A stretch of 63,998 nucleotides of DNA, counting the filler, from Lenisia limosa (Eukaryota > Protista > Breviatea), in the NCBI GenBank assembly GCA_001655205.1. It is 13 parts of 13 records of this genome, joined end to end, with 100 filler letters (N's around TTAATTAATTAA, not from the genome) between each part and the next. Parts side by side here need not be neighbours in the genome. Positions count along the whole stretch, not along the records: positions 1 to 3,044 come from LPNZ01004606.1; positions 3,145 to 6,807 come from LPNZ01008006.1; positions 6,908 to 24,324 come from LPNZ01009979.1; positions 24,425 to 29,706 come from LPNZ01007443.1; positions 29,807 to 32,842 come from LPNZ01008426.1; positions 32,943 to 46,412 come from LPNZ01007677.1; positions 46,513 to 48,590 come from LPNZ01001386.1; positions 48,691 to 51,282 come from LPNZ01010799.1; 5 more parts are not named here. The stretch is one strand, 5' to 3'. Each line of letters opens with the position of its first letter. Positions within the stretch are counted from its first letter, which is position 1. The notes below the pieces were generated by a model. It did not search any database. It was not told the DNA's origin and was given only the letters and a program-made list of their open reading frames with translations. Shown here in pieces: positions 1 through 63,998 of the stretch. The translations under genes and the position numbers were made by a program.

Positions 1-99
1 TATTCACCAATATATCATATATGATATGTATTATTGCATAAATGAATAGGTATTATATTAGTTTTGTCCCCCTCACCCTATTTCACATCACCCTTCCAG

Positions 100-1537
100 A
101 CGGAGAGCTAACTCTGACTGTTGCCGGAATCGAACTGAGTAGTGTCAAGTCTTTCAAGGATATTTGTAGGAGGTTTCTTTTTTAAAAAATAGAATAAAAA
201 AGAATTGAAGACAATAAATTTAATCTATATTATGTACATAAACAGATTTTCTGAATCAAGAAATATGGTATATGATATGTTATTATATATATGTCAAATC
301 TGAGTTAAGAACTGTGTTTGTGGCATCCCCATGTAATATATGCATATATTTGTTTCCCTAGATTTCTTATGTTTATTATTTCTCTTGTTCAAACAAAGAA
401 TAGATTTTGGGTTTTATTATTCATAAATTTTCAATTTTTACTTCACCCTCCACACATCACACCCCATCCCCGTCCCCCTCCACAGTGTTTGTTTTGTTTT
501 TTTAACCATTGTATGTTTCCTAAATCCAGAAACAGAATAGATTCTGGGTTTTTCATAAATTTTCAATTTTCACTTCACCCTTGACAGTGCACAATATGAT
601 GCTGCGAGCGTTCGTGACGTTTACCTCCATCACCACGTTATCCTACATCCTTGATCAAGTCTTTCTCACAGGTTCGCTTATGCGTGGTTTATTATTTTTA
701 TTGTTATTTTTTCTTGTTTTTTTTTTTTTTTATATCTTGTTTTTTTATTATGGATTTATTGAGAAATTCTACTTATAATATACTTGGGAGGCACGCAGAA
801 AGCTGTGTGCACAGTTGTTAGACAAATGATTGGGTGAATTAAAATCCAGTATTTCTTTATAAGCGTGAAGGTGTGGACGGCTTCGGACAGATACTATCTT
901 ATTTTTTTATTTCTCATTGATATATATTCATGACTAGATTGGGGTGTGATACCCGAAATTACCGCTTCTCTCATTGCTTTCCTGCGCCCCGCAATCATGA
1001 CCTCACGGACAAGTGGCCAGCTTTTGCAGGTAGGTTTTCATTCTGGTCTGAAAAAGACCGGTAAAATATTGATAACATAACTTATTAGATAGACATGTGT
1101 GAAGCTATTTGTAATATATGTATATACAAAAAAATGTATATAATTAATACTATATAGATATAATATATTGATATAGATATAGAATGTGTTTGCTGGGGAG
1201 GCACGCAGAAAGCTGTGTGCACAGAGTTGCAAGGCAAATGATCAAGTGAATTAAAACAAACTATTATTCAATATCTCTTGTAAGCGTGATGGTGTGGACG
1301 GCTTCGGTCAGATACAACTTGTGTTATTGCGCATATACTACATATAGTATACCATACACTGACTGCGGTTCGTACGAATGCCCATCGATTTTATAAACAA
1401 GATATAGCACTAACAATCAGATATTCACTTACTCAATATAGGGTATTTTCTCGGCCCTTCGATCGGCCAGTGTGGTAGATATTCAGACATGTATTCGTCC
1501 CGTTGTGGAGCAGTATGCGAACGGCATGGCTGACCAG
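100..1537 (+). CDS. Multi-exon gene fragment, unknown protein
   Basis: Four exons splice in frame through GT-AG introns: GELTLTVAGIELSSVKSFKDI|LHNMMLRAFVTFTSITTLSYILDQVFLTGSLM|HWGVIPEITASLIAFLRPAIMTSRTSGQLLQ|TCIRPVVEQYANGMADQ. No family recognised; incomplete at both ends. Confidence 0.5.
786..900 (+). mobile_element. Dispersed intronic repeat family D
   Basis: GAGGCACGCAGAAAGCTGTGTGCACAG...GGCAAATGATTGGGTGAAT...GGTGTGGACGGCTTCGG..CAGATAC. The same sequence recurs at 1196, 6935(-), 11360, 30595(-), 46820, 57555, 60843 and 63343(-). Confidence 0.75.
1196..1320 (+). mobile_element. Dispersed intronic repeat family D
   Basis: Near-identical to the 786-900 copy, in the next intron. Confidence 0.75.
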
Positions 1538-2364
1538 GTAATAAGAGAGTGTTTGGGATGTAACATAAGGCTTCACTTCGAAAAAAGACTGGGTTTCCTG
1601 GTAGAAAATTATCGATATTTACAAATATTTTTCGAACCATGTGACAGGGGTTGATAGGGGGGGGGGGGATACTGNNNNNNNNNNNNNNNNNNNNNNNNNN
1701 NNNNNNNNNNNNNNNNNNNNNNNNNNNNNNNNNNNNNNNNNNNNNNNNNNNNNNNNNNNNNNNNNNNNNNNNNNNNNNNNNNNNNNNNNNNNNNNNNNNN
1801 NNNNNNNNNNNNATCGAGATGATGAGTTCTAATTATATGTATGTTGTTTTTCTTTTGTCTTATTCACTGTTTAGTATTGAGTTGTATACTACATAATATA
1901 TGTGTATCTTCCTATTTAGTCCGTTTTATTATCAATATTGGAAGAAGGCGGTTTTGTTGTCGAAAGCAAATATGAATCTATATAGTATATGATATTAATT
2001 TCGATTTATACTTGGGGATTCACCACACCTGACGTATCGACTTAGAATTATCTTGTATTATTTGGGAATCCGATAAATTTCTTCGAATTACCATAAAATT
2101 CCATGGGATTCCCAGTCGATCACATATCGAAATCGGAAGATTGAAAGATTGATTAGAACCGAGTAGATGAGCTAGAGTTATAGCCAGCAATGGTTGCCGG
2201 ACCAAACAATTGTACAACGATGATTTAACGGTCTTTTTGGGACCATGTTGAAGTCCAATTAACGCACCCATTTGCGCTCTCACAATTAGTATTTACGTTT
2301 CATATTTTTCACAATATATAGAGCTGTCTCTCCTCCCTGCCTCGATTCCCTAAACTTCTTAACT

Positions 2365-2455
2365 GCTTCATTTCGGTTCGAAAAACGCAGGTAAAATCAA
2401 TAGCTTTCAGGATTTATCAAGAAATTCAGTCTTATTTTCGAACTTAAGTGAACTC
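2365..2455. mobile_element. MITE family A, degenerate copy
   Basis: GCTTCATTTCGGTTCGAAAAA...TTTTCGAACTTAAGTGAAC terminal inverted repeats; core in reverse orientation. Confidence 0.65.
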
Positions 2456-3044
2456 TCAACAAATCAGTTTGTGAAACTGTGTTGGAGACAACGTCACCAT
2501 ATACTGAAGTTCATTCCCCCCTAATATCCAAGCTCCAAGAATTGACTTTCTGCTTTTTTGTTTCAATTTTCATACGCTGGAGTGGAGGGATGCGTTGCTG
2601 AAGAAGCGACTGGCCTNNNNNNNNNNNNNNNNNNNNNNNNNNNNNNNNNNNNNNNNNNNNNNNNNNNNNNNNNNNNNNNNNNNNNNNNNNNNNNNNNNNN
2701 NNNNNNNNNNNNNNNNNNNNNNNNNNNNNNNNNNNNNNNNNNNNNNNNNNNNNNNNNNNNNNNNNNNNNNNNNNNNNNNNNNNNNNNNNNNNNNNNNNNN
2801 NNNNNNNNNNNNNNNNNNNNNNNNNNNNNNNACAACAGAATACTAAGAAAGGTAATAACGATACATGAGGCTACTTCGACGCTAACTGTTCCTGAAAATA
2901 TCAGGTTTTCTGGCAAGGATATTAATAATAAGAGTGGGGGGCAGGTAGTGGGCTGAATCTATCAATGTCTTATTATTTTATTTCTGGCATTGTGAAACAA
3001 ATAATAAAATGATGGAACTATAACCTCCCCCCCTTTGCGTCAAA

Positions 3045-3144
3045 NNNNNNNNNNNNNNNNNNNNNNNNNNNNNNNNNNNNNNNNNNNNTTAATTAATTAA
3101 NNNNNNNNNNNNNNNNNNNNNNNNNNNNNNNNNNNNNNNNNNNN
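3045..3144. other. Artificial scaffold-joining linker
   Basis: 44 N + TTAATTAATTAA (3089-3100; stops in all six frames) + 44 N. Confidence 0.97.
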
Positions 3145-3400
3145 TTATTACGCGTTGGCGACCAACCTGAGCGTTGTTACTTTTGCTGTTTTCAAGCGCT
3201 TTTCTAGTTTCAATGCGTAACATAGTTAATTTTGGGCTATTTTGTTTCATAACTATTCCCATTTACCATAAATTTTAATTCCCCCACTTCAAAGGCTGGC
3301 TCGGGCTTGTTTTTGTTTTTGTGTTTTTGTCATCTGGCTTTTGTCAAGTTTTAGCGTTGGTGGTCATGTTTGTTATTGCTTGTTTTTTGTTTTTGTTTGT

Positions 3401-3490
3401 TTGGAGGTCAGATTATTCGGTTCGTGATTAGTGCCTTTACGCCAATATTCTTCATCGAAATTTCCTTCGTTTTACCTCCCCTCCCCCCAT
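3401..3490 (+). mobile_element. Dispersed repeat family C
   Basis: TTGGAGGTCAGATTATTCGGTTCGTGATTAGTGCCTTTACGCCAATATTCTTCATCGAAATTTCCTTCGTTTTACCTCCCCTCCCCC; homologues at 32711, 35021, 38288, 52618(-), 54085(-), 59457. Confidence 0.75.
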
Positions 3491-4108
3491 CCTATTGAGA
3501 AGCAGCGATATGTGGAAGCGTGAACATAATAACCCATCATTTGCTCAATGGTGGTGCTATTGAATAAAACAACTTTGGATTTGTTTGTGTTGTTTGTTGT
3601 CTGAAATTTCTTTTCAATATAGATCTTGCTGCAGCGACTGGGCTGAGCTTTGTTGTTTTTGTTTTTGTTTCTAACTTTGTGTGTTTCTCAAATGTTTTTG
3701 CAACAGAGTTGATTCCCAGGTTGTTTTTGTTTCATAAATTCCCCTTTTTACTTTGTTGCTTGCTTTTGTTGTTTTCAGCCCTCGTGTGTTTCTAGTCCTC
3801 CTCCAGAGATGACTTTGGGTTGTATTTCATACCCCCCCCCCCCNNNNNNNNNNNNNNNNNNNNNNNNNNNNNNNNNNNNNNNNNNNNNNNNNNNNNNNNN
3901 NNNNNNNNNNNNNNNNNNNNNNNNNNNNNNNNNNNCATAAAAAAAGAGTTGCTTATTATCAATAAGCGAATCAGACCAAGCTACTTGTTTGTTCTCTGAA
4001 AAGTCAAATTGTTAAATGATCATGAAAAGTAATGTATTTTACTATTATGTTTTCGATTGAAAGAGTATTGTATTATTTGAAGCCCAAACTTCAATCTAAT
4101 CCACGCAG

Positions 4109-6790
4109 ACAGCCCTGGGCTTCAGAGCTCTTTGGAAGGTTACCGTAAGATCATAAGAGAACTCGAGGCCGATATGGCGAGACTCGAGGACTGGACTGAG
4201 CAGCACATGCAGCTGGTGGAACCTTTTAAGGTTCGCCTAAATGGGCTTTATATAATTTTATTTATGATTTGCTACCACTTGAGGGGGGGGGGGGNNNNNN
4301 NNNNNNNNNNNNNNNNNNNNNNNNNNNNNNNNNNNNNNNNNNNNNNNNNNNNNNNNNNNNNNNNNNNNNNNNNNNNNNNNNNNNNCAGTTTCTAAGGGAT
4401 TTGAGGTTTTGTATTGTTTCTTCAATCTCTCCCCTCCAAATTTTGGGGTTGTAATGTTTGTTTATTTTCGCCCCCTTCACTCGAATACGCTCCAACAGTT
4501 ATTCGATGGGGTTGGACAGTTATTCGATGGGTTGGACAGTTATACGTGTGCTCTTGTTTACCTTCTTTCGTTCTCTCTTTCTCTCTCTCTCTTTCTTTCT
4601 TTCTTTCTTATATAATTTCCACCCAGACGGCGACACACAGTCTTGAAGCCCTCAAAACCCGAGTCAGTGAGGTTGAGGCAGGTCTTCCGAAACATATGCC
4701 TGCGGGGAACAAAAAAGTGTCACCTATTGAGAGGTACGCACGCTGTTGTTATATTGTCACTTTTTAGGTCATTTTCATACTGTAAATCCTTAATAAACCC
4801 TCGAAAAATTCTCAATAAATCCAGTAATCCTCGATAATTATCGATTCTTCTCAGACTAACCCAGTAGGAAGCAAGACAAACAGCCGGACCCTGTGTCCAC
4901 TGCAAAGACAAGTACGTGGAATATGATATGATAATGCTTTTAAAACAAAACAAGTAGTAACTATACGATTATGTGTTTGCTTATGCTTTTTGAAGGAAGC
5001 CAAGATGTATTGAGTATGTGCTCTCCGTTCTTTTTAAAGGCAGCAGTGACAATTATTACACATCATATGATATCCTGATATATTTGCTGTTTTTGTGGCA
5101 ATCTCGTCTGTCACCATATCATCTCGAATACCATAATATGATATGAAAGCTCGATTAATTGAGCACATAACCCTTAAAGGTCGTCCCACAACCGCCGCTC
5201 CAAGGAAGCGGAAGAGGGGAATGAGAGAGGTTTGTCGGGTTTGAATTTGGGCGTCACTTCGGTTCGAAAAAAGGGTCTTTTTCAGACCAGAGTGACCCTA
5301 GTTTGAAGATAAAATATTTGTTAAATTATATCGCCTCTGCTTTGTTTGTTTTGTTGTTCTCAACCTTCGTGTGTTGCTAGCCAACATAGTTGATTTCGGG
5401 CTTTATTTTTTGTTTCATAAATTTCCAATATTATCCCTAGGTGGTTGGCCTTCGTCTTGTTGGAGAATCCGAACTGGCAAGTGTACCGCAGTATCTCCGC
5501 GGGCGTCTCACCGCCGAACAGTGGGGGATGGAAGTCAGATTTCACTCTTATCTGAAAAAGACGGATAAAATATCGATGATTTATCGAGAAATTTAGTCTT
5601 TTTTCGAACCGAAGTGAAGCCCTAGTTGGAAACTTGGATAGCTTGTACATGTACATACATAAGTATATATTGATTTTATATAGCGTAGATAAAATTCTAA
5701 ACGCCTACTGATTTTGAATTACCATTTCCCTGCTTAATGTCAACCCTTATACATTAAAAGTCACCTCTTTTCGCGACTATTTTCATAGATATGATCTATA
5801 ATCAAATAATATGTTTCTCCCCCTTTTTTAAAATCCCTGCCCATGATTTTGGGTCTCATACTTTGATGTTTGCTCTATTTCTTCTTGTCTATTTCTTCTA
5901 CTCCCTGTTTTGCTGTTCTTGTGTCAGTTACCTCTGAGTACATCTGCTTTATAGTTTAAAAGATTGAAATTCTGATTACCAGGATCAACACTGCCATTGA
6001 AGAGTACAACGCGTTGCTGGTGGAGAAGTACGCTATTGCTGACTTGCCATTTAACTCAAAAATGAACACACAGACTCTAAAGAAATGGGAGGTTTGTGGG
6101 GATTGAAAATCTGCTTTAGAGAGGGGTGTGTGGGAAGCAATATATAGGATGACCTTGGCCCGGACCTTAGAGTCGAAATGTTGAACAAAGATAACACGAG
6201 GGTTCATCCCGAGTGTATCAGAGTATCATTGAGACCACTCAATTATCACACGAGTGGATATGGAATATCATACCACGACGCGGAAAATGATAGTTCCACG
6301 TGTAAAAAAAGGAAGATGATCTGAGCTAAAGCTCCCATTGAATTGCAATGGAATTGACCAGCTTAGATTTGGCATGAACAAGAGAACGAAGATGTACGTG
6401 GCATGTTCTTCCTTGAAGAAAAAGAAGTGGGAAAAAATAAGTTGTTTTTTTTTGTTTTTTTTTGGTGGGGGTATCATATTGTATTTAATGTAGTATACAC
6501 TCACTGCGATAAGTCCTAACACAATTTACTGAAGATAGAGCTCAATATCCGTTTCAGGATTTATCGCGGTCAGTGTACCTATCATGATATTAGAAGTGCT
6601 CTTAAAATGGCGCCGGGTCTTTATAACACTAGCTTCAATAGAGACTTTACTGCAAAACAATGTTTTTACGTCATTTACACCAATCCAGGTAAGAGTATTG
6701 CCCTCCATCGGCCTTCGATTCAAAACCGTCACATCTGTCTTACGTCACCTCAAGAGGATAAAGGAAGTCAGGTACGGGGGGGTAGGATAA
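4109..6790 (+). CDS. SKA1: Spindle and kinetochore-associated protein 1 (multi-exon, 5' and 3' ends uncertain)
   Basis: Spliced peptide ...ELASVPQYLRGRLTAE(Q)INTAIEEYNALLVEKYAI...KKWE|IWHEQENEDVRGMFFLEEKE|VRVLPSIGLRFKTVTSVLRHLKRIKEVRYG matches the Ska1 microtubule-binding domain as remembered (VPxYMKGRLT...KY...GRYFIVE...LRHxxRLxEVRGGG), after an N-terminal coiled coil. Confidence 0.8.
5249..5298. mobile_element. MITE family A, internally deleted 50-bp derivative
   Basis: GGGCGTCACTTCGGTTCGAAAAAAGGGTCTTTTTCAGACCAGAGTGACCC followed by TA; only the two TIRs remain. Confidence 0.7.
5335..5440 (+). mobile_element. Repeat family B, 3' part ending at a SKA1 splice acceptor
   Basis: ...GTTCTCAACCTTCGTGTGTTGCTAGCCAACATAGTTGATTTCGGGCTTT...CATAAATTTCCAATATTATCCCTAG|exon (AG at 5439-5440). 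Confidence 0.75.
5536..5622. mobile_element. MITE family A
   Basis: Right TIR TTTTTCGAACCGAAGTGAAGCCC followed by TA; reverse-orientation core; inside a SKA1 intron. Confidence 0.8.
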
Positions 6791-6807
6791 AGGAAGTCAG
6801 GTACGGG

Positions 6808-6907
6808 NNNNNNNNNNNNNNNNNNNNNNNNNNNNNNNNNNNNNNNNNNNNTTAATTAATTAANNNNNNNNNNNNNNNNNNNNNNNNNNNNNNNNNNNNN
6901 NNNNNNN
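6808..6907. other. Artificial scaffold-joining linker
   Basis: 44 N + TTAATTAATTAA (6852-6863) + 44 N. Confidence 0.97.
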
Positions 6908-7332
6908 ATATAGCAATGAAAAAAATAAAATAAGGTAGTATCTGGCCGAAGCCGTCCACACCTATACTATATAAAATAAGGACCAAAAGAAATCATAAGG
7001 GAATATGTTGAAATGAGAGAGAGAAAAAAAAAAAACAACACAAAAAAGGTAGTATCTGGCGCCCACATTTGATCTCAAATGAATCCACCAATTAAATTGC
7101 ATTATTGTTGAAAAAACCAGCCTTTTGGGGACCAAAGTTATTTCCTTTTCAATTCAAATAGAAAAAAACACGAAAGGGATAAATTAACAACAACAACAAA
7201 AAAAAAAAAATGGGGGGGGGGNNNNNNNNNNNNNNNNNNNNNNNNNNNNNNNNNNNNNNNNNNNNNNNNNNNNNNNNNNNNNNNNNNNNNNNNNNNNNNN
7301 NNNNNNNNNNNNNNNNNNNNNNNNNNNNNNNN

Positions 7333-7958
7333 TCAGAAGGAAGATAACAATGTAGATAGCAATTTTGATCATTGAAATCTTCTTTTTGTTTTCCACTTCT
7401 TGGAAAATAGTGGTGGCATCATAGAGGTACTTGTCATTAATATATCTGAGGTGTGAAAATGTAAAGAACGTGTGTCAAAAAAAAAAAAAAAGTTACATTC
7501 AGGAAACAAGAGCGGAACTCAACCCTACCCCAACTCATACAATTACATACTTCAGCCAAAAAATCTTGTAAATGAAAGATACTAATCTCTTATTTTGGAT
7601 AAAAGAGCCGCAACAAGGCTTCTTATCCAAATATGGTGCACCCCCCCCCCTCACAACCACAACCCACTTATGGACATGGTACACCGACAGTGTCAATGAA
7701 ACCAATAAAAGAACCCAGTGTCCGGTCAGAAGAAACATGACCGAAAGGGCTATATGGGCTCCATACTCCCAGATAACGTATTTATTGTGCTTTTCACAGA
7801 ACTGGATGCTGTTGATCAGATCTGTCTCTAAGTCTGCGAAGTCCAAAAGCTAACCAATAAGAGGTAAAAATAAGTCCAACCTCATATACACAGAAGAGCA
7901 ACAGCCCAATACTGTACATCATGAAGAACAACTGAATCAGTGCTGGAAGTAGTTCCAT
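7333..7958 (-). CDS. CNIH: Cornichon family ER cargo receptor (3' end interrupted by a gap)
   Basis: MELLPALIQLFFMMYSIGLLLFC|LLDFADLETDLINSIQFCEKHNKYVIWEYGAHIALSVMFLLTGHWVLLLVSL...HK|YINDKYLYDATTIFQEVENKKKISMIKIAIYIVIFLL: DLExD.IN, GHW and YDxTxIF motifs of cornichon/Erv14. Confidence 0.9.
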
Positions 7959-8401
7959 TTTGAGGGGAGAAGAAAAAGGAAATGGGTAAACGCTTCTCGT
8001 TTGCTTTCCAAAACACCACTTCAAGAATAATAAATACAAAAGCGCACAGAGGGTGTAGTTGGGGAAACTAGAAGGAGAGACAGAGGAAAAGGAGCAAATA
8101 CCATTTATACTGAACTGTACGTCCCGCTTCCGATTGATTATGGAATTTTGGAATTTCTTCTCTCTTTACCTTCTTGTTAAAGTCCAAATACATATTTAAA
8201 TAGTATCTCTATTTTTATGCTAGTAAAGTTGTAGAATTGCTTATTACAAGCTCCCCTCTACTCACCTTCTCGATCTCCACACACAACACTTTGCCTTATC
8301 CAGCAGTGAGCTCCTTCAACTCTGTCAAAATTAATTGAGTCAGAGTTGAGTAACAATTCCAATATTTATCAGTCTACAGCTCACCTTTTATAATTCTAAC
8401 A

Positions 8402-11400
8402 GACCTTCTTACCCCATCAAGAGACCCTCTGGCTCTCTCATTGAGAGAGGCCCACCAACGTCTTCACTGTAAGGAAGAGAATTGGATTTCATTGAAGCTT
8501 TTGTTTACTTTGTTTCGCAAAAGCGTATCTTTCAATAAATTTCTTCTCTTGTCACCCCTTTACCCGCCAGAGTCATTGAAGCACCAATCGCTGGGTCCTC
8601 TCAACCATACTGAGTCTTTCCCTGAAGGTTTGCCAACACTTATCTGCGGTATTATTTTGCTAGTTTTGTCGCTTTATCATTGCCTCTTAAATGCTGTGAA
8701 AAATTGGTGATAGGTCATTGAATATCTGTTTTATGTTCAGTGCGCGTTATGATTTATTATTCGATAAATTATACTCACTATTCAACACAGCATTATCGTT
8801 GAACAATAAGAATATAAGCTTTGGCCAGATACTCTCTTGTTTTTGTTTGTGCATTTAGAGTTATTGGAGCNNNNNNNNNNNNNNNNNNNNNNNNNNNNNN
8901 NNNNNNNNNNNNNNNNNNNNNNNNNNNNNNNNNNNNNNNNNNNNNNNATCATCACGGTGGCAAGGTTGGTTTGGAGAGGCTACCAAGCCTTTTTCTCTGT
9001 TTCTTTCAACTGCAAGAACAGTATGCATTGTATTGTTTCTTAGAACTGAATTTGATACTATCCCAGCCCTCAATCTCACAATCCAGAGCTTTATGGAGGA
9101 ACCCCTGGAGTGTCCACACCGTCTTCACCGGTTGTTGTCGGACGTGGCACTGCTATCGGCTCCCCAGTAGCATATACGGCGTCAAAGGACCGCGACCGTG
9201 ACATGCTCCCCAACATTACGCCGCCACAGCATTTAGAAATCGAACTCACCCCATCCCCTTCTATTACGAAGTTGGCTTGGAGCATGTATCTCACCTTTTT
9301 GCTTATGCTATCCTTGAGAAAGAATGTTGCCTTGTTTGTCATAGATGTAGGCTGGAGACCCCCGGATCAGTAGATGAGTCCACATCCTCGTTACAAAAGA
9401 AAATTAAACAACTCTCAAAACAACTCCAAGTTTGTTGGGTGACATATGATGTATTTTGTTTGGATTAAAGAGATTCTAATTTACAGTTTCTTTCTCCACC
9501 ATTCACCAGATCTACAACCATGTTGTTTTGGCTTACTCCTCAGGATGAAGTTAGCTCAAGAAGGCACTACGAGGAGGAAGCAGAGAACTATCGCATCACC
9601 AATGACGCGTTGCAGTCGGAGGTTGCTGAGCAGGCGCAGTCCACTGACAACTTGCGGGGGCTTCTCTATAAAAAAGTGGGCTGATCGACAAATATTAGCG
9701 CAAATTTATTATTAGAAGGAGCTGTATTAGGCATTTTACCCTGAAACCGAATGGTCAATAATATTTTTAGACTCAACTGTTAACAACAATGACTATGGAG
9801 AAAGAGGTACTTTTGCAGAAGTTGGAAGCCATAAAGGTTTGTGTTATACACTGGTTTGTAGTGCTCAATGTTATTCCAATAGTGTACATATGACATGCAT
9901 ATAAATGTTGAATAATATGATATGTATAAGGCTAAAATTAGTCCCATGAGCGCTACTTCTTTGTTCTTAACACCCAGCCGTCACCAGCTTCTGACTCGAC
10001 CGGGGTGACCATCTCCAAGGCCAAGAACAAAAAGAAGACCACTGAGTCTGAGAAGCTCCTTGAGCAGGATGTCGACAACTTGAAGGCCGAACTCGCGTTG
10101 GGGGGGGGGGGNNNNNNNNNNNNNNNNNNNNNNNNNNNNNNNNNNNNNNNNNNNNNNNNNNNNNNNNNNNNNNNNNGCATTAAAGCCCAGAACAGAAGGG
10201 ATATCTTTACATGTGTATAAATCCTCGATAGATATTGATCTTTGTTTTTGTGCTTTGTAATGGCAATTTCAGAGCCTTCAACAAGATGTATCACAGGCTT
10301 CTTCTTGAAAAAGACGAAATCACTGAAGAGGTATGCTGCATTTCTGATTATCTCCTGCAGTACTATGATGATCAAAAATCAAAATTTATCATATGTTTCC
10401 ACTAGATTTGGGGTTGTATTTTTCAGCTATTTCATTCAACATCTAACCACGCAGCTCAAGGCAGCCCAGTCTCAAGTAAAAGTTATGGAAGAAACCCAAG
10501 GTTTGCACCCTGTAACAGAGGCTGATCTTACATAATCAAATGTTTCGTGGTGTTTCTTATTAAACCAGTTCAACGCTGTAATGAACCAACCTCAGTTGTC
10601 GAGCAAGCCCAGCCCGATGTTCATCGAATAACTGTGGGTGGGTTTGAGACCACAACATCTTATGCTAAGGACAGTACGCCGCTAAAATCAGTCTTATGAC
10701 ATCATACCCCCTTTTCCCCCCCTTCGCTATCCGTTTTCACTTCCTACTTTATTAATCATTAAGGTTCTGGAGGAGACCATCAATCAGCAAAAGGGCAAAA
10801 TCCGTAATCAGGCAGATGACATAGCGTTTGCCTGGGGTTTTTTTTTCTTTTGTACTTCTTAAACAATAACCGTTGATCCTAATTTTGGGAACAATGTGTT
10901 AGATATTCGGCACTAATGTCGCTTCATAGTCTCATTTAACGTGAGGGGACGGTTTCGGTCTGAAAAAACCTTTCTGCATGATAACCTCTACAGTGAGCTA
11001 GTTCAGGAGCTGGAAATCGAAAGAAGACGGCTTACTGATGCGGAGAATGACTTGAAAAGAGAGCGTGCACGGGTTCATGATTGGTGGGGGGTGTATTATT
11101 TTTCATTTCTACATACAAATGATATGTGGATGCCATTTATCTCCCTCTTCGTGAGGATCAAGAATATGTTGCATTCATTTTCTTTCTCTTATTCTCGAAG
11201 CAAGAAGGTGATTGCTGATCTGAACATTATGGTGACGGACGAGCGAAAGACAACAGACACAATGGCCAAGAAACTTTGGCAACAGTCAGCTACGATAAAC
11301 ACCCTATCGCTGACAATGAGAAAGTTGGTTGGGGTGTTGAACTCTCTTCCCGGGGAGGTATGCAGGAAGTTGTTAGGCAAATGATTGGGTGAATACTTGA

Positions 11401-12247
11401 TAGGCTACTCCCCGTTTTTCTCATTTCTACGTATTTTCCTTGGTAGCGTCATAATATGAATCAATTCAGTCAATTATAGTACATTGGCAGGTAGTTTCGT
11501 CCTAACCCCTCAAGGTTCCAAGTTACAAAAGTCAACCGTGTCATTCCAAACGTTCCCTCTCAGGTATTTTGGAGTGGAGGAGGGGCACTCACTCTCATTT
11601 TCAGTCTAAAAATACTTTTAAATATCAATTTGTTGTGATTACAGTGAATAGTCTGTTACCCAATTCCAGTTATGTCTACATAATATGCTGATCTTTCAGA
11701 TTTCTTTAGCGAAAGACCCAGGGAAGGGTGAAATTTACATCCACATCAGGTTTGATTATCATTTTCAAATATCATAACAGTTCTATTGTTCCAAAATATA
11801 AACTTAGGAGAGTATCATATTGTGCTATTAGTACTTTCTTCGTGATTATCTATTGAGTTGTTTGATCAAATGTATGAAGTTTTATTCATATTACACGTAA
11901 GTAAACTCACTCTGTAGGTACGTTGGAAAGGACCTTCGGATGTCTATAACAGACATTGACGACGTTGCAGTTGACGCCTCCAACCCCACTCGCTTCACTA
12001 TTGCATATTCGGTATGATATAATATTTTAGTTAAATGATTAAATGGTTTAAGAGTTTGATTCATCTTTCTTAGTGTCACAGAAATGTTTTATTATTCCAG
12101 GGATCCAAAGCTGAGGTTTTCGACAGCCACGACCGAGAAGAGGTTGTGGATGCGATAAAGGAGTTCAGAAGGATAGCCAAGCAGAACGAGTCACACCCAG
12201 ACTCGGGACCGTTTGATGACCTTGCCGCGTTTATGGGCGGTTTTTGA
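8402..12247 (+). CDS. Long multi-exon coiled-coil protein with a possible C-terminal PH-like domain; start not located
   Basis: Coiled-coil exons (SLQKKIKQLSKQLQ; ELVQELEIERRRLTDAENDLKRERARV) splice in phase to KFQVTKVNRVIPNVPSQ...YVGKDLRMSITDIDDVAVDASNPTRFTIAYS|GSKAEVFDSHDREEVVDAIKEFRR...MGGF*. The PH-like call is a pattern guess. Confidence 0.6.
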
Positions 12248-12492
12248 AGGTTGATAGAGCCTCCTTTTTCATTTTTTCCTGGTGGAACATGGGCTAATTA
12301 AAACCAATATTCTTGAGCTTCACTCTTTGATTGGAAGTTACGGGAATTTGTCAATTTGAACCGGAGGCTCCAGTTATGCAGTGGGTTTTTGTTAACGTTA
12401 TAATTTCTATCACAATTAGAGGTGATGTTGACGCCTTAGGTTCCAATTGGAAAAGGCAGGTTCTTGTAAAAGGTGATAACCAGGTGGAACGT

Positions 12493-15078
12493 TTATTCAA
12501 TTAAATTATCCCTACGTAAACGGTAGGCTAAAACAATGGTATAATAATGGACTACAGCAGCAATGAGAACAAGGAAGTGCCAAATGGTGTGCGATTGGAA
12601 CTAAACCGTTATAAAAGGAGCTGATATTTTGAATAGTTATTGATACAACATAAGGTACTGATGCCTACATACCATGATTTTTTATGTGATCATCTATTCA
12701 GCCCATTTCAGAGAAGAGATCTCGTGCCCACTCACCCATATGTCAAACTTTCCTGGGAACCATCTTTCTGGTAAGCGATTGAGGTTTATGACCACACCAA
12801 AGAGATAGAGACTCCACATGATAACCAGACCTATGACAACGGGTACCATGATATCTAATCTACAAATGTAAGAGAATAGTAGCATTTTTTTTAGTTTGTC
12901 TATTAAAAAAAAATCATAGTTTCAAAATGCACCAGGTCTGAAAGAGGTAGAAGGGGCCAATATAGAGAACCCACAAACCCGTTCCAATATACAGAAAGCA
13001 GTAGGGGAAACAGCCCGATAGCAGCCATAATTGAATACATCACATTTCTTGTAAGCTAAAAAAGAGAACCTAAAAACCAGCCAATCAGGGTGCGTGAAGT
13101 ACTTGAAAAAGGGGCCAACAATGCCTGCAATGCCAAAAACGGCCATCCCACAAATAAAACTCAAGCAATATGTCTGGGTCAAAAATGAAATCATACCGGT
13201 CTCGACTGAAAGAAGTAATACATAAGGGGAATAACTGAGCCTGCAATGAGAACCGAAATTCCGCCAAGGTCAAGCCTAGTTAAAAAGAAAACAATACTTG
13301 AGTAGGATGCAGTGCGCCTGGTAGCAGCTAGCGTTGAAGCAATGGAAGATTGAGGAGTTAAGAAGGCAGAACATGACACAGCACAAGTAAGACACGTGTA
13401 CAAACTGGGCGGTTACTCAATTAAGAAAGGAATACTATCGATCCAACAAAGGTTGAAGAATAGAATGCAAAATACAAGCTTATAATTTGTCTGAATTAAA
13501 GTATACTGATATTCAACCACAGTCCTTTTGCCTGACCTTGTCAAACATATCCGCCTTGTTGAATTCCTCCAGAGTAAAGATGAAAAATAAGCAGAAAAGA
13601 ACGAAGATACAACCACCAAGATGGGACCAAATGTTGCCCCATTCTAAAAAGTGAGAGATTTGGAGAAAAACAAAGTAGAGCTTCAAATAAAACTAAAAAG
13701 TCCGTAATAGAGTCCAATTGTTACGAGATTCAGTACCTACCATTATGCAGGAAAAAGAGGCTTTTGACGCAGTCCACAAAACTGAAATTGACACGATATC
13801 CCTTGTGAACATAGGGATTATCCGCTGAATGGGTCAGTATGTTAAAATGGAGAAATATTTCAAAAGTTGTCCGGGTGAAAGCAGTCCAATCGCATTTGTA
13901 GTACGCCCTGTAAGTCAACACCCAGTTACCAAGATAGTGGTCGGTGGGAAGCTCCTTGAAAGAAAGAATCTGAGGCCCGGATTGACACAATGAAGCTGGT
14001 TAAAAACAAAAAACACAACCTTGATTGAAGATATTCGGGATCATGTTCATGAAGGTAGAGAGGCGGGAGTTGACATCCGCAATGCGGCGAGTGACGGACG
14101 GTAAAATGTCACCGGTGTCCACCAGCTTGGTCTCGACAACGCTCTCGTAAACAAGCTTCTTTGCCTCATTCAGCGTTTCAGCCAGACACTCCAGGTCCTT
14201 CGACGAGATGGTATGGAACAAGTTCTGATCTTGGATGGAATGGAGACTTTGTTGCGCAAGGGCCAGACCAGCCTTGACTGTTTCCGCCAGGTACTCGAAG
14301 GACTCGGTAATGGGGTCCATTTGGTCCTGTCGCTTCTATGATGGTGAAGAATATTGGACTGTTTGTTTTTTGCCATGGATCACAAAAAAAATGCAATGGT
14401 TTTAATTCAGTTCAAATATTGGAAATATAGAAGCCCTATCACCAAGGTATTTAAACAGTACATAATAAAAAAAAACACCAGGAATCACATGTAAAGCCCA
14501 GTTCACATCCATAATCATGAATCTGCAACTATCAATTAGAGATCAGTCTAGCCTGCTCATAAAAATGAATTACTCTTCATCTCTACCCCACCCAAATTAG
14601 AATCACGAAAATTGGTGTTCACAGAGTGGGAAGTAAGATTTCAGTGCACCCAAAAGCCCAACAAAAGGTTACCCAAATACATGTACATATACTATATGAT
14701 GTATATGTGCCGCAGACATATCCAAACGGCAAGTTGTGGACAGTTGTTCTCATCAATCATCCCAGAGTCCCAAAATAACCTTCCCACTTAGCGATTCAAC
14801 CAGAATGATCAAGTATTTTTTTAGAACCCTCACCTAACGCACCGCCTTCACACCCCCATTTCAACCATAACAGCCTTAAAATGAATTGAATTGCCACGAA
14901 CAACCTCCAATCCAAGCCCCATTAGAAAGGATGATACACCGCCATGACTGACCTGGATGATAGTGTCAATGAGCTTCAGGCTTCCTGAAATGGAGGACAA
15001 CTTCTCTTCAAAGATTGGAGCCTTACAGCTTTCGCCCTTGGTAGGCTTCAGCTGTAAACTTGAGAACTCGTGGCTCAT
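12493..15078 (-). CDS. ADIPOR: AdipoR/PAQR (haemolysin III family) membrane receptor
   Basis: Motifs DNPYVHKGYR, SLFFLHNEWGNIWSHL, RLDLGGISVLIAGS, PERWFPGKFDIW, FQSHTIWHFLV (Zn-binding His); TAA stop at 12493-12495. Exact orthologue within PAQR not resolved. Confidence 0.9.
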
Positions 15079-15477
15079 CCTCTTCTGTATGGTAAGCGCC
15101 ACAATGAAATAGTGAAATCAACGTGGAATTATCTAAATAGAACAGAACTACTGAAATAAATCCCCTATAATCACAGGATTGATTGATGACAAAAAAAGCA
15201 ACTCAACTGGGAAGGGCAAAAAAAGGAAAGAAAAACACCGCGACTAAAATTCCACATCCACAGAGCCCACTCTCACAATTTCAAAATAAGACAGCAAAAG
15301 GAAGCCGAAACACGAAAAAGAGGATGAGAGGTTAACCACGCGGCCGGAAATTTTTATCTGAAAACAAAATGGCGGTTTACGGTATTCGGTTGTTTAGAGG
15401 TTTTGAGAAAGAAGTTGAGGAGTGGATAATAATTGAGGGCTGCGCGAGGATTGGACACGACGAAGTGAAAGTGCAAG

Positions 15478-18400
15478 ATGGGGATCTCACCTGAACATCA
15501 TGTGGAAGACTCTCCATCAACCCTGGAAATCAAAATTAGTTTGCCCAATGTATCACCAAAGACCATTTCTGTTGAAGGTTCGAGGCTAAGGTTATTCATG
15601 TGTTGCTCTGTCATTCTCAATATAGGCATTTATACGTTGTGCTGTCATAGGGACAGCATAGATTTGATAACATATTGCACCTAAGCAATTCAATGTCCAG
15701 TTGTTTGAACATAAAAATATTTGGCTACTCAACATTATCCTTTAATTACTCTTTTTGGCATATCTCATAAGTTTCTCCCCATATCGCTCCTCATCCTCCA
15801 GCCTCGTCCTTAACGATGAAAGTCAATGCAGTGCCTTTTCTGATACAGTTCGATTTCGTTGAAGCGGTTTGGCGGGCAGGGAGGAGGAATATAATTAACG
15901 GTGAAGATGGATGAAAAAGGGGGTCTTTTTCAATACCTGCTAGAGTGGGGGATTGTTTTACCCTAAATTCCCGATAATCATGTTTGTCTTTTTCTTATTT
16001 TAGGATGAAGAGTATTGATTTGAGGAGGGCGTGGTAATATGGGATCGTTAAAAGCTACAGATTTGGCTATAATCTTTTTTTAAAAGTAAAATATTTGGTT
16101 AGTAAATCATCATCACCTCACACCACCCAGGTTGACTATGACAACATTGTGGCTCGGTTCAAGAAGAAAATCCTTACCATCCATCTGAAGAAGGTCAAGG
16201 AGGAGGCATGGCCAAAGCCGTTTTTTGAGGGCACCAAGCTGGAGAAGCAAAAAAGGCGCCAGCAGTCTGCAATGAAGAAGGAGGAAACAGATCAACAGGT
16301 AAGCCCCTTTCCTCCCATTCCAAATCTTGGATAAATATTGAAATTTTCCAACAGCATATCGATATGTATTATATGGCGTCAGCCCTTCATTGATTCTAGA
16401 AATTCAAAGAGATGCAAAAGGCTCGATCAGAGGCCAACAATGCTGCTCTTGTTGGTTGGGTGACTTCTTTTTTCTGGGGGAGTGAAAATGTAATATTTAT
16501 AAAAAGGGGCGCGATATATATATACATTTATAGGTATTGACATCTTTTATGTACTACCAATTATTGTTTCTGATACTATTGTACATAGATAGCTATGAAC
16601 CCAGTTCATCAAATAAGCGAGGCTTAACTAATCACTTTAATTATTTGGGGGAGGAGATAGTCCTACACAATATCATGATTTGGGATTCCCTGCAGTCTCA
16701 AAAAGACTGAATTTCGTGATAAATCCTTGATAAATATCGATATTTTGACAGGTCTTTTTCGGAGCATAGGGAAGCCCTATTCATGGTTGTGAATGTACCA
16801 ATACAGAAATTAGGAGGAATAAAAGGTTATCTATGCTGAGGTTTATATGGTTATTTGAATGATATGGCTCTGAACATTTGCATTTCTGAGTACCCCATTA
16901 TTTAACCGGCAGAGGAGACAAATTGATGAAGAGGCGGCCGAGAGGAAGCGGATTCAGGATGAGAAGAAAGCTCACTTGGAGTCCGTTCAGGTATGTTTAG
17001 AAGGCTAATACGAAGCAGATGTATCAGGCAGAGTACGTCCACTTGATAAGATCTTTCACAATGTGGAATTATTCAAAACTTCTTTATAACAAGCGTGTGT
17101 GTCATATTATATTATATATCAAGCACTATTATATATTATTGAGAGTAATATTAATCGCCTGGACTCTTTATTAGACTAAATGCCCCTAGGCGGACTTAGA
17201 AGAATGGTCTGTAGGCCTCAAAGAAAAAGATGACCAGAAAGCAGCCAACGCTCCTGAAATTGTCAAAGAAATGGTTGCTGAGACTCTTCACAAAGAGGTG
17301 TGAGTTTTTTATTTGCTGCTTGCTATATTATCATATACTATATTTCCTAACAAGTTTCTAGTTGTTGTTTGTTCATATGTGTTCACCCCCCCCCCAGGTA
17401 CCCGAAAAGGCCATGGCCCCAGCTGTGGTATCGGATGTGATTCTGGAGGCCCCGACAGAAGTGCCTGCAGTACGAGAGGCGACAAAGGCTGTGTCAGTGT
17501 CGTTTAAAGCCAAAGAGGGAGCCAAGCCTGCTCGTGACCCCGTGGCTGGTGAGTTGGGTCTTCCTCTTTGTTTGTCTTATTAAAATTCCATTTGTTTTGT
17601 TTTATGAGATGCTATTTATGATATGATACTATATTATCTATTTGTCTTATTTCTTTAGCCATTTGTGGCGTAAATAATACCACACTTCTTCGTAAATCCA
17701 ACGTCATTGACGATTCCAAAGACCAAGGAAACTGTGGGGGGGGGGGNNNNNNNNNNNNNNNNNNNNNNNNNNNNNNNNNNNNNNNNNNNNNNNNNNNNNN
17801 NNNNNNNNNNNNNNNNNNNNNNNNNNNNNNNAGCGTATTTCCTAAAGTCACGAGGAGACAACTTTATGAGTCATGGGGACTTGGATGGTGCTGTTAATGC
17901 CTACACTGCTGCAATCTCAATTGATCCAAGCTACTTCCAGTGGGGGATAAGTTTTAGAATAGATACGTATATGACATAGGAAATAACATACATACATGTA
18001 TTCTATTAATTATACAAATGATATGATATGTACTATGTCATAAGATCTATGTAGCTATTTATTCACCCAAATATACATCCAATTTTCCTCTAATGGAAAG
18101 AGTGATACAAAGCTGATATAATATGCATTTTTGTTATAATTGTTTAGTGCGAGAGCCAACCTATCAACGGCCCTATTGATCCAAAAGAAGTACAACGAGG
18201 CTCTTGAACACTGTCAAGGCTGCTTAGCCACACTGCACCACCCCGCGCGTTCGTCTAATGAAGCAAGGGCGTTGCTCAGATGCCTCTGCAAACGATCAGT
18301 TATCCTGACAAAACTTGGCCACATTTCCCTCGCCGCCGAGGATATGTATTTGGCATCTAAACTGCTGCCGACTGATAAAAAGATCCAGGTAAGCCAGACT

Positions 18401-19384
18401 ATACGTTTCAAATGTGAAGCGTTTACAGTTGGTTTGGTTTTGAGTTACACTTTGTTTCCCTCAAAGATGAAATCTCGATATTGTTTTCATATTGAACCGA
18501 ATCCACAGTTGTATTTGATCGTATTTCATTGATTAGAAAGACTACTTCGCGCTTTGCTCAGCTGTGAAAACAGTTCCTCCTCCACGTAGGCTTAGGCTTG
18601 ATTTAATGATATTTTAACTCTTTTTTGTGTGGAAAATGGACAAATCTTTTTTTATTATGTTGTTATTATTTTTGTTTTTTTTCATTCTCTGCGTCAAACT
18701 TTTCCTTTCACCCATCAGACTCCTGGCTGGGGCACAACATCGAAGGCAACTCACTCTTCACGGAAGGCCTCTACAACCATGCGTCACAGGCCTATACCTC
18801 CGCCATCACCACGCACTCCCAGGAAGCGTCACTCTTTCTAAATCGAGCATGCGCCTCTGTAGCGTTGAAAAAGTGGAACAAGGCCATTTCAGACTGTTCA
18901 AAAGCGCTGTCAATACTCTCAAGAGAATCGGTTAGTTCTTAAAGTGTAAATGGAAGTTGATTTCCACATATTGATATGATCTTATTTCGCCCAGAATAAG
19001 GCTGCTTTTTTCAAAAGGCTCATAAATTCAGGGGTCATCACGGTTGAAAGTGAAGTGTCTGGTCCGAAGAGGAGTTTGCCATTGCGCACAGGGCAGTCGA
19101 GATTTGGGACTAAAGGACTTCGAAGGTATGTCCTCTAACTGTAACCAAAGTAGAACTTTGGGTTTGTAGACATAAAATGATACATTCGTAGACATGATTG
19201 ATTTTGGAAGCTCGTAGCATAATACCAAATTCTCTCTTTGTTCAGTGCAATGTTTATTCCAAAATATGCCCGCTACCCCACTAACAATACTTCAGAAGCA
19301 ACTTTGCTTGACCCTGAAATGACCGCTCAGTATGGTGTTGATGTTGATGTTCAGAAAATTAGGGAATGTATGGTTGAAAAGTAA
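15478..19384 (+). CDS. DNAAF4: Dynein axonemal assembly factor 4 (DYX1C1): CS/p23 domain, coiled coil, TPRs
   Basis: MGISPEHHVEDSPSTLEIKISLP...TMKVNAVPFLIQFDF...ILTIHLKKVKEEAWP (CS domain), charged linker, PAVREATKAVSVSF, then TPRs FLKSRGDNFMSHGDLDGAVNAYTAAI and NIEGNSLFTEGLYNHASQAYTSAI...LFLNRACA; ends VQKIRECMVEK*. Confidence 0.8.
16682..16777. mobile_element. MITE family A, subfamily 2 (GGGxTTCCCTGC termini)
   Basis: GGGATTCCCTGCAGTCTCAAAAAGAC...GTCTTTTTCGGAGCATAGGGAAGCCC followed by TA; DNAAF4 intron. Confidence 0.8.
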
Positions 19385-19540
19385 AAAGGACAATGAGATA
19401 TTGGTTATGTCTTGTGGGTCCAACGGACCCTACATTTATGTGGACCTATGACGTATAGCCTCTCTTTATTGAAATTTGAAACAGAACAATCCAAAATTCA
19501 TAATACTAATATACAACAATACAACCTATTCTTCAAACAG

Positions 19541-22130
19541 TTACATAACAGACCCTAAATTGTGAAGAGAGAAATGGAGGGAGATGGAGAGGAGAGGGAT
19601 AAACAAAACATTATCCCCCCCACTATTTCGCTTGGCACCTTCGATGTACTTATTGAGTTCTATGATGACAGGGTCGGACTCTTGGTACGAACCGCTCCGC
19701 ATAAGAATTTCCTTTTCGCCCAATAGGCGGAAGAGCACGTCTAAGGGTGAGAAAATGGTTTGACAGGATCAACTCATGTTGTAAACCGTTGTATCCGGTG
19801 TCGGCACAATCACGCCCATAAATAGTACAATGACAGTACCATTTCCATTGCCGGTGGTGCTGATAGGATGAGGTGGCTCGATAGGCTGAGGTGGTGGTGT
19901 TTGGGGGAGAACTGGCTCTGTATCGGGACTGGCCTCCTGGGGGGTTAGNNNNNNNNNNNNNNNNNNNNNNNNNNNNNNNNNNNNNNNNNNNNNNNNNNNN
20001 NNNNNNNNNNNNNNNNNNNNNNNNNNNNNNNNNNNNNNNAGAAGGATTAGATCCGCCACCGACCACCACCAAAGACTCCATTGACGGCTGTGATTGAAGC
20101 TCCTTCTCAAGTTCTTGAATGTCACTCTTGAGGGTTGACAAATCACTCCTGAAGGGATTAAGATTTTCAAAAACAGGTGATTTAAAGTCAAAATATTTCG
20201 ATCAGAAACAGCAGATTTACTGAAGCTGCATTTGCACCCCGCGCCACACTTTTCGGACTCAAGCGCCTCGGTTTGTTGTGCGGTGGCGGCGACAACTTGG
20301 AGGGAGCTGATCTCATTTCGCTGCTTCTGCACCCTGGTGGAAGTCAGTTTATGGAACATAACGGGATTGATTCCCCAACAAATAGACTATCATTCACTGA
20401 AATAAAAACTATATCGCATGTCAAAAAACAAAACAAAACAATATAATAAATTCCAGCATACTGCCTATTCAACTCGTCGTGATGCTGGCGTTGAAGCCTC
20501 TCGATTTCCTGTAAGGCTCGAACCCAGTGCGCTTTATAATGATCCCTTTCTTCTAAGACTGTCTTCATTTTGTTACCATGGTCCTCAATATTTGCCTGTG
20601 TTAAAAACAATAATAACTTGATGGGACGCGATTTTTGCATTGCAGATTGCAATTTGATCAGGGCCGTATTGGTCCTTAAATCTCTCAAACTTGTTTTCAT
20701 AAACAACCAAAGACTCCTGGGCCTGCTTCAAATCCTTGACCAGTTGTTCCTGTGTAAAAGAAAACAAAAAACCTTTGTTTTCACGACTTCATTCAAAAGA
20801 GACTTGTCCAGCTGAGCACGGTGATTAGCCTCCTCAATTGTTTGCCGTATTTTTATTGACGCCTCCTCCTTAATCTCTTCCATTTCCCATGCTAATCGCT
20901 TCTTGTCACGAGCTAGTTCATCATGCGCCTTTTCCAACAACAACTGCTGCTCATTGAGCTCCTTAGTTTTTTCCAATAACTGCTGGGCAACCTGAGGAGG
21001 TTATTACTCATATGAAACATCTTTATCTCGTTCATCCCCAGCCCCACTGTTTTTTGTTTTATCCTGATTTCTTCAAATGAAGACATTTTTTGCTTCTCAA
21101 CACTAAACTGTCAAAAACATGGAAGGAAAAAAAGAGGCAAAGTTGAAGAGGGCCAAACAAGAAACCCAATATACTTTCATCATTTTANNNNNNNNNNNNN
21201 NNNNNNNNNNNNNNNNNNNNNNNNNNNNNNNNNNNNNNNNNNNNNNNNNNNNNNNNNNNNNNNNNNNNNNNNNNNNNNNNNNNNNNCGATTTGGCGCAGG
21301 CGCCTCTCAACCTCATCCACAATGTCTAGCTCAATATGTTCCATTCTCCGCAGAACCTGCTTGCATTACATACAATGTAAACCTTGCAATCATTGAATCA
21401 TACAGCTGAAATGAACCAAAGTGCACTGGAAGTGGCCTAAAAGCAACAGAACCACTCTTGCTAGCGATATTCCCGTAAGTTTGTCATGCATACCATTATC
21501 ATCGTATTCTGGACACACGAATAACGAAAATATTAATGTTTTTGCTTTGAAGATGAAATTGTTTTCGTTGCTGTGATCTAAATACCCCACCTCCCAACAA
21601 ACCTCGATAGAGACCCTCCGCATAATCTCCTGTTCAACAACATCGTCAACAACAATCGGACTGTAGGGTAAAGGTGAGAGCATAATTTGAGGAAGAGATA
21701 CTGACCATGCGGTGATGATAGTGGTGAAGAAGATGATGGTGGTGGAGATGGTGAGAAAACAAAGTGCAGGCGGCAACACTCAACAAACCGGTCTGAAAAC
21801 TGCTGAAAGGAAGGCGATGAACATGACCTCGAGTCTATTGACCGCAAGTCATCATCTGTCACAACTACACAATCAAGAGAGAAAGGGCTGTTGATCATAT
21901 GATTATGATGGGGAAACTGATAATTTAACTCGTGATTTCACCAGTACGATGAGTAAAAACGGTCAAACAGTTAGGGAATTAAAGCCCGTTGAGAGAGAGC
22001 GAGAGAGACCTTAGACTAACCTGACATGACTGGGTCTTCAAATTTGCTGATACGTCTTTGTGTTTTTTTGTTTCCCAGTTTTGCTCGCAATCTTATGGCA
22101 GACGTTGTCGAGAAAACTGTGCCGGTTTTT
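19541..22130 (-). CDS. CEP120: CEP120-like centriolar protein (C2-like domain plus C-terminal coiled coil); start approximate
   Basis: DLRSID...MRRVSIEV...DDNGMHDKLTGIS (C2-like), EERDHYKAHWVRALQEIERLQ (cf. CEP120 HYKQQWGRALKELARL) and RLLGEKEILMRSGSYQESDPVIIELNKYI (cf. RLIEERDTLMRTGVY...DRIISELDRQI). Confidence 0.7.
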
Positions 22131-22424
22131 GGTTACGAACCTTGACAATCCTGGTGTTACTGATTACTTCTGAGTATAAACTTGCACAATTCAGTTTTTT
22201 AAAGTTGTAAGGCTGTAATGGGGCGGAATTGGGGAAGGTGGGGGAGAAGCTCCAATTGTTCAATGCGATATAAATGGGATATAACAGGCAGTGTTTTATA
22301 CACGTATTTAATGTGAAAATTTTTAATTTTTTTCAAGGAAGCCTATCAATTGCATCTTAGTAGTGTGTCCATATTCTTTTGCACTTTATACGTCAGTGCA
22401 CCAAGTTATATTGCAGTCTAGCGG

Positions 22425-22568
22425 ATGCCGATAATTCATTTCGGGATTTAAGTTGGAGCTAGAAGCAGAACCATTAGGGGTATTTTTGAAGAATTGGACA
22501 ACAGTTGTGGTCAATGTTCTCTCTGTGGCAACATCACCCTCCTATCTACTGAAGACCCTTCAAGGTAA
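22425..22568 (+). promoter_or_regulatory. Candidate upstream ORFs in the AMD1 5' leader
   Basis: ATG 22425-TAA 22451 (MPIIHFGI*) and ATG 22514-TGA 22552 (MFSLWQHHPPIY*), both upstream of the main ATG at 22660. Transcription start unknown. Confidence 0.4.
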
Positions 22569-22659
22569 AAAGCTGCGTTAATAACCCTTCTAGATTTAGT
22601 GTTGTAAGGTTTATACATCACCTGCGAGATTTGGGAGTTAGTTAACACGACACAAGAAA

Positions 22660-24180
22660 ATGACATACCTTAACGAAAGCGTGTCTGGGTTCGAAGGACC
22701 AGAAAAAAAGATCTGTGTCCACTTTTACTCGGCCTACACCAACACAGAAACCGGTAAGAGAAGAAGTACTCTTTTATCATGTTATCTCAGGTTTGCTGTC
22801 TCTTCCAAAGACTTTCTGGGAGGAAGTTGTCCAATGTGCTAAAGCTGAGATTGTTTCCGAAGTCAAATCTCCGGTAGGAGCCTTCTCCCCATGTCACGAT
22901 TTTTTTCTAGGAATGCTCTGCGTTTGTCTTGACAGAATCTTCTCTCTTCGTCTACAGCAACAAAGGTAGTGGGATAGCATTTTTAATACTGGGTGTGAAA
23001 TTTTTCGGGCTGACCGTTTAGTGTTGATCAAAACATGCGGAACCACGACTTTACTCGATTGTCTTGATCATCTTTTCTCTGGAGCCTCGAAGATTGACAT
23101 GTACCCGGCACGAATTGTCTACTCCAGAAGACATTTTAATTTCCCCTCGTGAGCACTCCGAAGTTTCTTCTCCTNNNNNNNNNNNNNNNNNNNNNNNNNN
23201 NNNNNNNNNNNNNNNNNNNNNNNNNNNNNNNNNNNNNNNNNNNNNNNNNNNNNNNNNNNNNNNNNNNNNNNNNNNNNNNNNNNNNNNNNNNNNNNNNNNN
23301 NNNNNNNNNNNNNNNNNNTCAAATTTCATTCTCCTCTTCCCAAACCTGTTTTGCTGTTTGATTTTACTTGGGCCTCTTGATAATTGAGTGGGTTTGCTTG
23401 TTCTGGTCAATATGTACTTTCCTCCATGTTTCACATTGCAGAGCCCAACCCCCCATCCACTCCTCTTTTGTCTCCGAAGTCAACTACTTGGAGACTGTTT
23501 CTCTCCCCATCCCCCCATCCATCTCCCCAGCCAATGTAGTCACCAACAGCAACTCATCAGAAATGGTATGGCTTCCAAAAAAAGACCGAATATCTCCATA
23601 AATCCTCGATCAATATCGATATTTTAACGGTCTGACAATACCATTTTGTAATGTTTTTGGTCACGGAAGCCAGTTACTTTAGTTTTCTAAAATTTTATGA
23701 TCCATTAAGCTGTCATAATTTCAATTCTCATTATGATGTCATTATCTCAATTCTCATTATATCATTTGACAACTGCTTTTCTTGAAACTATTCAATACCT
23801 GTTTCTTTTTTGTAATTAATATCATTTCAACCCGGCGTACTTCAACTTACGTCTTTAGGGCCCATCCGGTCGCGAATGGTTCTTCTTCAGCAAAGCCATC
23901 ATCCATGACGGGACTACTCCACCTACGATCGAACCCCATGTCGAAGTAGGCGTTGACAGTTTTTTTTCTNNNNNNNNNNNNNNNNNNNNNNNNNNNNNNN
24001 NNNNNNNNNNNNNNNNNNNNNNNNNNNNNNNNNNNNNNNNNNNNNNNNNNNNNNNNNNNNNNNNNNNNNNNCTTAACTGTGAAGGTCATGATGGACAAGC
24101 TCGATGAAGACACAATGAAGCTTTTCTTCACCCCTTCTCCGTCTGTCGCCAAAAGGGACAGTTTGATAAGTTGGAGGGTT
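22660..24180 (+). CDS. AMD1: S-adenosylmethionine decarboxylase proenzyme (3' truncated by fragment end)
   Basis: GFEGPEKKICVHF, CSAFVLTESSLFVYSNKVLIKTCGTTTLL (E|S autocleavage site, catalytic Cys), QPPIHSSFVSEVNYLE, VKVMMDKLD; short GT-AG introns. Confidence 0.93.
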
Positions 24181-24324
24181 TGAGCTCATATTGTTGTGTT
24201 TTACAACCTTTGCTTCTTTCATTTTCATTTTATTTTTATTTCCAAAAGAGTGCGACATAATAGGTAAAAACAATAAATCCCGTCGAAGCAGGCCTATTCT
24301 TCGGATTGTAATCTAATATCCGAG

Positions 24325-24424
24325 NNNNNNNNNNNNNNNNNNNNNNNNNNNNNNNNNNNNNNNNNNNNTTAATTAATTAANNNNNNNNNNNNNNNNNNNN
24401 NNNNNNNNNNNNNNNNNNNNNNNN
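24325..24424. other. Artificial scaffold-joining linker
   Basis: 44 N + TTAATTAATTAA (24369-24380) + 44 N. Confidence 0.97.
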
Positions 24425-26884
24425 GCCAGGGTTATAATACGTGTTTTGACGATCCACTTGATTGCCAACCTTTTCATAGCTTGACAGCTTGTGTTTCAGA
24501 TCGGTGACCTCCTATTAAATGAGTAAAATAAAAAGAGGTAAGCAGAGACAAATGACGGAATACTGACCTGTAAGGCAGTTTGCAGCGGGTCAGCAAGTCG
24601 TTTGTTCTCCTGTGCAACTTCATGCATCAGCTTCTCTGTCGCCAACTCCTTCTTCTTCAGCTCCTCAACTTGCTCCTACAACAATAATCACAGCTGTGCA
24701 ATACTTTAAAGTCCCCTCACCCTCACACACCTTCAAGCTTTTAATCAGTTCAAGATTATTAATAGTGATATCATTGTAATAGTTCTTGATTTCACCTGAA
24801 ACAGTAAATGGGCAAACCAGGGAGTTTGTATTTGATTTCTTGAAAAATCAACACACAATTGTAAAAAAAATGAAATAAAACCATATATATTGTAAATAAC
24901 CACACCCTCACCAAATGCAAGCTCATGCTTGTCAAGCAACTCTTTGATATGGCGGTTCTTACGCTCCTCTACTTCATGTACTAAACAATAACACAGCATG
25001 TTGGAGTCCTGTCTCAAAGTTGCTCGTTGGAAAAAGAAGAATGAAAACCATTGCAAAAACCTCAATTATCTTAATTCCAACTTTCTGTCTTGCGTCTGAG
25101 ATCAAGATCATCCCGTTGAGCTTTCAATCGATGATCGTAGCGAGCCTAAATCGGTCAAGATAGAAGGTACACAACTCATTAAGCAGATTGTACCCTTCCC
25201 AACTTCAGCTTCAATAATCAGTCGCTCAAACTCTTCACGTAGCTTAGTGACCTGCTTGTCGTGTTCCTAAGGAGCGGGGGGTCATATCATGTTTAAACGC
25301 AATGATACGGTCAGACAATAGAACTGGGTTTTGCAACAATAACAATCGAGGGAGGGGGGGGGGNNNNNNNNNNNNNNNNNNNNNNNNNNNNNNNNNNNNN
25401 NNNNNNNNNNNNNNNNNNNNNNNNNNNNNNNNNNNNNNNNTAACACACGAGGGTTGATAACAACAAAACAAACGAAGGGAGGGTCAGTCTCCTATGCAGT
25501 ACCGCATTCCATCGTAAAAAAAAATAACCCAAACCCACCAAATTTAGGGCATTAATAGCGTCAGTATGGCTCAATTCAGCTTCTTTCAACTCAACCTGTG
25601 CAATTGAATGTAATAAAGAAGAACGTACATAAAAGGGATACTTTCAGGTTACAAATAATGACTCAGGAGATAAAAGAAGAAGCAAAAAGAGATGAAAGAA
25701 AACTCCTAAACGCACCACCCATTTTTTAGACTTAAAATCGTATGATAATATAAATTTAATACATAATATAGTAGACAATATCATATGATATATTATATTA
25801 TAAGTACGTGACTTGAAAAAAGGAACCGGTACCAACCTTGAGAGCGCGTTTATCTTTCAGTAATTGTGCCTCCTCATCAGTGTGTGTATCATGATGGAGC
25901 TTTAATGTCCTGAAAAAAGTAAGACTAAAACAAAAAGTCCAAGTTGAGGGTCGAGTAATGCTAACAGATAATACTCTCATAAAAAGAGACAGAATAAAAA
26001 CAATAACACCCTGCCTACGTTTCGGCCTCAGCACGATACACAGTGATATTATTCTGATGCTCATAGAGGAGATGTTTCACTTTTTGTTTGTAGACCTGCA
26101 TATTGAGAAGGATGGCATCATAACCAATGAAACTCCAGTCCAGCAAGACTGCCCCACCTTAATTTCAACCCTATGCTTCTCCTCGATTTCCTCTAATTCG
26201 CGGTCCTTGGCTCGGAGCGCAGCAGCACGGTCAGATGAGTCCTGTCGTGAGACTTCCAGTAATGTCGCAATCTTATCCTGGGGTGTAAGTGATGAGGAGA
26301 AGCACTGAATTCCCTTCACAGAATAAATTCAAAGTGCGCTTTAGACTTCTGAATAACCCAAATACAAAAAACAATTCAAAATCTGATGAATACAGAATTA
26401 AACCTCCTCAAACTCTCTCAAGTTGAAAGTAGTTCCTTTGTTCTTTTATTCGCTCCATTTCAACATTCTTGTCTTCCTCCTAGAAAAATTAATATAATGG
26501 CCTGACTTGAAAGTGGCGGGATACTAGAATCAAAAAAAAAAAACAAGATTATTCCAAGAAGCACTCTCACAATTCACTCATCAACAACATAATAAACAGT
26601 CTCAAAGACAACGCAACTTTGACGACAACAAAGAAAACATGTTCAAATTCAAATTTTGTTGATAAAACACTAGCGAACTCTCTTAAGAAGCTCTTCAACC
26701 GTGGGTCCCGTCTCTCCTTCTGCTATAAAATGTAAAACGGTGAGACAATCGTGGAAGGCAAAGTGAACGATGAGAAGGGCTTGGGGAAAACATAAACCAC
26801 TTACCCTTGGGCTTCTTTGGGCGCCTTGGCTTAGGAGGCTAAAATTATAAATATCAAGACTATACATGGTACCACACATACCAT
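24425..26884 (-). CDS. GAS8: Dynein regulatory complex subunit 4 / growth arrest-specific 8 (3' truncated)
   Basis: M|PPKPRRPKK...KEQRNYFQLER|DKIATLLEVSRQ...LRAKDRELEEIEEKHRVEIK...DDLDLRRKTE|VHEVEERKNRHIKELLDKHELAF...QENKRLADPLQ; all are DRC4 hallmark segments. Confidence 0.93.
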
Positions 26885-27195
26885 CCTTGACGAGAAAAGC
26901 TGAGCTAAGTAACGACTTGTTCTTAAGATGAATTATTTTCTCGTTTATATTGTTTAACACTTAATAAAAACACATAAAATGCTCAAATTTATATTTATTT
27001 TCGCTTTTTTTCAACCTCTTTTATACCTCATTTTACATTAGTTATAGTAGTTGCATATTGTATAGCGAGAAAACAAAAAGAAAGAAAATCCCTTTTAAGC
27101 CCAGCCAATCCTCTTTAAGAGCGTGTACATTGTTTGTGTTGTCGTTTTTTGTCAGAAAGCAAACAGGAAGCGCTTCAGTTTGCTGACTCGACACA

Positions 27196-29640
27196 ATGGG
27201 TATGTTTCTTTTCCTTACCTTCCCTTTTGCTGCCTTATTTATACGTATAATCACACATCATGGTTCTGGTGCTGGAAATATGGGGTGGCTTGAGTTTTTT
27301 GTCATCAAATATGCGCGCGCCTTTTTATAGTCATTTGTTCTGTCACTTTTAGTCGCGTTTTGCTTCCTTCTTCAAATATCATAAAGAATAATTGTGGTGT
27401 AACGAAGTTATCCGTAATAAACTACCTATTAACTTCTCACATCAACTCTATTCAGCTAAGCTCAAGCGTGAGGTTGCTGCAGTCAAGAGCTTCTATGATG
27501 AAGATCCAGTTAACAAGCGCCGTTCAGGCTCAAGAGGTACAAATATGCCATGCAATTATTTATTTCCGTTTTTCTTCCTTAGTGCTGCCTCCTCCCTCCC
27601 ACCCCCCGCTTCTCACTCCTCCCTCACCCAACCCTCACTGACACCACATCAGGAGCTGCAACCCCTTCACCAAGCCCATCTGCACAAAACAAAAGGCAAT
27701 CACCGAGTGACAAAACCACGCCAACGAAACGAACTCGCTCGGCTGCCACATCCCCAGCCGAAATCCCCCGCCGCCGCAGTCAGACAAAGCAAACCACGAA
27801 GCTAGAGGTGGGGGGGGGGGGTATTTAAAATTGCGCGTTAATGANNNNNNNNNNNNNNNNNNNNNNNNNNNNNNNNNNNNNNNNNNNNNNNNNNNNNNNN
27901 NNNNNNNNNNNNNNNNNNNNNNGGGTAATAGAATTTAAATAGTTTTATTTAATTAGAGAAACGAAATTAAGTTCAGTTCAGTTCAGTTCATTATTCAATT
28001 CACGTATTATAATTTTATGGGAAAGTGTACTTTCGAACGTTCCCCTTGGCTGGAGTTTCAGTTCCCCCACGTGTATTTTAAATGTATCTTGTAGTTGTTT
28101 CTTCCACCCCTAAATACATATTCTAATCTATTCTACTAATCCCACAGGAAACTACAACACCCAGAAAAAATACCCGCAGTGCCAAGAAGGTAGGAGTTAC
28201 TTTCTTGTGGGTATCTACATACCTTCCACTTAATGTATTTATATTATTTTTAGGTTATCATTGCCAGTGAGTCAGACAAAGAAGAAAGCGAATCAGAAGG
28301 TCTGAATTGTGGAGTTTTGGTCTTGGCATGGATTGTCTTACGGGCAAAATTCTATTCTATGTAACATCGGTTTAATGTAATTTAGCTGACGAGGAAGAAC
28401 AGGTCGAAGAAGAAGAAGTCGAAGAAGAAGAGGACGAAGAAGAAGTTGAAGGTTGGTGATGGGACCAAATATTAGTCGATATGCACAAGGCTTTTTTCAA
28501 CCATATAGTTTCTGATATGATATATATATATATATATATATTGCTTATTTCTGAAGAAGAAGAGTCGGAAGAAGTTGAAGTTTTACCCTCAAAGCGCCGC
28601 GGCCGTTCTTCAAAGTATGTAGCTTTGAGACACATGTCCCAGAATTCTATTGGAAATTGACTTCGCCCTTTGCCATCACCTTAATTTTACTCATACCCAT
28701 TTTAGCGCATCAAAAAAACAAACAAAGGGTACTCCTCAAAAGAAGGCAAAGAAATCCTTGGTGATCAGCTCTGATGAGGAGGTGTGTGATTATCTTCTCT
28801 ATGTGTGTTTTATTATCTTGTAACACGTATTAGGATGAGGGTAGCTCAGAAGATGATGAGAGAACCATTAAACAGATCCCAATCACAGTGCATGCGTAAG
28901 CTTTTCTCACATTTTAGTTCATTTTCCCATATATTTTTGTTTTAAAAAAATTATTTTTCAGTAAGCAGAAGCAGCAATCAATTCTGGTCCGCCAAGAGTT
29001 TGTATGGCGCCATCGCAGCACCTTCGCACCTTTCACACCAAGGCTGACCAACCCCAAGGTTTGCGAATCAGTTTTGCTTTCTCCATATTTTAGCTAGACA
29101 TTTGAATCTTATTTCCTAACCCATATAGACTGGAAAGAAGGTCTTGAAAAAGAGCTTCCCAAAAGACAACGCTGATGATGAGAAATACGACAAAAAAATC
29201 ACCAAGTCTGTTCCAGCTTTCGAAGAATCGCCCAAATGGTATGCTCCGTGGAATTATACTGACTGACTTTCTAATGAATCTGTTTATATTTGAGTTTAAA
29301 AGATACAAGAAGAATATATTAACACCTTATGTAAACGCACTCACCATTTAGGATTGAGGGAGGTACCATGAGAGACTATCAGCTTGAGGGCTTGACGTGG
29401 CTTGCTCGCATGCATATCAGAAGTCGTGTCGGAATCCTTGGTTAGGGGTTTAAACAGCAACTGTCACTCGCTCTTTTTTTTTTTTTTTGTTTGNNNNNNN
29501 NNNNNNNNNNNNNNNNNNNNNNNNNNNNNNNNNNNNNNNNNNNNNNNNNNNNNNNNNNNNNNNNNNNNNNNNNNNNNNNNNNNCGAAATGGGTCTCGGAA
29601 AAACACTGCAGATCATCTCATTCCTTGGCTGGCTCAAAGT
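27196..29640 (+). CDS. SNF2-family helicase/chromatin remodeller, N-terminal part only
   Basis: Long acidic/basic low-complexity N-terminus, then GGTMRDYQLEGLTWL...GIL...EMGLGKTLQIISFLGWLK (SNF2_N Q motif and Walker A). Subfamily cannot be assigned. Confidence 0.88.
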
Positions 29641-29706
29641 CCGTTTTTATACCTGTTATTCTAAAGGGAATTAGTAGCTACCCCGAGTAAACTGATTGTA
29701 ACGTTA

Positions 29707-29806
29707 NNNNNNNNNNNNNNNNNNNNNNNNNNNNNNNNNNNNNNNNNNNNTTAATTAATTAANNNNNNNNNNNNNNNNNNNNNNNNNNNNNNNNNNNNNN
29801 NNNNNN
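29707..29806. other. Artificial scaffold-joining linker
   Basis: 44 N + TTAATTAATTAA (29751-29762) + 44 N. Confidence 0.97.
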
Positions 29807-29905
29807 TGTTTTGTTGTTATCAACCCTTGTGTGCTGTCAGCCAACAGAGTTGATTTTGGGCTCTTTGTTTATATAAATTGTCCAATTTTATTCTCTCCCC
29901 CTCAG
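29807..29905 (+). mobile_element. Repeat family B, 3' part ending at a splice acceptor
   Basis: TTATCAACCCTTGTGTGCTGTCAGCCAACAGAGTTGATTTTGGGCTC...ATAAATTGTCCAATTTTATTCTCTCCCCCTCAG|exon. Confidence 0.75.
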
Positions 29906-32842
29906 AACTTTGTAACAGTTGAGCAATGCACCAAAGGCAACACTGCAGAGGGCGTATACGACAACGACCGTGCGACAACCGTCTATCCGAAATCTGGTGG
30001 GGGGGGGTGTAGCGATAGGGCTTCACTTTGGTTCGAAAAAACTGAATTTTTCAATAAGTCCTCGAAAACTATCGATATTTTACCGGTATTTTTCGAACCA
30101 AAGTGAAGCCATAGGTAGCGAACGAATCAAGGGAGGGGGGGGGGGCATAAACCNNNNNNNNNNNNNNNNNNNNNNNNNNNNNNNNNNNNNNNNNNNNNNN
30201 NNNNNNNNNNNNNNNNNNNNNNNNNNNNNNNNNNNNAATTCTTGATTTTTCAAAATATATAAAGAAATCTTTTTTTTTTACTAAATGTACAAAAAAAAAT
30301 CTGCATTTCTCACACAATCCAGTGAAGGAGATCTTTGGCGTTCAACTAGCTGCTATTGGAACACCGGATATCTTGGACATTACCGCCATATACTACCTTG
30401 GAGATGGGAGGTGAGTAGAACTTCACTCCGGTACGAAAAAAGACCGATTAAGTGTCTATGATATGATTTTGCTCTGTCTGTTTGTGTCTGACCTATTCTT
30501 TGTTGAAATTCGTTCTTTATTCTTTGAACTTTCTGCTGGTTCCATTATTTATTATACATAAAGTATAATAAATAATAAAAAAAGGGGGAGATTTATCTGG
30601 CCAAAGCCGTCCACACGCTTATATCTAATACTTGCCTTACAATTCTGTGCACGCTTCACTTCGGTTCGAAAAAAGACCAAATTTCTCTTTCAATCCTCGT
30701 ATTGTACCCTTCTTTTTCGAAGCACAATATATCCCCACCTCTAACCCTTCAAAGGGCCGGCGACGTCGTCATTAGCGATGATAGTGTCACGTGGGAAACC
30801 CTTGCTCAGACTTATGGTGGGGGAGGGTAGATTGTTATTGTGGTGGTGGCCTTGATATTATGATAGCGTCTCTCTACTCCTGTGATAATTGATCAATAAG
30901 TCTCAGTGATGAAAAAGAATCCCTGCTCTAACCGCCCAGAAAACGACCCCTCCATCTCCAGTGGTCCCTATGTCGAGTTTCACATTGTGGCATTCCCTGC
31001 TGGCTTTTCTTCTAAGGCTTTTATCGGCTTTTCAGGGTCGTGGGTGGGGCTTCTTCTTTGTAGCCCTTGTCCTATGTTTTCCATATGTTGTCAAAGATGT
31101 CGGCTTGTCTAAAAAATGGGGTGGCTCTTAGAAAGAATGTCTGTAGTTGCAAAAATTGACCTCTTTATACCACTTTTATCACAAGATGTCAACATCAGAG
31201 ATTATTCTGGGGTGGAGGTGTTTTGTTTTAATTGTGGCTTCACCTTTCGGTTCGAAAAAAGACTGAATTTCTCGATAAATCTTCGAAAATATCGATATTT
31301 TACCGACCGAAGTGAAGCCCTTGCAAATTTCAATTGTACTCTTTTATAGAGTTGATTCAGAGCTTTCTTTGTTTCTGCTCATATTGTCCATATTGACCAG
31401 TTTTACCCCCTAGAACGACCCCCCTGAGGGAATTTGCCATTATCTACGAGCAACAAGCAGGCGGCTGCACGGCATGCCCATCTGGTGGGGTATTTGGTTC
31501 ATGTCAGGTGTTTGTCTGATTACAGTGATCTCTACGCTCAACGGGTTTTCCAATTATTGCCCACATTCTTAACACGCTCATTTCCCAATAATAGCCCAAT
31601 TTAGGTTCATATATCACTCTATCCCCCAAGGTTCAATTATAATCCAATTTAGGTTCCTTTATCCCCATTTTTTTTAATATGACGCAATTTAGGTTACACT
31701 GGAGACGGAAAAGTCTGCAGTGAAAATGACGAATGCACAGACCCTGCTTTCGAATATCCTTGCCAGCAGGTGCGGGGAGAGGGGAGCATACTGCGGGTGG
31801 TGATGGTGGTGATGAGACTTGAGGGAGGTGTGAGTATATTCAATTTCATCATATCACACTTTCAGACATGCACCAACTCCCCCGCAGGATCGTATACTTG
31901 CTCATGCATTGAAGGGTTTGTGGGTTGGCAGTAGGGCTTCATTTCGGTTCAAAAAAAGACTGAATTTTTGATAAATCCTCGAAAACTACCGATATTTTAC
32001 CAGTCTTTTTCACACCGAAGTGAAGCCTTAGTTGATAGCATTGGGTTTCAATTAGAAAAGATGCTTCGGATGGTAGATTAATTATTGGAATACGCCTTCC
32101 TTGGAGACCGGGTTCAATGAGCTTCCATTTTACTTCATATCCTTCCGCAATAAACACCCTTCCCTTCATCACTCAGAAGATATTATCTTGATATTATATC
32201 ATTAACCCACCAATCCTAATGAAATCTGCGACAAAGTTGACAGCAATCTTATATTTCATACATAAAGGTGCCAAGTAGATCCCCTCATCAATCATTGATA
32301 TTATTTACTCACCAACTCAGCTACATATTCATAGCATCACCAAATCAGCTACAAATTCATACCGTCACCAAATCAGCTACATATTCACCATCTCATCACC
32401 AACTCAGGTACAAAGTAGATCCCGACGATCGCCACCATTGTGTCGATATTGACGAATGCGCTGCCGGCACCCATGACTGCGAACAGGTGGGAGGGAGGGG
32501 GTATATAAGGGGNNNNNNNNNNNNNNNNNNNNNNNNNNNNNNNNNNNNNNNNNNNNNNNNNNNNNNNNNNNATATAGGTAAAATATCGATAGTTTTCGAG
32601 GATTTATCTGAAAATTCAGTCTTTTTTACGTAGGTTTATACACGCTATATTTAAAAATAACCCGGGGGTGTAGCGGTGAATGACTAAAGAGGTCCCTCCC
32701 CCCTCCAATTCGGAGTTTCAGATTTGGAGCATCTTTAAGCCAATAGCTATTTTACTATAAATTTGCCAGTTTTACCCCCCCCTCTCCAGAAATGTTTGAA
32801 TGAGTCTCCCGGCTTCATCTGCTCTTGTAACCCCGGATTCTC
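29906..32842 (+). CDS. Extracellular protein with calcium-binding EGF-like repeats (internal fragment)
   Basis: GYTGDGKVCSENDECTDPAFEYPCQQ|TCTNSPAGSYTCSCIEG|YKVDPDDRHHCVDIDECAAGTHDCEQ|KCLNESPGFICSCNPGF: three cbEGF modules (DxDEC...CxN...YxCxC). Confidence 0.85.
30018..30111. mobile_element. MITE family A
   Basis: TA|GGGCTTCACTTTGGTTCGAAAAA...TTTTTCGAACCAAAGTGAAGCCA|TA, 94 bp. Confidence 0.88.
30595..30652 (-). mobile_element. Family D, internally deleted copy, abutting a partial MITE A
   Basis: ATCTGGCCAAAGCCGTCCACACGCTTAT...TTGCCTTACAATTCTGTGCAC, immediately followed by GCTTCACTTCGGTTCGAAAAAAGAC. Confidence 0.6.
31236..31320. mobile_element. MITE family A
   Basis: GGCTTCACCTTTCGGTTCGAAAAAAGACTGAATTTCTCGATAAAT...ACCGAAGTGAAGCCC. 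Confidence 0.85.
31934..32028. mobile_element. MITE family A
   Basis: TA|GGGCTTCATTTCGGTTC...ACCGAAGTGAAGCCT|TA, 95 bp. Confidence 0.88.
32308..32407 (+). repeat. ~28-bp tandem repeat (about 3.5 copies) made of a duplicated splice-acceptor region
   Basis: Unit (A/C)TCACCAA(C/A)TCAGCTACA(T/A)ATTCA...; the last CAG is the acceptor of an EGF exon. Confidence 0.75.
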
Positions 32843-32942
32843 NNNNNNNNNNNNNNNNNNNNNNNNNNNNNNNNNNNNNNNNNNNNTTAATTAATTAANN
32901 NNNNNNNNNNNNNNNNNNNNNNNNNNNNNNNNNNNNNNNNNN
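32843..32942. other. Artificial scaffold-joining linker
   Basis: 44 N + TTAATTAATTAA (32887-32898) + 44 N. Confidence 0.97.
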
Positions 32943-35900
32943 CCAAATCCCATCACTCCCGCGGGGTGTCCCATCACTCCCGCGGGGTGAAGACGGCCAT
33001 TTTTATGATGACATCCCAAAAAGAAGGGACGGCGATTGGCTCCATCCCCCAACCAGCAACACTGCGCCGCCGGCCGCCGGAAGCATCCATCAGAGAGGGT
33101 TTGAGAACTTCTGGCCCGCCGCATGACGTCAGCTGACTCACCAATGCGTTGTCTGGGGGGGGGGGAGGTAATGGAATNNNNNNNNNNNNNNNNNNNNNNN
33201 NNNNNNNNNNNNNNNNNNNNNNNNNNNNNNNNNNNNNNNNNNNNNNNNNNNNNNNNNNNNNNNNNNNNNNNNNNNNNNNNNNNNNNNNNNNNNNNNNNNN
33301 NGGTCAAATGTTGGAAATATGCATGGTTGGCCAGTGAAAAAAGCTCACCTCCAAGTTTAGTTAAATTGATAACAAAGTCATTAGACGTTGTTGTGGTTGG
33401 CACTGCATCGTAAACAAGGGATGGTGATTCAAATAAGTATCCCTTGACCTCAACCCACGCATGAAAGGAGACGATATTTCTCCCGGGAGAGGAATGTCAG
33501 AGTCGGAGATTGGGCTTGTGATGAGGCGGGGGGAGTGGGCCCGACTACAAAACAAATTAGGAGGAGACAACCATAAAAAGTAGACGAACATCAAATTTCC
33601 CCCATATCACCTGTCAAAAGATGTGAAGGAAGAACCTCGCTCAGCCCTATAGTGGTGAGTTTTTGAGACAACATTCTTGTATTATCTGGTAAAATAGAGC
33701 TATATACTTGAGCCTGAAAGCAGACTCTCAAATCAGTCCCAGCTGGACAGCAAAATCTTCCAAATACTCCGAGAGAGGAAAGATTAATTATTACATTTTT
33801 TATACCGCCCTTAACTCAATTTTGAAGGAGGAACAAATAACCTTTTTCTAGGGTAAATTACGTTCAATTTGAAAAAATATTCTGATTGAAAACCTGCTTG
33901 AAGAGCCACAGGGAACACACACCTGATTGTGGCATCTAAAGCCATGGCGTTGGCGCCTCGCGTGGAGCTTGGTGGTGCCTGCCCCAAGTGGATAGCTGAA
34001 TAAATAAAGAATNNNNNNNNNNNNNNNNNNNNNNNNNNNNNNNNNNNNNNNNNNNNNNNNNNNNNNNNNNNNNNNNNNNNNNNNNNNNNNNNNNNNNNNN
34101 NNNNNNNNNNNNNNNNNNNNNNNNNNNNNNCCATCTCTCCAAAGGCCAGACAAACCTCTACTTTGATTGAAACCGAGAGTCTTCACGACAACAAAAATGG
34201 CAGCTGAAATATCAATGTTGATAAGAGAATTTCCCTAAGTTTTAATCATAAAAATTGAACTTCAAACGAATAAACAGCCCCTTACTGGCTAAGAAGCCAA
34301 GCAAAGTGAAGATTGGTGCTGCACCTTCTGGCAGAATAACGAGGGCGATTAGACGGGAAAATGAAGCCATCATGCCTAATGGGATCAGTGTAAAAAAACA
34401 AAATAAGAACATAGGGTATAATATGCGTATCATATTAATATAGCTATGATATGCATAATGTTTATCTTCTCAACANNNNNNNNNNNNNNNNNNNNNNNNN
34501 NNNNNNNNNNNNNNNNNNNNNNNNNNNNNNNNNNNNNNNNNNNNNNNNNNNNNNNNNNNNNNNNAATTGACCACCATGAGCAACACTAGGATAAATAAGA
34601 AATAGAAATAGGAGAGCAAATTTGAAGGCGACGGTCTTTAGATATCATTAAAGAGGTAAGATATCAATTATTTTGCCCTTTTTCTAAAACATTAGATTGT
34701 GTCTACCTTAAGTCCCTCAAACTGAAGCAAAACGCGAAAGTCAGCATGGCAGCGCCGATAATGTGTGCCACGTTTTCAGATGGCAGACTATTCGAGTAAA
34801 TAATGAATGCATCAAGCATATCACACTATTCGGGTTAATAATGTGCATCAAGCATATCGGCTCTGGATAGCATTGAGAAATCCAAGCCTACAATTTGATC
34901 ACTTCATGTGACAGGAAGCCAACCCATGCTGCAACAACCATCTATGAGGTTAGCCAACAGATGAGTGAAAACTGGAACCCCAGTAACTTGTATTTTACCC
35001 CTGTTTGTTTTTTTGTTTTTGGAGTTTAAGATTATTCAGTTCGTGATTAGTACCTTTAAGCCAATATTCTTCATCAGAATTTCCTTCGTTTGACTCCCCC
35101 CCCCCCTCACCTTGAACCCTGCAATAGACAACGACCCGGCCCGCGACACAAAGAAGCGTGACAAGTACCGGTATTTGCCAGCATGGCGGGATAATACCCA
35201 AAGCTGACTTGAAGGCCCTACGTGTCAGAGCTAGAATAATTGCAAAATAACTGCAAAATTCACAAAGCCTAGGGTACCTGTAGGCCAAGACTCAGCAACA
35301 GATACACCATACATATTAAATACTGGGTTTACCGAGAAGAATAAGGGCGAAGAGAGAGAAGGCCACGAAAGCAATGTGCTTATCAGACCAACAAGGTTCC
35401 TCCGTAAGACTTGCTGAAAGCATGAGCGAATAGAAAGACAAGCCAATATCCATAAAACGAAATTCATTGAAGAGTCCATTTGGTTAAAATTTCTGGAATT
35501 GAGTCCCTATCTCGAAATCCTTTACTGAGTACCGAGTTAAAGTAAAGGCAAAACACAATGGTTTAATCCGAGTTTGTTGTGGAATAGTTGTGTTGTCATA
35601 TAAAACTGAAAATGTTATCAACTGCTTTCCAAATTAATACAATAACGTGACACAGTAGTATGTAATCGCTAGATTTGAAAGAATGTATGTAGCACATGAC
35701 CATTGAAGCCTACCAGTGCCGTCAACACACACAGCGGATTTGAAGAAATAGACCATGAATGGCAGGGCGACCAGAGGCTCAATAAGAGACAAAACAGAGG
35801 CACATCGTGCCCACGTCTTTCCCCCAAAAAATGACCCTTGGACAAGCCACACGATGGAGAGAGCCCAAGCACAGACTATTGTGGAGTGAGATCAGCACTG

Positions 35901-37015
35901 TTTTAATTGGTTAAGTTACAAGTACATAATATGAAGAATTGTACCTGTTAGAACAGTCCCACCATACGCATTATAATAGCATCATTGCGATACGACGTGG
36001 AGACCAAGAAAGTGTAGTCCGCCACATCACTGAGTACTTTTGTTGCCTGCACAGTAAGGCCATTCTAACAAAAGTATGATACCTCTCCACCCCATGAAAA
36101 TACACCCTATATCACCCCTGCTTACCGAGGATGAAGTCCTACCAAGTGGCAAGAGGAAAGGAACAAGCGCTGCGTGCATCATTTCAACAACAATTCCTGG
36201 GGGGGGGGGTTACAACATATCAAGCGGTTTCACAAGAAATACGCACCATCAAACAGAAAAACCCAAATAATTAGAAGTACCTGAGAAGGCGAGGATGTTG
36301 TGCCAGTTCCAGTGGACAGGGTCATTGCAGTCAAAGAATTTCAAATACTACAAACACTATGATCCAAATGACGTGAAGTTTTGTTTTTTGCATCATTAGC
36401 CAAAAGAAGAAGGGCCAAAAAGTACGGTCCCTTCACCCACAGTGGCATCAGCAGCAGTAAGGATGGGGGAAAGGATGAAGGCAATCAGAAGGGCCGCTGC
36501 AATAAATGATAACGTCACCAAAATGAACGTCCGCCGGTTACTGCAACGATTAGTGCTATATAATGATGTCGAATGGCATTTTTAGCTCAATAAATTGTTA
36601 AAAAGAAATATTTAATTAAAATTGATGAATATGAGAGATAGGGAAATTAGCACAGCAGCATCTGATGGAAATACACCTAGTGTATCATATAAAGAAAACT
36701 GCATCTCATCTATATATTTTCGTAAAGCAAATACCTTGTTAGAAATAAAAAAACTCTGCCAAATAATCCCACTATTCATCCGAATCGTTTTGGTCGGAGC
36801 TCCGCATGGATATTGAGATGATACATCCGAGCACGACAACTGCCAAAATTGAAAACACAACGCCAGCAAAGAAAATCGCAATCAGCGTGTTTTGCGGCCT
36901 AAAGCTGTTAGTCAAAATGAACTGCTTCATACTTTTCATTTTGTGGGGAAGAAGAGGTCTTGCGAAGAGGAGGAGGCGAGGGCTTGGAAGCCACCCCTCC
37001 TCGTGAGGGTGCCAT
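32943..37015 (-). CDS. Multi-exon gene (possibly two) encoding a multi-pass membrane protein of unknown family
   Basis: Hydrophobic exons such as NTLIAIFFAGVVFSILAVVVLG, NRRTFILVTLSFIAAALLIAFILSPIL, YLKFFDCNDPVHWNWHNILAFS|GIVVEMMHAALVPFLLPL, MMASFSRLIALVILPEGAAPIFTLLGFL, bounded by GT-AG introns. The full model was not resolved. Confidence 0.5.
35021..35106 (+). mobile_element. Family C copy, antisense to the host gene, abutting a donor
   Basis: GGAGTTTAAGATTATTCAGTTCGTGATTAGTACCTTTAAGCCAATATTCTTCATCAGAATTTCCTTCGTTTGACTCCCCCCCCCCC then TCAC; on the minus strand this reads GTGAG-(G)n. Confidence 0.75.
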
Positions 37016-37275
37016 TTTTTGCCTTATTCACAAGGAGTTTTAGCATCAATACATAAGTTAATTATTTATTTTTTTTATGTGTGAACTTCATAGTACTGTT
37101 TTTTCGTTCTGTTTCATGTTTCCGATGTTTCCATAATTTCGAAAATTCATTTAAATATATAAATATAATAAGGTATGTGCGGATAGTTGTCATGTCGACA
37201 TTTGGCGACGACGGCGAAAACGACAATTTATGCACGATTTAGAGTATAAGTTTACTTAAATCGGATTTCTTCAAC

Positions 37276-37999
37276 ATGTTCCACCTTCACCATCTTATGC
37301 TTCGCATCAAGGACCCTAAGGTCTCTCTCCCCTTCTATACCGAAGTTTTAGGCATGAAACTGGCGTGCACTAAGAAATTCGACTCCTTCTCTCTCTATTT
37401 CCTTGGTTTCCTTGATGAGGTTCCAACTTTTGAGAGTAACCGTGAAGCTGACGAGTTCCTCTTCAAGAACCGTGGTACTTTCCTTGAGTTGACGCACAAC
37501 CACGGAACCGAGAATGATGACAGTTTCAAGGTGTCTAACGGCAATGAGCCTGGTCACCAGGTGAGGATTTCAGTTCAACTGGCCGGTCTTTTCAATCACA
37601 ACATTAAACCAATTCACTATTTAATTTTTTATAAATCATATTGAATTTACCATTCATATATATTTTTCCACGCCAAGAAGACTTCCCTTTTATTGACCCC
37701 TCAGGGTTACGGCCACATTGCCCTCACCTGCCCCAATGTCGATGACGCCGTTGAAAAGCTTCTTGCCCATAAGGTCGGTTCAAATAGAAAAACAATGACA
37801 ATGGCTAAGTTCTCAAACCCTCCATTTGACCCCTGCAGGTTAAGTTCACTAAACTTCCCAACGATGGAATGATGAAGGGTCTTGCCTTCTTCGTTGATCC
37901 TGACAACTACAAGATCGAGCTCCTCCCCATGGTTAGTGTTGAGAGCCATTTATCAAATCGTTCTTCTGTGTTTGGTTAATTTCCCAGGGTCCCCTGTAA
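37276..37999 (+). CDS. GLO1: Lactoylglutathione lyase (glyoxalase I), 4 exons, about 152 aa, complete
   Basis: [27 protein letters not shown]...[13 protein letters not shown]...|[19 protein letters not shown]...|[22 protein letters not shown]|GPL*; metal ligands H, E, H, E present. Exons about 37276-37560, 37705-37773, 37839-37931, 37988-37999. Confidence 0.96.
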
Positions 38000-38173
38000 A
38001 GTACCTGAATTCCTGATAAACTGATCTGCCGAATGTATTTATATTATTACTCTTTTATGAAAATAAACAAAGGGGTAAGGAACAACCAATTAAGCCGAAC
38101 CGAATTGAATTAGCATAAAGTGCATTAACTTACGAAATTTGAAAGAATGGGAAGAAGGAATTAAATAGTTTGT

Positions 38174-41100
38174 TTAGCGGTTGTTTGACGTGGAGAACAA
38201 GACAGACTCTGAGGGTGTTACGACACGGTAATTTGAAACAAACACGAGCATTATTCGATTATTCAAGAGCACAAAATTACTGTTTGTTTGGAGTTTCAGA
38301 TTATTCGGTTGTGATTATTACCTTTACGCCACAATTCTTCATCGAAATATTCTTCGTCCCCCCCCTAACCAAAGTCGCCCTTGCCCTTCATAGTGAAGCC
38401 TTTGCTCTCGAGGGTAGACCCGGGGTTAAAGGCTCCTGGGCCGGGACCGAGTGAGCTGGTCTTTGGCTCGGTTTTGATGCCGAAACTATGTGACGGTCCC
38501 GTGTTGGACTTGGTCAGAGCATAGTCTCCGGGGCCTGGCGGGGGGGGGGGGNNNNNNNNNNNNNNNNNNNNNNNNNNNNNNNNNNNNNNNNNNNNNNNNN
38601 NNNNNNNNNNNNNAAATTAACCTACAAAATGTGCTAGAAGTGAATACAGACCTATTTTACATTAGATATGAAATGATATATTATCAATAGCTACTACAAT
38701 ATAACCTCCACAAACCAGGGGTGCTTTCGGGAGCTTTACTCTGGAACTTTCCACCCAGTGAGTAGGACGGTGCGTTGCCTTTGGTCTCAGCAGTTGAGTA
38801 GGCTCCCTGGACGGTTAAAAAAATACAATAACAAAAAAAGGCTAAATTGGTCATTTTGGACTGAAGTGAAGCTCTAATATCATAATACTATATGATATAT
38901 ATCCGACACAAAGTGAACACACTATCACATATCAGACATGGCACTAAGCCAAGCAGAACAAGCCACCCACGGGTCCTGGGGTGACATCTGTTCGACCATC
39001 CTTCGGCCGGGACGACATAGAAAAGGCCTTGGCATCCTTGGGGGTTGCGGGGTTGTAGGCTCCCGGGCCGGGGCCGTCAGCAAGTTTCTTCTCTCCGGCT
39101 CTGCCACTAAGATGTAAAGAAGTGGAGGGGGGGGGGNNNNNNNNNNNNNNNNNNNNNNNNNNNNNNNNNNNNNNNNNNNNNNNNNNNNNNNNNNNNNNNN
39201 NNNNNNNNNNNNNNNCTTCCCTCCGGTCCGGAAACAACCGTTTAAATATCGATATTTCGAAGATTTATCGAGAAATTCAGTTCTTTTTTTGGGACAGCAG
39301 GGAAGGCCTATTCATAACAAACGAATTAAGCAAAGTTCACCCGTAGGGGTAAGTCCGCACAAACGCTTACGAAAGAGTATATGAGGGACCCCCAGTGCCA
39401 ACAGAAGTGGAGGGTACTCCATACTGCCCTGCAAACATCAGAGAATCCCAGAAGCCAAAGCGGAAGAATAAAACAACGACCTTCACCCATCTCACCTGGT
39501 CCTGGGGTGACTTCGACCTTTTCGCTCCGCCGGCCCGTGAAGCTAAACGCTCCGCCTGCAGGCTTGGAGGGCGACAGAGAATAGGCTCCTGGACCAGGGC
39601 TGCTCTCCGCTATAAAGTCAGAAAAGACTAACAACCTTCAATGGCCATGGCCATGCTTACTTGACTTCTCAATATGGCGTCCCTTCATTGTCGCCGCCGG
39701 AGAGCTCTGGCCGATTGTGTTGATGCCTTCGGGACGATATGCTCCCGGCCCGGGAAGACTGTCGGTCTGGAGGGTGAAGAACAAGTCTAAACCAACCTTT
39801 AGATCCTTGGGCCTTCCACTCATAGAAGACGCACGCGAGTCCTGGGGGGTCAACACAAACGGTAAAACTTTTCTGAGGTAATAGAACATGGGGTCACAAA
39901 GGTGTCAAATTTACTCGATCAGCGCTATTTGGAGCCAGTAAGAAGGCTTACCTTGCCAATGGTACTGTTGATATTGTAGTCCATGGGGGACGGGGTCGTA
40001 TCGGAACTGGGGGTGAGAAACAGACCAAGCTAATGCAACGGGGGGGGGGGGNNNNNNNNNNNNNNNNNNNNNNNNNNNNNNNNNNNNNNNNNNNNNNNNN
40101 NNNNNNNNNNNNNNNNNNNNNNNNNNNNNNNNNNNNNNNNNNCCGAATAATTGAAACTCCAAAAATAAAAGTAAAAAAATAAGCAATAACAAACAGGTGT
40201 GAATTTTTACCGGCCGACTTTTTCAACTGGTGTCTTCCCGACATGGAAAACGAGGGGCCCTTGTGGACGGTGTCATTGGAGTAAGCGCCTGAGGGGTAAA
40301 CAATGAAAGGAAACTGTATGTATTTCAGAAACAGAATTAAAAAAGGGGATTTCGAAATGTAGAATTTCAGAAAAATACTAAATAGTGTTCTCAAAATGTC
40401 CAAAAAACAAGGGGGTCTTGAGCTGACCAGGTCCTGGGGTGCTGTCAGTTTTGGTGTCTTTATGGCGGCCTGACATTGAAAATGACTTCGAATCCTGTGA
40501 GGTGAACAAAGTGATATCACATTAAAGTGGGGACAGATACAATCGCAACAGAATAGTGAAGAGAAAGCACACCTTTCCGACGGTACTTCCGACGTTGTAG
40601 TCCAGAGGTGACGGCGTTGTCTCGGAACTGGAAGGTGGTTATTAGGGCGTCCCTACGGTCCGAAAAAAGACTGGTAAAATATCGATAATTATCGATGATT
40701 TATCGAGAAATTCAGCCTTGTTTGGGACCGCAGGGAAGCCCTAGTGGTTATGTACGGTAATATGACAGGATTAGAAAAGAAGGCTCAGTGATAACCTACG
40801 TGTTTTCCTTGAAGCGCCCTGAGAGGGAGTAGGAAGGGCCCTTTTTCTTTGTGTCATTACTCGTGTCATATGCACCTGAAGGGTTAAGGCCAAGAATCGA
40901 CAAAATACCCCCCATCCCATCATATATCTGAGCCTCAAACCAGGACCCGGGGAGGAAACACTGACTTTGTCCTTTGGTCGGCCTCCAAGGGTATAGGCTT
41001 TAGAGTTCTGGGGGGGGGGGGNNNNNNNNNNNNNNNNNNNNNNNNNNNNNNNNNNNNNNNNNNNNNNNNNNNNNNNNNNNNNNNNNNNNNNNNNNNNNNN

Positions 41101-44100
41101 NNNNNNNNNNNNNNNNNNNNNNNNNNNNNNNNNNNNNNNNNNNNNNNNNNNNNNNNNNNNNNNNNNNNNNNNNCACCTTGCCAATAGTACTGTTGATATT
41201 GTAGTCCATAGGGGATGGGGTCATATCGGAACTGGGGGGTGAAAAGTGATTGTGCCATTTGGACTGAAATGGTACTTCAGAAGTAAATATGACAATATTG
41301 AAATGGCGCGAGAGCCCCACGCATGAGTAGAGTGGCGGCCACCGAGGGAGTATGAGGGGGCCGTGCTGGCACGTTCATGGCCATAGGCGCCCGGGCCGGG
41401 GGTGCTGTCGTGCTTACTAGGGGGTTATGTGATGAAACTAATTCAGACAAGAGAATCAAAATAAATCATTGTGATGGATTTTCAATAAGAAAGAATCAAA
41501 AGTTAGAGAGAAGCCAAAGAAAGATATCAAACGCGGACTTGTCAATAGGACGGCCGCTGAGGGTGAAGCCCTTGCCTTTGCCCATGTCGGACGCAATGCT
41601 GTATTCACTAGGCCCTGGAGTGGCGTCATGAGTTTGGGCTGAGGGGCGCCCCGTGAGACTGAACTTGGGCCCGTGTCCACTCTGACTGTCCACGTTGTAG
41701 GCGCCGGGCCCGGGCGAATAGCCTTGTTGTTAGGGATTGTGGAGGGTTGAAATTGTGTCTCATATATAAAGGGTACATTAGGTGTGCGTTGAAGACAGCC
41801 ATACCCAAGCATACCGGTTCCACCAATGACTTTGTGACGCCCCTTCATTGAAGCCGCTTGGCCCTTTCCTTTGAAGTAAACGAATATACATCATTTAAAT
41901 ACACAGTAAGCGAAGAAAAATGTGGGTTCAAGGCTTCACTTTGTCCAAAAAAGACTGAATTTCTTTACACTCGATAAAAATCAATATTTGATGGGTCTTT
42001 TATGACAGAAGTGAAGCCCTAGTTTTAGTACAACCAAAAGACCCCTCTACCAAGAGTGCTTTGGACAGCATAGTCGCCCGGACCGGGGCCGACAAAACTG
42101 GCTGCGTCCTACGGTATGTCAAAGGTGGTGGACCAAGTTTGTGTGATTTATCGAAATAGAAGCAAATCACCACAATCGTGTGTACAAACTTGGTGTCTGC
42201 CCGCGAGACTCCAGCCCTTCTTGTTGTCAAACTGTGATGTGGCGCCGTAGGCATTGGGCCCTGGTGTCTCAGGTGCTGTGACGGGACGAGTACGGCCTCC
42301 TGATACTTTAGACCTACCCTTCCACAAATACGAAAGACTAAATACACGAACAATAGAAATAACTCAATTGTTGATAAATCAATGATAATTAATTATGGAA
42401 GACTAAAAAACCACATTATAATACCCACCAAGCGAATATGAAGGGGTTGATCTGCGGATGTTTCTGTCATTAGAGGTGTATGCAGCCGGACCAGGAGACT
42501 CAGGGGTGCTTTCCAGGGCCTTATTGCGCCCTGACTGGGTTAAAAAGGCAATATTTTGAGTATTCAGGAGCGAAGCATTCACCCCCAAGCGACTTCAAAT
42601 CGTTCGAAAAAAGACTGAATTTCTAGAAAAACTATCAATATTTTAGTATTCTTTTTCGAACCGAAGTGAAACCCTACCCCAAGGCAGATCATGATGCATG
42701 ATGATGTTGATCAAACGCAACCAGCCCACCGGAGAGAGTGAAAGACGGGGCGTGGCGTGCAACAGGCCTGTCATCATTGCCATATGCACCGGGTCCCGGA
42801 GTGCGGTCTGAAGTGTGCTCACTGGGTCGTCCTGGGGGGGGGGGGNNNNNNNNNNNNNNNNNNNNNNNNNNNNNNNNNNNNNNNNNNNNNNNNNNNNNNN
42901 NNNNNNNNNNNNNNNNNNNNNNNNNNNNNNNNNNNNNNNNNNNNNNNNNNNNNNNNNNNNNNNNNNNNNNNNNNNNNNNNNNNNNNNNNNNNNNNNNNNN
43001 NNNNNNNNNNNNNNNNNNNNNNNNNNNNNNNNNNNNNNNNNNGTGAATTAGCACCCAAGAGTAGGAAGTAACACGAATGTTGTGCCCGTTTCAAAGATAC
43101 AGTGACCAGGATAAGTCTTGACCGATTTGCAGAAATTCCCCATGGAAAACCCGTCAAGACTTATCACAGTTGTGTATTTGCAATAAATTCGTCAAAAATG
43201 TCGTTCAGCGGACCCACTGAGGAACACCTAAATAATATCAGCCATATTTGGCCCAAGTAACAATAAAGGGCAGACGCACCTGAGAGGGAGAAATGAGGGC
43301 CCATGCCAATGGTGCTCTGAACATTGTAGTCATTTGGCGAGGGTCCGGAGTCACCTACTCCGTGACGAAAATGTTGGATGAAAGACTCTTGAACGATATG
43401 GACAAGAAGACGATACCATATTACAATAAACACACCCTTTTTAGCAGCATAGCGGCCACCGAGGGAGTAAGAGGGGGCAGATTTGAGGGTCCTCTCTTTT
43501 ACGGGTTCATAGTCCAAGGGAGAGGGGGTAATATCAACTAAAAGTGTGAAGGAGAGGAAGCTTGTTGGTACAGAGTTCAAAAAGAAAGGCTGAACTCAAG
43601 AGAGAAAACCACCCTTAACTGGCTCTTCGGATTTGACAAAATATTTAACCACTACCCCACGCTTTTGGTCCTTGGGGCGGCTCTTCATTGAGGCGGCGGG
43701 GGAACGGCCCATTGTGTCCATTGCGGTGTAGGCGGCCGGGCCCGGAGATTGTGTGGTGGCTGAATGATCAAATACCACTAAACAGCTGCCAATGGTGATA
43801 TGTAGCACATTGAGAAAAGGGTTTTTGCGTTTCTGTGTATTTCATATCATAGTATATATAATACATGGTATACGATATATACTGAACAATATGACATTAA
43901 AGAAGCCATTTAAAATAAGAAATATGAAATAACAAATTAATAATTTGGAAATATGATGTTTGCATGAAGGGAACAAAAGGTCTTGACACAACCAACCTCC
44001 AAGTTCCTTTGGCTTTCCAGCAATTGAAAAAGCGGGCTTGCCTCGTCCCTATAAGGAGGTCAAGAAAGAAAGATCGGATTGAACAAACCAGTTGGTCATG

Positions 44101-44900
44101 GTTGGTGTATGCGTTCGGTCCAGGAGTAACGTCTAAAGAATCAGAAATCAGTGCGCTTGTGCATATCTCTTGCTTGATGGTATTAAACGCCTTGCTCACT
44201 CAACCCATACCAGATTTTCCGGGAGCAGTACGGGGACGCATGCTGAAGGACGGTCCTCCGAAACCAGACCTGCAGCAGTAAGAAACAACTCTGTTGTACA
44301 AAAATTCGACGACTTCTCTTCAAAAAATCCCCCAAAATCACTTCAATTAGCCTCCTTTAACACCTTTTCTTGAGGCAAAGTTGTCGAACTTTTTCGGTTC
44401 CAACATTTCCAACCCCCTGCGGCCAACTGCCCCCCAAGGAATTAGATTGACTGACCCCGGTATGCGAAAAAAAACCAACAACAAGAGGTGAGAGGGTGGT
44501 TCACAGAAAATGCAAAAAAAATATGCTGCTTCATAGAAGACCAGTAAATACAAAACCAAAAAGAATTGGTTCCTTTTCCCCTCAGATCGTGTGCCTAATG
44601 ATGGGAGGGTGTGGCAGAAAAATGCAAGAATAAGAAAAGCTCCCTCAATCCCACTTTGGGGCATAAGCTGCAGGTCCTGGTGATTGAACTGCAGTGGTAA
44701 CATGGCGCTTGGTCACGGCATGCTCAAGTTCCATTTTAGCAGTGTTTGTGTTCTGAGGAACTGTAAGACATCCTGCCCAAAAATTCACCAATCAAGTTTG
44801 TACCGCTTTTTCCTACTCTATGTTGAGTTTTAGTTCCAGGGGGCGACTGTCCTGGAGGAATTGGTCCACCGCGCCTTGGAGTACGTGGAGGAGTTGCCAT
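38174..44900 (-). CDS. SHIPPO/STPG (PGPGAY) repeat protein, ODF3/CIMAP1-like ciliary microtubule-associated protein, more than 25 exons
   Basis: MATPPRTPRRGG...; about 20 or more (S/T)PGPGxY or TPSPxDY motifs, each followed by P(S/A)(F/Y)S(L/M)xGR. Last exon tentatively ...GDFE SVLFSTSNNR* (38174). Confidence 0.88.
38288..38365 (+). mobile_element. Family C copy, antisense to the host gene, abutting a donor
   Basis: GGAGTTTCAGATTATTCGGTTGTGATTATTACCTTTACGCC...CATCGAAATATTCTTCGTCCCCCCCC then TAAC; on the minus strand GTTAG-(G)n. Confidence 0.7.
39216..39308. mobile_element. MITE family A, subfamily 2
   Basis: CTTCCCTCCGGTCCGG...TTTGGGACAGCAGGGAAGGCC followed by TA. Confidence 0.7.
40645..40741. 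mobile_element. MITE family A, subfamily 2
   Basis: TA|GGGCGTCCCTACGGTCCGAAAAAAGAC...GGGACCGCAGGGAAGCCC|TA, 97 bp. Confidence 0.85.
41931..42019. mobile_element. MITE family A
   Basis: AGGCTTCACTTTGTCCAAAAAAGACTGAATTTC...CAGAAGTGAAGCCC followed by TA. Confidence 0.8.
42590..42674. mobile_element. MITE family A
   Basis: CGTTCGAAAAAAGACTGAATTTC...TTTTTCGAACCGAAGTGAAACCC followed by TA. Confidence 0.75.
43100..43170. mobile_element. MITE family E (Tc1/mariner-like termini)
   Basis: TA|CAGTGACCAGGATAAGTCTTGACC...GTCAAGACTTATCACAG; the same TIR occurs at 60724-60781 and 63503. Confidence 0.6.
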
Positions 44901-45343
44901 AGTTGTCAAAAACTTCAGCTCAGCGGCTTACTCGCGAAATAGTTATGGTACCTTTGTTGACAATGAACTACAAGAGATATTAGTACTTTTCCGACTCAAA
45001 GTAAACCCAATTTATATTTCAGTGCGTTATATGCACTGTATAGTCCCATACCTTTCTTAGGTGTCGGGGAATTTGGAATAACTGACCCGTCAGTCTCTCG
45101 CTTGCTATACTATGCAAACTTATATAATGCTATGACTATGATGCGTTGATAACAGAGATGTAGGAGCAAATATCTGAGGAAAAAAAATCCACACAAAGGG
45201 GCGAAAATTGATCAGCAAAAGTTCCTTTTTACGGTGGCGAGGCAGCTGATAATGAACAATAATTTTCTTTTTTGATTCTCTAAATTGGGTGTTTGTAGGA
45301 GAAATGAAATACTATTATATCTAAATAAACAGCACTATCAAGA

Positions 45344-46400
45344 ATGGCGGACCTTACGGTGGTTCCCCCAAAAGAATATTGGGCTGCAGTGGATACAACC
45401 AAGTTTTATGAGTGGGAGAAGACTGAATCTCTTGTAGGACGAAACTGGGAGCGACTCTATGGCAGTAACAAAGCTTTGCTTCAATCAGCTTTGACACTTG
45501 TAAGCCTCTCTTTCCACCTACCGCCGCTTAACGCATTTCTTTTTCTGTGTAACCCTCAGGACCCTTACATTCACAATGATGACGAGATTCCCACGTCCTT
45601 TGACGACTGGTTTTCTGAAATCCCTCGCATCAAGAAGTACATCCCACCTTCAGAAGTGCAGCAAAAGAGCAGGCAGAAAAAAGTGGGTGATCTTTGAATT
45701 TAACTGATACGGAGACCTTCCTCCATTTACTTGATTTCAAATGGAAGGGACATTTTTCAGTAAAAAGCAAAACGACCGCTTCATCGGGACTGATGGAGAG
45801 GTTAGCGAGAGTCGATGACATTATGTTAGGTCGCTGCACCGCCTCGTGTTGTGCCGCCTGTAGAACGCCCGGTTACTCGTCGTACAGCCCCCACTCCTGA
45901 ACCCTTCCTGCCGCCGCCGTCCCCGGTCGAGCCCATGTTGGAGGCAAGGTGCGTTTATGCTCAATATGGTTACATATAATACCATTCTAGCTAAGCACAT
46001 CCGTTTAATGTCATGGTAAAACCGGGTGCTCAACATTCCGTTTTTTTAGTGTTCCTATTATTTCGCAGTTTAGAAACGGCAAACCTTTTTAAAACAACTA
46101 TCACCAGATTTTTGTTTATCTTGGCATTCTTAGCACTCACCATTGCAGTGGAATAGTCCCACAAGTCACCCCTGAGCCGTATTCACCATCTCCATCCCCC
46201 GGGCCGCAGTTTGAGTAGGCCTAATACTACCCATATTGTTGTTGAGCATCATATCTTTGGATATAGAAAAATATGTATTGCATGGGATATCCACATAAGC
46301 TGTCACAACTACTCCACTTCTGCTCTGGGTGATGTTTGCTAACTATTTAGAGTTACACCGGAGCCAACAGAATCTGAATGTTGGAAGCGGCAAGTGGTTT
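45344..46400 (+). CDS. Unknown protein, N-terminal part (3' truncated)
   Basis: MADLTVVPPKEYWAAVDTTKFYEWEKTESLVGRNWERLYGSNKALLQSALTL|DPYIHNDDEIPTSFDDWFSEIPRIKKYIPP...|VAAPPRVVPPVERPV; good start context and in-phase GT-AG introns. Confidence 0.65.
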
Positions 46401-46412
46401 CAATTTTTACAC

Positions 46413-46512
46413 NNNNNNNNNNNNNNNNNNNNNNNNNNNNNNNNNNNNNNNNNNNNTTAATTAATTAANNNNNNNNNNNNNNNNNNNNNNNNNNNNNNNN
46501 NNNNNNNNNNNN
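46413..46512. other. Artificial scaffold-joining linker
   Basis: 44 N + TTAATTAATTAA (46457-46468) + 44 N. Confidence 0.97.
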
Positions 46513-47509
46513 AATCTGGAGGCAGGGCAAGTAGGACGAACCCGGCAGCCTAGGTGGGGTCAACGCCATCATATATGGTATATTTTATTATACATAATAT
46601 ATATATATTATATACTGATACTATTATAATATTTAAACGCATAGTGCAAGCAAAATGATGATATCACCGACTTTCAACTCGAAATATGAACGAAGATAAC
46701 AAGAGGGTTCCCGAGTGTATCAAAGTACAATTGAGTTAATTATCATAAGAGTTGTTGTTTGTTCCACCTTTTGTTTGTTACCTATTATTTGTTCAAAGTG
46801 AAAAATATTATCATAATATTATCTCTTATAAGCGTGATGGTGTGGACCAGATACAACCTTGCTTTATTTCTCATCTCCCTGAATTATTTGTTTCATCTGT
46901 TCCTTTTATTTATTTTACCCCCAGGATATTACTTGTTCCACCTGTTACTTTTTTATTTTTATTTTTTGTTTTATCAACAAGACAACTTGATACATATGTT
47001 TCACGTGTTATTTCCTTGACCTAAAGGTTATTTGTCTCACCCTTTCAGTGGCACAAGTGGTCCCCCTCCAGCGCGTCCACCCTCAGTAATGGGGGTGTGT
47101 TTTAAAAGGAGGCTCAATATCCGTTTCAGGACTTATAGCAGTCACGGTATCTTTTTATTTCTATCATCATGAATCTGACTTTCCCCGCATCTTCGTATAA
47201 AACCTTTTTCTATTCCTAGTCTTTATTTAATGTTTTGTATTCATGCGCATATTATACATGTATAATACATGACTTCTTTCCTATAAGAAAGCACCGAGTT
47301 TTTCCTTGGAGTGGTTGTCTGCTTTTTTACAAGGAGTTTTTTGGCCGGAAAATACGAGTTTACGAAGCGAAAACTCCGAGTAACAAAAGTAAGACAACCA
47401 TGTGGGAAAAAACGAGGGGGAAGTCGAATGGAAAATACTTGAGTCGGGATATTTCCACTTTTCTAGTGATTTTCTGGGAACAGTTTTTCCTATCCATGAC
47501 ACTTTTCAG

Positions 47510-47990
47510 ACAACGTCACGCCCTCGGCAGCCGCCTGCTAAAGTATGAAGAGAGGGGGGGGGGGGNNNNNNNNNNNNNNNNNNNNNNNNNNNNNNNNNNN
47601 NNNNNNNNNNNNNNNNNNNNNNNNNNNNNNNNNNNNNNNNNNNNNNNTCCAATATCGAAGTGGTCGGCTTCGGCCAGATGCCAACTTGACAGTATAATAC
47701 ATGTTTCTATTTTTATGGGATCTCTATCGGCGATAAGTCCTCCATATACATGACCTCCAAGGGCCCTCCAGCTCGTCAGACCCCAAACAGGCCTGTTGTC
47801 CCCCCCAGGCCGGCAGAAAATGGTGCAAGGGAGGGGGATGAGATGGGGGAGCAGAAAACGGAAGTAGTTTGTCTTTCGAGCATTTTTCTCCATTTACAGT
47901 AACTAACTTCGCAGTGTTTGCTGATGAAGCAAGTCCAGTCGTACAGCGTCGTAGACCTGCTGCTTCCGGTGAGCGTTTTGAGAGAGCGTC
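47510..47990 (-). CDS. Probable exons of an unknown gene
   Basis: Short AG...GT-bounded GC-richer segments, e.g. TLSQNAHRKQQVYDAVRLDLLHQQTLR and QAAAEGVTLSE; not assembled. Confidence 0.3.
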
Positions 47991-48590
47991 TAAATGTATG
48001 TATGTATAATCATGAGTATAAACCGGTCAAATATCGATATTTATCGATGATATATTTCGATGATTCACAGATCTTTCTTTTTCTTACCTGGGTTAATCCT
48101 TATGAAATTGAATCTAGAGAGGCATATTATTCCTTGTCATTTCTATTTAGGGCAATGAATAATGGCACAAATGAAGTCTTTAAACAGAAACTTGAAGAGC
48201 AAGAAAACAATATTTTACCGATCTCATCATTTTTCTCATTTTTACAGTGAGTGATGGACCTCCCACCCATGCGGCCCCGTCTCCTCCTGCTGCAACCCCC
48301 GCAAGGTCTGAGGTCTACTCGGGTAACCCGTTGATCGGGAAATCGCTTATGGGTTTGGTTTTCTTGGATACTCGGTTGTTTGGAGATTAGGTTATTTGAA
48401 GAATAGGATATTTGGATACCAGGTTATTTGGTCTTTACTTCCTTGGGGAATTTTATTCTAGTCATGGGTTTCTTGGGCTTGGCTTTCATGTTCATAGATA
48501 TTATTCTTACAGGTCTTTTGAAGATCAAAGTTAGGCTCAAATCGTGGCTCATAACGTTGAAATTCAAATCGTAGCAGCAAAAAAAAAAAA

Positions 48591-48690
48591 NNNNNNNNNN
48601 NNNNNNNNNNNNNNNNNNNNNNNNNNNNNNNNNNTTAATTAATTAANNNNNNNNNNNNNNNNNNNNNNNNNNNNNNNNNNNNNNNNNNNN
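48591..48690. other. Artificial scaffold-joining linker
   Basis: 44 N + TTAATTAATTAA (48635-48646) + 44 N. Confidence 0.97.
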
Positions 48691-49556
48691 CACTTCTCTG
48701 GCTTACCCCCCCACCCCACCTTAGCAGTGTCCACTTCTCTGGCGTTCTCAGCCTGGCTAACTTCCGAATCGACAATCAACTGATCATGCGCCTAGAGGGT
48801 CAAGAAAGAAAAACTTCTTGATGATCATGTGCCGGTAAGTGAAATACGCATCTTGCGCTTTTCTTCGGACTAGGTAGGGCTTCATTTCGGTCCGAAAATA
48901 GACATATAATCTATCAACCCCCCTCTAACCGATAGAGCGGCGGNNNNNNNNNNNNNNNNNNNNNNNNNNNNNNNNNNNNNNNNNNNNNNNNNNNNNNNNN
49001 NNNNNNNNNNNNNNNNNNNNNNNNNNNNNNNNNNNNNNNNNNNNNNNNNNNNNNNNNNNNNNNNAATGGCTAGCTGCGACCTTCGGAGTCATATTTTGAT
49101 TTTGGAATTCAAAAAGAGCCATCAAAGCCCTTTTTCATATTATTAAAAAAAACCCACGAAAAAAAGCAAGCTCACGAGGAAGGGGGATGGAATAGCAAGT
49201 TCTCGAGTTTGAGGTCTCTATGGCAAATAGACTTACTGTGAATGAAAACTAAAATTGTGAACAGGGGATTTAAATTGGACAATTTATGAAACAAAAAAAG
49301 GCCTTACAAACCTGTCGGCTAGCAACACTTTACGGTTGAAATAATAATAAAACAGACTAGTAGCGCGTCACATTCCCCTTCTATCCTTTTATTTTGGTTG
49401 AAACCTTCTTTTTCCATTAAATTTAAACGCTTCACTTACAAACACAACAACAGNNNNNNNNNNNNNNNNNNNNNNNNNNNNNNNNNNNNNNNNNNNNNNN
49501 NNNNNNNNNNNNNNNNNNNNNNNNNNNNNNNNNNNNNNNNNNNNNNNNNNNNNNNN

Positions 49557-50862
49557 GACAGGGAGGGCAAAAACGCCAGATGAAAGGTCTTCCATAACCT
49601 TCAATAGGTCGCCACAGGGAGCAAATTCAGCTGGAGTGTCACTTGTTTGCGGTAATGTCTCTAGTCACTATTGAATTGGTTTGTTTGGAGTAAAGTCTCT
49701 ATTGATTGCATTAAAGTCTCTATTGAAACTATTTAAGCTATAAGCCCTTCACTTTTTAGATAAACTTACGGTGTGCATATGAGTGGATAAAAAGAAAGTT
49801 AAGAATGGAAAAAGCTGTGGATAACTTATGGTAAGATTGGGTAATTTGGTGGGGTTGAGAAGGCTGATAATTAGTTTTGCGGTGTAATTATTTATGTATT
49901 AATATATCCCTCGATTATATCGTCTTGCTGTCAAAACAAAAGAGAATGGGACTTTCTGTAAGATTATGAATTAAAAACACATTTACATATAATATAATGT
50001 ATAACCCCCCCCCCCCCNNNNNNNNNNNNNNNNNNNNNNNNNNNNNNNNNNNNNNNNNNNNNNNNNNNNNNNNNNNNNNNNNNNNNNNNNNNNNNNNNGA
50101 TTGTCAAGGTAAACATATAAAAATTTAGATTTCACTTTAGTCCTGAAAATGGCAAGATTTCCCTTTATTGATACTAGATAGGTATAATACAGGCATCGCA
50201 GGGCAGAAAGGGTTCAGCCCATGAAAATGAATCCAAAATACTAGCCATATGATATCCATTAATATCATATACAAAACAGCTCATCAAAGCTCACGAACCT
50301 GGTCAACAATATGCTTGTGTCTCAGAATTTTGAGAAGTCGAACTTCGTTATCCATGCGTCTCTTAGCCTAAAAAATGCGAAGTTATCCAATAAAGCAGTA
50401 GTGATTAGTTATCAATAAGTTAGCATTTATCATTTCCTTGCACCTCCCCCCCCCACAAACATCTTTCATTTCCTGGAGTTGTTCCTTCAAAAAGACTTTC
50501 ATCGCCACTTGTTGGTCGGAATCTGTTTACGTCATTGATTTTGAAGATTGTACAAATATATCAAAAAAAAAGGTGAAAGTGTGATATGCACAAAGTCATG
50601 TATCAATATGTATTGTTTGTATGCACAAGAGTGCCGTGAAGGACAATTTATGACATAAATGTGGAAGCGAGCAAATAGAAACTGTTTATCAGACAAACAA
50701 ATACCCATTCACAAATAATAATGAAAAAAAACTCGCCCGAAATACCCATCAAACCTCTGTTTGACGCCAGTACCACCCTGGCCAAAGAGCCTCTCTCGAG
50801 ATGCCTGCCAATGATATAGGGTCCGACTCTTCGCATCCCAGCGAGCAGTGTGTCCAAGCTGC
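49557..50862 (-). CDS. Ser/Thr protein kinase (CAMK/AMPK-like N-lobe), partial
   Basis: RRVGPYIIGRHLERGSLARVVLASN|DSDQQVAMKVFLKEQLQEMKD|AKRRMDNEVRLLKILRHKHIVDQ...EFAPCGDLLKVME (subdomains I-V). Confidence 0.75.
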
Positions 50863-50875
50863 AGTATAATATATA

Positions 50876-50971
50876 CGGCTTCACTTCGGTTCAAAAAAAA
50901 CGGGGAAAATATTGATAATTTTCGACAATCTATCGATAGTTTCAGTCTTTTTTCGAACCGAAGTGAAGCCC
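50876..50971. mobile_element. MITE family A
   Basis: TA|CGGCTTCACTTCGGTTC...TTTTTTCGAACCGAAGTGAAGCCC; reverse core. Confidence 0.85.
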
Positions 50972-51282
50972 GTAATATATGATTAAAGTGGTGTAAAAAG
51001 TGTAATGGAGTTTTATTTTTACATTCAATCAAATCTCAAAAAACAATCCGCATTACTGCACAACCCCCATCTTGACACATACTATCAATCCACATTCCTC
51101 CTCATGTAACATCCCCAGCTTGCCACAATACCAGCACTGGCCGCCTTGCCGGAAAAAAAAAGTAAAAAATAACTGGTTCTCCCACCTAGAAACGAGAATC
51201 TTCCTTCGAGTGGTACTGATAAATTCCGCCATTTTCGCTCGAGACGCGGGGTCATCGTGATAAGCACTAAATCGTAACTAAT

Positions 51283-51382
51283 NNNNNNNNNNNNNNNNNN
51301 NNNNNNNNNNNNNNNNNNNNNNNNNNTTAATTAATTAANNNNNNNNNNNNNNNNNNNNNNNNNNNNNNNNNNNNNNNNNNNN
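51283..51382. other. Artificial scaffold-joining linker
   Basis: 44 N + TTAATTAATTAA (51327-51338) + 44 N. Confidence 0.97.
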
Positions 51383-52910
51383 TCCTTGGTGTGGTGGATG
51401 ATAGTGAGTTGCCGGGTTAGCTCAGACGAGTCCAGGTAGTAGCGGTCTTCAGAGAGCCGCGTTCTGTACGGTTACAAATGGTGCTAAGTGAACGACTCAG
51501 CCACCAATCAGAACACTGTATTTGTCAATAGTTTAACTTCTTCTTTGAAGAGTGACCCCTTCAAATGTACATCATATATGATATAGTATACCACCCTCTC
51601 TGTTTATTTCCTTTAATATACATATGATATGTAATATTTTTCGCAACATACCCATCGCTCATAGTAACAGGGGCAGCATGCGACCTCAATGAGGTGTAGT
51701 AAGCCATTGCAAGTGCTCGGTCTGGATGCGTTAAACACACGAACTGTTTCAGCTTGTCCTTGATAAATTTCGATCAATACTATCATTCTTCAGCAGGATA
51801 GCCCCAATACCTTCAGTCAGGTCTGTTTGGACAAGGGATGCGGTAGCGGTCTGGCCTGGAACAAGCAGAGACGTCAACTCAGCCCGGAGAGTAGGCCACC
51901 ACATGGAGGTCCGCGAGAAGACCGGGTAGTTCGAGTGCTCCCTGGGGGTGAGGCAAGTTGGGCTTATAGGAATTTAGGAGAGTGCCAATATCCGAGTGCT
52001 GATATGTTTAACTTTCACAAAACGGAAGAACTCAATAACCCAGCCAACTTTATGACGTAAATGCTGAAGGCTACTTTCGGGGCAAATGCTGGTAGGAAAG
52101 TAGAGGACGGTGGTGCAAGAAGTTGGCGCAATGTACGGGAGACAAGGCCGCCTGAACTGTCATTTCTTCATTTGCCAAGTGAACGGCTCAACATAACTTA
52201 ATCACCCTCCCCCNNNNNNNNNNNNNNNNNNNNNNNNNNNNNNNNNNNNNNNNNNNNNNNNNNNNNNNNNNNNNNNNNNNNNNNAAAAAAGTCACCCCCC
52301 CCCCTTCTTTTTTTGTAATCCCGTTATCCCTCCCTCCACCAACCAAGTTGGGCGGTAAACACGTCCACCGCGTGGTCGGCATCGTCGCCTGTTGTCATAA
52401 CGAGGGGGAAGGAACATGAGTGCAGCGGGAAGGAAACATGGGAGGGAATGTAAAATATCATTAGCTATATATATATACGGGTGTTCTTTTTCTTTTCGAT
52501 ATTATGAGTAAATATGCAAAAATAGAGATCATATTTCCATTCTGGTAAACAACTGGAATACCAACCTTCGTCCTCACCACCCTGGATCAGCGTTGATGAA
52601 CCCGAGACTTTAGCCGACTGGGGGTGGGGAGTAAACGAAGGCAATTTCGATGAAGAATATTGGAATGGGGGTAATGGAAAACTAATAAAATGTGAAGTAA
52701 CATCTGTATATCATATAGCTAATACACGAGAGGGGAGACTGCTCAAAATTAACCACAAAATAATAATTTCTCACAAGTAGCAACTTGAAAAAGGACACAA
52801 ATATTATCAGCTCACTATGCTTAAACGCTTACCCATAGCCCCCGTAACGGTCTTTACACACCCTACCGGCAACTTGCCGAGGTTCTTGAGACGGCCGCGG
52901 AGGTCCTTAC
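51383..52910 (-). CDS. Multi-exon internal gene fragment; last exon weakly resembles the start of a RasGEF catalytic domain
   Basis: Exons DLRGRLKNLGKLPVG, GDDADHAVDVFTAQL, EHSNYPVFSRTSMWWPTLRAEL, FVCLTHPDRALAMAYY, RYYLDSSELTRQLTIIHHTK (cf. ELARQLTL). The function call is weak. Confidence 0.45.
52618..52663 (-). mobile_element. Family C 3' end forming a splice acceptor
   Basis: Minus strand: CCAATATTCTTCATCGAAATTGCCTTCGTTTACTCCCCACCCCCAG|exon. Confidence 0.7.
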
Positions 52911-53072
52911 AGAAGTTTGACTTTGAATTAGTGTGGCAGAACCGGTCCCAGTACACATTGAGAACTGTAAAGCAAAATTAGAAATACTAGTAACCCTTCC
53001 CAGCTACAACGGCTCCTTCTCAATATCAAACATTATCCCCCCACCCGCAACATCCGCACTATTAAGATCGGC

Positions 53073-53172
53073 NNNNNNNNNNNNNNNNNNNNNNNNNNNN
53101 NNNNNNNNNNNNNNNNTTAATTAATTAANNNNNNNNNNNNNNNNNNNNNNNNNNNNNNNNNNNNNNNNNNNN
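53073..53172. other. Artificial scaffold-joining linker
   Basis: 44 N + TTAATTAATTAA (53117-53128) + 44 N. Confidence 0.97.
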
Positions 53173-54533
53173 GCCTCGGCGAGCTGTAGGGGGGGGGGTG
53201 ATGTGATACAGTGTTTTTGATTGATTGGGAGGTGGTGATATAGTATTTTTGATTGATTGGGAGGTGGTGAGATACTGTTTTTGATTGATTGGGAGGTGGT
53301 GATATACTGTTTTTGATTGATTGGGAGGTGGTGATATAGTGTTTTTGATTGATTGGGAGGTGGTGATATACTGTTTTTGATTGATTGGGAGGAGGTGGTG
53401 GTGAAATTTGAAAATTTATGAGAAAGAAAAAAAAAGAGAGAGAGCCCAAAATCAACTCTGCTGATTAGGGGAGGGGGGAAATACTGTATTGGGAGAGAGT
53501 GTAAAATACTGTTTTTGAATTACTAGACAAAAGAGAGAAAAAAAACCCTGAGAAAACACACAGTATCAGTTAGGAACCAGTGAGAGGGTGGGTTCCAAAA
53601 AGCGGTCCTTTAATCAGGCACTTTCCCCTTTTCCCAAAGCTTGCCCTATTAAAACCTGGACGTACTAATACTATATATGATAAGTATAAATCCCCCGCCC
53701 CCCACCTATATGACACTACATGTTGTATATTATAATATAATACAAAGTATAACCCTCCCACCTCCTGCTGGTACTCTCCTATAGCCTCGTCAGCCTCAGT
53801 CTTGTACTGCTCAAGCCCTTCAATTTCCATTCGAGAGGTTTCCAGCTGTTCTTCCAGGTCTGAGGGGAAGAGGGTAAGGAGAAGGACATTTATGAAACAA
53901 CAACAAAAATAGCCCAAAATCTGAGTGTGTGTGTGGGAACAATGTTACGAGGGGGGGGGGTGGTTAGAAAGTCTATGAAACGAAAAAAAATATGCCCAAA
54001 TCGATTCTGTTGGCTAACAAAGGGGGTGAAAATGGATGTAAAAAGAGGGGGATCCGAGGTTTCGAGTTGTTCTTAAGGGTCTGAGGGGAAGAGGGTAAAA
54101 CGAAGGACAGTTTGATGAANNNNNNNNNNNNNNNNNNNNNNNNNNNNNNNNNNNNNNNNNNNNNNNNNNNNNNNNNNNNNTGGCGTAAAGGTACTAATCA
54201 AGAAACCGAATAATCTGAAACTTCAAACAATATAAAAAAAACTCTTAATAAAAAAAACAAAAAAAAAAACAACAAATCTATTAAAAATGGAAAATTTTAA
54301 ACAAAAAAGCCCAAGCAAAACAAACAAAGCCAAGGCCAGTCGCTTCTGCAGCACCGCATCCCATTATTCCAGCTACGGGGACAGCAATGGTGATTTCCCC
54401 GAAATCCCTGTCAAATACAGTATAGTATGGTACCAATGACATCATAAGACTCCCCCCGAATCTGCTCACCATTTATAGAACTGTGCAAACGAGCCGTTTC
54501 TTCAGTAGTTCCCGCAACACTTTCCTCAGCCTT
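53173..54533 (-). CDS. Coiled-coil protein, internal fragment
   Basis: KAEESVAGTTEETARLHSSIN|DLEEQLETSRMEIEGLEQYKTEADEAIGEYQQE|LAE, in-phase GT-AG junctions. Confidence 0.6.
53211..53400 (+). repeat. 32-bp intronic minisatellite, about 6 copies
   Basis: Unit (G/C)TGTTTTTGATTGATTGGGAGGTGGTGATATA repeated head-to-tail with no spacers. Confidence 0.92.
54030..54082 (-). pseudogene. Diverged duplicate of the 53859 exon start, with an in-frame TAA
   Basis: CCCTCTTCCCCTCAG|ACCCTTAAGAACAACTCGAAACCTC versus the true CCCTCTTCCCCTCAG|ACCTGGAAGAACAGCTGGAAACCTC. Confidence 0.65.
54290..54375 (-). mobile_element. Repeat family B (5' and tail portions)
   Basis: Minus strand: GCTGGAATAATGGGATGCGGTGCTGCAGAAGCGACTGGCCTTGGCTTTGTTTG...TTTAAAATTTTCC. 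Confidence 0.75.
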
Positions 54534-55338
54534 CTACAACCGTGGTGAAAGGAGGGCAAAAGAGTCATAATATGTGATATACTATTTGATATTATTTTAC
54601 ATTATTTGATATTATTTTACATTTTTTGATATTATTTTACATTTTTATACTGCACTCCCCCTGTTTCCTAGATTTCTAATGTATACTATTTCCAATGTCC
54701 CTCCTGCAAAAAAATCAAACAACAGAAAACACCCCACCCAAAAAAAAAGAAAAAAAAAGAAAAAAAAAGAAAAAAAAAACATNNNNNNNNNNNNNNNNNN
54801 NNNNNNNNNNNNNNNNNNNNNNNNNNNNNNNNNNNNNNNNNNNNNNNNNNNNNNNNNNNNNNNNNNNNNNNNNNNNNNNNNNNNNNNNNNNNNNNNNNNN
54901 NNNNNNNNNNNNNNNNNNNNNNNNNNNNNNNNNNNNNNNTGATGGATTATTGTGTACATACATGTAGAATGATATGATATCTAATGAGTTAAAAAAATAA
55001 TATATGATCATATACAGTATATAGATCATATCACACCGTCCAGAAATATTCGAACTTTTGGATATGTCTGAAAAATGTTTAAATTCTTGTTTTCATGATT
55101 TTCCTATACATCTGACACTATTTGCATTGCTCTGAGTGCTATATAATTATGTATATCATCATACCATATCATATGATATAGTATATATCGATATGTCTAT
55201 TATATAGCTATTTCATGGGGGGGGCAGTTAAGAGGCTAATGTGTATCTAATCCCTAAAAAGCCTCCCATTGTTTATTCCCTGTTTTTTTTTAAATAATCT
55301 AATTGTTACTCATTTATATATCATACATATCACATCAT

Positions 55339-55438
55339 NNNNNNNNNNNNNNNNNNNNNNNNNNNNNNNNNNNNNNNNNNNNTTAATTAATTAANNNNNN
55401 NNNNNNNNNNNNNNNNNNNNNNNNNNNNNNNNNNNNNN
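55339..55438. other. Artificial scaffold-joining linker
   Basis: 44 N + TTAATTAATTAA (55383-55394) + 44 N. Confidence 0.97.
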
Positions 55439-57870
55439 CCGACATGGGGCAAGGACATCAAGCTAATTTCGGGGGCATACAACAGCTTCTGTGCTGTTAA
55501 CTTTGGTTGGTAGTTCTGAGAGCTTTGTTCGAGTGTTACATGGAAACTATCTATGACACTAGTCTTTAGCAATAGTGGCACACTTCTACATTATTCATAA
55601 TAATGCATAATAGTATAGTATTATAATATATCATATATATATATATATATACACTGTATATATGGTCCTAATGTGTATTTGTTTCCGTTGTCTTGTATTC
55701 AATACATATTGTTTTAAAAAAACAAATCAAAACTATGATCTATAACTGCAGAAGCGACTGGCCTGAGCTTTGTTTGTTTCGTTGTTATCAACCCTCGTTT
55801 GTTGTCAGATAACAGAGTTGCTTTTGGGATTTTTTTTTTGTTTTATAAATTTTCCAATTTTACTCCCCCCCCCCCNNNNNNNNNNNNNNNNNNNNNNNNN
55901 NNNNNNNNNNNNNNNNNNAGGTAACCAGATCAAATGCATAGGCTTCAATGGCCAAGGCCAAATTCCTGACATGTCTATTGGGGTACATGCCAACACTATT
56001 CAGACGTATTCCGGACTGATCACCCAAACAATTACATCAATTCAATCCGGCCTCCACCATTACGCTATCCAAAGTGGGAGCTTGTTATTCGGATTTGTAG
56101 CTGACCTATTTTGTTCTTCGGATTTGTTGCTGTGATCTATTTTGTTCTTCGGATTTGTTACTGAGACCTATTGTGTTCTTTCGGATTTGTTGCTGTGACC
56201 TATTTTGTTCTTCGGATTTGTTGCTGTGACCGTTGCTGTGACCTATTTTGTTCTTCGGATTTGTTGCTGTGAGCTATTGATGTTTTGGGTTTTGTTTCAG
56301 ACATTTCCATTATCACCCTCGCAGCAAGTGCCGGACATGTATACACTTGGGGCTATTCGTACTACTACCAAACTCTCCAGGGTTCCGCAACATCTTCTTC
56401 AACTATCGCTCTTGTGAGGGGGGGTAAGCGTTTTGATGAATAATATTGGCCAAGCTGGACTATTCACAAATCGTTGATAAAAGGACATGATATGGTGGCA
56501 GGAAAATCTCCAATATGAAACCCCAAATTGACTCCACATCCTTGCAATAAGTAGAAACACACGCATAACGTAAAAAGGAGAGCAAAGTGTCGTAAATTTC
56601 TTAGAGCTTTATTTGGTCCAAAAACACTGGCAAAGCTATTGACTGCTTCTCTAGATTCTATCTTTTTGGAACTCAAGAGCTCTGATTACATCTTTTAAGG
56701 AGAAGTACATATAGCGCTATGCATATCATATCATATGATAGTACATACATACATATGATATTACAGGATATATGATATATCATATCAGATATTCTATGTG
56801 GTTATTTTTTAGGTTAACTTTGGTGATGGTGAAGTGTCTACCGAACTATATGCTCATGTTTATCACACCGTTTCAAAAAGATGTAAAGGGGGAGTGTAGG
56901 TGGCAAGATGATGCACCAAATGAAATAGTGTGTAGTCTGTTTTATTTGGTGGGGGGGGGGGGGGGNNNNNNNNNNNNNNNNNNNNNNNNNNNNNNNNNNN
57001 NNNNNNNNNNNNNNNNNNNNNNNNNNNNNNNNNNNNNNNNNNNNNNNNNNNNNNNNNNNNNNNNNNNNNNNNNNNNNNNNNNNNNNNNNNNNNNNNNNNN
57101 NNNNNNNNNNNNNNNCGGCTATGTAGGGGGGGGGGGGTTCGATTTAGAAAATTGTCAAACAAGTTTCCAAACGGTTCCACTCATGCCACTCATAGTTTAG
57201 TCGGGAACAGTGGAAAAAGTCATTCCGCATCACTATGGATCTGTGATTATTACTGGTGAGCTCCTCGCCTTATATTTTTGAAGTGTCACTCGTCAAGCCC
57301 TCTTTTCCATATATTACACAGTATATGGTAAAGGCTGTAGCCATTGCTCAAGCGATGCATTTAATTTCCATCGGCAATGCATATGAGACGCCGAATGCCA
57401 AACGTCCTATCACCCCTCAGACCAACACGAAGCATTTGGTCGTGGTAGCAGCGCCAAAGCTATTAACAATTGCGCCGACGTCACCCTCGACATCAATGAC
57501 GACTACATCCCGGTACGTACTTGTTCTGATTCTTAGTAGCTGTTAACGTTGGAAGGGAAATGATTGGGTGAAATATTATTATCTATAATCCAACATCTCC
57601 TATACCCGTGATGGTGTGAAATCTTATATTAAAAACAATAATTGTTCATTATGTCTTATTGAGCCTGACATCTACATTTATTTCTCATTCATGTGATTCA
57701 CCTCGGTCTGAGAAAAGAATGATATTCTCGATAAAAACTATCAATATATATTTTTTATCTTTTTCGGACCGCAGTGAAGCTCCCCTCATTCCCCGTTCAG
57801 GTCAACGGACCGATCCAAGGTTCTGTGAAGGAGGTCCATTGTGCCGCCCATTCCTGCGTCTATGTTACAC
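55439..57870 (+). CDS. RCC1/BLIP-II-like beta-propeller repeat protein, internal fragment
   Basis: TWGKDIKLISGAYNSFCAVNF; QIKCIGFNGQGQIPD...ITSIQSGLHHYAIQ; VEKVIPHHYGSVIITG; EAFGRGSS. These resemble RCC1-type CWGxNxxGQ and IxxIxxGxxH segments. Confidence 0.55.
55745..55875 (+). mobile_element. Repeat family B, near-full copy upstream of an acceptor
   Basis: CTGCAGAAGCGACTGGCCTGAGCTTTGTTTG...TTATCAACCCTCGTTTGTTGTCAGATAACAGAGTTGCTTTTGGG...ATAAATTTTCCAATTTTACTCCCCCCCCCC, then a gap, then AG. Confidence 0.8.
56082..56277 (+). repeat. ~31-bp intronic minisatellite, about 6 copies
   Basis: Unit TTGTTCTTCGGATTTGTTGCTGTGACCTATT with small indels; begins 8 nt after the GTGGGAG donor at 56074. Confidence 0.9.
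57693..57783. mobile_element. MITE family A
   Basis: GATTCACCTCGGTCTGAGAAAAGA...CTTTTTCGGACCGCAGTGAAGC. Confidence 0.7.
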
Positions 57871-58290
57871 GTAAATGGGCTTAGAAGCAGGAAAGGTCCT
57901 AGTTTTTATGTCTCCCATATTCGAACTCTTTTTTAGAACCCGCAACCCATTAACGAGTGTAGTTGCCGACCAACTCTACATTTGCAACTCAGACTCCATT
58001 ACGACAGACACGACTATTTCTCCGAGTTCAACCCCTGTTGGCTACTGACTTTTCATGAAGCAGCCAATAATAGTCAAAAAAAAATTAGAATACTTAATAA
58101 CAGCCTAATGATAACCTAAACTGCGTAATAACAGCGTGATAACAGCCTAATTTTGACTGCAGGTCTCAATCACAAGCTTCGTCAACACGGGGTGCCCGAC
58201 AGGCACAAGTCGAGTTGTCCTGCGAGGCCAGCACTATCACACCATTTTTGGCGGAAGTATGATGGGATAAATAAAAAATAAGGTTGTATC

Positions 58291-58390
58291 NNNNNNNNNN
58301 NNNNNNNNNNNNNNNNNNNNNNNNNNNNNNNNNNTTAATTAATTAANNNNNNNNNNNNNNNNNNNNNNNNNNNNNNNNNNNNNNNNNNNN
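58291..58390. other. Artificial scaffold-joining linker
   Basis: 44 N + TTAATTAATTAA (58335-58346) + 44 N. Confidence 0.97.
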
Positions 58391-58411
58391 AATGACAACT
58401 CATACTATCCC

Positions 58412-58535
58412 AAGCTGGAGTGATGTGGTGTGGTGCTGCAGAAGCGACTGGCCTTGGCTTTGTTTGTTTTGCTGTTCTCAACCCTCGTGTGTTGATAGCC
58501 AACAGAGTTGCTTTGGGTTTTTTTGTTTCATAATT
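58412..58535 (+). mobile_element. Repeat family B, full-length copy
   Basis: GCTGGAGTGATGTGGTGTGGTGCTGCAGAAGCGACTGGCCTTGGCTTTG...TTCTCAACCCTCGTGTGTTGATAGCCAACAGAGTTGCTTTGGG...TTCATAATTAC. Confidence 0.8.
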
Positions 58536-59456
58536 ACACCCACACCCCACTATATACTAATTTTTGCAGTGGTGACGTCCGAGGCTTGGGGGCGCTCTCT
58601 TCTGCCGACCTCATTACACTCGAGGCGTTTTTGGGTTGGTTTCATGGTGAAAAAAGAGACCAACAATAACAAATTACCATATTTCCGCACTCCTTGACCC
58701 CTCTCCCCAAGTTTTGTCTGTATTAGTGGGGCCCTTAGATCCTTATCTCTTTGAACAAAACCCTTGTTTCAGGTTTGACTATTTAGGTAAATAACTGAGC
58801 CAATAAAAGGCCCAATTGGACCGCTAAAGAAGACTTCGCGATGATACCCCCATAGTTATCCTAAGGTACCCTAAATTCCCCTCTTTTTGTGTAACAGCTG
58901 TTTCGTGTGTATATTATTCTGTGTGCTATTCAGATCTCAAATTTCTCTTGTTAAAATCTGGAGCTGACTTGGGGGTTAGGTTTTTATTACACATTGACTT
59001 GGGGTACAATCTTTCTCAGAAATTATCAGTAGAGTATTAACATCTATTAATAGACTTTTTTTTTTTGACTTAACGTCAATAGAATGTGTAATTCTGGGAA
59101 ACCTAGGTAAATAGGGCATGTGGGTAAATTGGATATCACAGCCTCAAGAAAAAGCATGTCATTTAGTGTACGGAATTCAAAGTTTGATTTTTCCGGTTTT
59201 ATATCCAAAATGTACTTTTCAAATTTCGATTTTTGAGAGAAAGATCTCGCATAGATGAGTTCCATTGGCTCATCATTTTTAGGTTATGTGATACGGATTT
59301 TGAAGATTTAAGTCCATAACTTTTAAAGTTCGACACCCCCCCCCCCCAGGNNNNNNNNNNNNNNNNNNNNNNNNNNNNNNNNNNNNNNNNNNNNNNNNNN
59401 NNNNNNNNNNNNNNNAAATAATCAATTTAAACAATAAACAATATTTCTCATTCCTG

Positions 59457-59537
59457 TTGGAGTTTCAGATTATTTGGTTCGTCGTGGTTAGTACTAATAT
59501 TTTTCATCGAAATTTCCTTCCTTTTATTTCCCCTCCT
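59457..59537 (+). mobile_element. Family C copy
   Basis: TTGGAGTTTCAGATTATTTGGTTCGTCGTGGTTAGTACTAATATTTTTCATCGAAATTTCCTTCC. Confidence 0.65.
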
Positions 59538-59789
59538 TTACAATCATTACTTATATACTATAACCATTGCATGAGTTGACAGTATCCCCCATAATCCCAG
59601 ACTAATGGATGATGAATGACATCTGCCCAGGGGTATAATTTTTGTCATATAATTCTGCACAGGCAGCCCAGAAATCTTCAACTCACCAAATACGAATGTA
59701 CGAATTGCAAAATAACATATGATCAAAAAAACGAAGAGTATAGAATGATTGGTTTTCTACTGCAGCTTTTCATGCTTCAGAAACTGGTG

Positions 59790-62466
59790 TTGGATAGTCT
59801 TGTTTTTGTACTTGGAGATAATGCCATTTGAGAGCCAAATACACTGCCGGGGTATCGTCTATTTCCCGATCCGCCGCCGGGTCCTCCTCTCGCGTTACTC
59901 CAAAAATGTATCATAACAACCCCATGAAATATTGGTTATCTTATTTGAATTTATGGTAAATGGACCCGATCCAACCGTCCAGTGGGGTCCAGTCCAATAT
60001 ATATACTAAATTATTCGAATATACGCCTCCTAGTAGCATAAAAATATTACGACTTTTCGTATATCATTTTAATGTGACAATGTCGCATCTACGCTGGCAT
60101 GTAAAAATATGCGACGCATATACGATAAAGTTATGAGGTAAATTGAGTAATTCTGACGGTCTGAGTATTTGTAGGCACAAGGAAAAGGATAACCTGTTGA
60201 GCAGGCTAGATTTCAGGTTGCGGTCACCAATGCTTTGCTATCATCTCCAAATGAACAGGGAAAAATAAAAGCAATAAATAAACCATAAAACAAGTACAAA
60301 TATACACGTAATCTAACACACAAGTAAAAGCAAGCACAATTACCACTGTCTCCTGCTGTGACCCTATGATTTAGACTGCCTTTTGAGCTTTTGGTACCAC
60401 TGGGGGGTTGGTGCTTGTTGAAGGTTCTACAAATATAAACAGGGGGATGGGGGGGGGGGGGTNNNNNNNNNNNNNNNNNNNNNNNNNNNNNNNNNNNNNN
60501 NNNNNNNNNNNNNNNNNNNNNNNNNNNNNNNNNNNNNNNNNNNNNNAACATGAAACAAAACAAAATTCGGGAGGGGAGTACTCTTTTGGCTGACAACACA
60601 CGGGTTGAAAACAACAAAACAAAGCTCAGGCCAATCGCTGCAGCACCGCATCCCATCACTCCAGCTTAGTATTAAGAATATTAAATAAGTGTGTACACAT
60701 GATAGTATATCATATGATATATACAATGACTGGAGTAAGTCTTGACCAGGGGAAAAGGGTCAAGACTTATCCCGGTCACTGTACATATCGATATTCGTCT
60801 TTGGATCTATATAGGACCATCACGCTTATAAAAGATATTGAATTATCATTTGCCTTACACTCTGAGCACACAGCTTTCTGCATGCCTCTGTAGTACACAG
60901 AGGCACGCAGAAAGCTGTCTGTACAGAGTTGTAAAGCAAACATAATATAGGACCCCAACCTTGGCTACGTACTTCTGCTGCAGATTGATGACAGCTTGAT
61001 TACTTTGATTACTACGTTGTGTGGGTACGGGGTTGGTGTACGGGGGAATCATGGGGGGGTTCTGGGGAATTAAAATGGGAAAATTGATAAAATGGGAAAC
61101 TCTATGAAACAAAAACAAAATGTCCAACAAAACTCAAAAAACACTATTAGAAAAATGTTAATTGGTTGATAGAAACACACAAGGGTTGACGACAAATCCA
61201 AATACGGCCGGTCTGGTTTTGCCCCCATTTATCCCACCCTCCCTGCTATATTTTTCAATGTTACTTGGGGATCCCCTATGGTCCCCAAAAAGACTGAATT
61301 TCTCGATAAATCCTCGAAAAATATCGATAGTTGACCAGTCTTTTTCGGGCCGTGGAAGCCCTCCTTATTATCCACACCCAACCAATCAGCATACCCTCCC
61401 TCCTCCAACTTAATTTATTATCTTAATAATATGCTGTTTGTTGTAGTATTGAGTGAGTTCTATTCTGATAATCCGCAGTAGACTCCAACTTACAGAAGAG
61501 TGTCGGTATATCGAGGGGTTAGGTGGGACATTGGGCTGTGTGTAGTGGATCTGTGAGGCGTGTTCCTGAGTTATTCAATAAAGGCGATAAAATGAGAAAA
61601 TTTATAAAACAAAAAAAAAAGAGCCCAAAATAAATTTTGTTGGCTGACAGACAACACACGATAACAACAAAACAAATAAAGCTCAGGCCAGTCACTTCTG
61701 CAGCGCCGCGTCCCATCACTCCAAGGGGGGGGTTATATTGTAGAGTTAAAGCAGGTTTTAGATAAAGTGTTGTATCATATTTAATCTTTTCAGCTAACCC
61801 GCGAAACAACGTCCTCGTCATGGCATAAAGTGGTACGATGATGCCCATTGCTTGCCGAGTCCGTTTGAGATGATGCCGACACCAAGACTTTCGGGGAGAA
61901 TTTCAGCTCCTGTGCAGCCGTCTATGATCGTTAAATTGGGGAGAGGCCTGAGGTGCATATCGATAAGAGTAAAAATAACACGTGACAGGGCGGTTGATAA
62001 AATGAAGTGTTTCCACAATATCACATAAGAATACTCCCTCCAATTTAACTTTTACTTCCATATTAGGTAACCCCCCCCCCTATTTACCACATTAGGCAAC
62101 TTCTACTTCGCAACCCCCACCTGGTCCTCCAGTCGCCGTAATACCGTATTAGTCTCCTCTAGCTCCAATTTCAACTGCAAGAGCTCTTTTTGGGCCAGAG
62201 ACTCCACTTCGTCAATTCTCATCCGTTGCTCCTCCTCGCATGCTCTCTGTGCGTCCTCCCCAGCCTCGCGCAATTCGCGTAGCTTTCTTGCGTGATCACG
62301 CGCAGCAGTTCGGCTCCATTCCTCAGCCTCGTCGTCAACTTGCCTCATACGGAAGTCCTGCGTGTCTGTCAACGACGCCCGCTTTGAAGAAAGATGGGCT
62401 GCTTTGTCCTGGATTTCGGCTTCGGCCGCAGGTACTGTGAATCTCAGCTGATCTAACTCTCTAAAG
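59790..62466 (-). CDS. Coiled-coil plus low-complexity protein, internal or C-terminal fragment
   Basis: Large exon ...TQDFRMRQVDDEAEEWSRTAARDHARKLRELREAGEDAQRACEEEQRMR...LRRLEDQ|ELKFSPKVLVS...|EHASQIHYTQPNVPPNP|PPMIPPYTNPVPTQRSNQ. 3' extent uncertain. Confidence 0.6.
60548..60665 (-). mobile_element. Repeat family B, full-length copy
   Basis: Minus strand: GCTGGAGTGATGGGATGCGGTGCTGCAGCGATTGGCCTGAGCTTTG...TTTCAACCCGTGTGTTGTCAGCCAAAAGAG...GTTTCAT. Confidence 0.8.
60724..60781. mobile_element. MITE family E, 58 bp, TA-flanked
   Basis: TA|CAATGACTGGAGTAAGTCTTGACC AGGGGAAAAG GGTCAAGACTTATCCCGGTCACTG|TA. Confidence 0.7.
60843..60938. repeat. Head-to-head family D 5' ends forming a ~45-bp-arm hairpin
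   Basis: TTTGCCTTACACTCTGAGCACACAGCTTTCTGCATGCCTCTGT-AGTAC-ACAGAGGCACGCAGAAAGCTGTCTGTACAGAGTTGTAAAGCAAA. Confidence 0.8.
61268..61361. mobile_element. MITE family A, subfamily 2
   Basis: GGGATCCCCTATGGTCCCCAAAAAGACTGAATTTCTCGATAAATCCTCG...GTCTTTTTCGGGCCGTGGAAGCCC; nested beside a B copy. Confidence 0.75.
61590..61722 (-). mobile_element. Repeat family B, full-length copy ending about 25 nt before an acceptor
   Basis: Minus strand: GGAGTGATGGGACGCGGCGCTGCAGAAGTGACTGGCCTGAGC...CAGCCAACAAAATTTATTTTGGGCTC...ATAAATTTTCTCATTTTATC...CTCAG|exon. Confidence 0.8.
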
Positions 62467-62566
62467 NNNNNNNNNNNNNNNNNNNNNNNNNNNNNNNNNN
62501 NNNNNNNNNNTTAATTAATTAANNNNNNNNNNNNNNNNNNNNNNNNNNNNNNNNNNNNNNNNNNNN
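62467..62566. other. Artificial scaffold-joining linker
   Basis: 44 N + TTAATTAATTAA (62511-62522) + 44 N. Confidence 0.97.
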
Positions 62567-62777
62567 GCGGGGAGGGGGGTTATGGGTCAATCTCATCATC
62601 TTCGTATCACTCCAATCTGCTTTCACTATATATAAGCAGATGTAGCTACATGACCACTAAGATTCCAATATTACTTTAATACTCCTCTTCCCCCTTGTTT
62701 TTCTTTTCTTAATACTATTAGATTACAACACCCCCCTTTTTAATTTTTTTTTTTATTATTCCTCCCCCCCTCCCATC

Positions 62778-62892
62778 TCACCTTCAACTCCTCCCATCTT
62801 GCACGTTCTGCAAGCTCCTCTGGGCTTTCCTCCTCAATTTCCGCCTCAATTTCGCTTTCATCCATATCTTCGGCTGGGTCAAGATCTAGGCT
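62778..62892 (-). CDS. Acidic exon of an unknown gene
   Basis: TAG|SLDLDPAEDMDESEIEAEIEEESPEELAERARWEELK|GTGAG. Confidence 0.5.
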
Positions 62893-63172
62893 CTATGGAG
62901 GTGAGAAAAGGGGAAAAGAGGAAACTATTGTAAATAATAGTCATAATAAAAATAGGAAAATAAATGACACAAAAGCCAAAAGTTGCGCGGGAGGTGAGAC
63001 AATAATAATAATTAAAAAAAAATATTCCAAAATGTTGAGGGTTGAGGTGATAAATATCGATATTATAATGATAAATCCTTGATAAATATCGATATTTTGC
63101 GGTATTTTTTGGACACTTTCTGAAACCTTGTTAAAGCGACACTTATAGAACCAAATGTGTGTCTTGGGATTA

Positions 63173-63270
63173 GAGCTTCACTTCGATTCGAAAAAAGACC
63201 GAATATCTCGATAAATCCTAGAAAAATATCGATATTTTACCTGTCGTTTTTTTGGACCGAAGTGAGACCC
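63173..63270. mobile_element. MITE family A
   Basis: TA|GAGCTTCACTTCGATTCGAAAAAAGACC...TTTTTGGACCGAAGTGAGACCC. Confidence 0.8.
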
Positions 63271-63342
63271 AGCTTTGGAAATATACAAATAAAAGCCCCA
63301 TTTTATTGCAGAGTAAAAACAAAACAAAACAAATTTGCAACT

Positions 63343-63450
63343 GGCCGAAGCCGTCCACACCATTACGATTATGAGAAATATTGGATTATAGTAAAATGGA
63401 ATTCACCCAATCATTTGCCTTACAACTCTGTGCACACAGCTTTCTGCGGG
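63343..63450 (-). mobile_element. Family D copy
   Basis: Minus strand: GCAGAAAGCTGTGTGCACAGAGTTGTAAGGCAAATGATTGGGTGAATT...GGTGTGGACGGCTTCGGCCAG. Confidence 0.75.
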
Positions 63451-63998
63451 CCCTCCCAACTTAACTGTATAACTACCACTCCATCCACCAATTCATCACA
63501 TACAATGATCAGGATAAGTCTTGACCTTGGCAGATATTCTACTGGTGTTTTCCAGCCCGTATTCCAGCGCACAGTGTTTTTCAGCCCGTTTCCCAGCATA
63601 CCTGTACGGAAGACTCGGTCTGGTAGGGCTTCAGAGATGTGGGGTCTGGTGGAGTGAAACGAGGAAAATTTCGGGGACTTTAAAATGGATGGGGGTGGTG
63701 TGTAAACATAAAAACAATTTAGGAAGAAAGAAAGAAAAAGCCCAAAATTTATTCTATTGGGGAGGTTTGAAAACAACAAAACAATAAAAGTCCAGACCAG
63801 TAGCTTCTGCAACATCCTCATCCTCAGATCTCAATAATCCAAAAATTTATCTTGTATTGTCGAGCAAAAAAACAAAAAAAGAAAACAAAAAGAAAACAAA
63901 AAGAAAATAAAAATAAAATAAAATAAAATAAAAAAAATCATCCAGAATGCCCCCCCCCCCCACCGTCCTCGAGGATTTCGGTTTTGCTTGGCTTCTTT

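What the first reader, a model, noticed from the sequence alone, without database searches (positions are those of the whole stretch)
395..63820. Repeat family B is strand-locked to host genes and its tail builds 3' splice sites
Seen: a ~130-170-bp element (GCTGGAGTGATGGGATGCGGTGCTGCAGAAGCGACTGGCC...T-rich...CTCAACCCTCGTGTGTTG...GCCAACAGAGTTGATTTTGGG...TTCATAAATTTTCCAATTTTACTCCCC). It occurs whole or in part at about 395-587, 2576, 3215, 3627, 5335, 25440(-), 29807, 31345, 49260(-), 53400(-), 53865(-), 54290(-), 55745, 58412, 60548(-), 61065(-), 61590(-) and 63715(-), on at least 10 unlinked fragments. Every copy I could orient is on the sense strand of the surrounding gene. In many the tail runs directly into the acceptor AG (586, 5439, 29904, 31412, 53860, 61062) or ends within about 35 nt of it (58568, 61566). 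It has no TIRs and does not start at the donor, so it is not a classical whole-intron introner. Inference: either a mobile element that targets or supplies branch point and pyrimidine tract, a family of intron-encoded RNAs, or strong selection against antisense copies. Caveat: host orientation is weakly supported for two or three fragments.
Basis: partly seen in the sequence, partly recalled or inferred. Interest (0 to 1): 0.75.

Follow-up and report, generated by a model that had tools for sequence, protein, structure and literature searches.

The report
Repeat that docks at splice acceptors
A short, very abundant repeat in an intron-rich flagellated microbe faces the same way as its host gene and usually ends just before the splice acceptor, likely because its tail lands on the C-runs that mark intron ends and reversed copies, which would add false acceptors, are likely weeded out.

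Summary
Family B is real: 18 profile hits on 9 scaffolds, all 18 sense to their 10 host genes, against 12:10 for a hairpin MITE in the same window. Nine of 12 measurable intron positions end within 60 nt of an acceptor. RNA contigs use all 5 B-adjacent acceptors tested. B has no hairpin, Rfam match, tRNA head or shared donor, so it is not a MITE, snoRNA or whole-intron introner. The conserved tail stops 6-36 nt short of the AG, so B likely supplies the branch/pyrimidine zone rather than the AG; no branch point was shown. New: family D has a related tail and abuts acceptors in sense and donors in antisense (3 each), and one head-less B tail lies antisense near a donor. Here donors are G-rich and acceptors C-rich, so a tail that docks on C-runs reaches both ends. 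Antisense B carries acceptor-like sites, so selection likely removes it, as argued for Alu. Mobility is inferred; no genome or relative was available. New variant of a known kind; interest 0.5.

The parts
395..447 (+). B tail-only module, tandem with the next copy
   Evidence: E 6.5; 32.6
478..579 (+). B, head-less; ends 23 nt (profile end) before acceptor AG 586-587
   Evidence: E 1.5e-4; frame
2576..2616 (+). B head; runs into an N gap
   Evidence: E 1.2e-5
3158..3269 (+). B, diverged; first of a B-D-B-B cluster before the placed SKA1 exons
   Evidence: E 1.7e-10
3386..3488 (+). family D copy inside the B cluster
   Evidence: E 2e-28
3628..3829 (+). two tandem B copies (3628-3744, 3764-3829)
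   Evidence: E 2.9e-11 and 6.4e-5
5333..5437 (+). B, head-less; ends 6 nt before acceptor AG 5439-5440 of an SKA1 intron
   Evidence: Pfam SKA1 positions 133-154 then 156-188 on successive exons
16476..16506 (-). head-less B-like tail in ANTISENSE, 25 nt after donor 16451, at a G-run
   Evidence: score 27.4 vs control maximum 23.3; E 2.2
25442..25513 (-). B head and middle in a GAS8-like intron; tail hidden in a gap, about 100 nt or more from acceptor 25267, 25-37 nt from the donor
29807..29895 (+). B, cut by scaffold start; ends 15 nt before acceptor AG 29904-29905
32710..32784 (+). D/B-type tail, sense, at acceptor 32789
35002..35107 (+). D, antisense; tail abuts donor 35110 of a minus-strand gene
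38278..38365 (+). D, antisense; tail abuts donor 38369 of the SHIPPO-repeat gene
49265..49358 (-). B, head-less; ends 36 nt before acceptor 49236 of a kinase-like exon
52616..52677 (-). D, sense; tail at acceptor 52618
53397..53463 (-). B tail module followed by a tandem repeat
   Evidence: E 0.0024
53870..54020 (-). two B tail modules; the last (weak) ends 27 nt before acceptor 53860
   Evidence: E 2.1e-7 and 0.31; frame
54056..54119 (-). decayed duplicate of tail, acceptor and first 26 nt of the exon (matches 53835-53896)
   Evidence: 82.8% over 64 nt; 46 vs shuffled maximum 24
54181..54376 (-). B with an internal deletion (54280-54376) followed by D (54181-54242), same orientation
55746..55875 (+). 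near-consensus B lacking 20 nt of head, then a C-run and a 43-N gap before RNA-used acceptor 55919-55920
56290..56320 (+). degenerate B tail at RNA-used acceptor 56323-56324
   Evidence: (24.4)
56419..56472 (-). D, antisense; tail abuts RNA-used donor 56414
   Evidence: E 4.4e-4
58412..58544 (+). full-head B; ends 25 nt before RNA-used acceptor 58568-58569
60548..60667 (-). full-head B; 121 nt (84 of them N) before RNA-used acceptor 60427
61060..61222 (-). diverged B with repeated tail modules at RNA-used acceptor 61062
61583..61723 (-). full-length B; ends 21 nt before RNA-used acceptor 61566
63651..63822 (-). B (63728-63822) then a weak D-type tail (63651-63673) at acceptor 63646
   Evidence: E 1.4e-12; E 0.62

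Best explanation
B is a high-copy intronic repeat of about 140 nt, likely a non-autonomous mobile element whose tail likely docks on C-runs, and its sense-only orientation likely comes from selection against reversed copies, which would add false acceptors. Shown: the family, its orientation, its closeness to used acceptors, a tail related to that of family D, and D's two-way placement. Inferred steps: (1) a partner enzyme elsewhere in the genome copies B and D; an RNA route primed by pairing of the C-rich tail with a G-run end fits the constant tail, ragged head, tandem arrays, B-D chimeras and lack of TIR or TSD, but a DNA route is not excluded. (2) C-runs lie before acceptors on the sense strand and after donors on the other strand, so insertions arrive sense at acceptors and antisense at donors. 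(3) Sense B is tolerated because its T-rich tail has no AG and can serve as the new branch/pyrimidine zone in front of the host's C-run and AG. (4) Antisense B carries two or three acceptor-like sites in its head and is purged; D lacks them and persists both ways.
For: Orientation 18:0 vs MITE 12:10. 6 of 7 wholly measured introns have B ending within 60 nt of the acceptor vs 1.6 expected, P 3e-4. 5 of 5 B-adjacent acceptors tested are used in RNA contigs. D tails score 17-23 against B tails in 4 of 5 copies (fifth 10.6) vs a maximum of 14.2 for 26 plain acceptor regions. D tail at acceptors in sense (32789, 52618, weakly 63646) and at donors in antisense (35110, 38369, 56414; the last RNA-used). 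GGGG within 20 nt of 14 of 44 donors, CCCC within 20 nt of 16 of 44 acceptors. Best acceptor-like score in 6 B copies: antisense 5.7-9.2 bits, sense 4.2 or less; real acceptors median 4.9; antisense D 5.2 or less. The one antisense B-like piece lacks the head. Run X1: contigs leaving the tail continue into a C-run (98 contigs, agreement 0.61); for 62 contigs the consensus after the C-run begins AG (agreement 0.35); head-to-tail joints and internal deletions of about 60 nt. The tail is present in all 16 copies where it is not hidden by a gap; the head in 7 of 18.
Against: No insertion polymorphism, empty site or partner enzyme was seen. Summed X1 depth at the head (about 600,000) is not lower than at the tail (about 297,000), which does not show the 5' truncation gradient expected of retroposition (different reference copies, and the depth is not a copy number). 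The splice matrices come from only 28-29 introns, and antisense MITE A holds sites of 5.3-6.5 bits yet is kept 10 times. Sense B holds donor-like sites up to 7.2 bits and is tolerated. D's symmetry rests on 3 and 3 copies, one weak. Three of 12 measurable B positions are more than 60 nt from the acceptor, one of them donor-proximal. No branch consensus could be found.
Confidence: 0.45

Rival explanations
1. Splicing- or transcription-coupled insertion: B is the 3' part of an intron RNA that is joined back into other pre-mRNAs at their acceptors, reverse-transcribed and recombined in, replacing intron 3' ends; sense-only by mechanism.
For: Explains 18:0, acceptor proximity, constant tail, ragged head and lack of TIR/TSD at once. 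Micromonas introners occur only in sense, with remnants inside canonical introns, and were proposed to move by reverse splicing (PMC3879977, passages). One intron holds a decayed duplicate of acceptor plus exon start.
Against: Related D tails lie antisense at donors, which this route cannot make. The last 6-36 nt before the AG are not shared among copies. The duplicate acceptor appears in only 1 of 11 B introns. One antisense B tail.
Confidence: 0.2
2. Untargeted repeat sorted by selection alone: B inserts anywhere; antisense copies are purged and sense copies last longest near acceptors, where the T-rich tail helps splicing.
For: Sense introns are T-rich (37% T, 28% A). Family C is also mostly sense and has antisense acceptor-like sites. 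Alu shows a sense excess near exons ascribed to antisense cryptic acceptors (PMC3088655, passages).
Against: Mid-intron sense copies should be near neutral, yet B crowds the 3' end. D tails abut donors within a few bases, where they give no acceptor benefit. Mammalian TEs are depleted near acceptors.
Confidence: 0.2
3. Decayed whole-intron introner: B-bearing introns began as copies of one intron whose 5' halves have since been overwritten.
For: Sense-only, 3'-anchored; the head holds a donor-like site (3.6-5.9 bits).
Against: No intron among 44 curated starts with B; donor-to-B distance 37-421 nt with unrelated donors, while head pairs reach 92% identity.
Confidence: 0.08
4. A family of intron-encoded small RNAs (snoRNA-like) that must be sense and near the acceptor to be processed.
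For: Size, strand and place fit; a C-box-like word with one mismatch lies in the head (sequence read directly).
Against: No Rfam match at E<=1; folding z 0.2-0.7; truncations, deletions and chimeras; thousands of matching contigs; RNA contigs on B are few and shallow (9-10 contigs), in a polyA library that would miss small RNAs.
Confidence: 0.04

Closest known systems
Human Alu near exons (PMC3088655, passages)
   Same: Sense excess near exons ascribed to selection against cryptic acceptors on the antisense strand.
   Different: There TEs are depleted near acceptors and the bias is partial; B is enriched at acceptors and 18:0. B has no 7SL/tRNA head, poly(A) tail or TSD that I could find.
Micromonas introner elements and their remnants (PMC3879977, passages)
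   Same: Repeat intron sequence found in sense; partial copies inside pre-existing introns; nested or merged copies.
   Different: Those are whole introns at new positions and the remnants are a minority without splice sites; B never spans an intron here, and its relative D lies antisense at donors.
Introners that carry one splice site and recruit the other from the target (10.1101/2022.06.06.494994 and 10.1101/2020.10.14.339549, passages)
   Same: A mobile element contributes to splice signals, often in one orientation.
   Different: They make new introns inside exons, many with TSD or TIR; B remodels existing introns. The introner screens filter out such secondary insertions, so this class is not counted there.
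SINE-like families that share a 3' tail with a partner LINE and insert by microhomology (recalled; only a search listing seen)
   Same: Constant tail shared across families, ragged 5' ends, chimeras, no TIR.
   Different: No Pol III head or partner LINE was found; the tail ends at a C-run.

Membership tests
Introner (whole-intron element) | Similarity reaches both intron boundaries | tested here: not met
   Donor-to-B 37-421 nt in 8 of 8 introns; donors unrelated
Introner (whole-intron element) | Sense to host transcript and removed by splicing | tested here: met
   18 of 18 sense; RNA contigs skip the B introns tested
Introner (whole-intron element) | Present/absent at new intron positions versus relatives | not testable with these tools
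   No genome or relative held
MITE / TIR DNA transposon | Terminal inverted repeats | tested here: not met
   Folding z 0.2-0.7 in 3 copies vs -7.6 for family A; self-complement match is internal
MITE / TIR DNA transposon | Target-site duplication | tested here: inconclusive
   3 full-head copies: two share a 6-mer away from the boundaries, one nothing; C-run flanks could hide a duplication
SINE / non-LTR retroposon | tRNA, 7SL or 5S-derived head | tested here: not met
   ARAGORN 0 genes; no Rfam hit on B; a much decayed head would be missed
SINE / non-LTR retroposon | Constant 3' end with 5' truncation | tested here: inconclusive
   Window: tail in 16 of 16 visible, head in 7 of 18; X1 depth at head not lower than at tail
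SINE / non-LTR retroposon | 3' tail shared among families or with a partner LINE | tested here: inconclusive
   B and D tails related; no partner in the window
SINE / non-LTR retroposon | Poly(A) or short tandem-repeat tail | tested here: not met
   Tails end at C-rich runs that vary by copy
Helitron (features recalled) | Terminal hairpin with CTRR end, insertion between A and T | tested here: not met
   No conserved end motif or stable hairpin in the aligned copies; tandem arrays do occur
Box C/D or H/ACA snoRNA (features recalled) | Conserved boxes and structure | tested here: not met
   no family match, no structure, CTGA word in only some copies
Box C/D or H/ACA snoRNA (features recalled) | Discrete stable small RNA | not testable with these tools
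   Only polyA contigs available

The most novel reading that the evidence does not exclude
B and D are members of an undescribed class of mobile element that homes to splice sites of existing introns and has rebuilt the branch/pyrimidine zone of thousands of acceptors in one eukaryote: a 'half-introner' that replaces intron 3' ends without adding introns, possibly through the spliceosome itself, and that introner screens discard by design.
Probability: 0.2. Interest if true: 0.8.

Novelty: new variant of a known kind. Interest (0 to 1): 0.5.

Why it matters
Mobile elements are usually kept away from acceptors, and introner surveys discard insertions into existing introns. A family that crowds acceptors in one orientation would show a route by which splice signals of old introns are replaced wholesale by repeat DNA. 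B and D also form a natural pair of controls: a related tail, different heads, different orientation outcome. That makes the old question of insertion bias versus selection testable with one genome table.

Tried and rejected
No whole genome is held, so the genome-wide orientation test could not be run. Exact-pattern scans for the B head found nothing in metagenome, viral (43) or prokaryote genome contigs (44). Earlier findings: none by place, sequence or words. A self-trained gene finder was noisy and was replaced by hand-placed exons (several chains still had phase errors) and 44 of 50 listed introns that passed a boundary check. A weak head-versus-reversed-tail resemblance of 5-7 nt was considered as a TIR and dropped. 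The B-tail HMM did not pick up typical D tails; only pairwise scoring did. A general 'duplicated acceptor' rule was rejected: 1 of 11. Branch-point motifs did not separate 3' from 5' intron ends. AG-free zones at B acceptors (15-80 nt, 11 acceptors) overlap those of plain introns (median 32.5, range 17-161, n=28). A glyoxalase I exon found outside relatives at only 39-56% identity, so the lineage was not placed. No long transposase- or RT-sized frame in the window. Summed contig depth was not used as a copy number.
Full report
Setting. The window is 13 scaffolds joined by a fixed spacer, with many further N gaps. It comes from an intron-rich eukaryote with flagellar genes (GAS and SHIPPO-repeat Pfam hits). 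No whole genome is held. A glyoxalase I exon has outside relatives at 39-56% identity only, so I did not place the lineage. Two public runs hold the DNA, from one study: X1 (kind not on record, behaves as DNA, may be the source of the window) and X2 (polyA RNA contigs). They are not independent of the assembly.

The family is real. A profile from 7 copies gives 18 hits at E<=0.003 on 9 scaffolds; the reversed window gives none under E 0.6. B is about 140 nt: a GC-rich head of about 45 nt, a T/G-rich middle and a T-rich tail. The tail is present in all 16 copies where no gap hides it, the full head in 7 of 18. Pairwise identity over the head columns has median 64% and range 48-92% (63 pairs; some pairs include unrelated flank). 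In X1, 5,660 contigs lie on the 2.9-kb scaffold with one B copy, and summed depth on B is 280,000-600,000 against 26-31 for unique DNA. The tool warns that this is no copy number; with 18 hits in 59 kb, thousands of copies are likely. X1 joints show head-to-tail arrays, internal deletions of about 60 nt and B-D chimeras.

Orientation. All 18 hits are sense to their hosts (10 genes), against 12:10 for the hairpin MITE A (22 of 25 hits orientable), 7:2 for C (9 of 11) and 5:3 for D (8 of 9); Fisher P 8e-4, 0.10 and 0.02. These tests are post hoc, and tandem copies are not independent. Host strand comes from RNA for 3 genes, Pfam for 3 and frames or motifs for 4; four copies lie outside placed exons. 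A tail-only scan found 14 sense peaks above the control maximum (7 of them its own seeds), one clear antisense peak (16476-16506, head-less, 25 nt after a donor at a G-run) and one marginal peak. The lock is strong but perhaps not absolute.

Position. Taking the 3'-most copy in each of 15 introns or clusters, 9 end within 60 nt of an acceptor, 3 are farther (25267, 60427, 63646) and 3 cannot be measured. In 7 introns with both ends and the B end visible, 6 are within 60 nt against 1.6 expected, P 3e-4. That test left out the GAS8-like copy, a miss whose tail is in a gap; it used the weak 53887 module for one intron and counted 43 N in another; the 60-nt limit was chosen after looking. RNA contigs skip the introns and use acceptors 61566, 61062, 60427 and 55920, and an RNA loose end marks 58569: 5 of 5 tested. 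Contigs show use, not efficiency. In X1, 98 contigs that leave the 58416 copy at its tail run on into the usual tail and a C-run (agreement 0.61); after the C-run of the 55746 copy the consensus of 62 contigs begins AG, while that of 196 others is blurred (agreement 0.35-0.36). This agrees with acceptor adjacency genome-wide but does not measure it.

What B supplies. The shared sequence stops 6-36 nt before the AG in the eight adjacent copies without a gap; the C-run and YAG vary. So B fills the zone where a branch point and pyrimidine tract normally lie (established knowledge), and its tail has a yTnAy word 24-52 nt from the intron end. But yTnAy is as common at 5' ends as at 3' ends of plain introns (24 of 29 each) and CTRAY is rare (4 of 29). 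Branch supply is an inference from position.

The clue from family D. D tails resemble B tails (4 of 5 score 17-23; plain acceptor regions at most 14.2, intron interiors at most 18.6), although the B-tail HMM missed them. D tails abut acceptors in sense (32789, 52618, weakly 63646) and donors in antisense (35110, 38369, 56414); donor 56414 is RNA-used. In this organism G-runs follow donors (14 of 44) and C-runs precede acceptors (16 of 44), so a reversed donor and an acceptor look alike. A tail that docks on C-runs of either strand would give D's pattern. B then needs a filter. Matrices from 28-29 plain introns score the best acceptor-like site at 5.7-9.2 bits in antisense B, 4.2 or less in sense B and 5.2 or less in antisense D; real acceptors have median 4.9. 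Against this, antisense A scores 5.3-6.5 and is kept, and sense B holds donor-like sites.

What it is not. No hairpin (z 0.2-0.7 vs -7.6 for A), no Rfam match, no tRNA, no shared donor, no boundary TSD in 3 copies, no match in three public contig collections. One intron holds a decayed duplicate of acceptor and exon start; 10 of 11 do not.

Literature. I read passages only, no supplements (bioRxiv supplements are closed; figures of nested introners in PMC3879977 were not seen and may bear on the comparison). Micromonas introners are sense-only and leave remnants in canonical introns (PMC3879977). Introners may carry one splice site and recruit the other; screens exclude secondary insertions (10.1101/2022.06.06.494994; 10.1101/2020.10.14.339549; PMC12130899). 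Mammalian TEs are depleted near acceptors, and Alu shows a sense excess ascribed to antisense cryptic acceptors (PMC3088655). Searches for the phenomenon returned no papers and no matching description in the listings; I did not search by organism, so a description in a genome paper is possible. Features of SINEs, Helitrons and snoRNAs are recalled.

Verdict. Observation confirmed; interpretation partly supported. Most likely a non-autonomous repeat that docks on C-runs and is filtered by splicing (0.45), ahead of splicing-coupled insertion (0.2) and selection alone (0.2). It works like Alu in its strand filter and like an introner remnant in its place, and is a member of neither. New variant of a known kind; interest 0.5.

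Noticed in passing
window 30016-30114, 31932-32031, 40643-40743, 63171-63270 and about 20 more: Family A: a 95-nt hairpin MITE with TA at its ends, folding z about -7.6, near 50:50 orientation; very deep in X1.
   Followed up: partly
window 784-908, 1193-1329, 57541-57620, 63322-63458 and others: Family C: about 137 nt, 7:2 sense, several copies soon after donors; antisense strand holds acceptor-like sites of 7-8 bits; an inverted partial duplicate at 60816-60940.
   Followed up: partly
window 43097-43138, 60758-60783, 63500-63539: A fifth short repeat, deep in X1 (bin 60703-60838 about 11,700), not characterised.
   Followed up: no
window 53835-53896 and 54056-54119: Duplicate of an acceptor plus the first 26 nt of its exon, upstream copy decayed, with B modules between.
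   Followed up: partly
whole window: Donors are G-rich and acceptors C-rich, so intron ends are roughly complementary; no branch consensus seen; many assembly gaps abut G- or C-runs, which hides some junctions.
   Followed up: partly
window 38170-44270 (-): Long SHIPPO-repeat gene with many introns; exon-sized stretches 39950-40013 and 41175-41238 are 94% identical.
   Followed up: no
window 53193-53397 and 56102-56296: Intronic tandem repeats, the first starting right after a B tail.
   Followed up: no
window 3489-3627: Between D (ends 3488) and B (3628) lies a possible small exon after an acceptor-like site; not tested.
   Followed up: no
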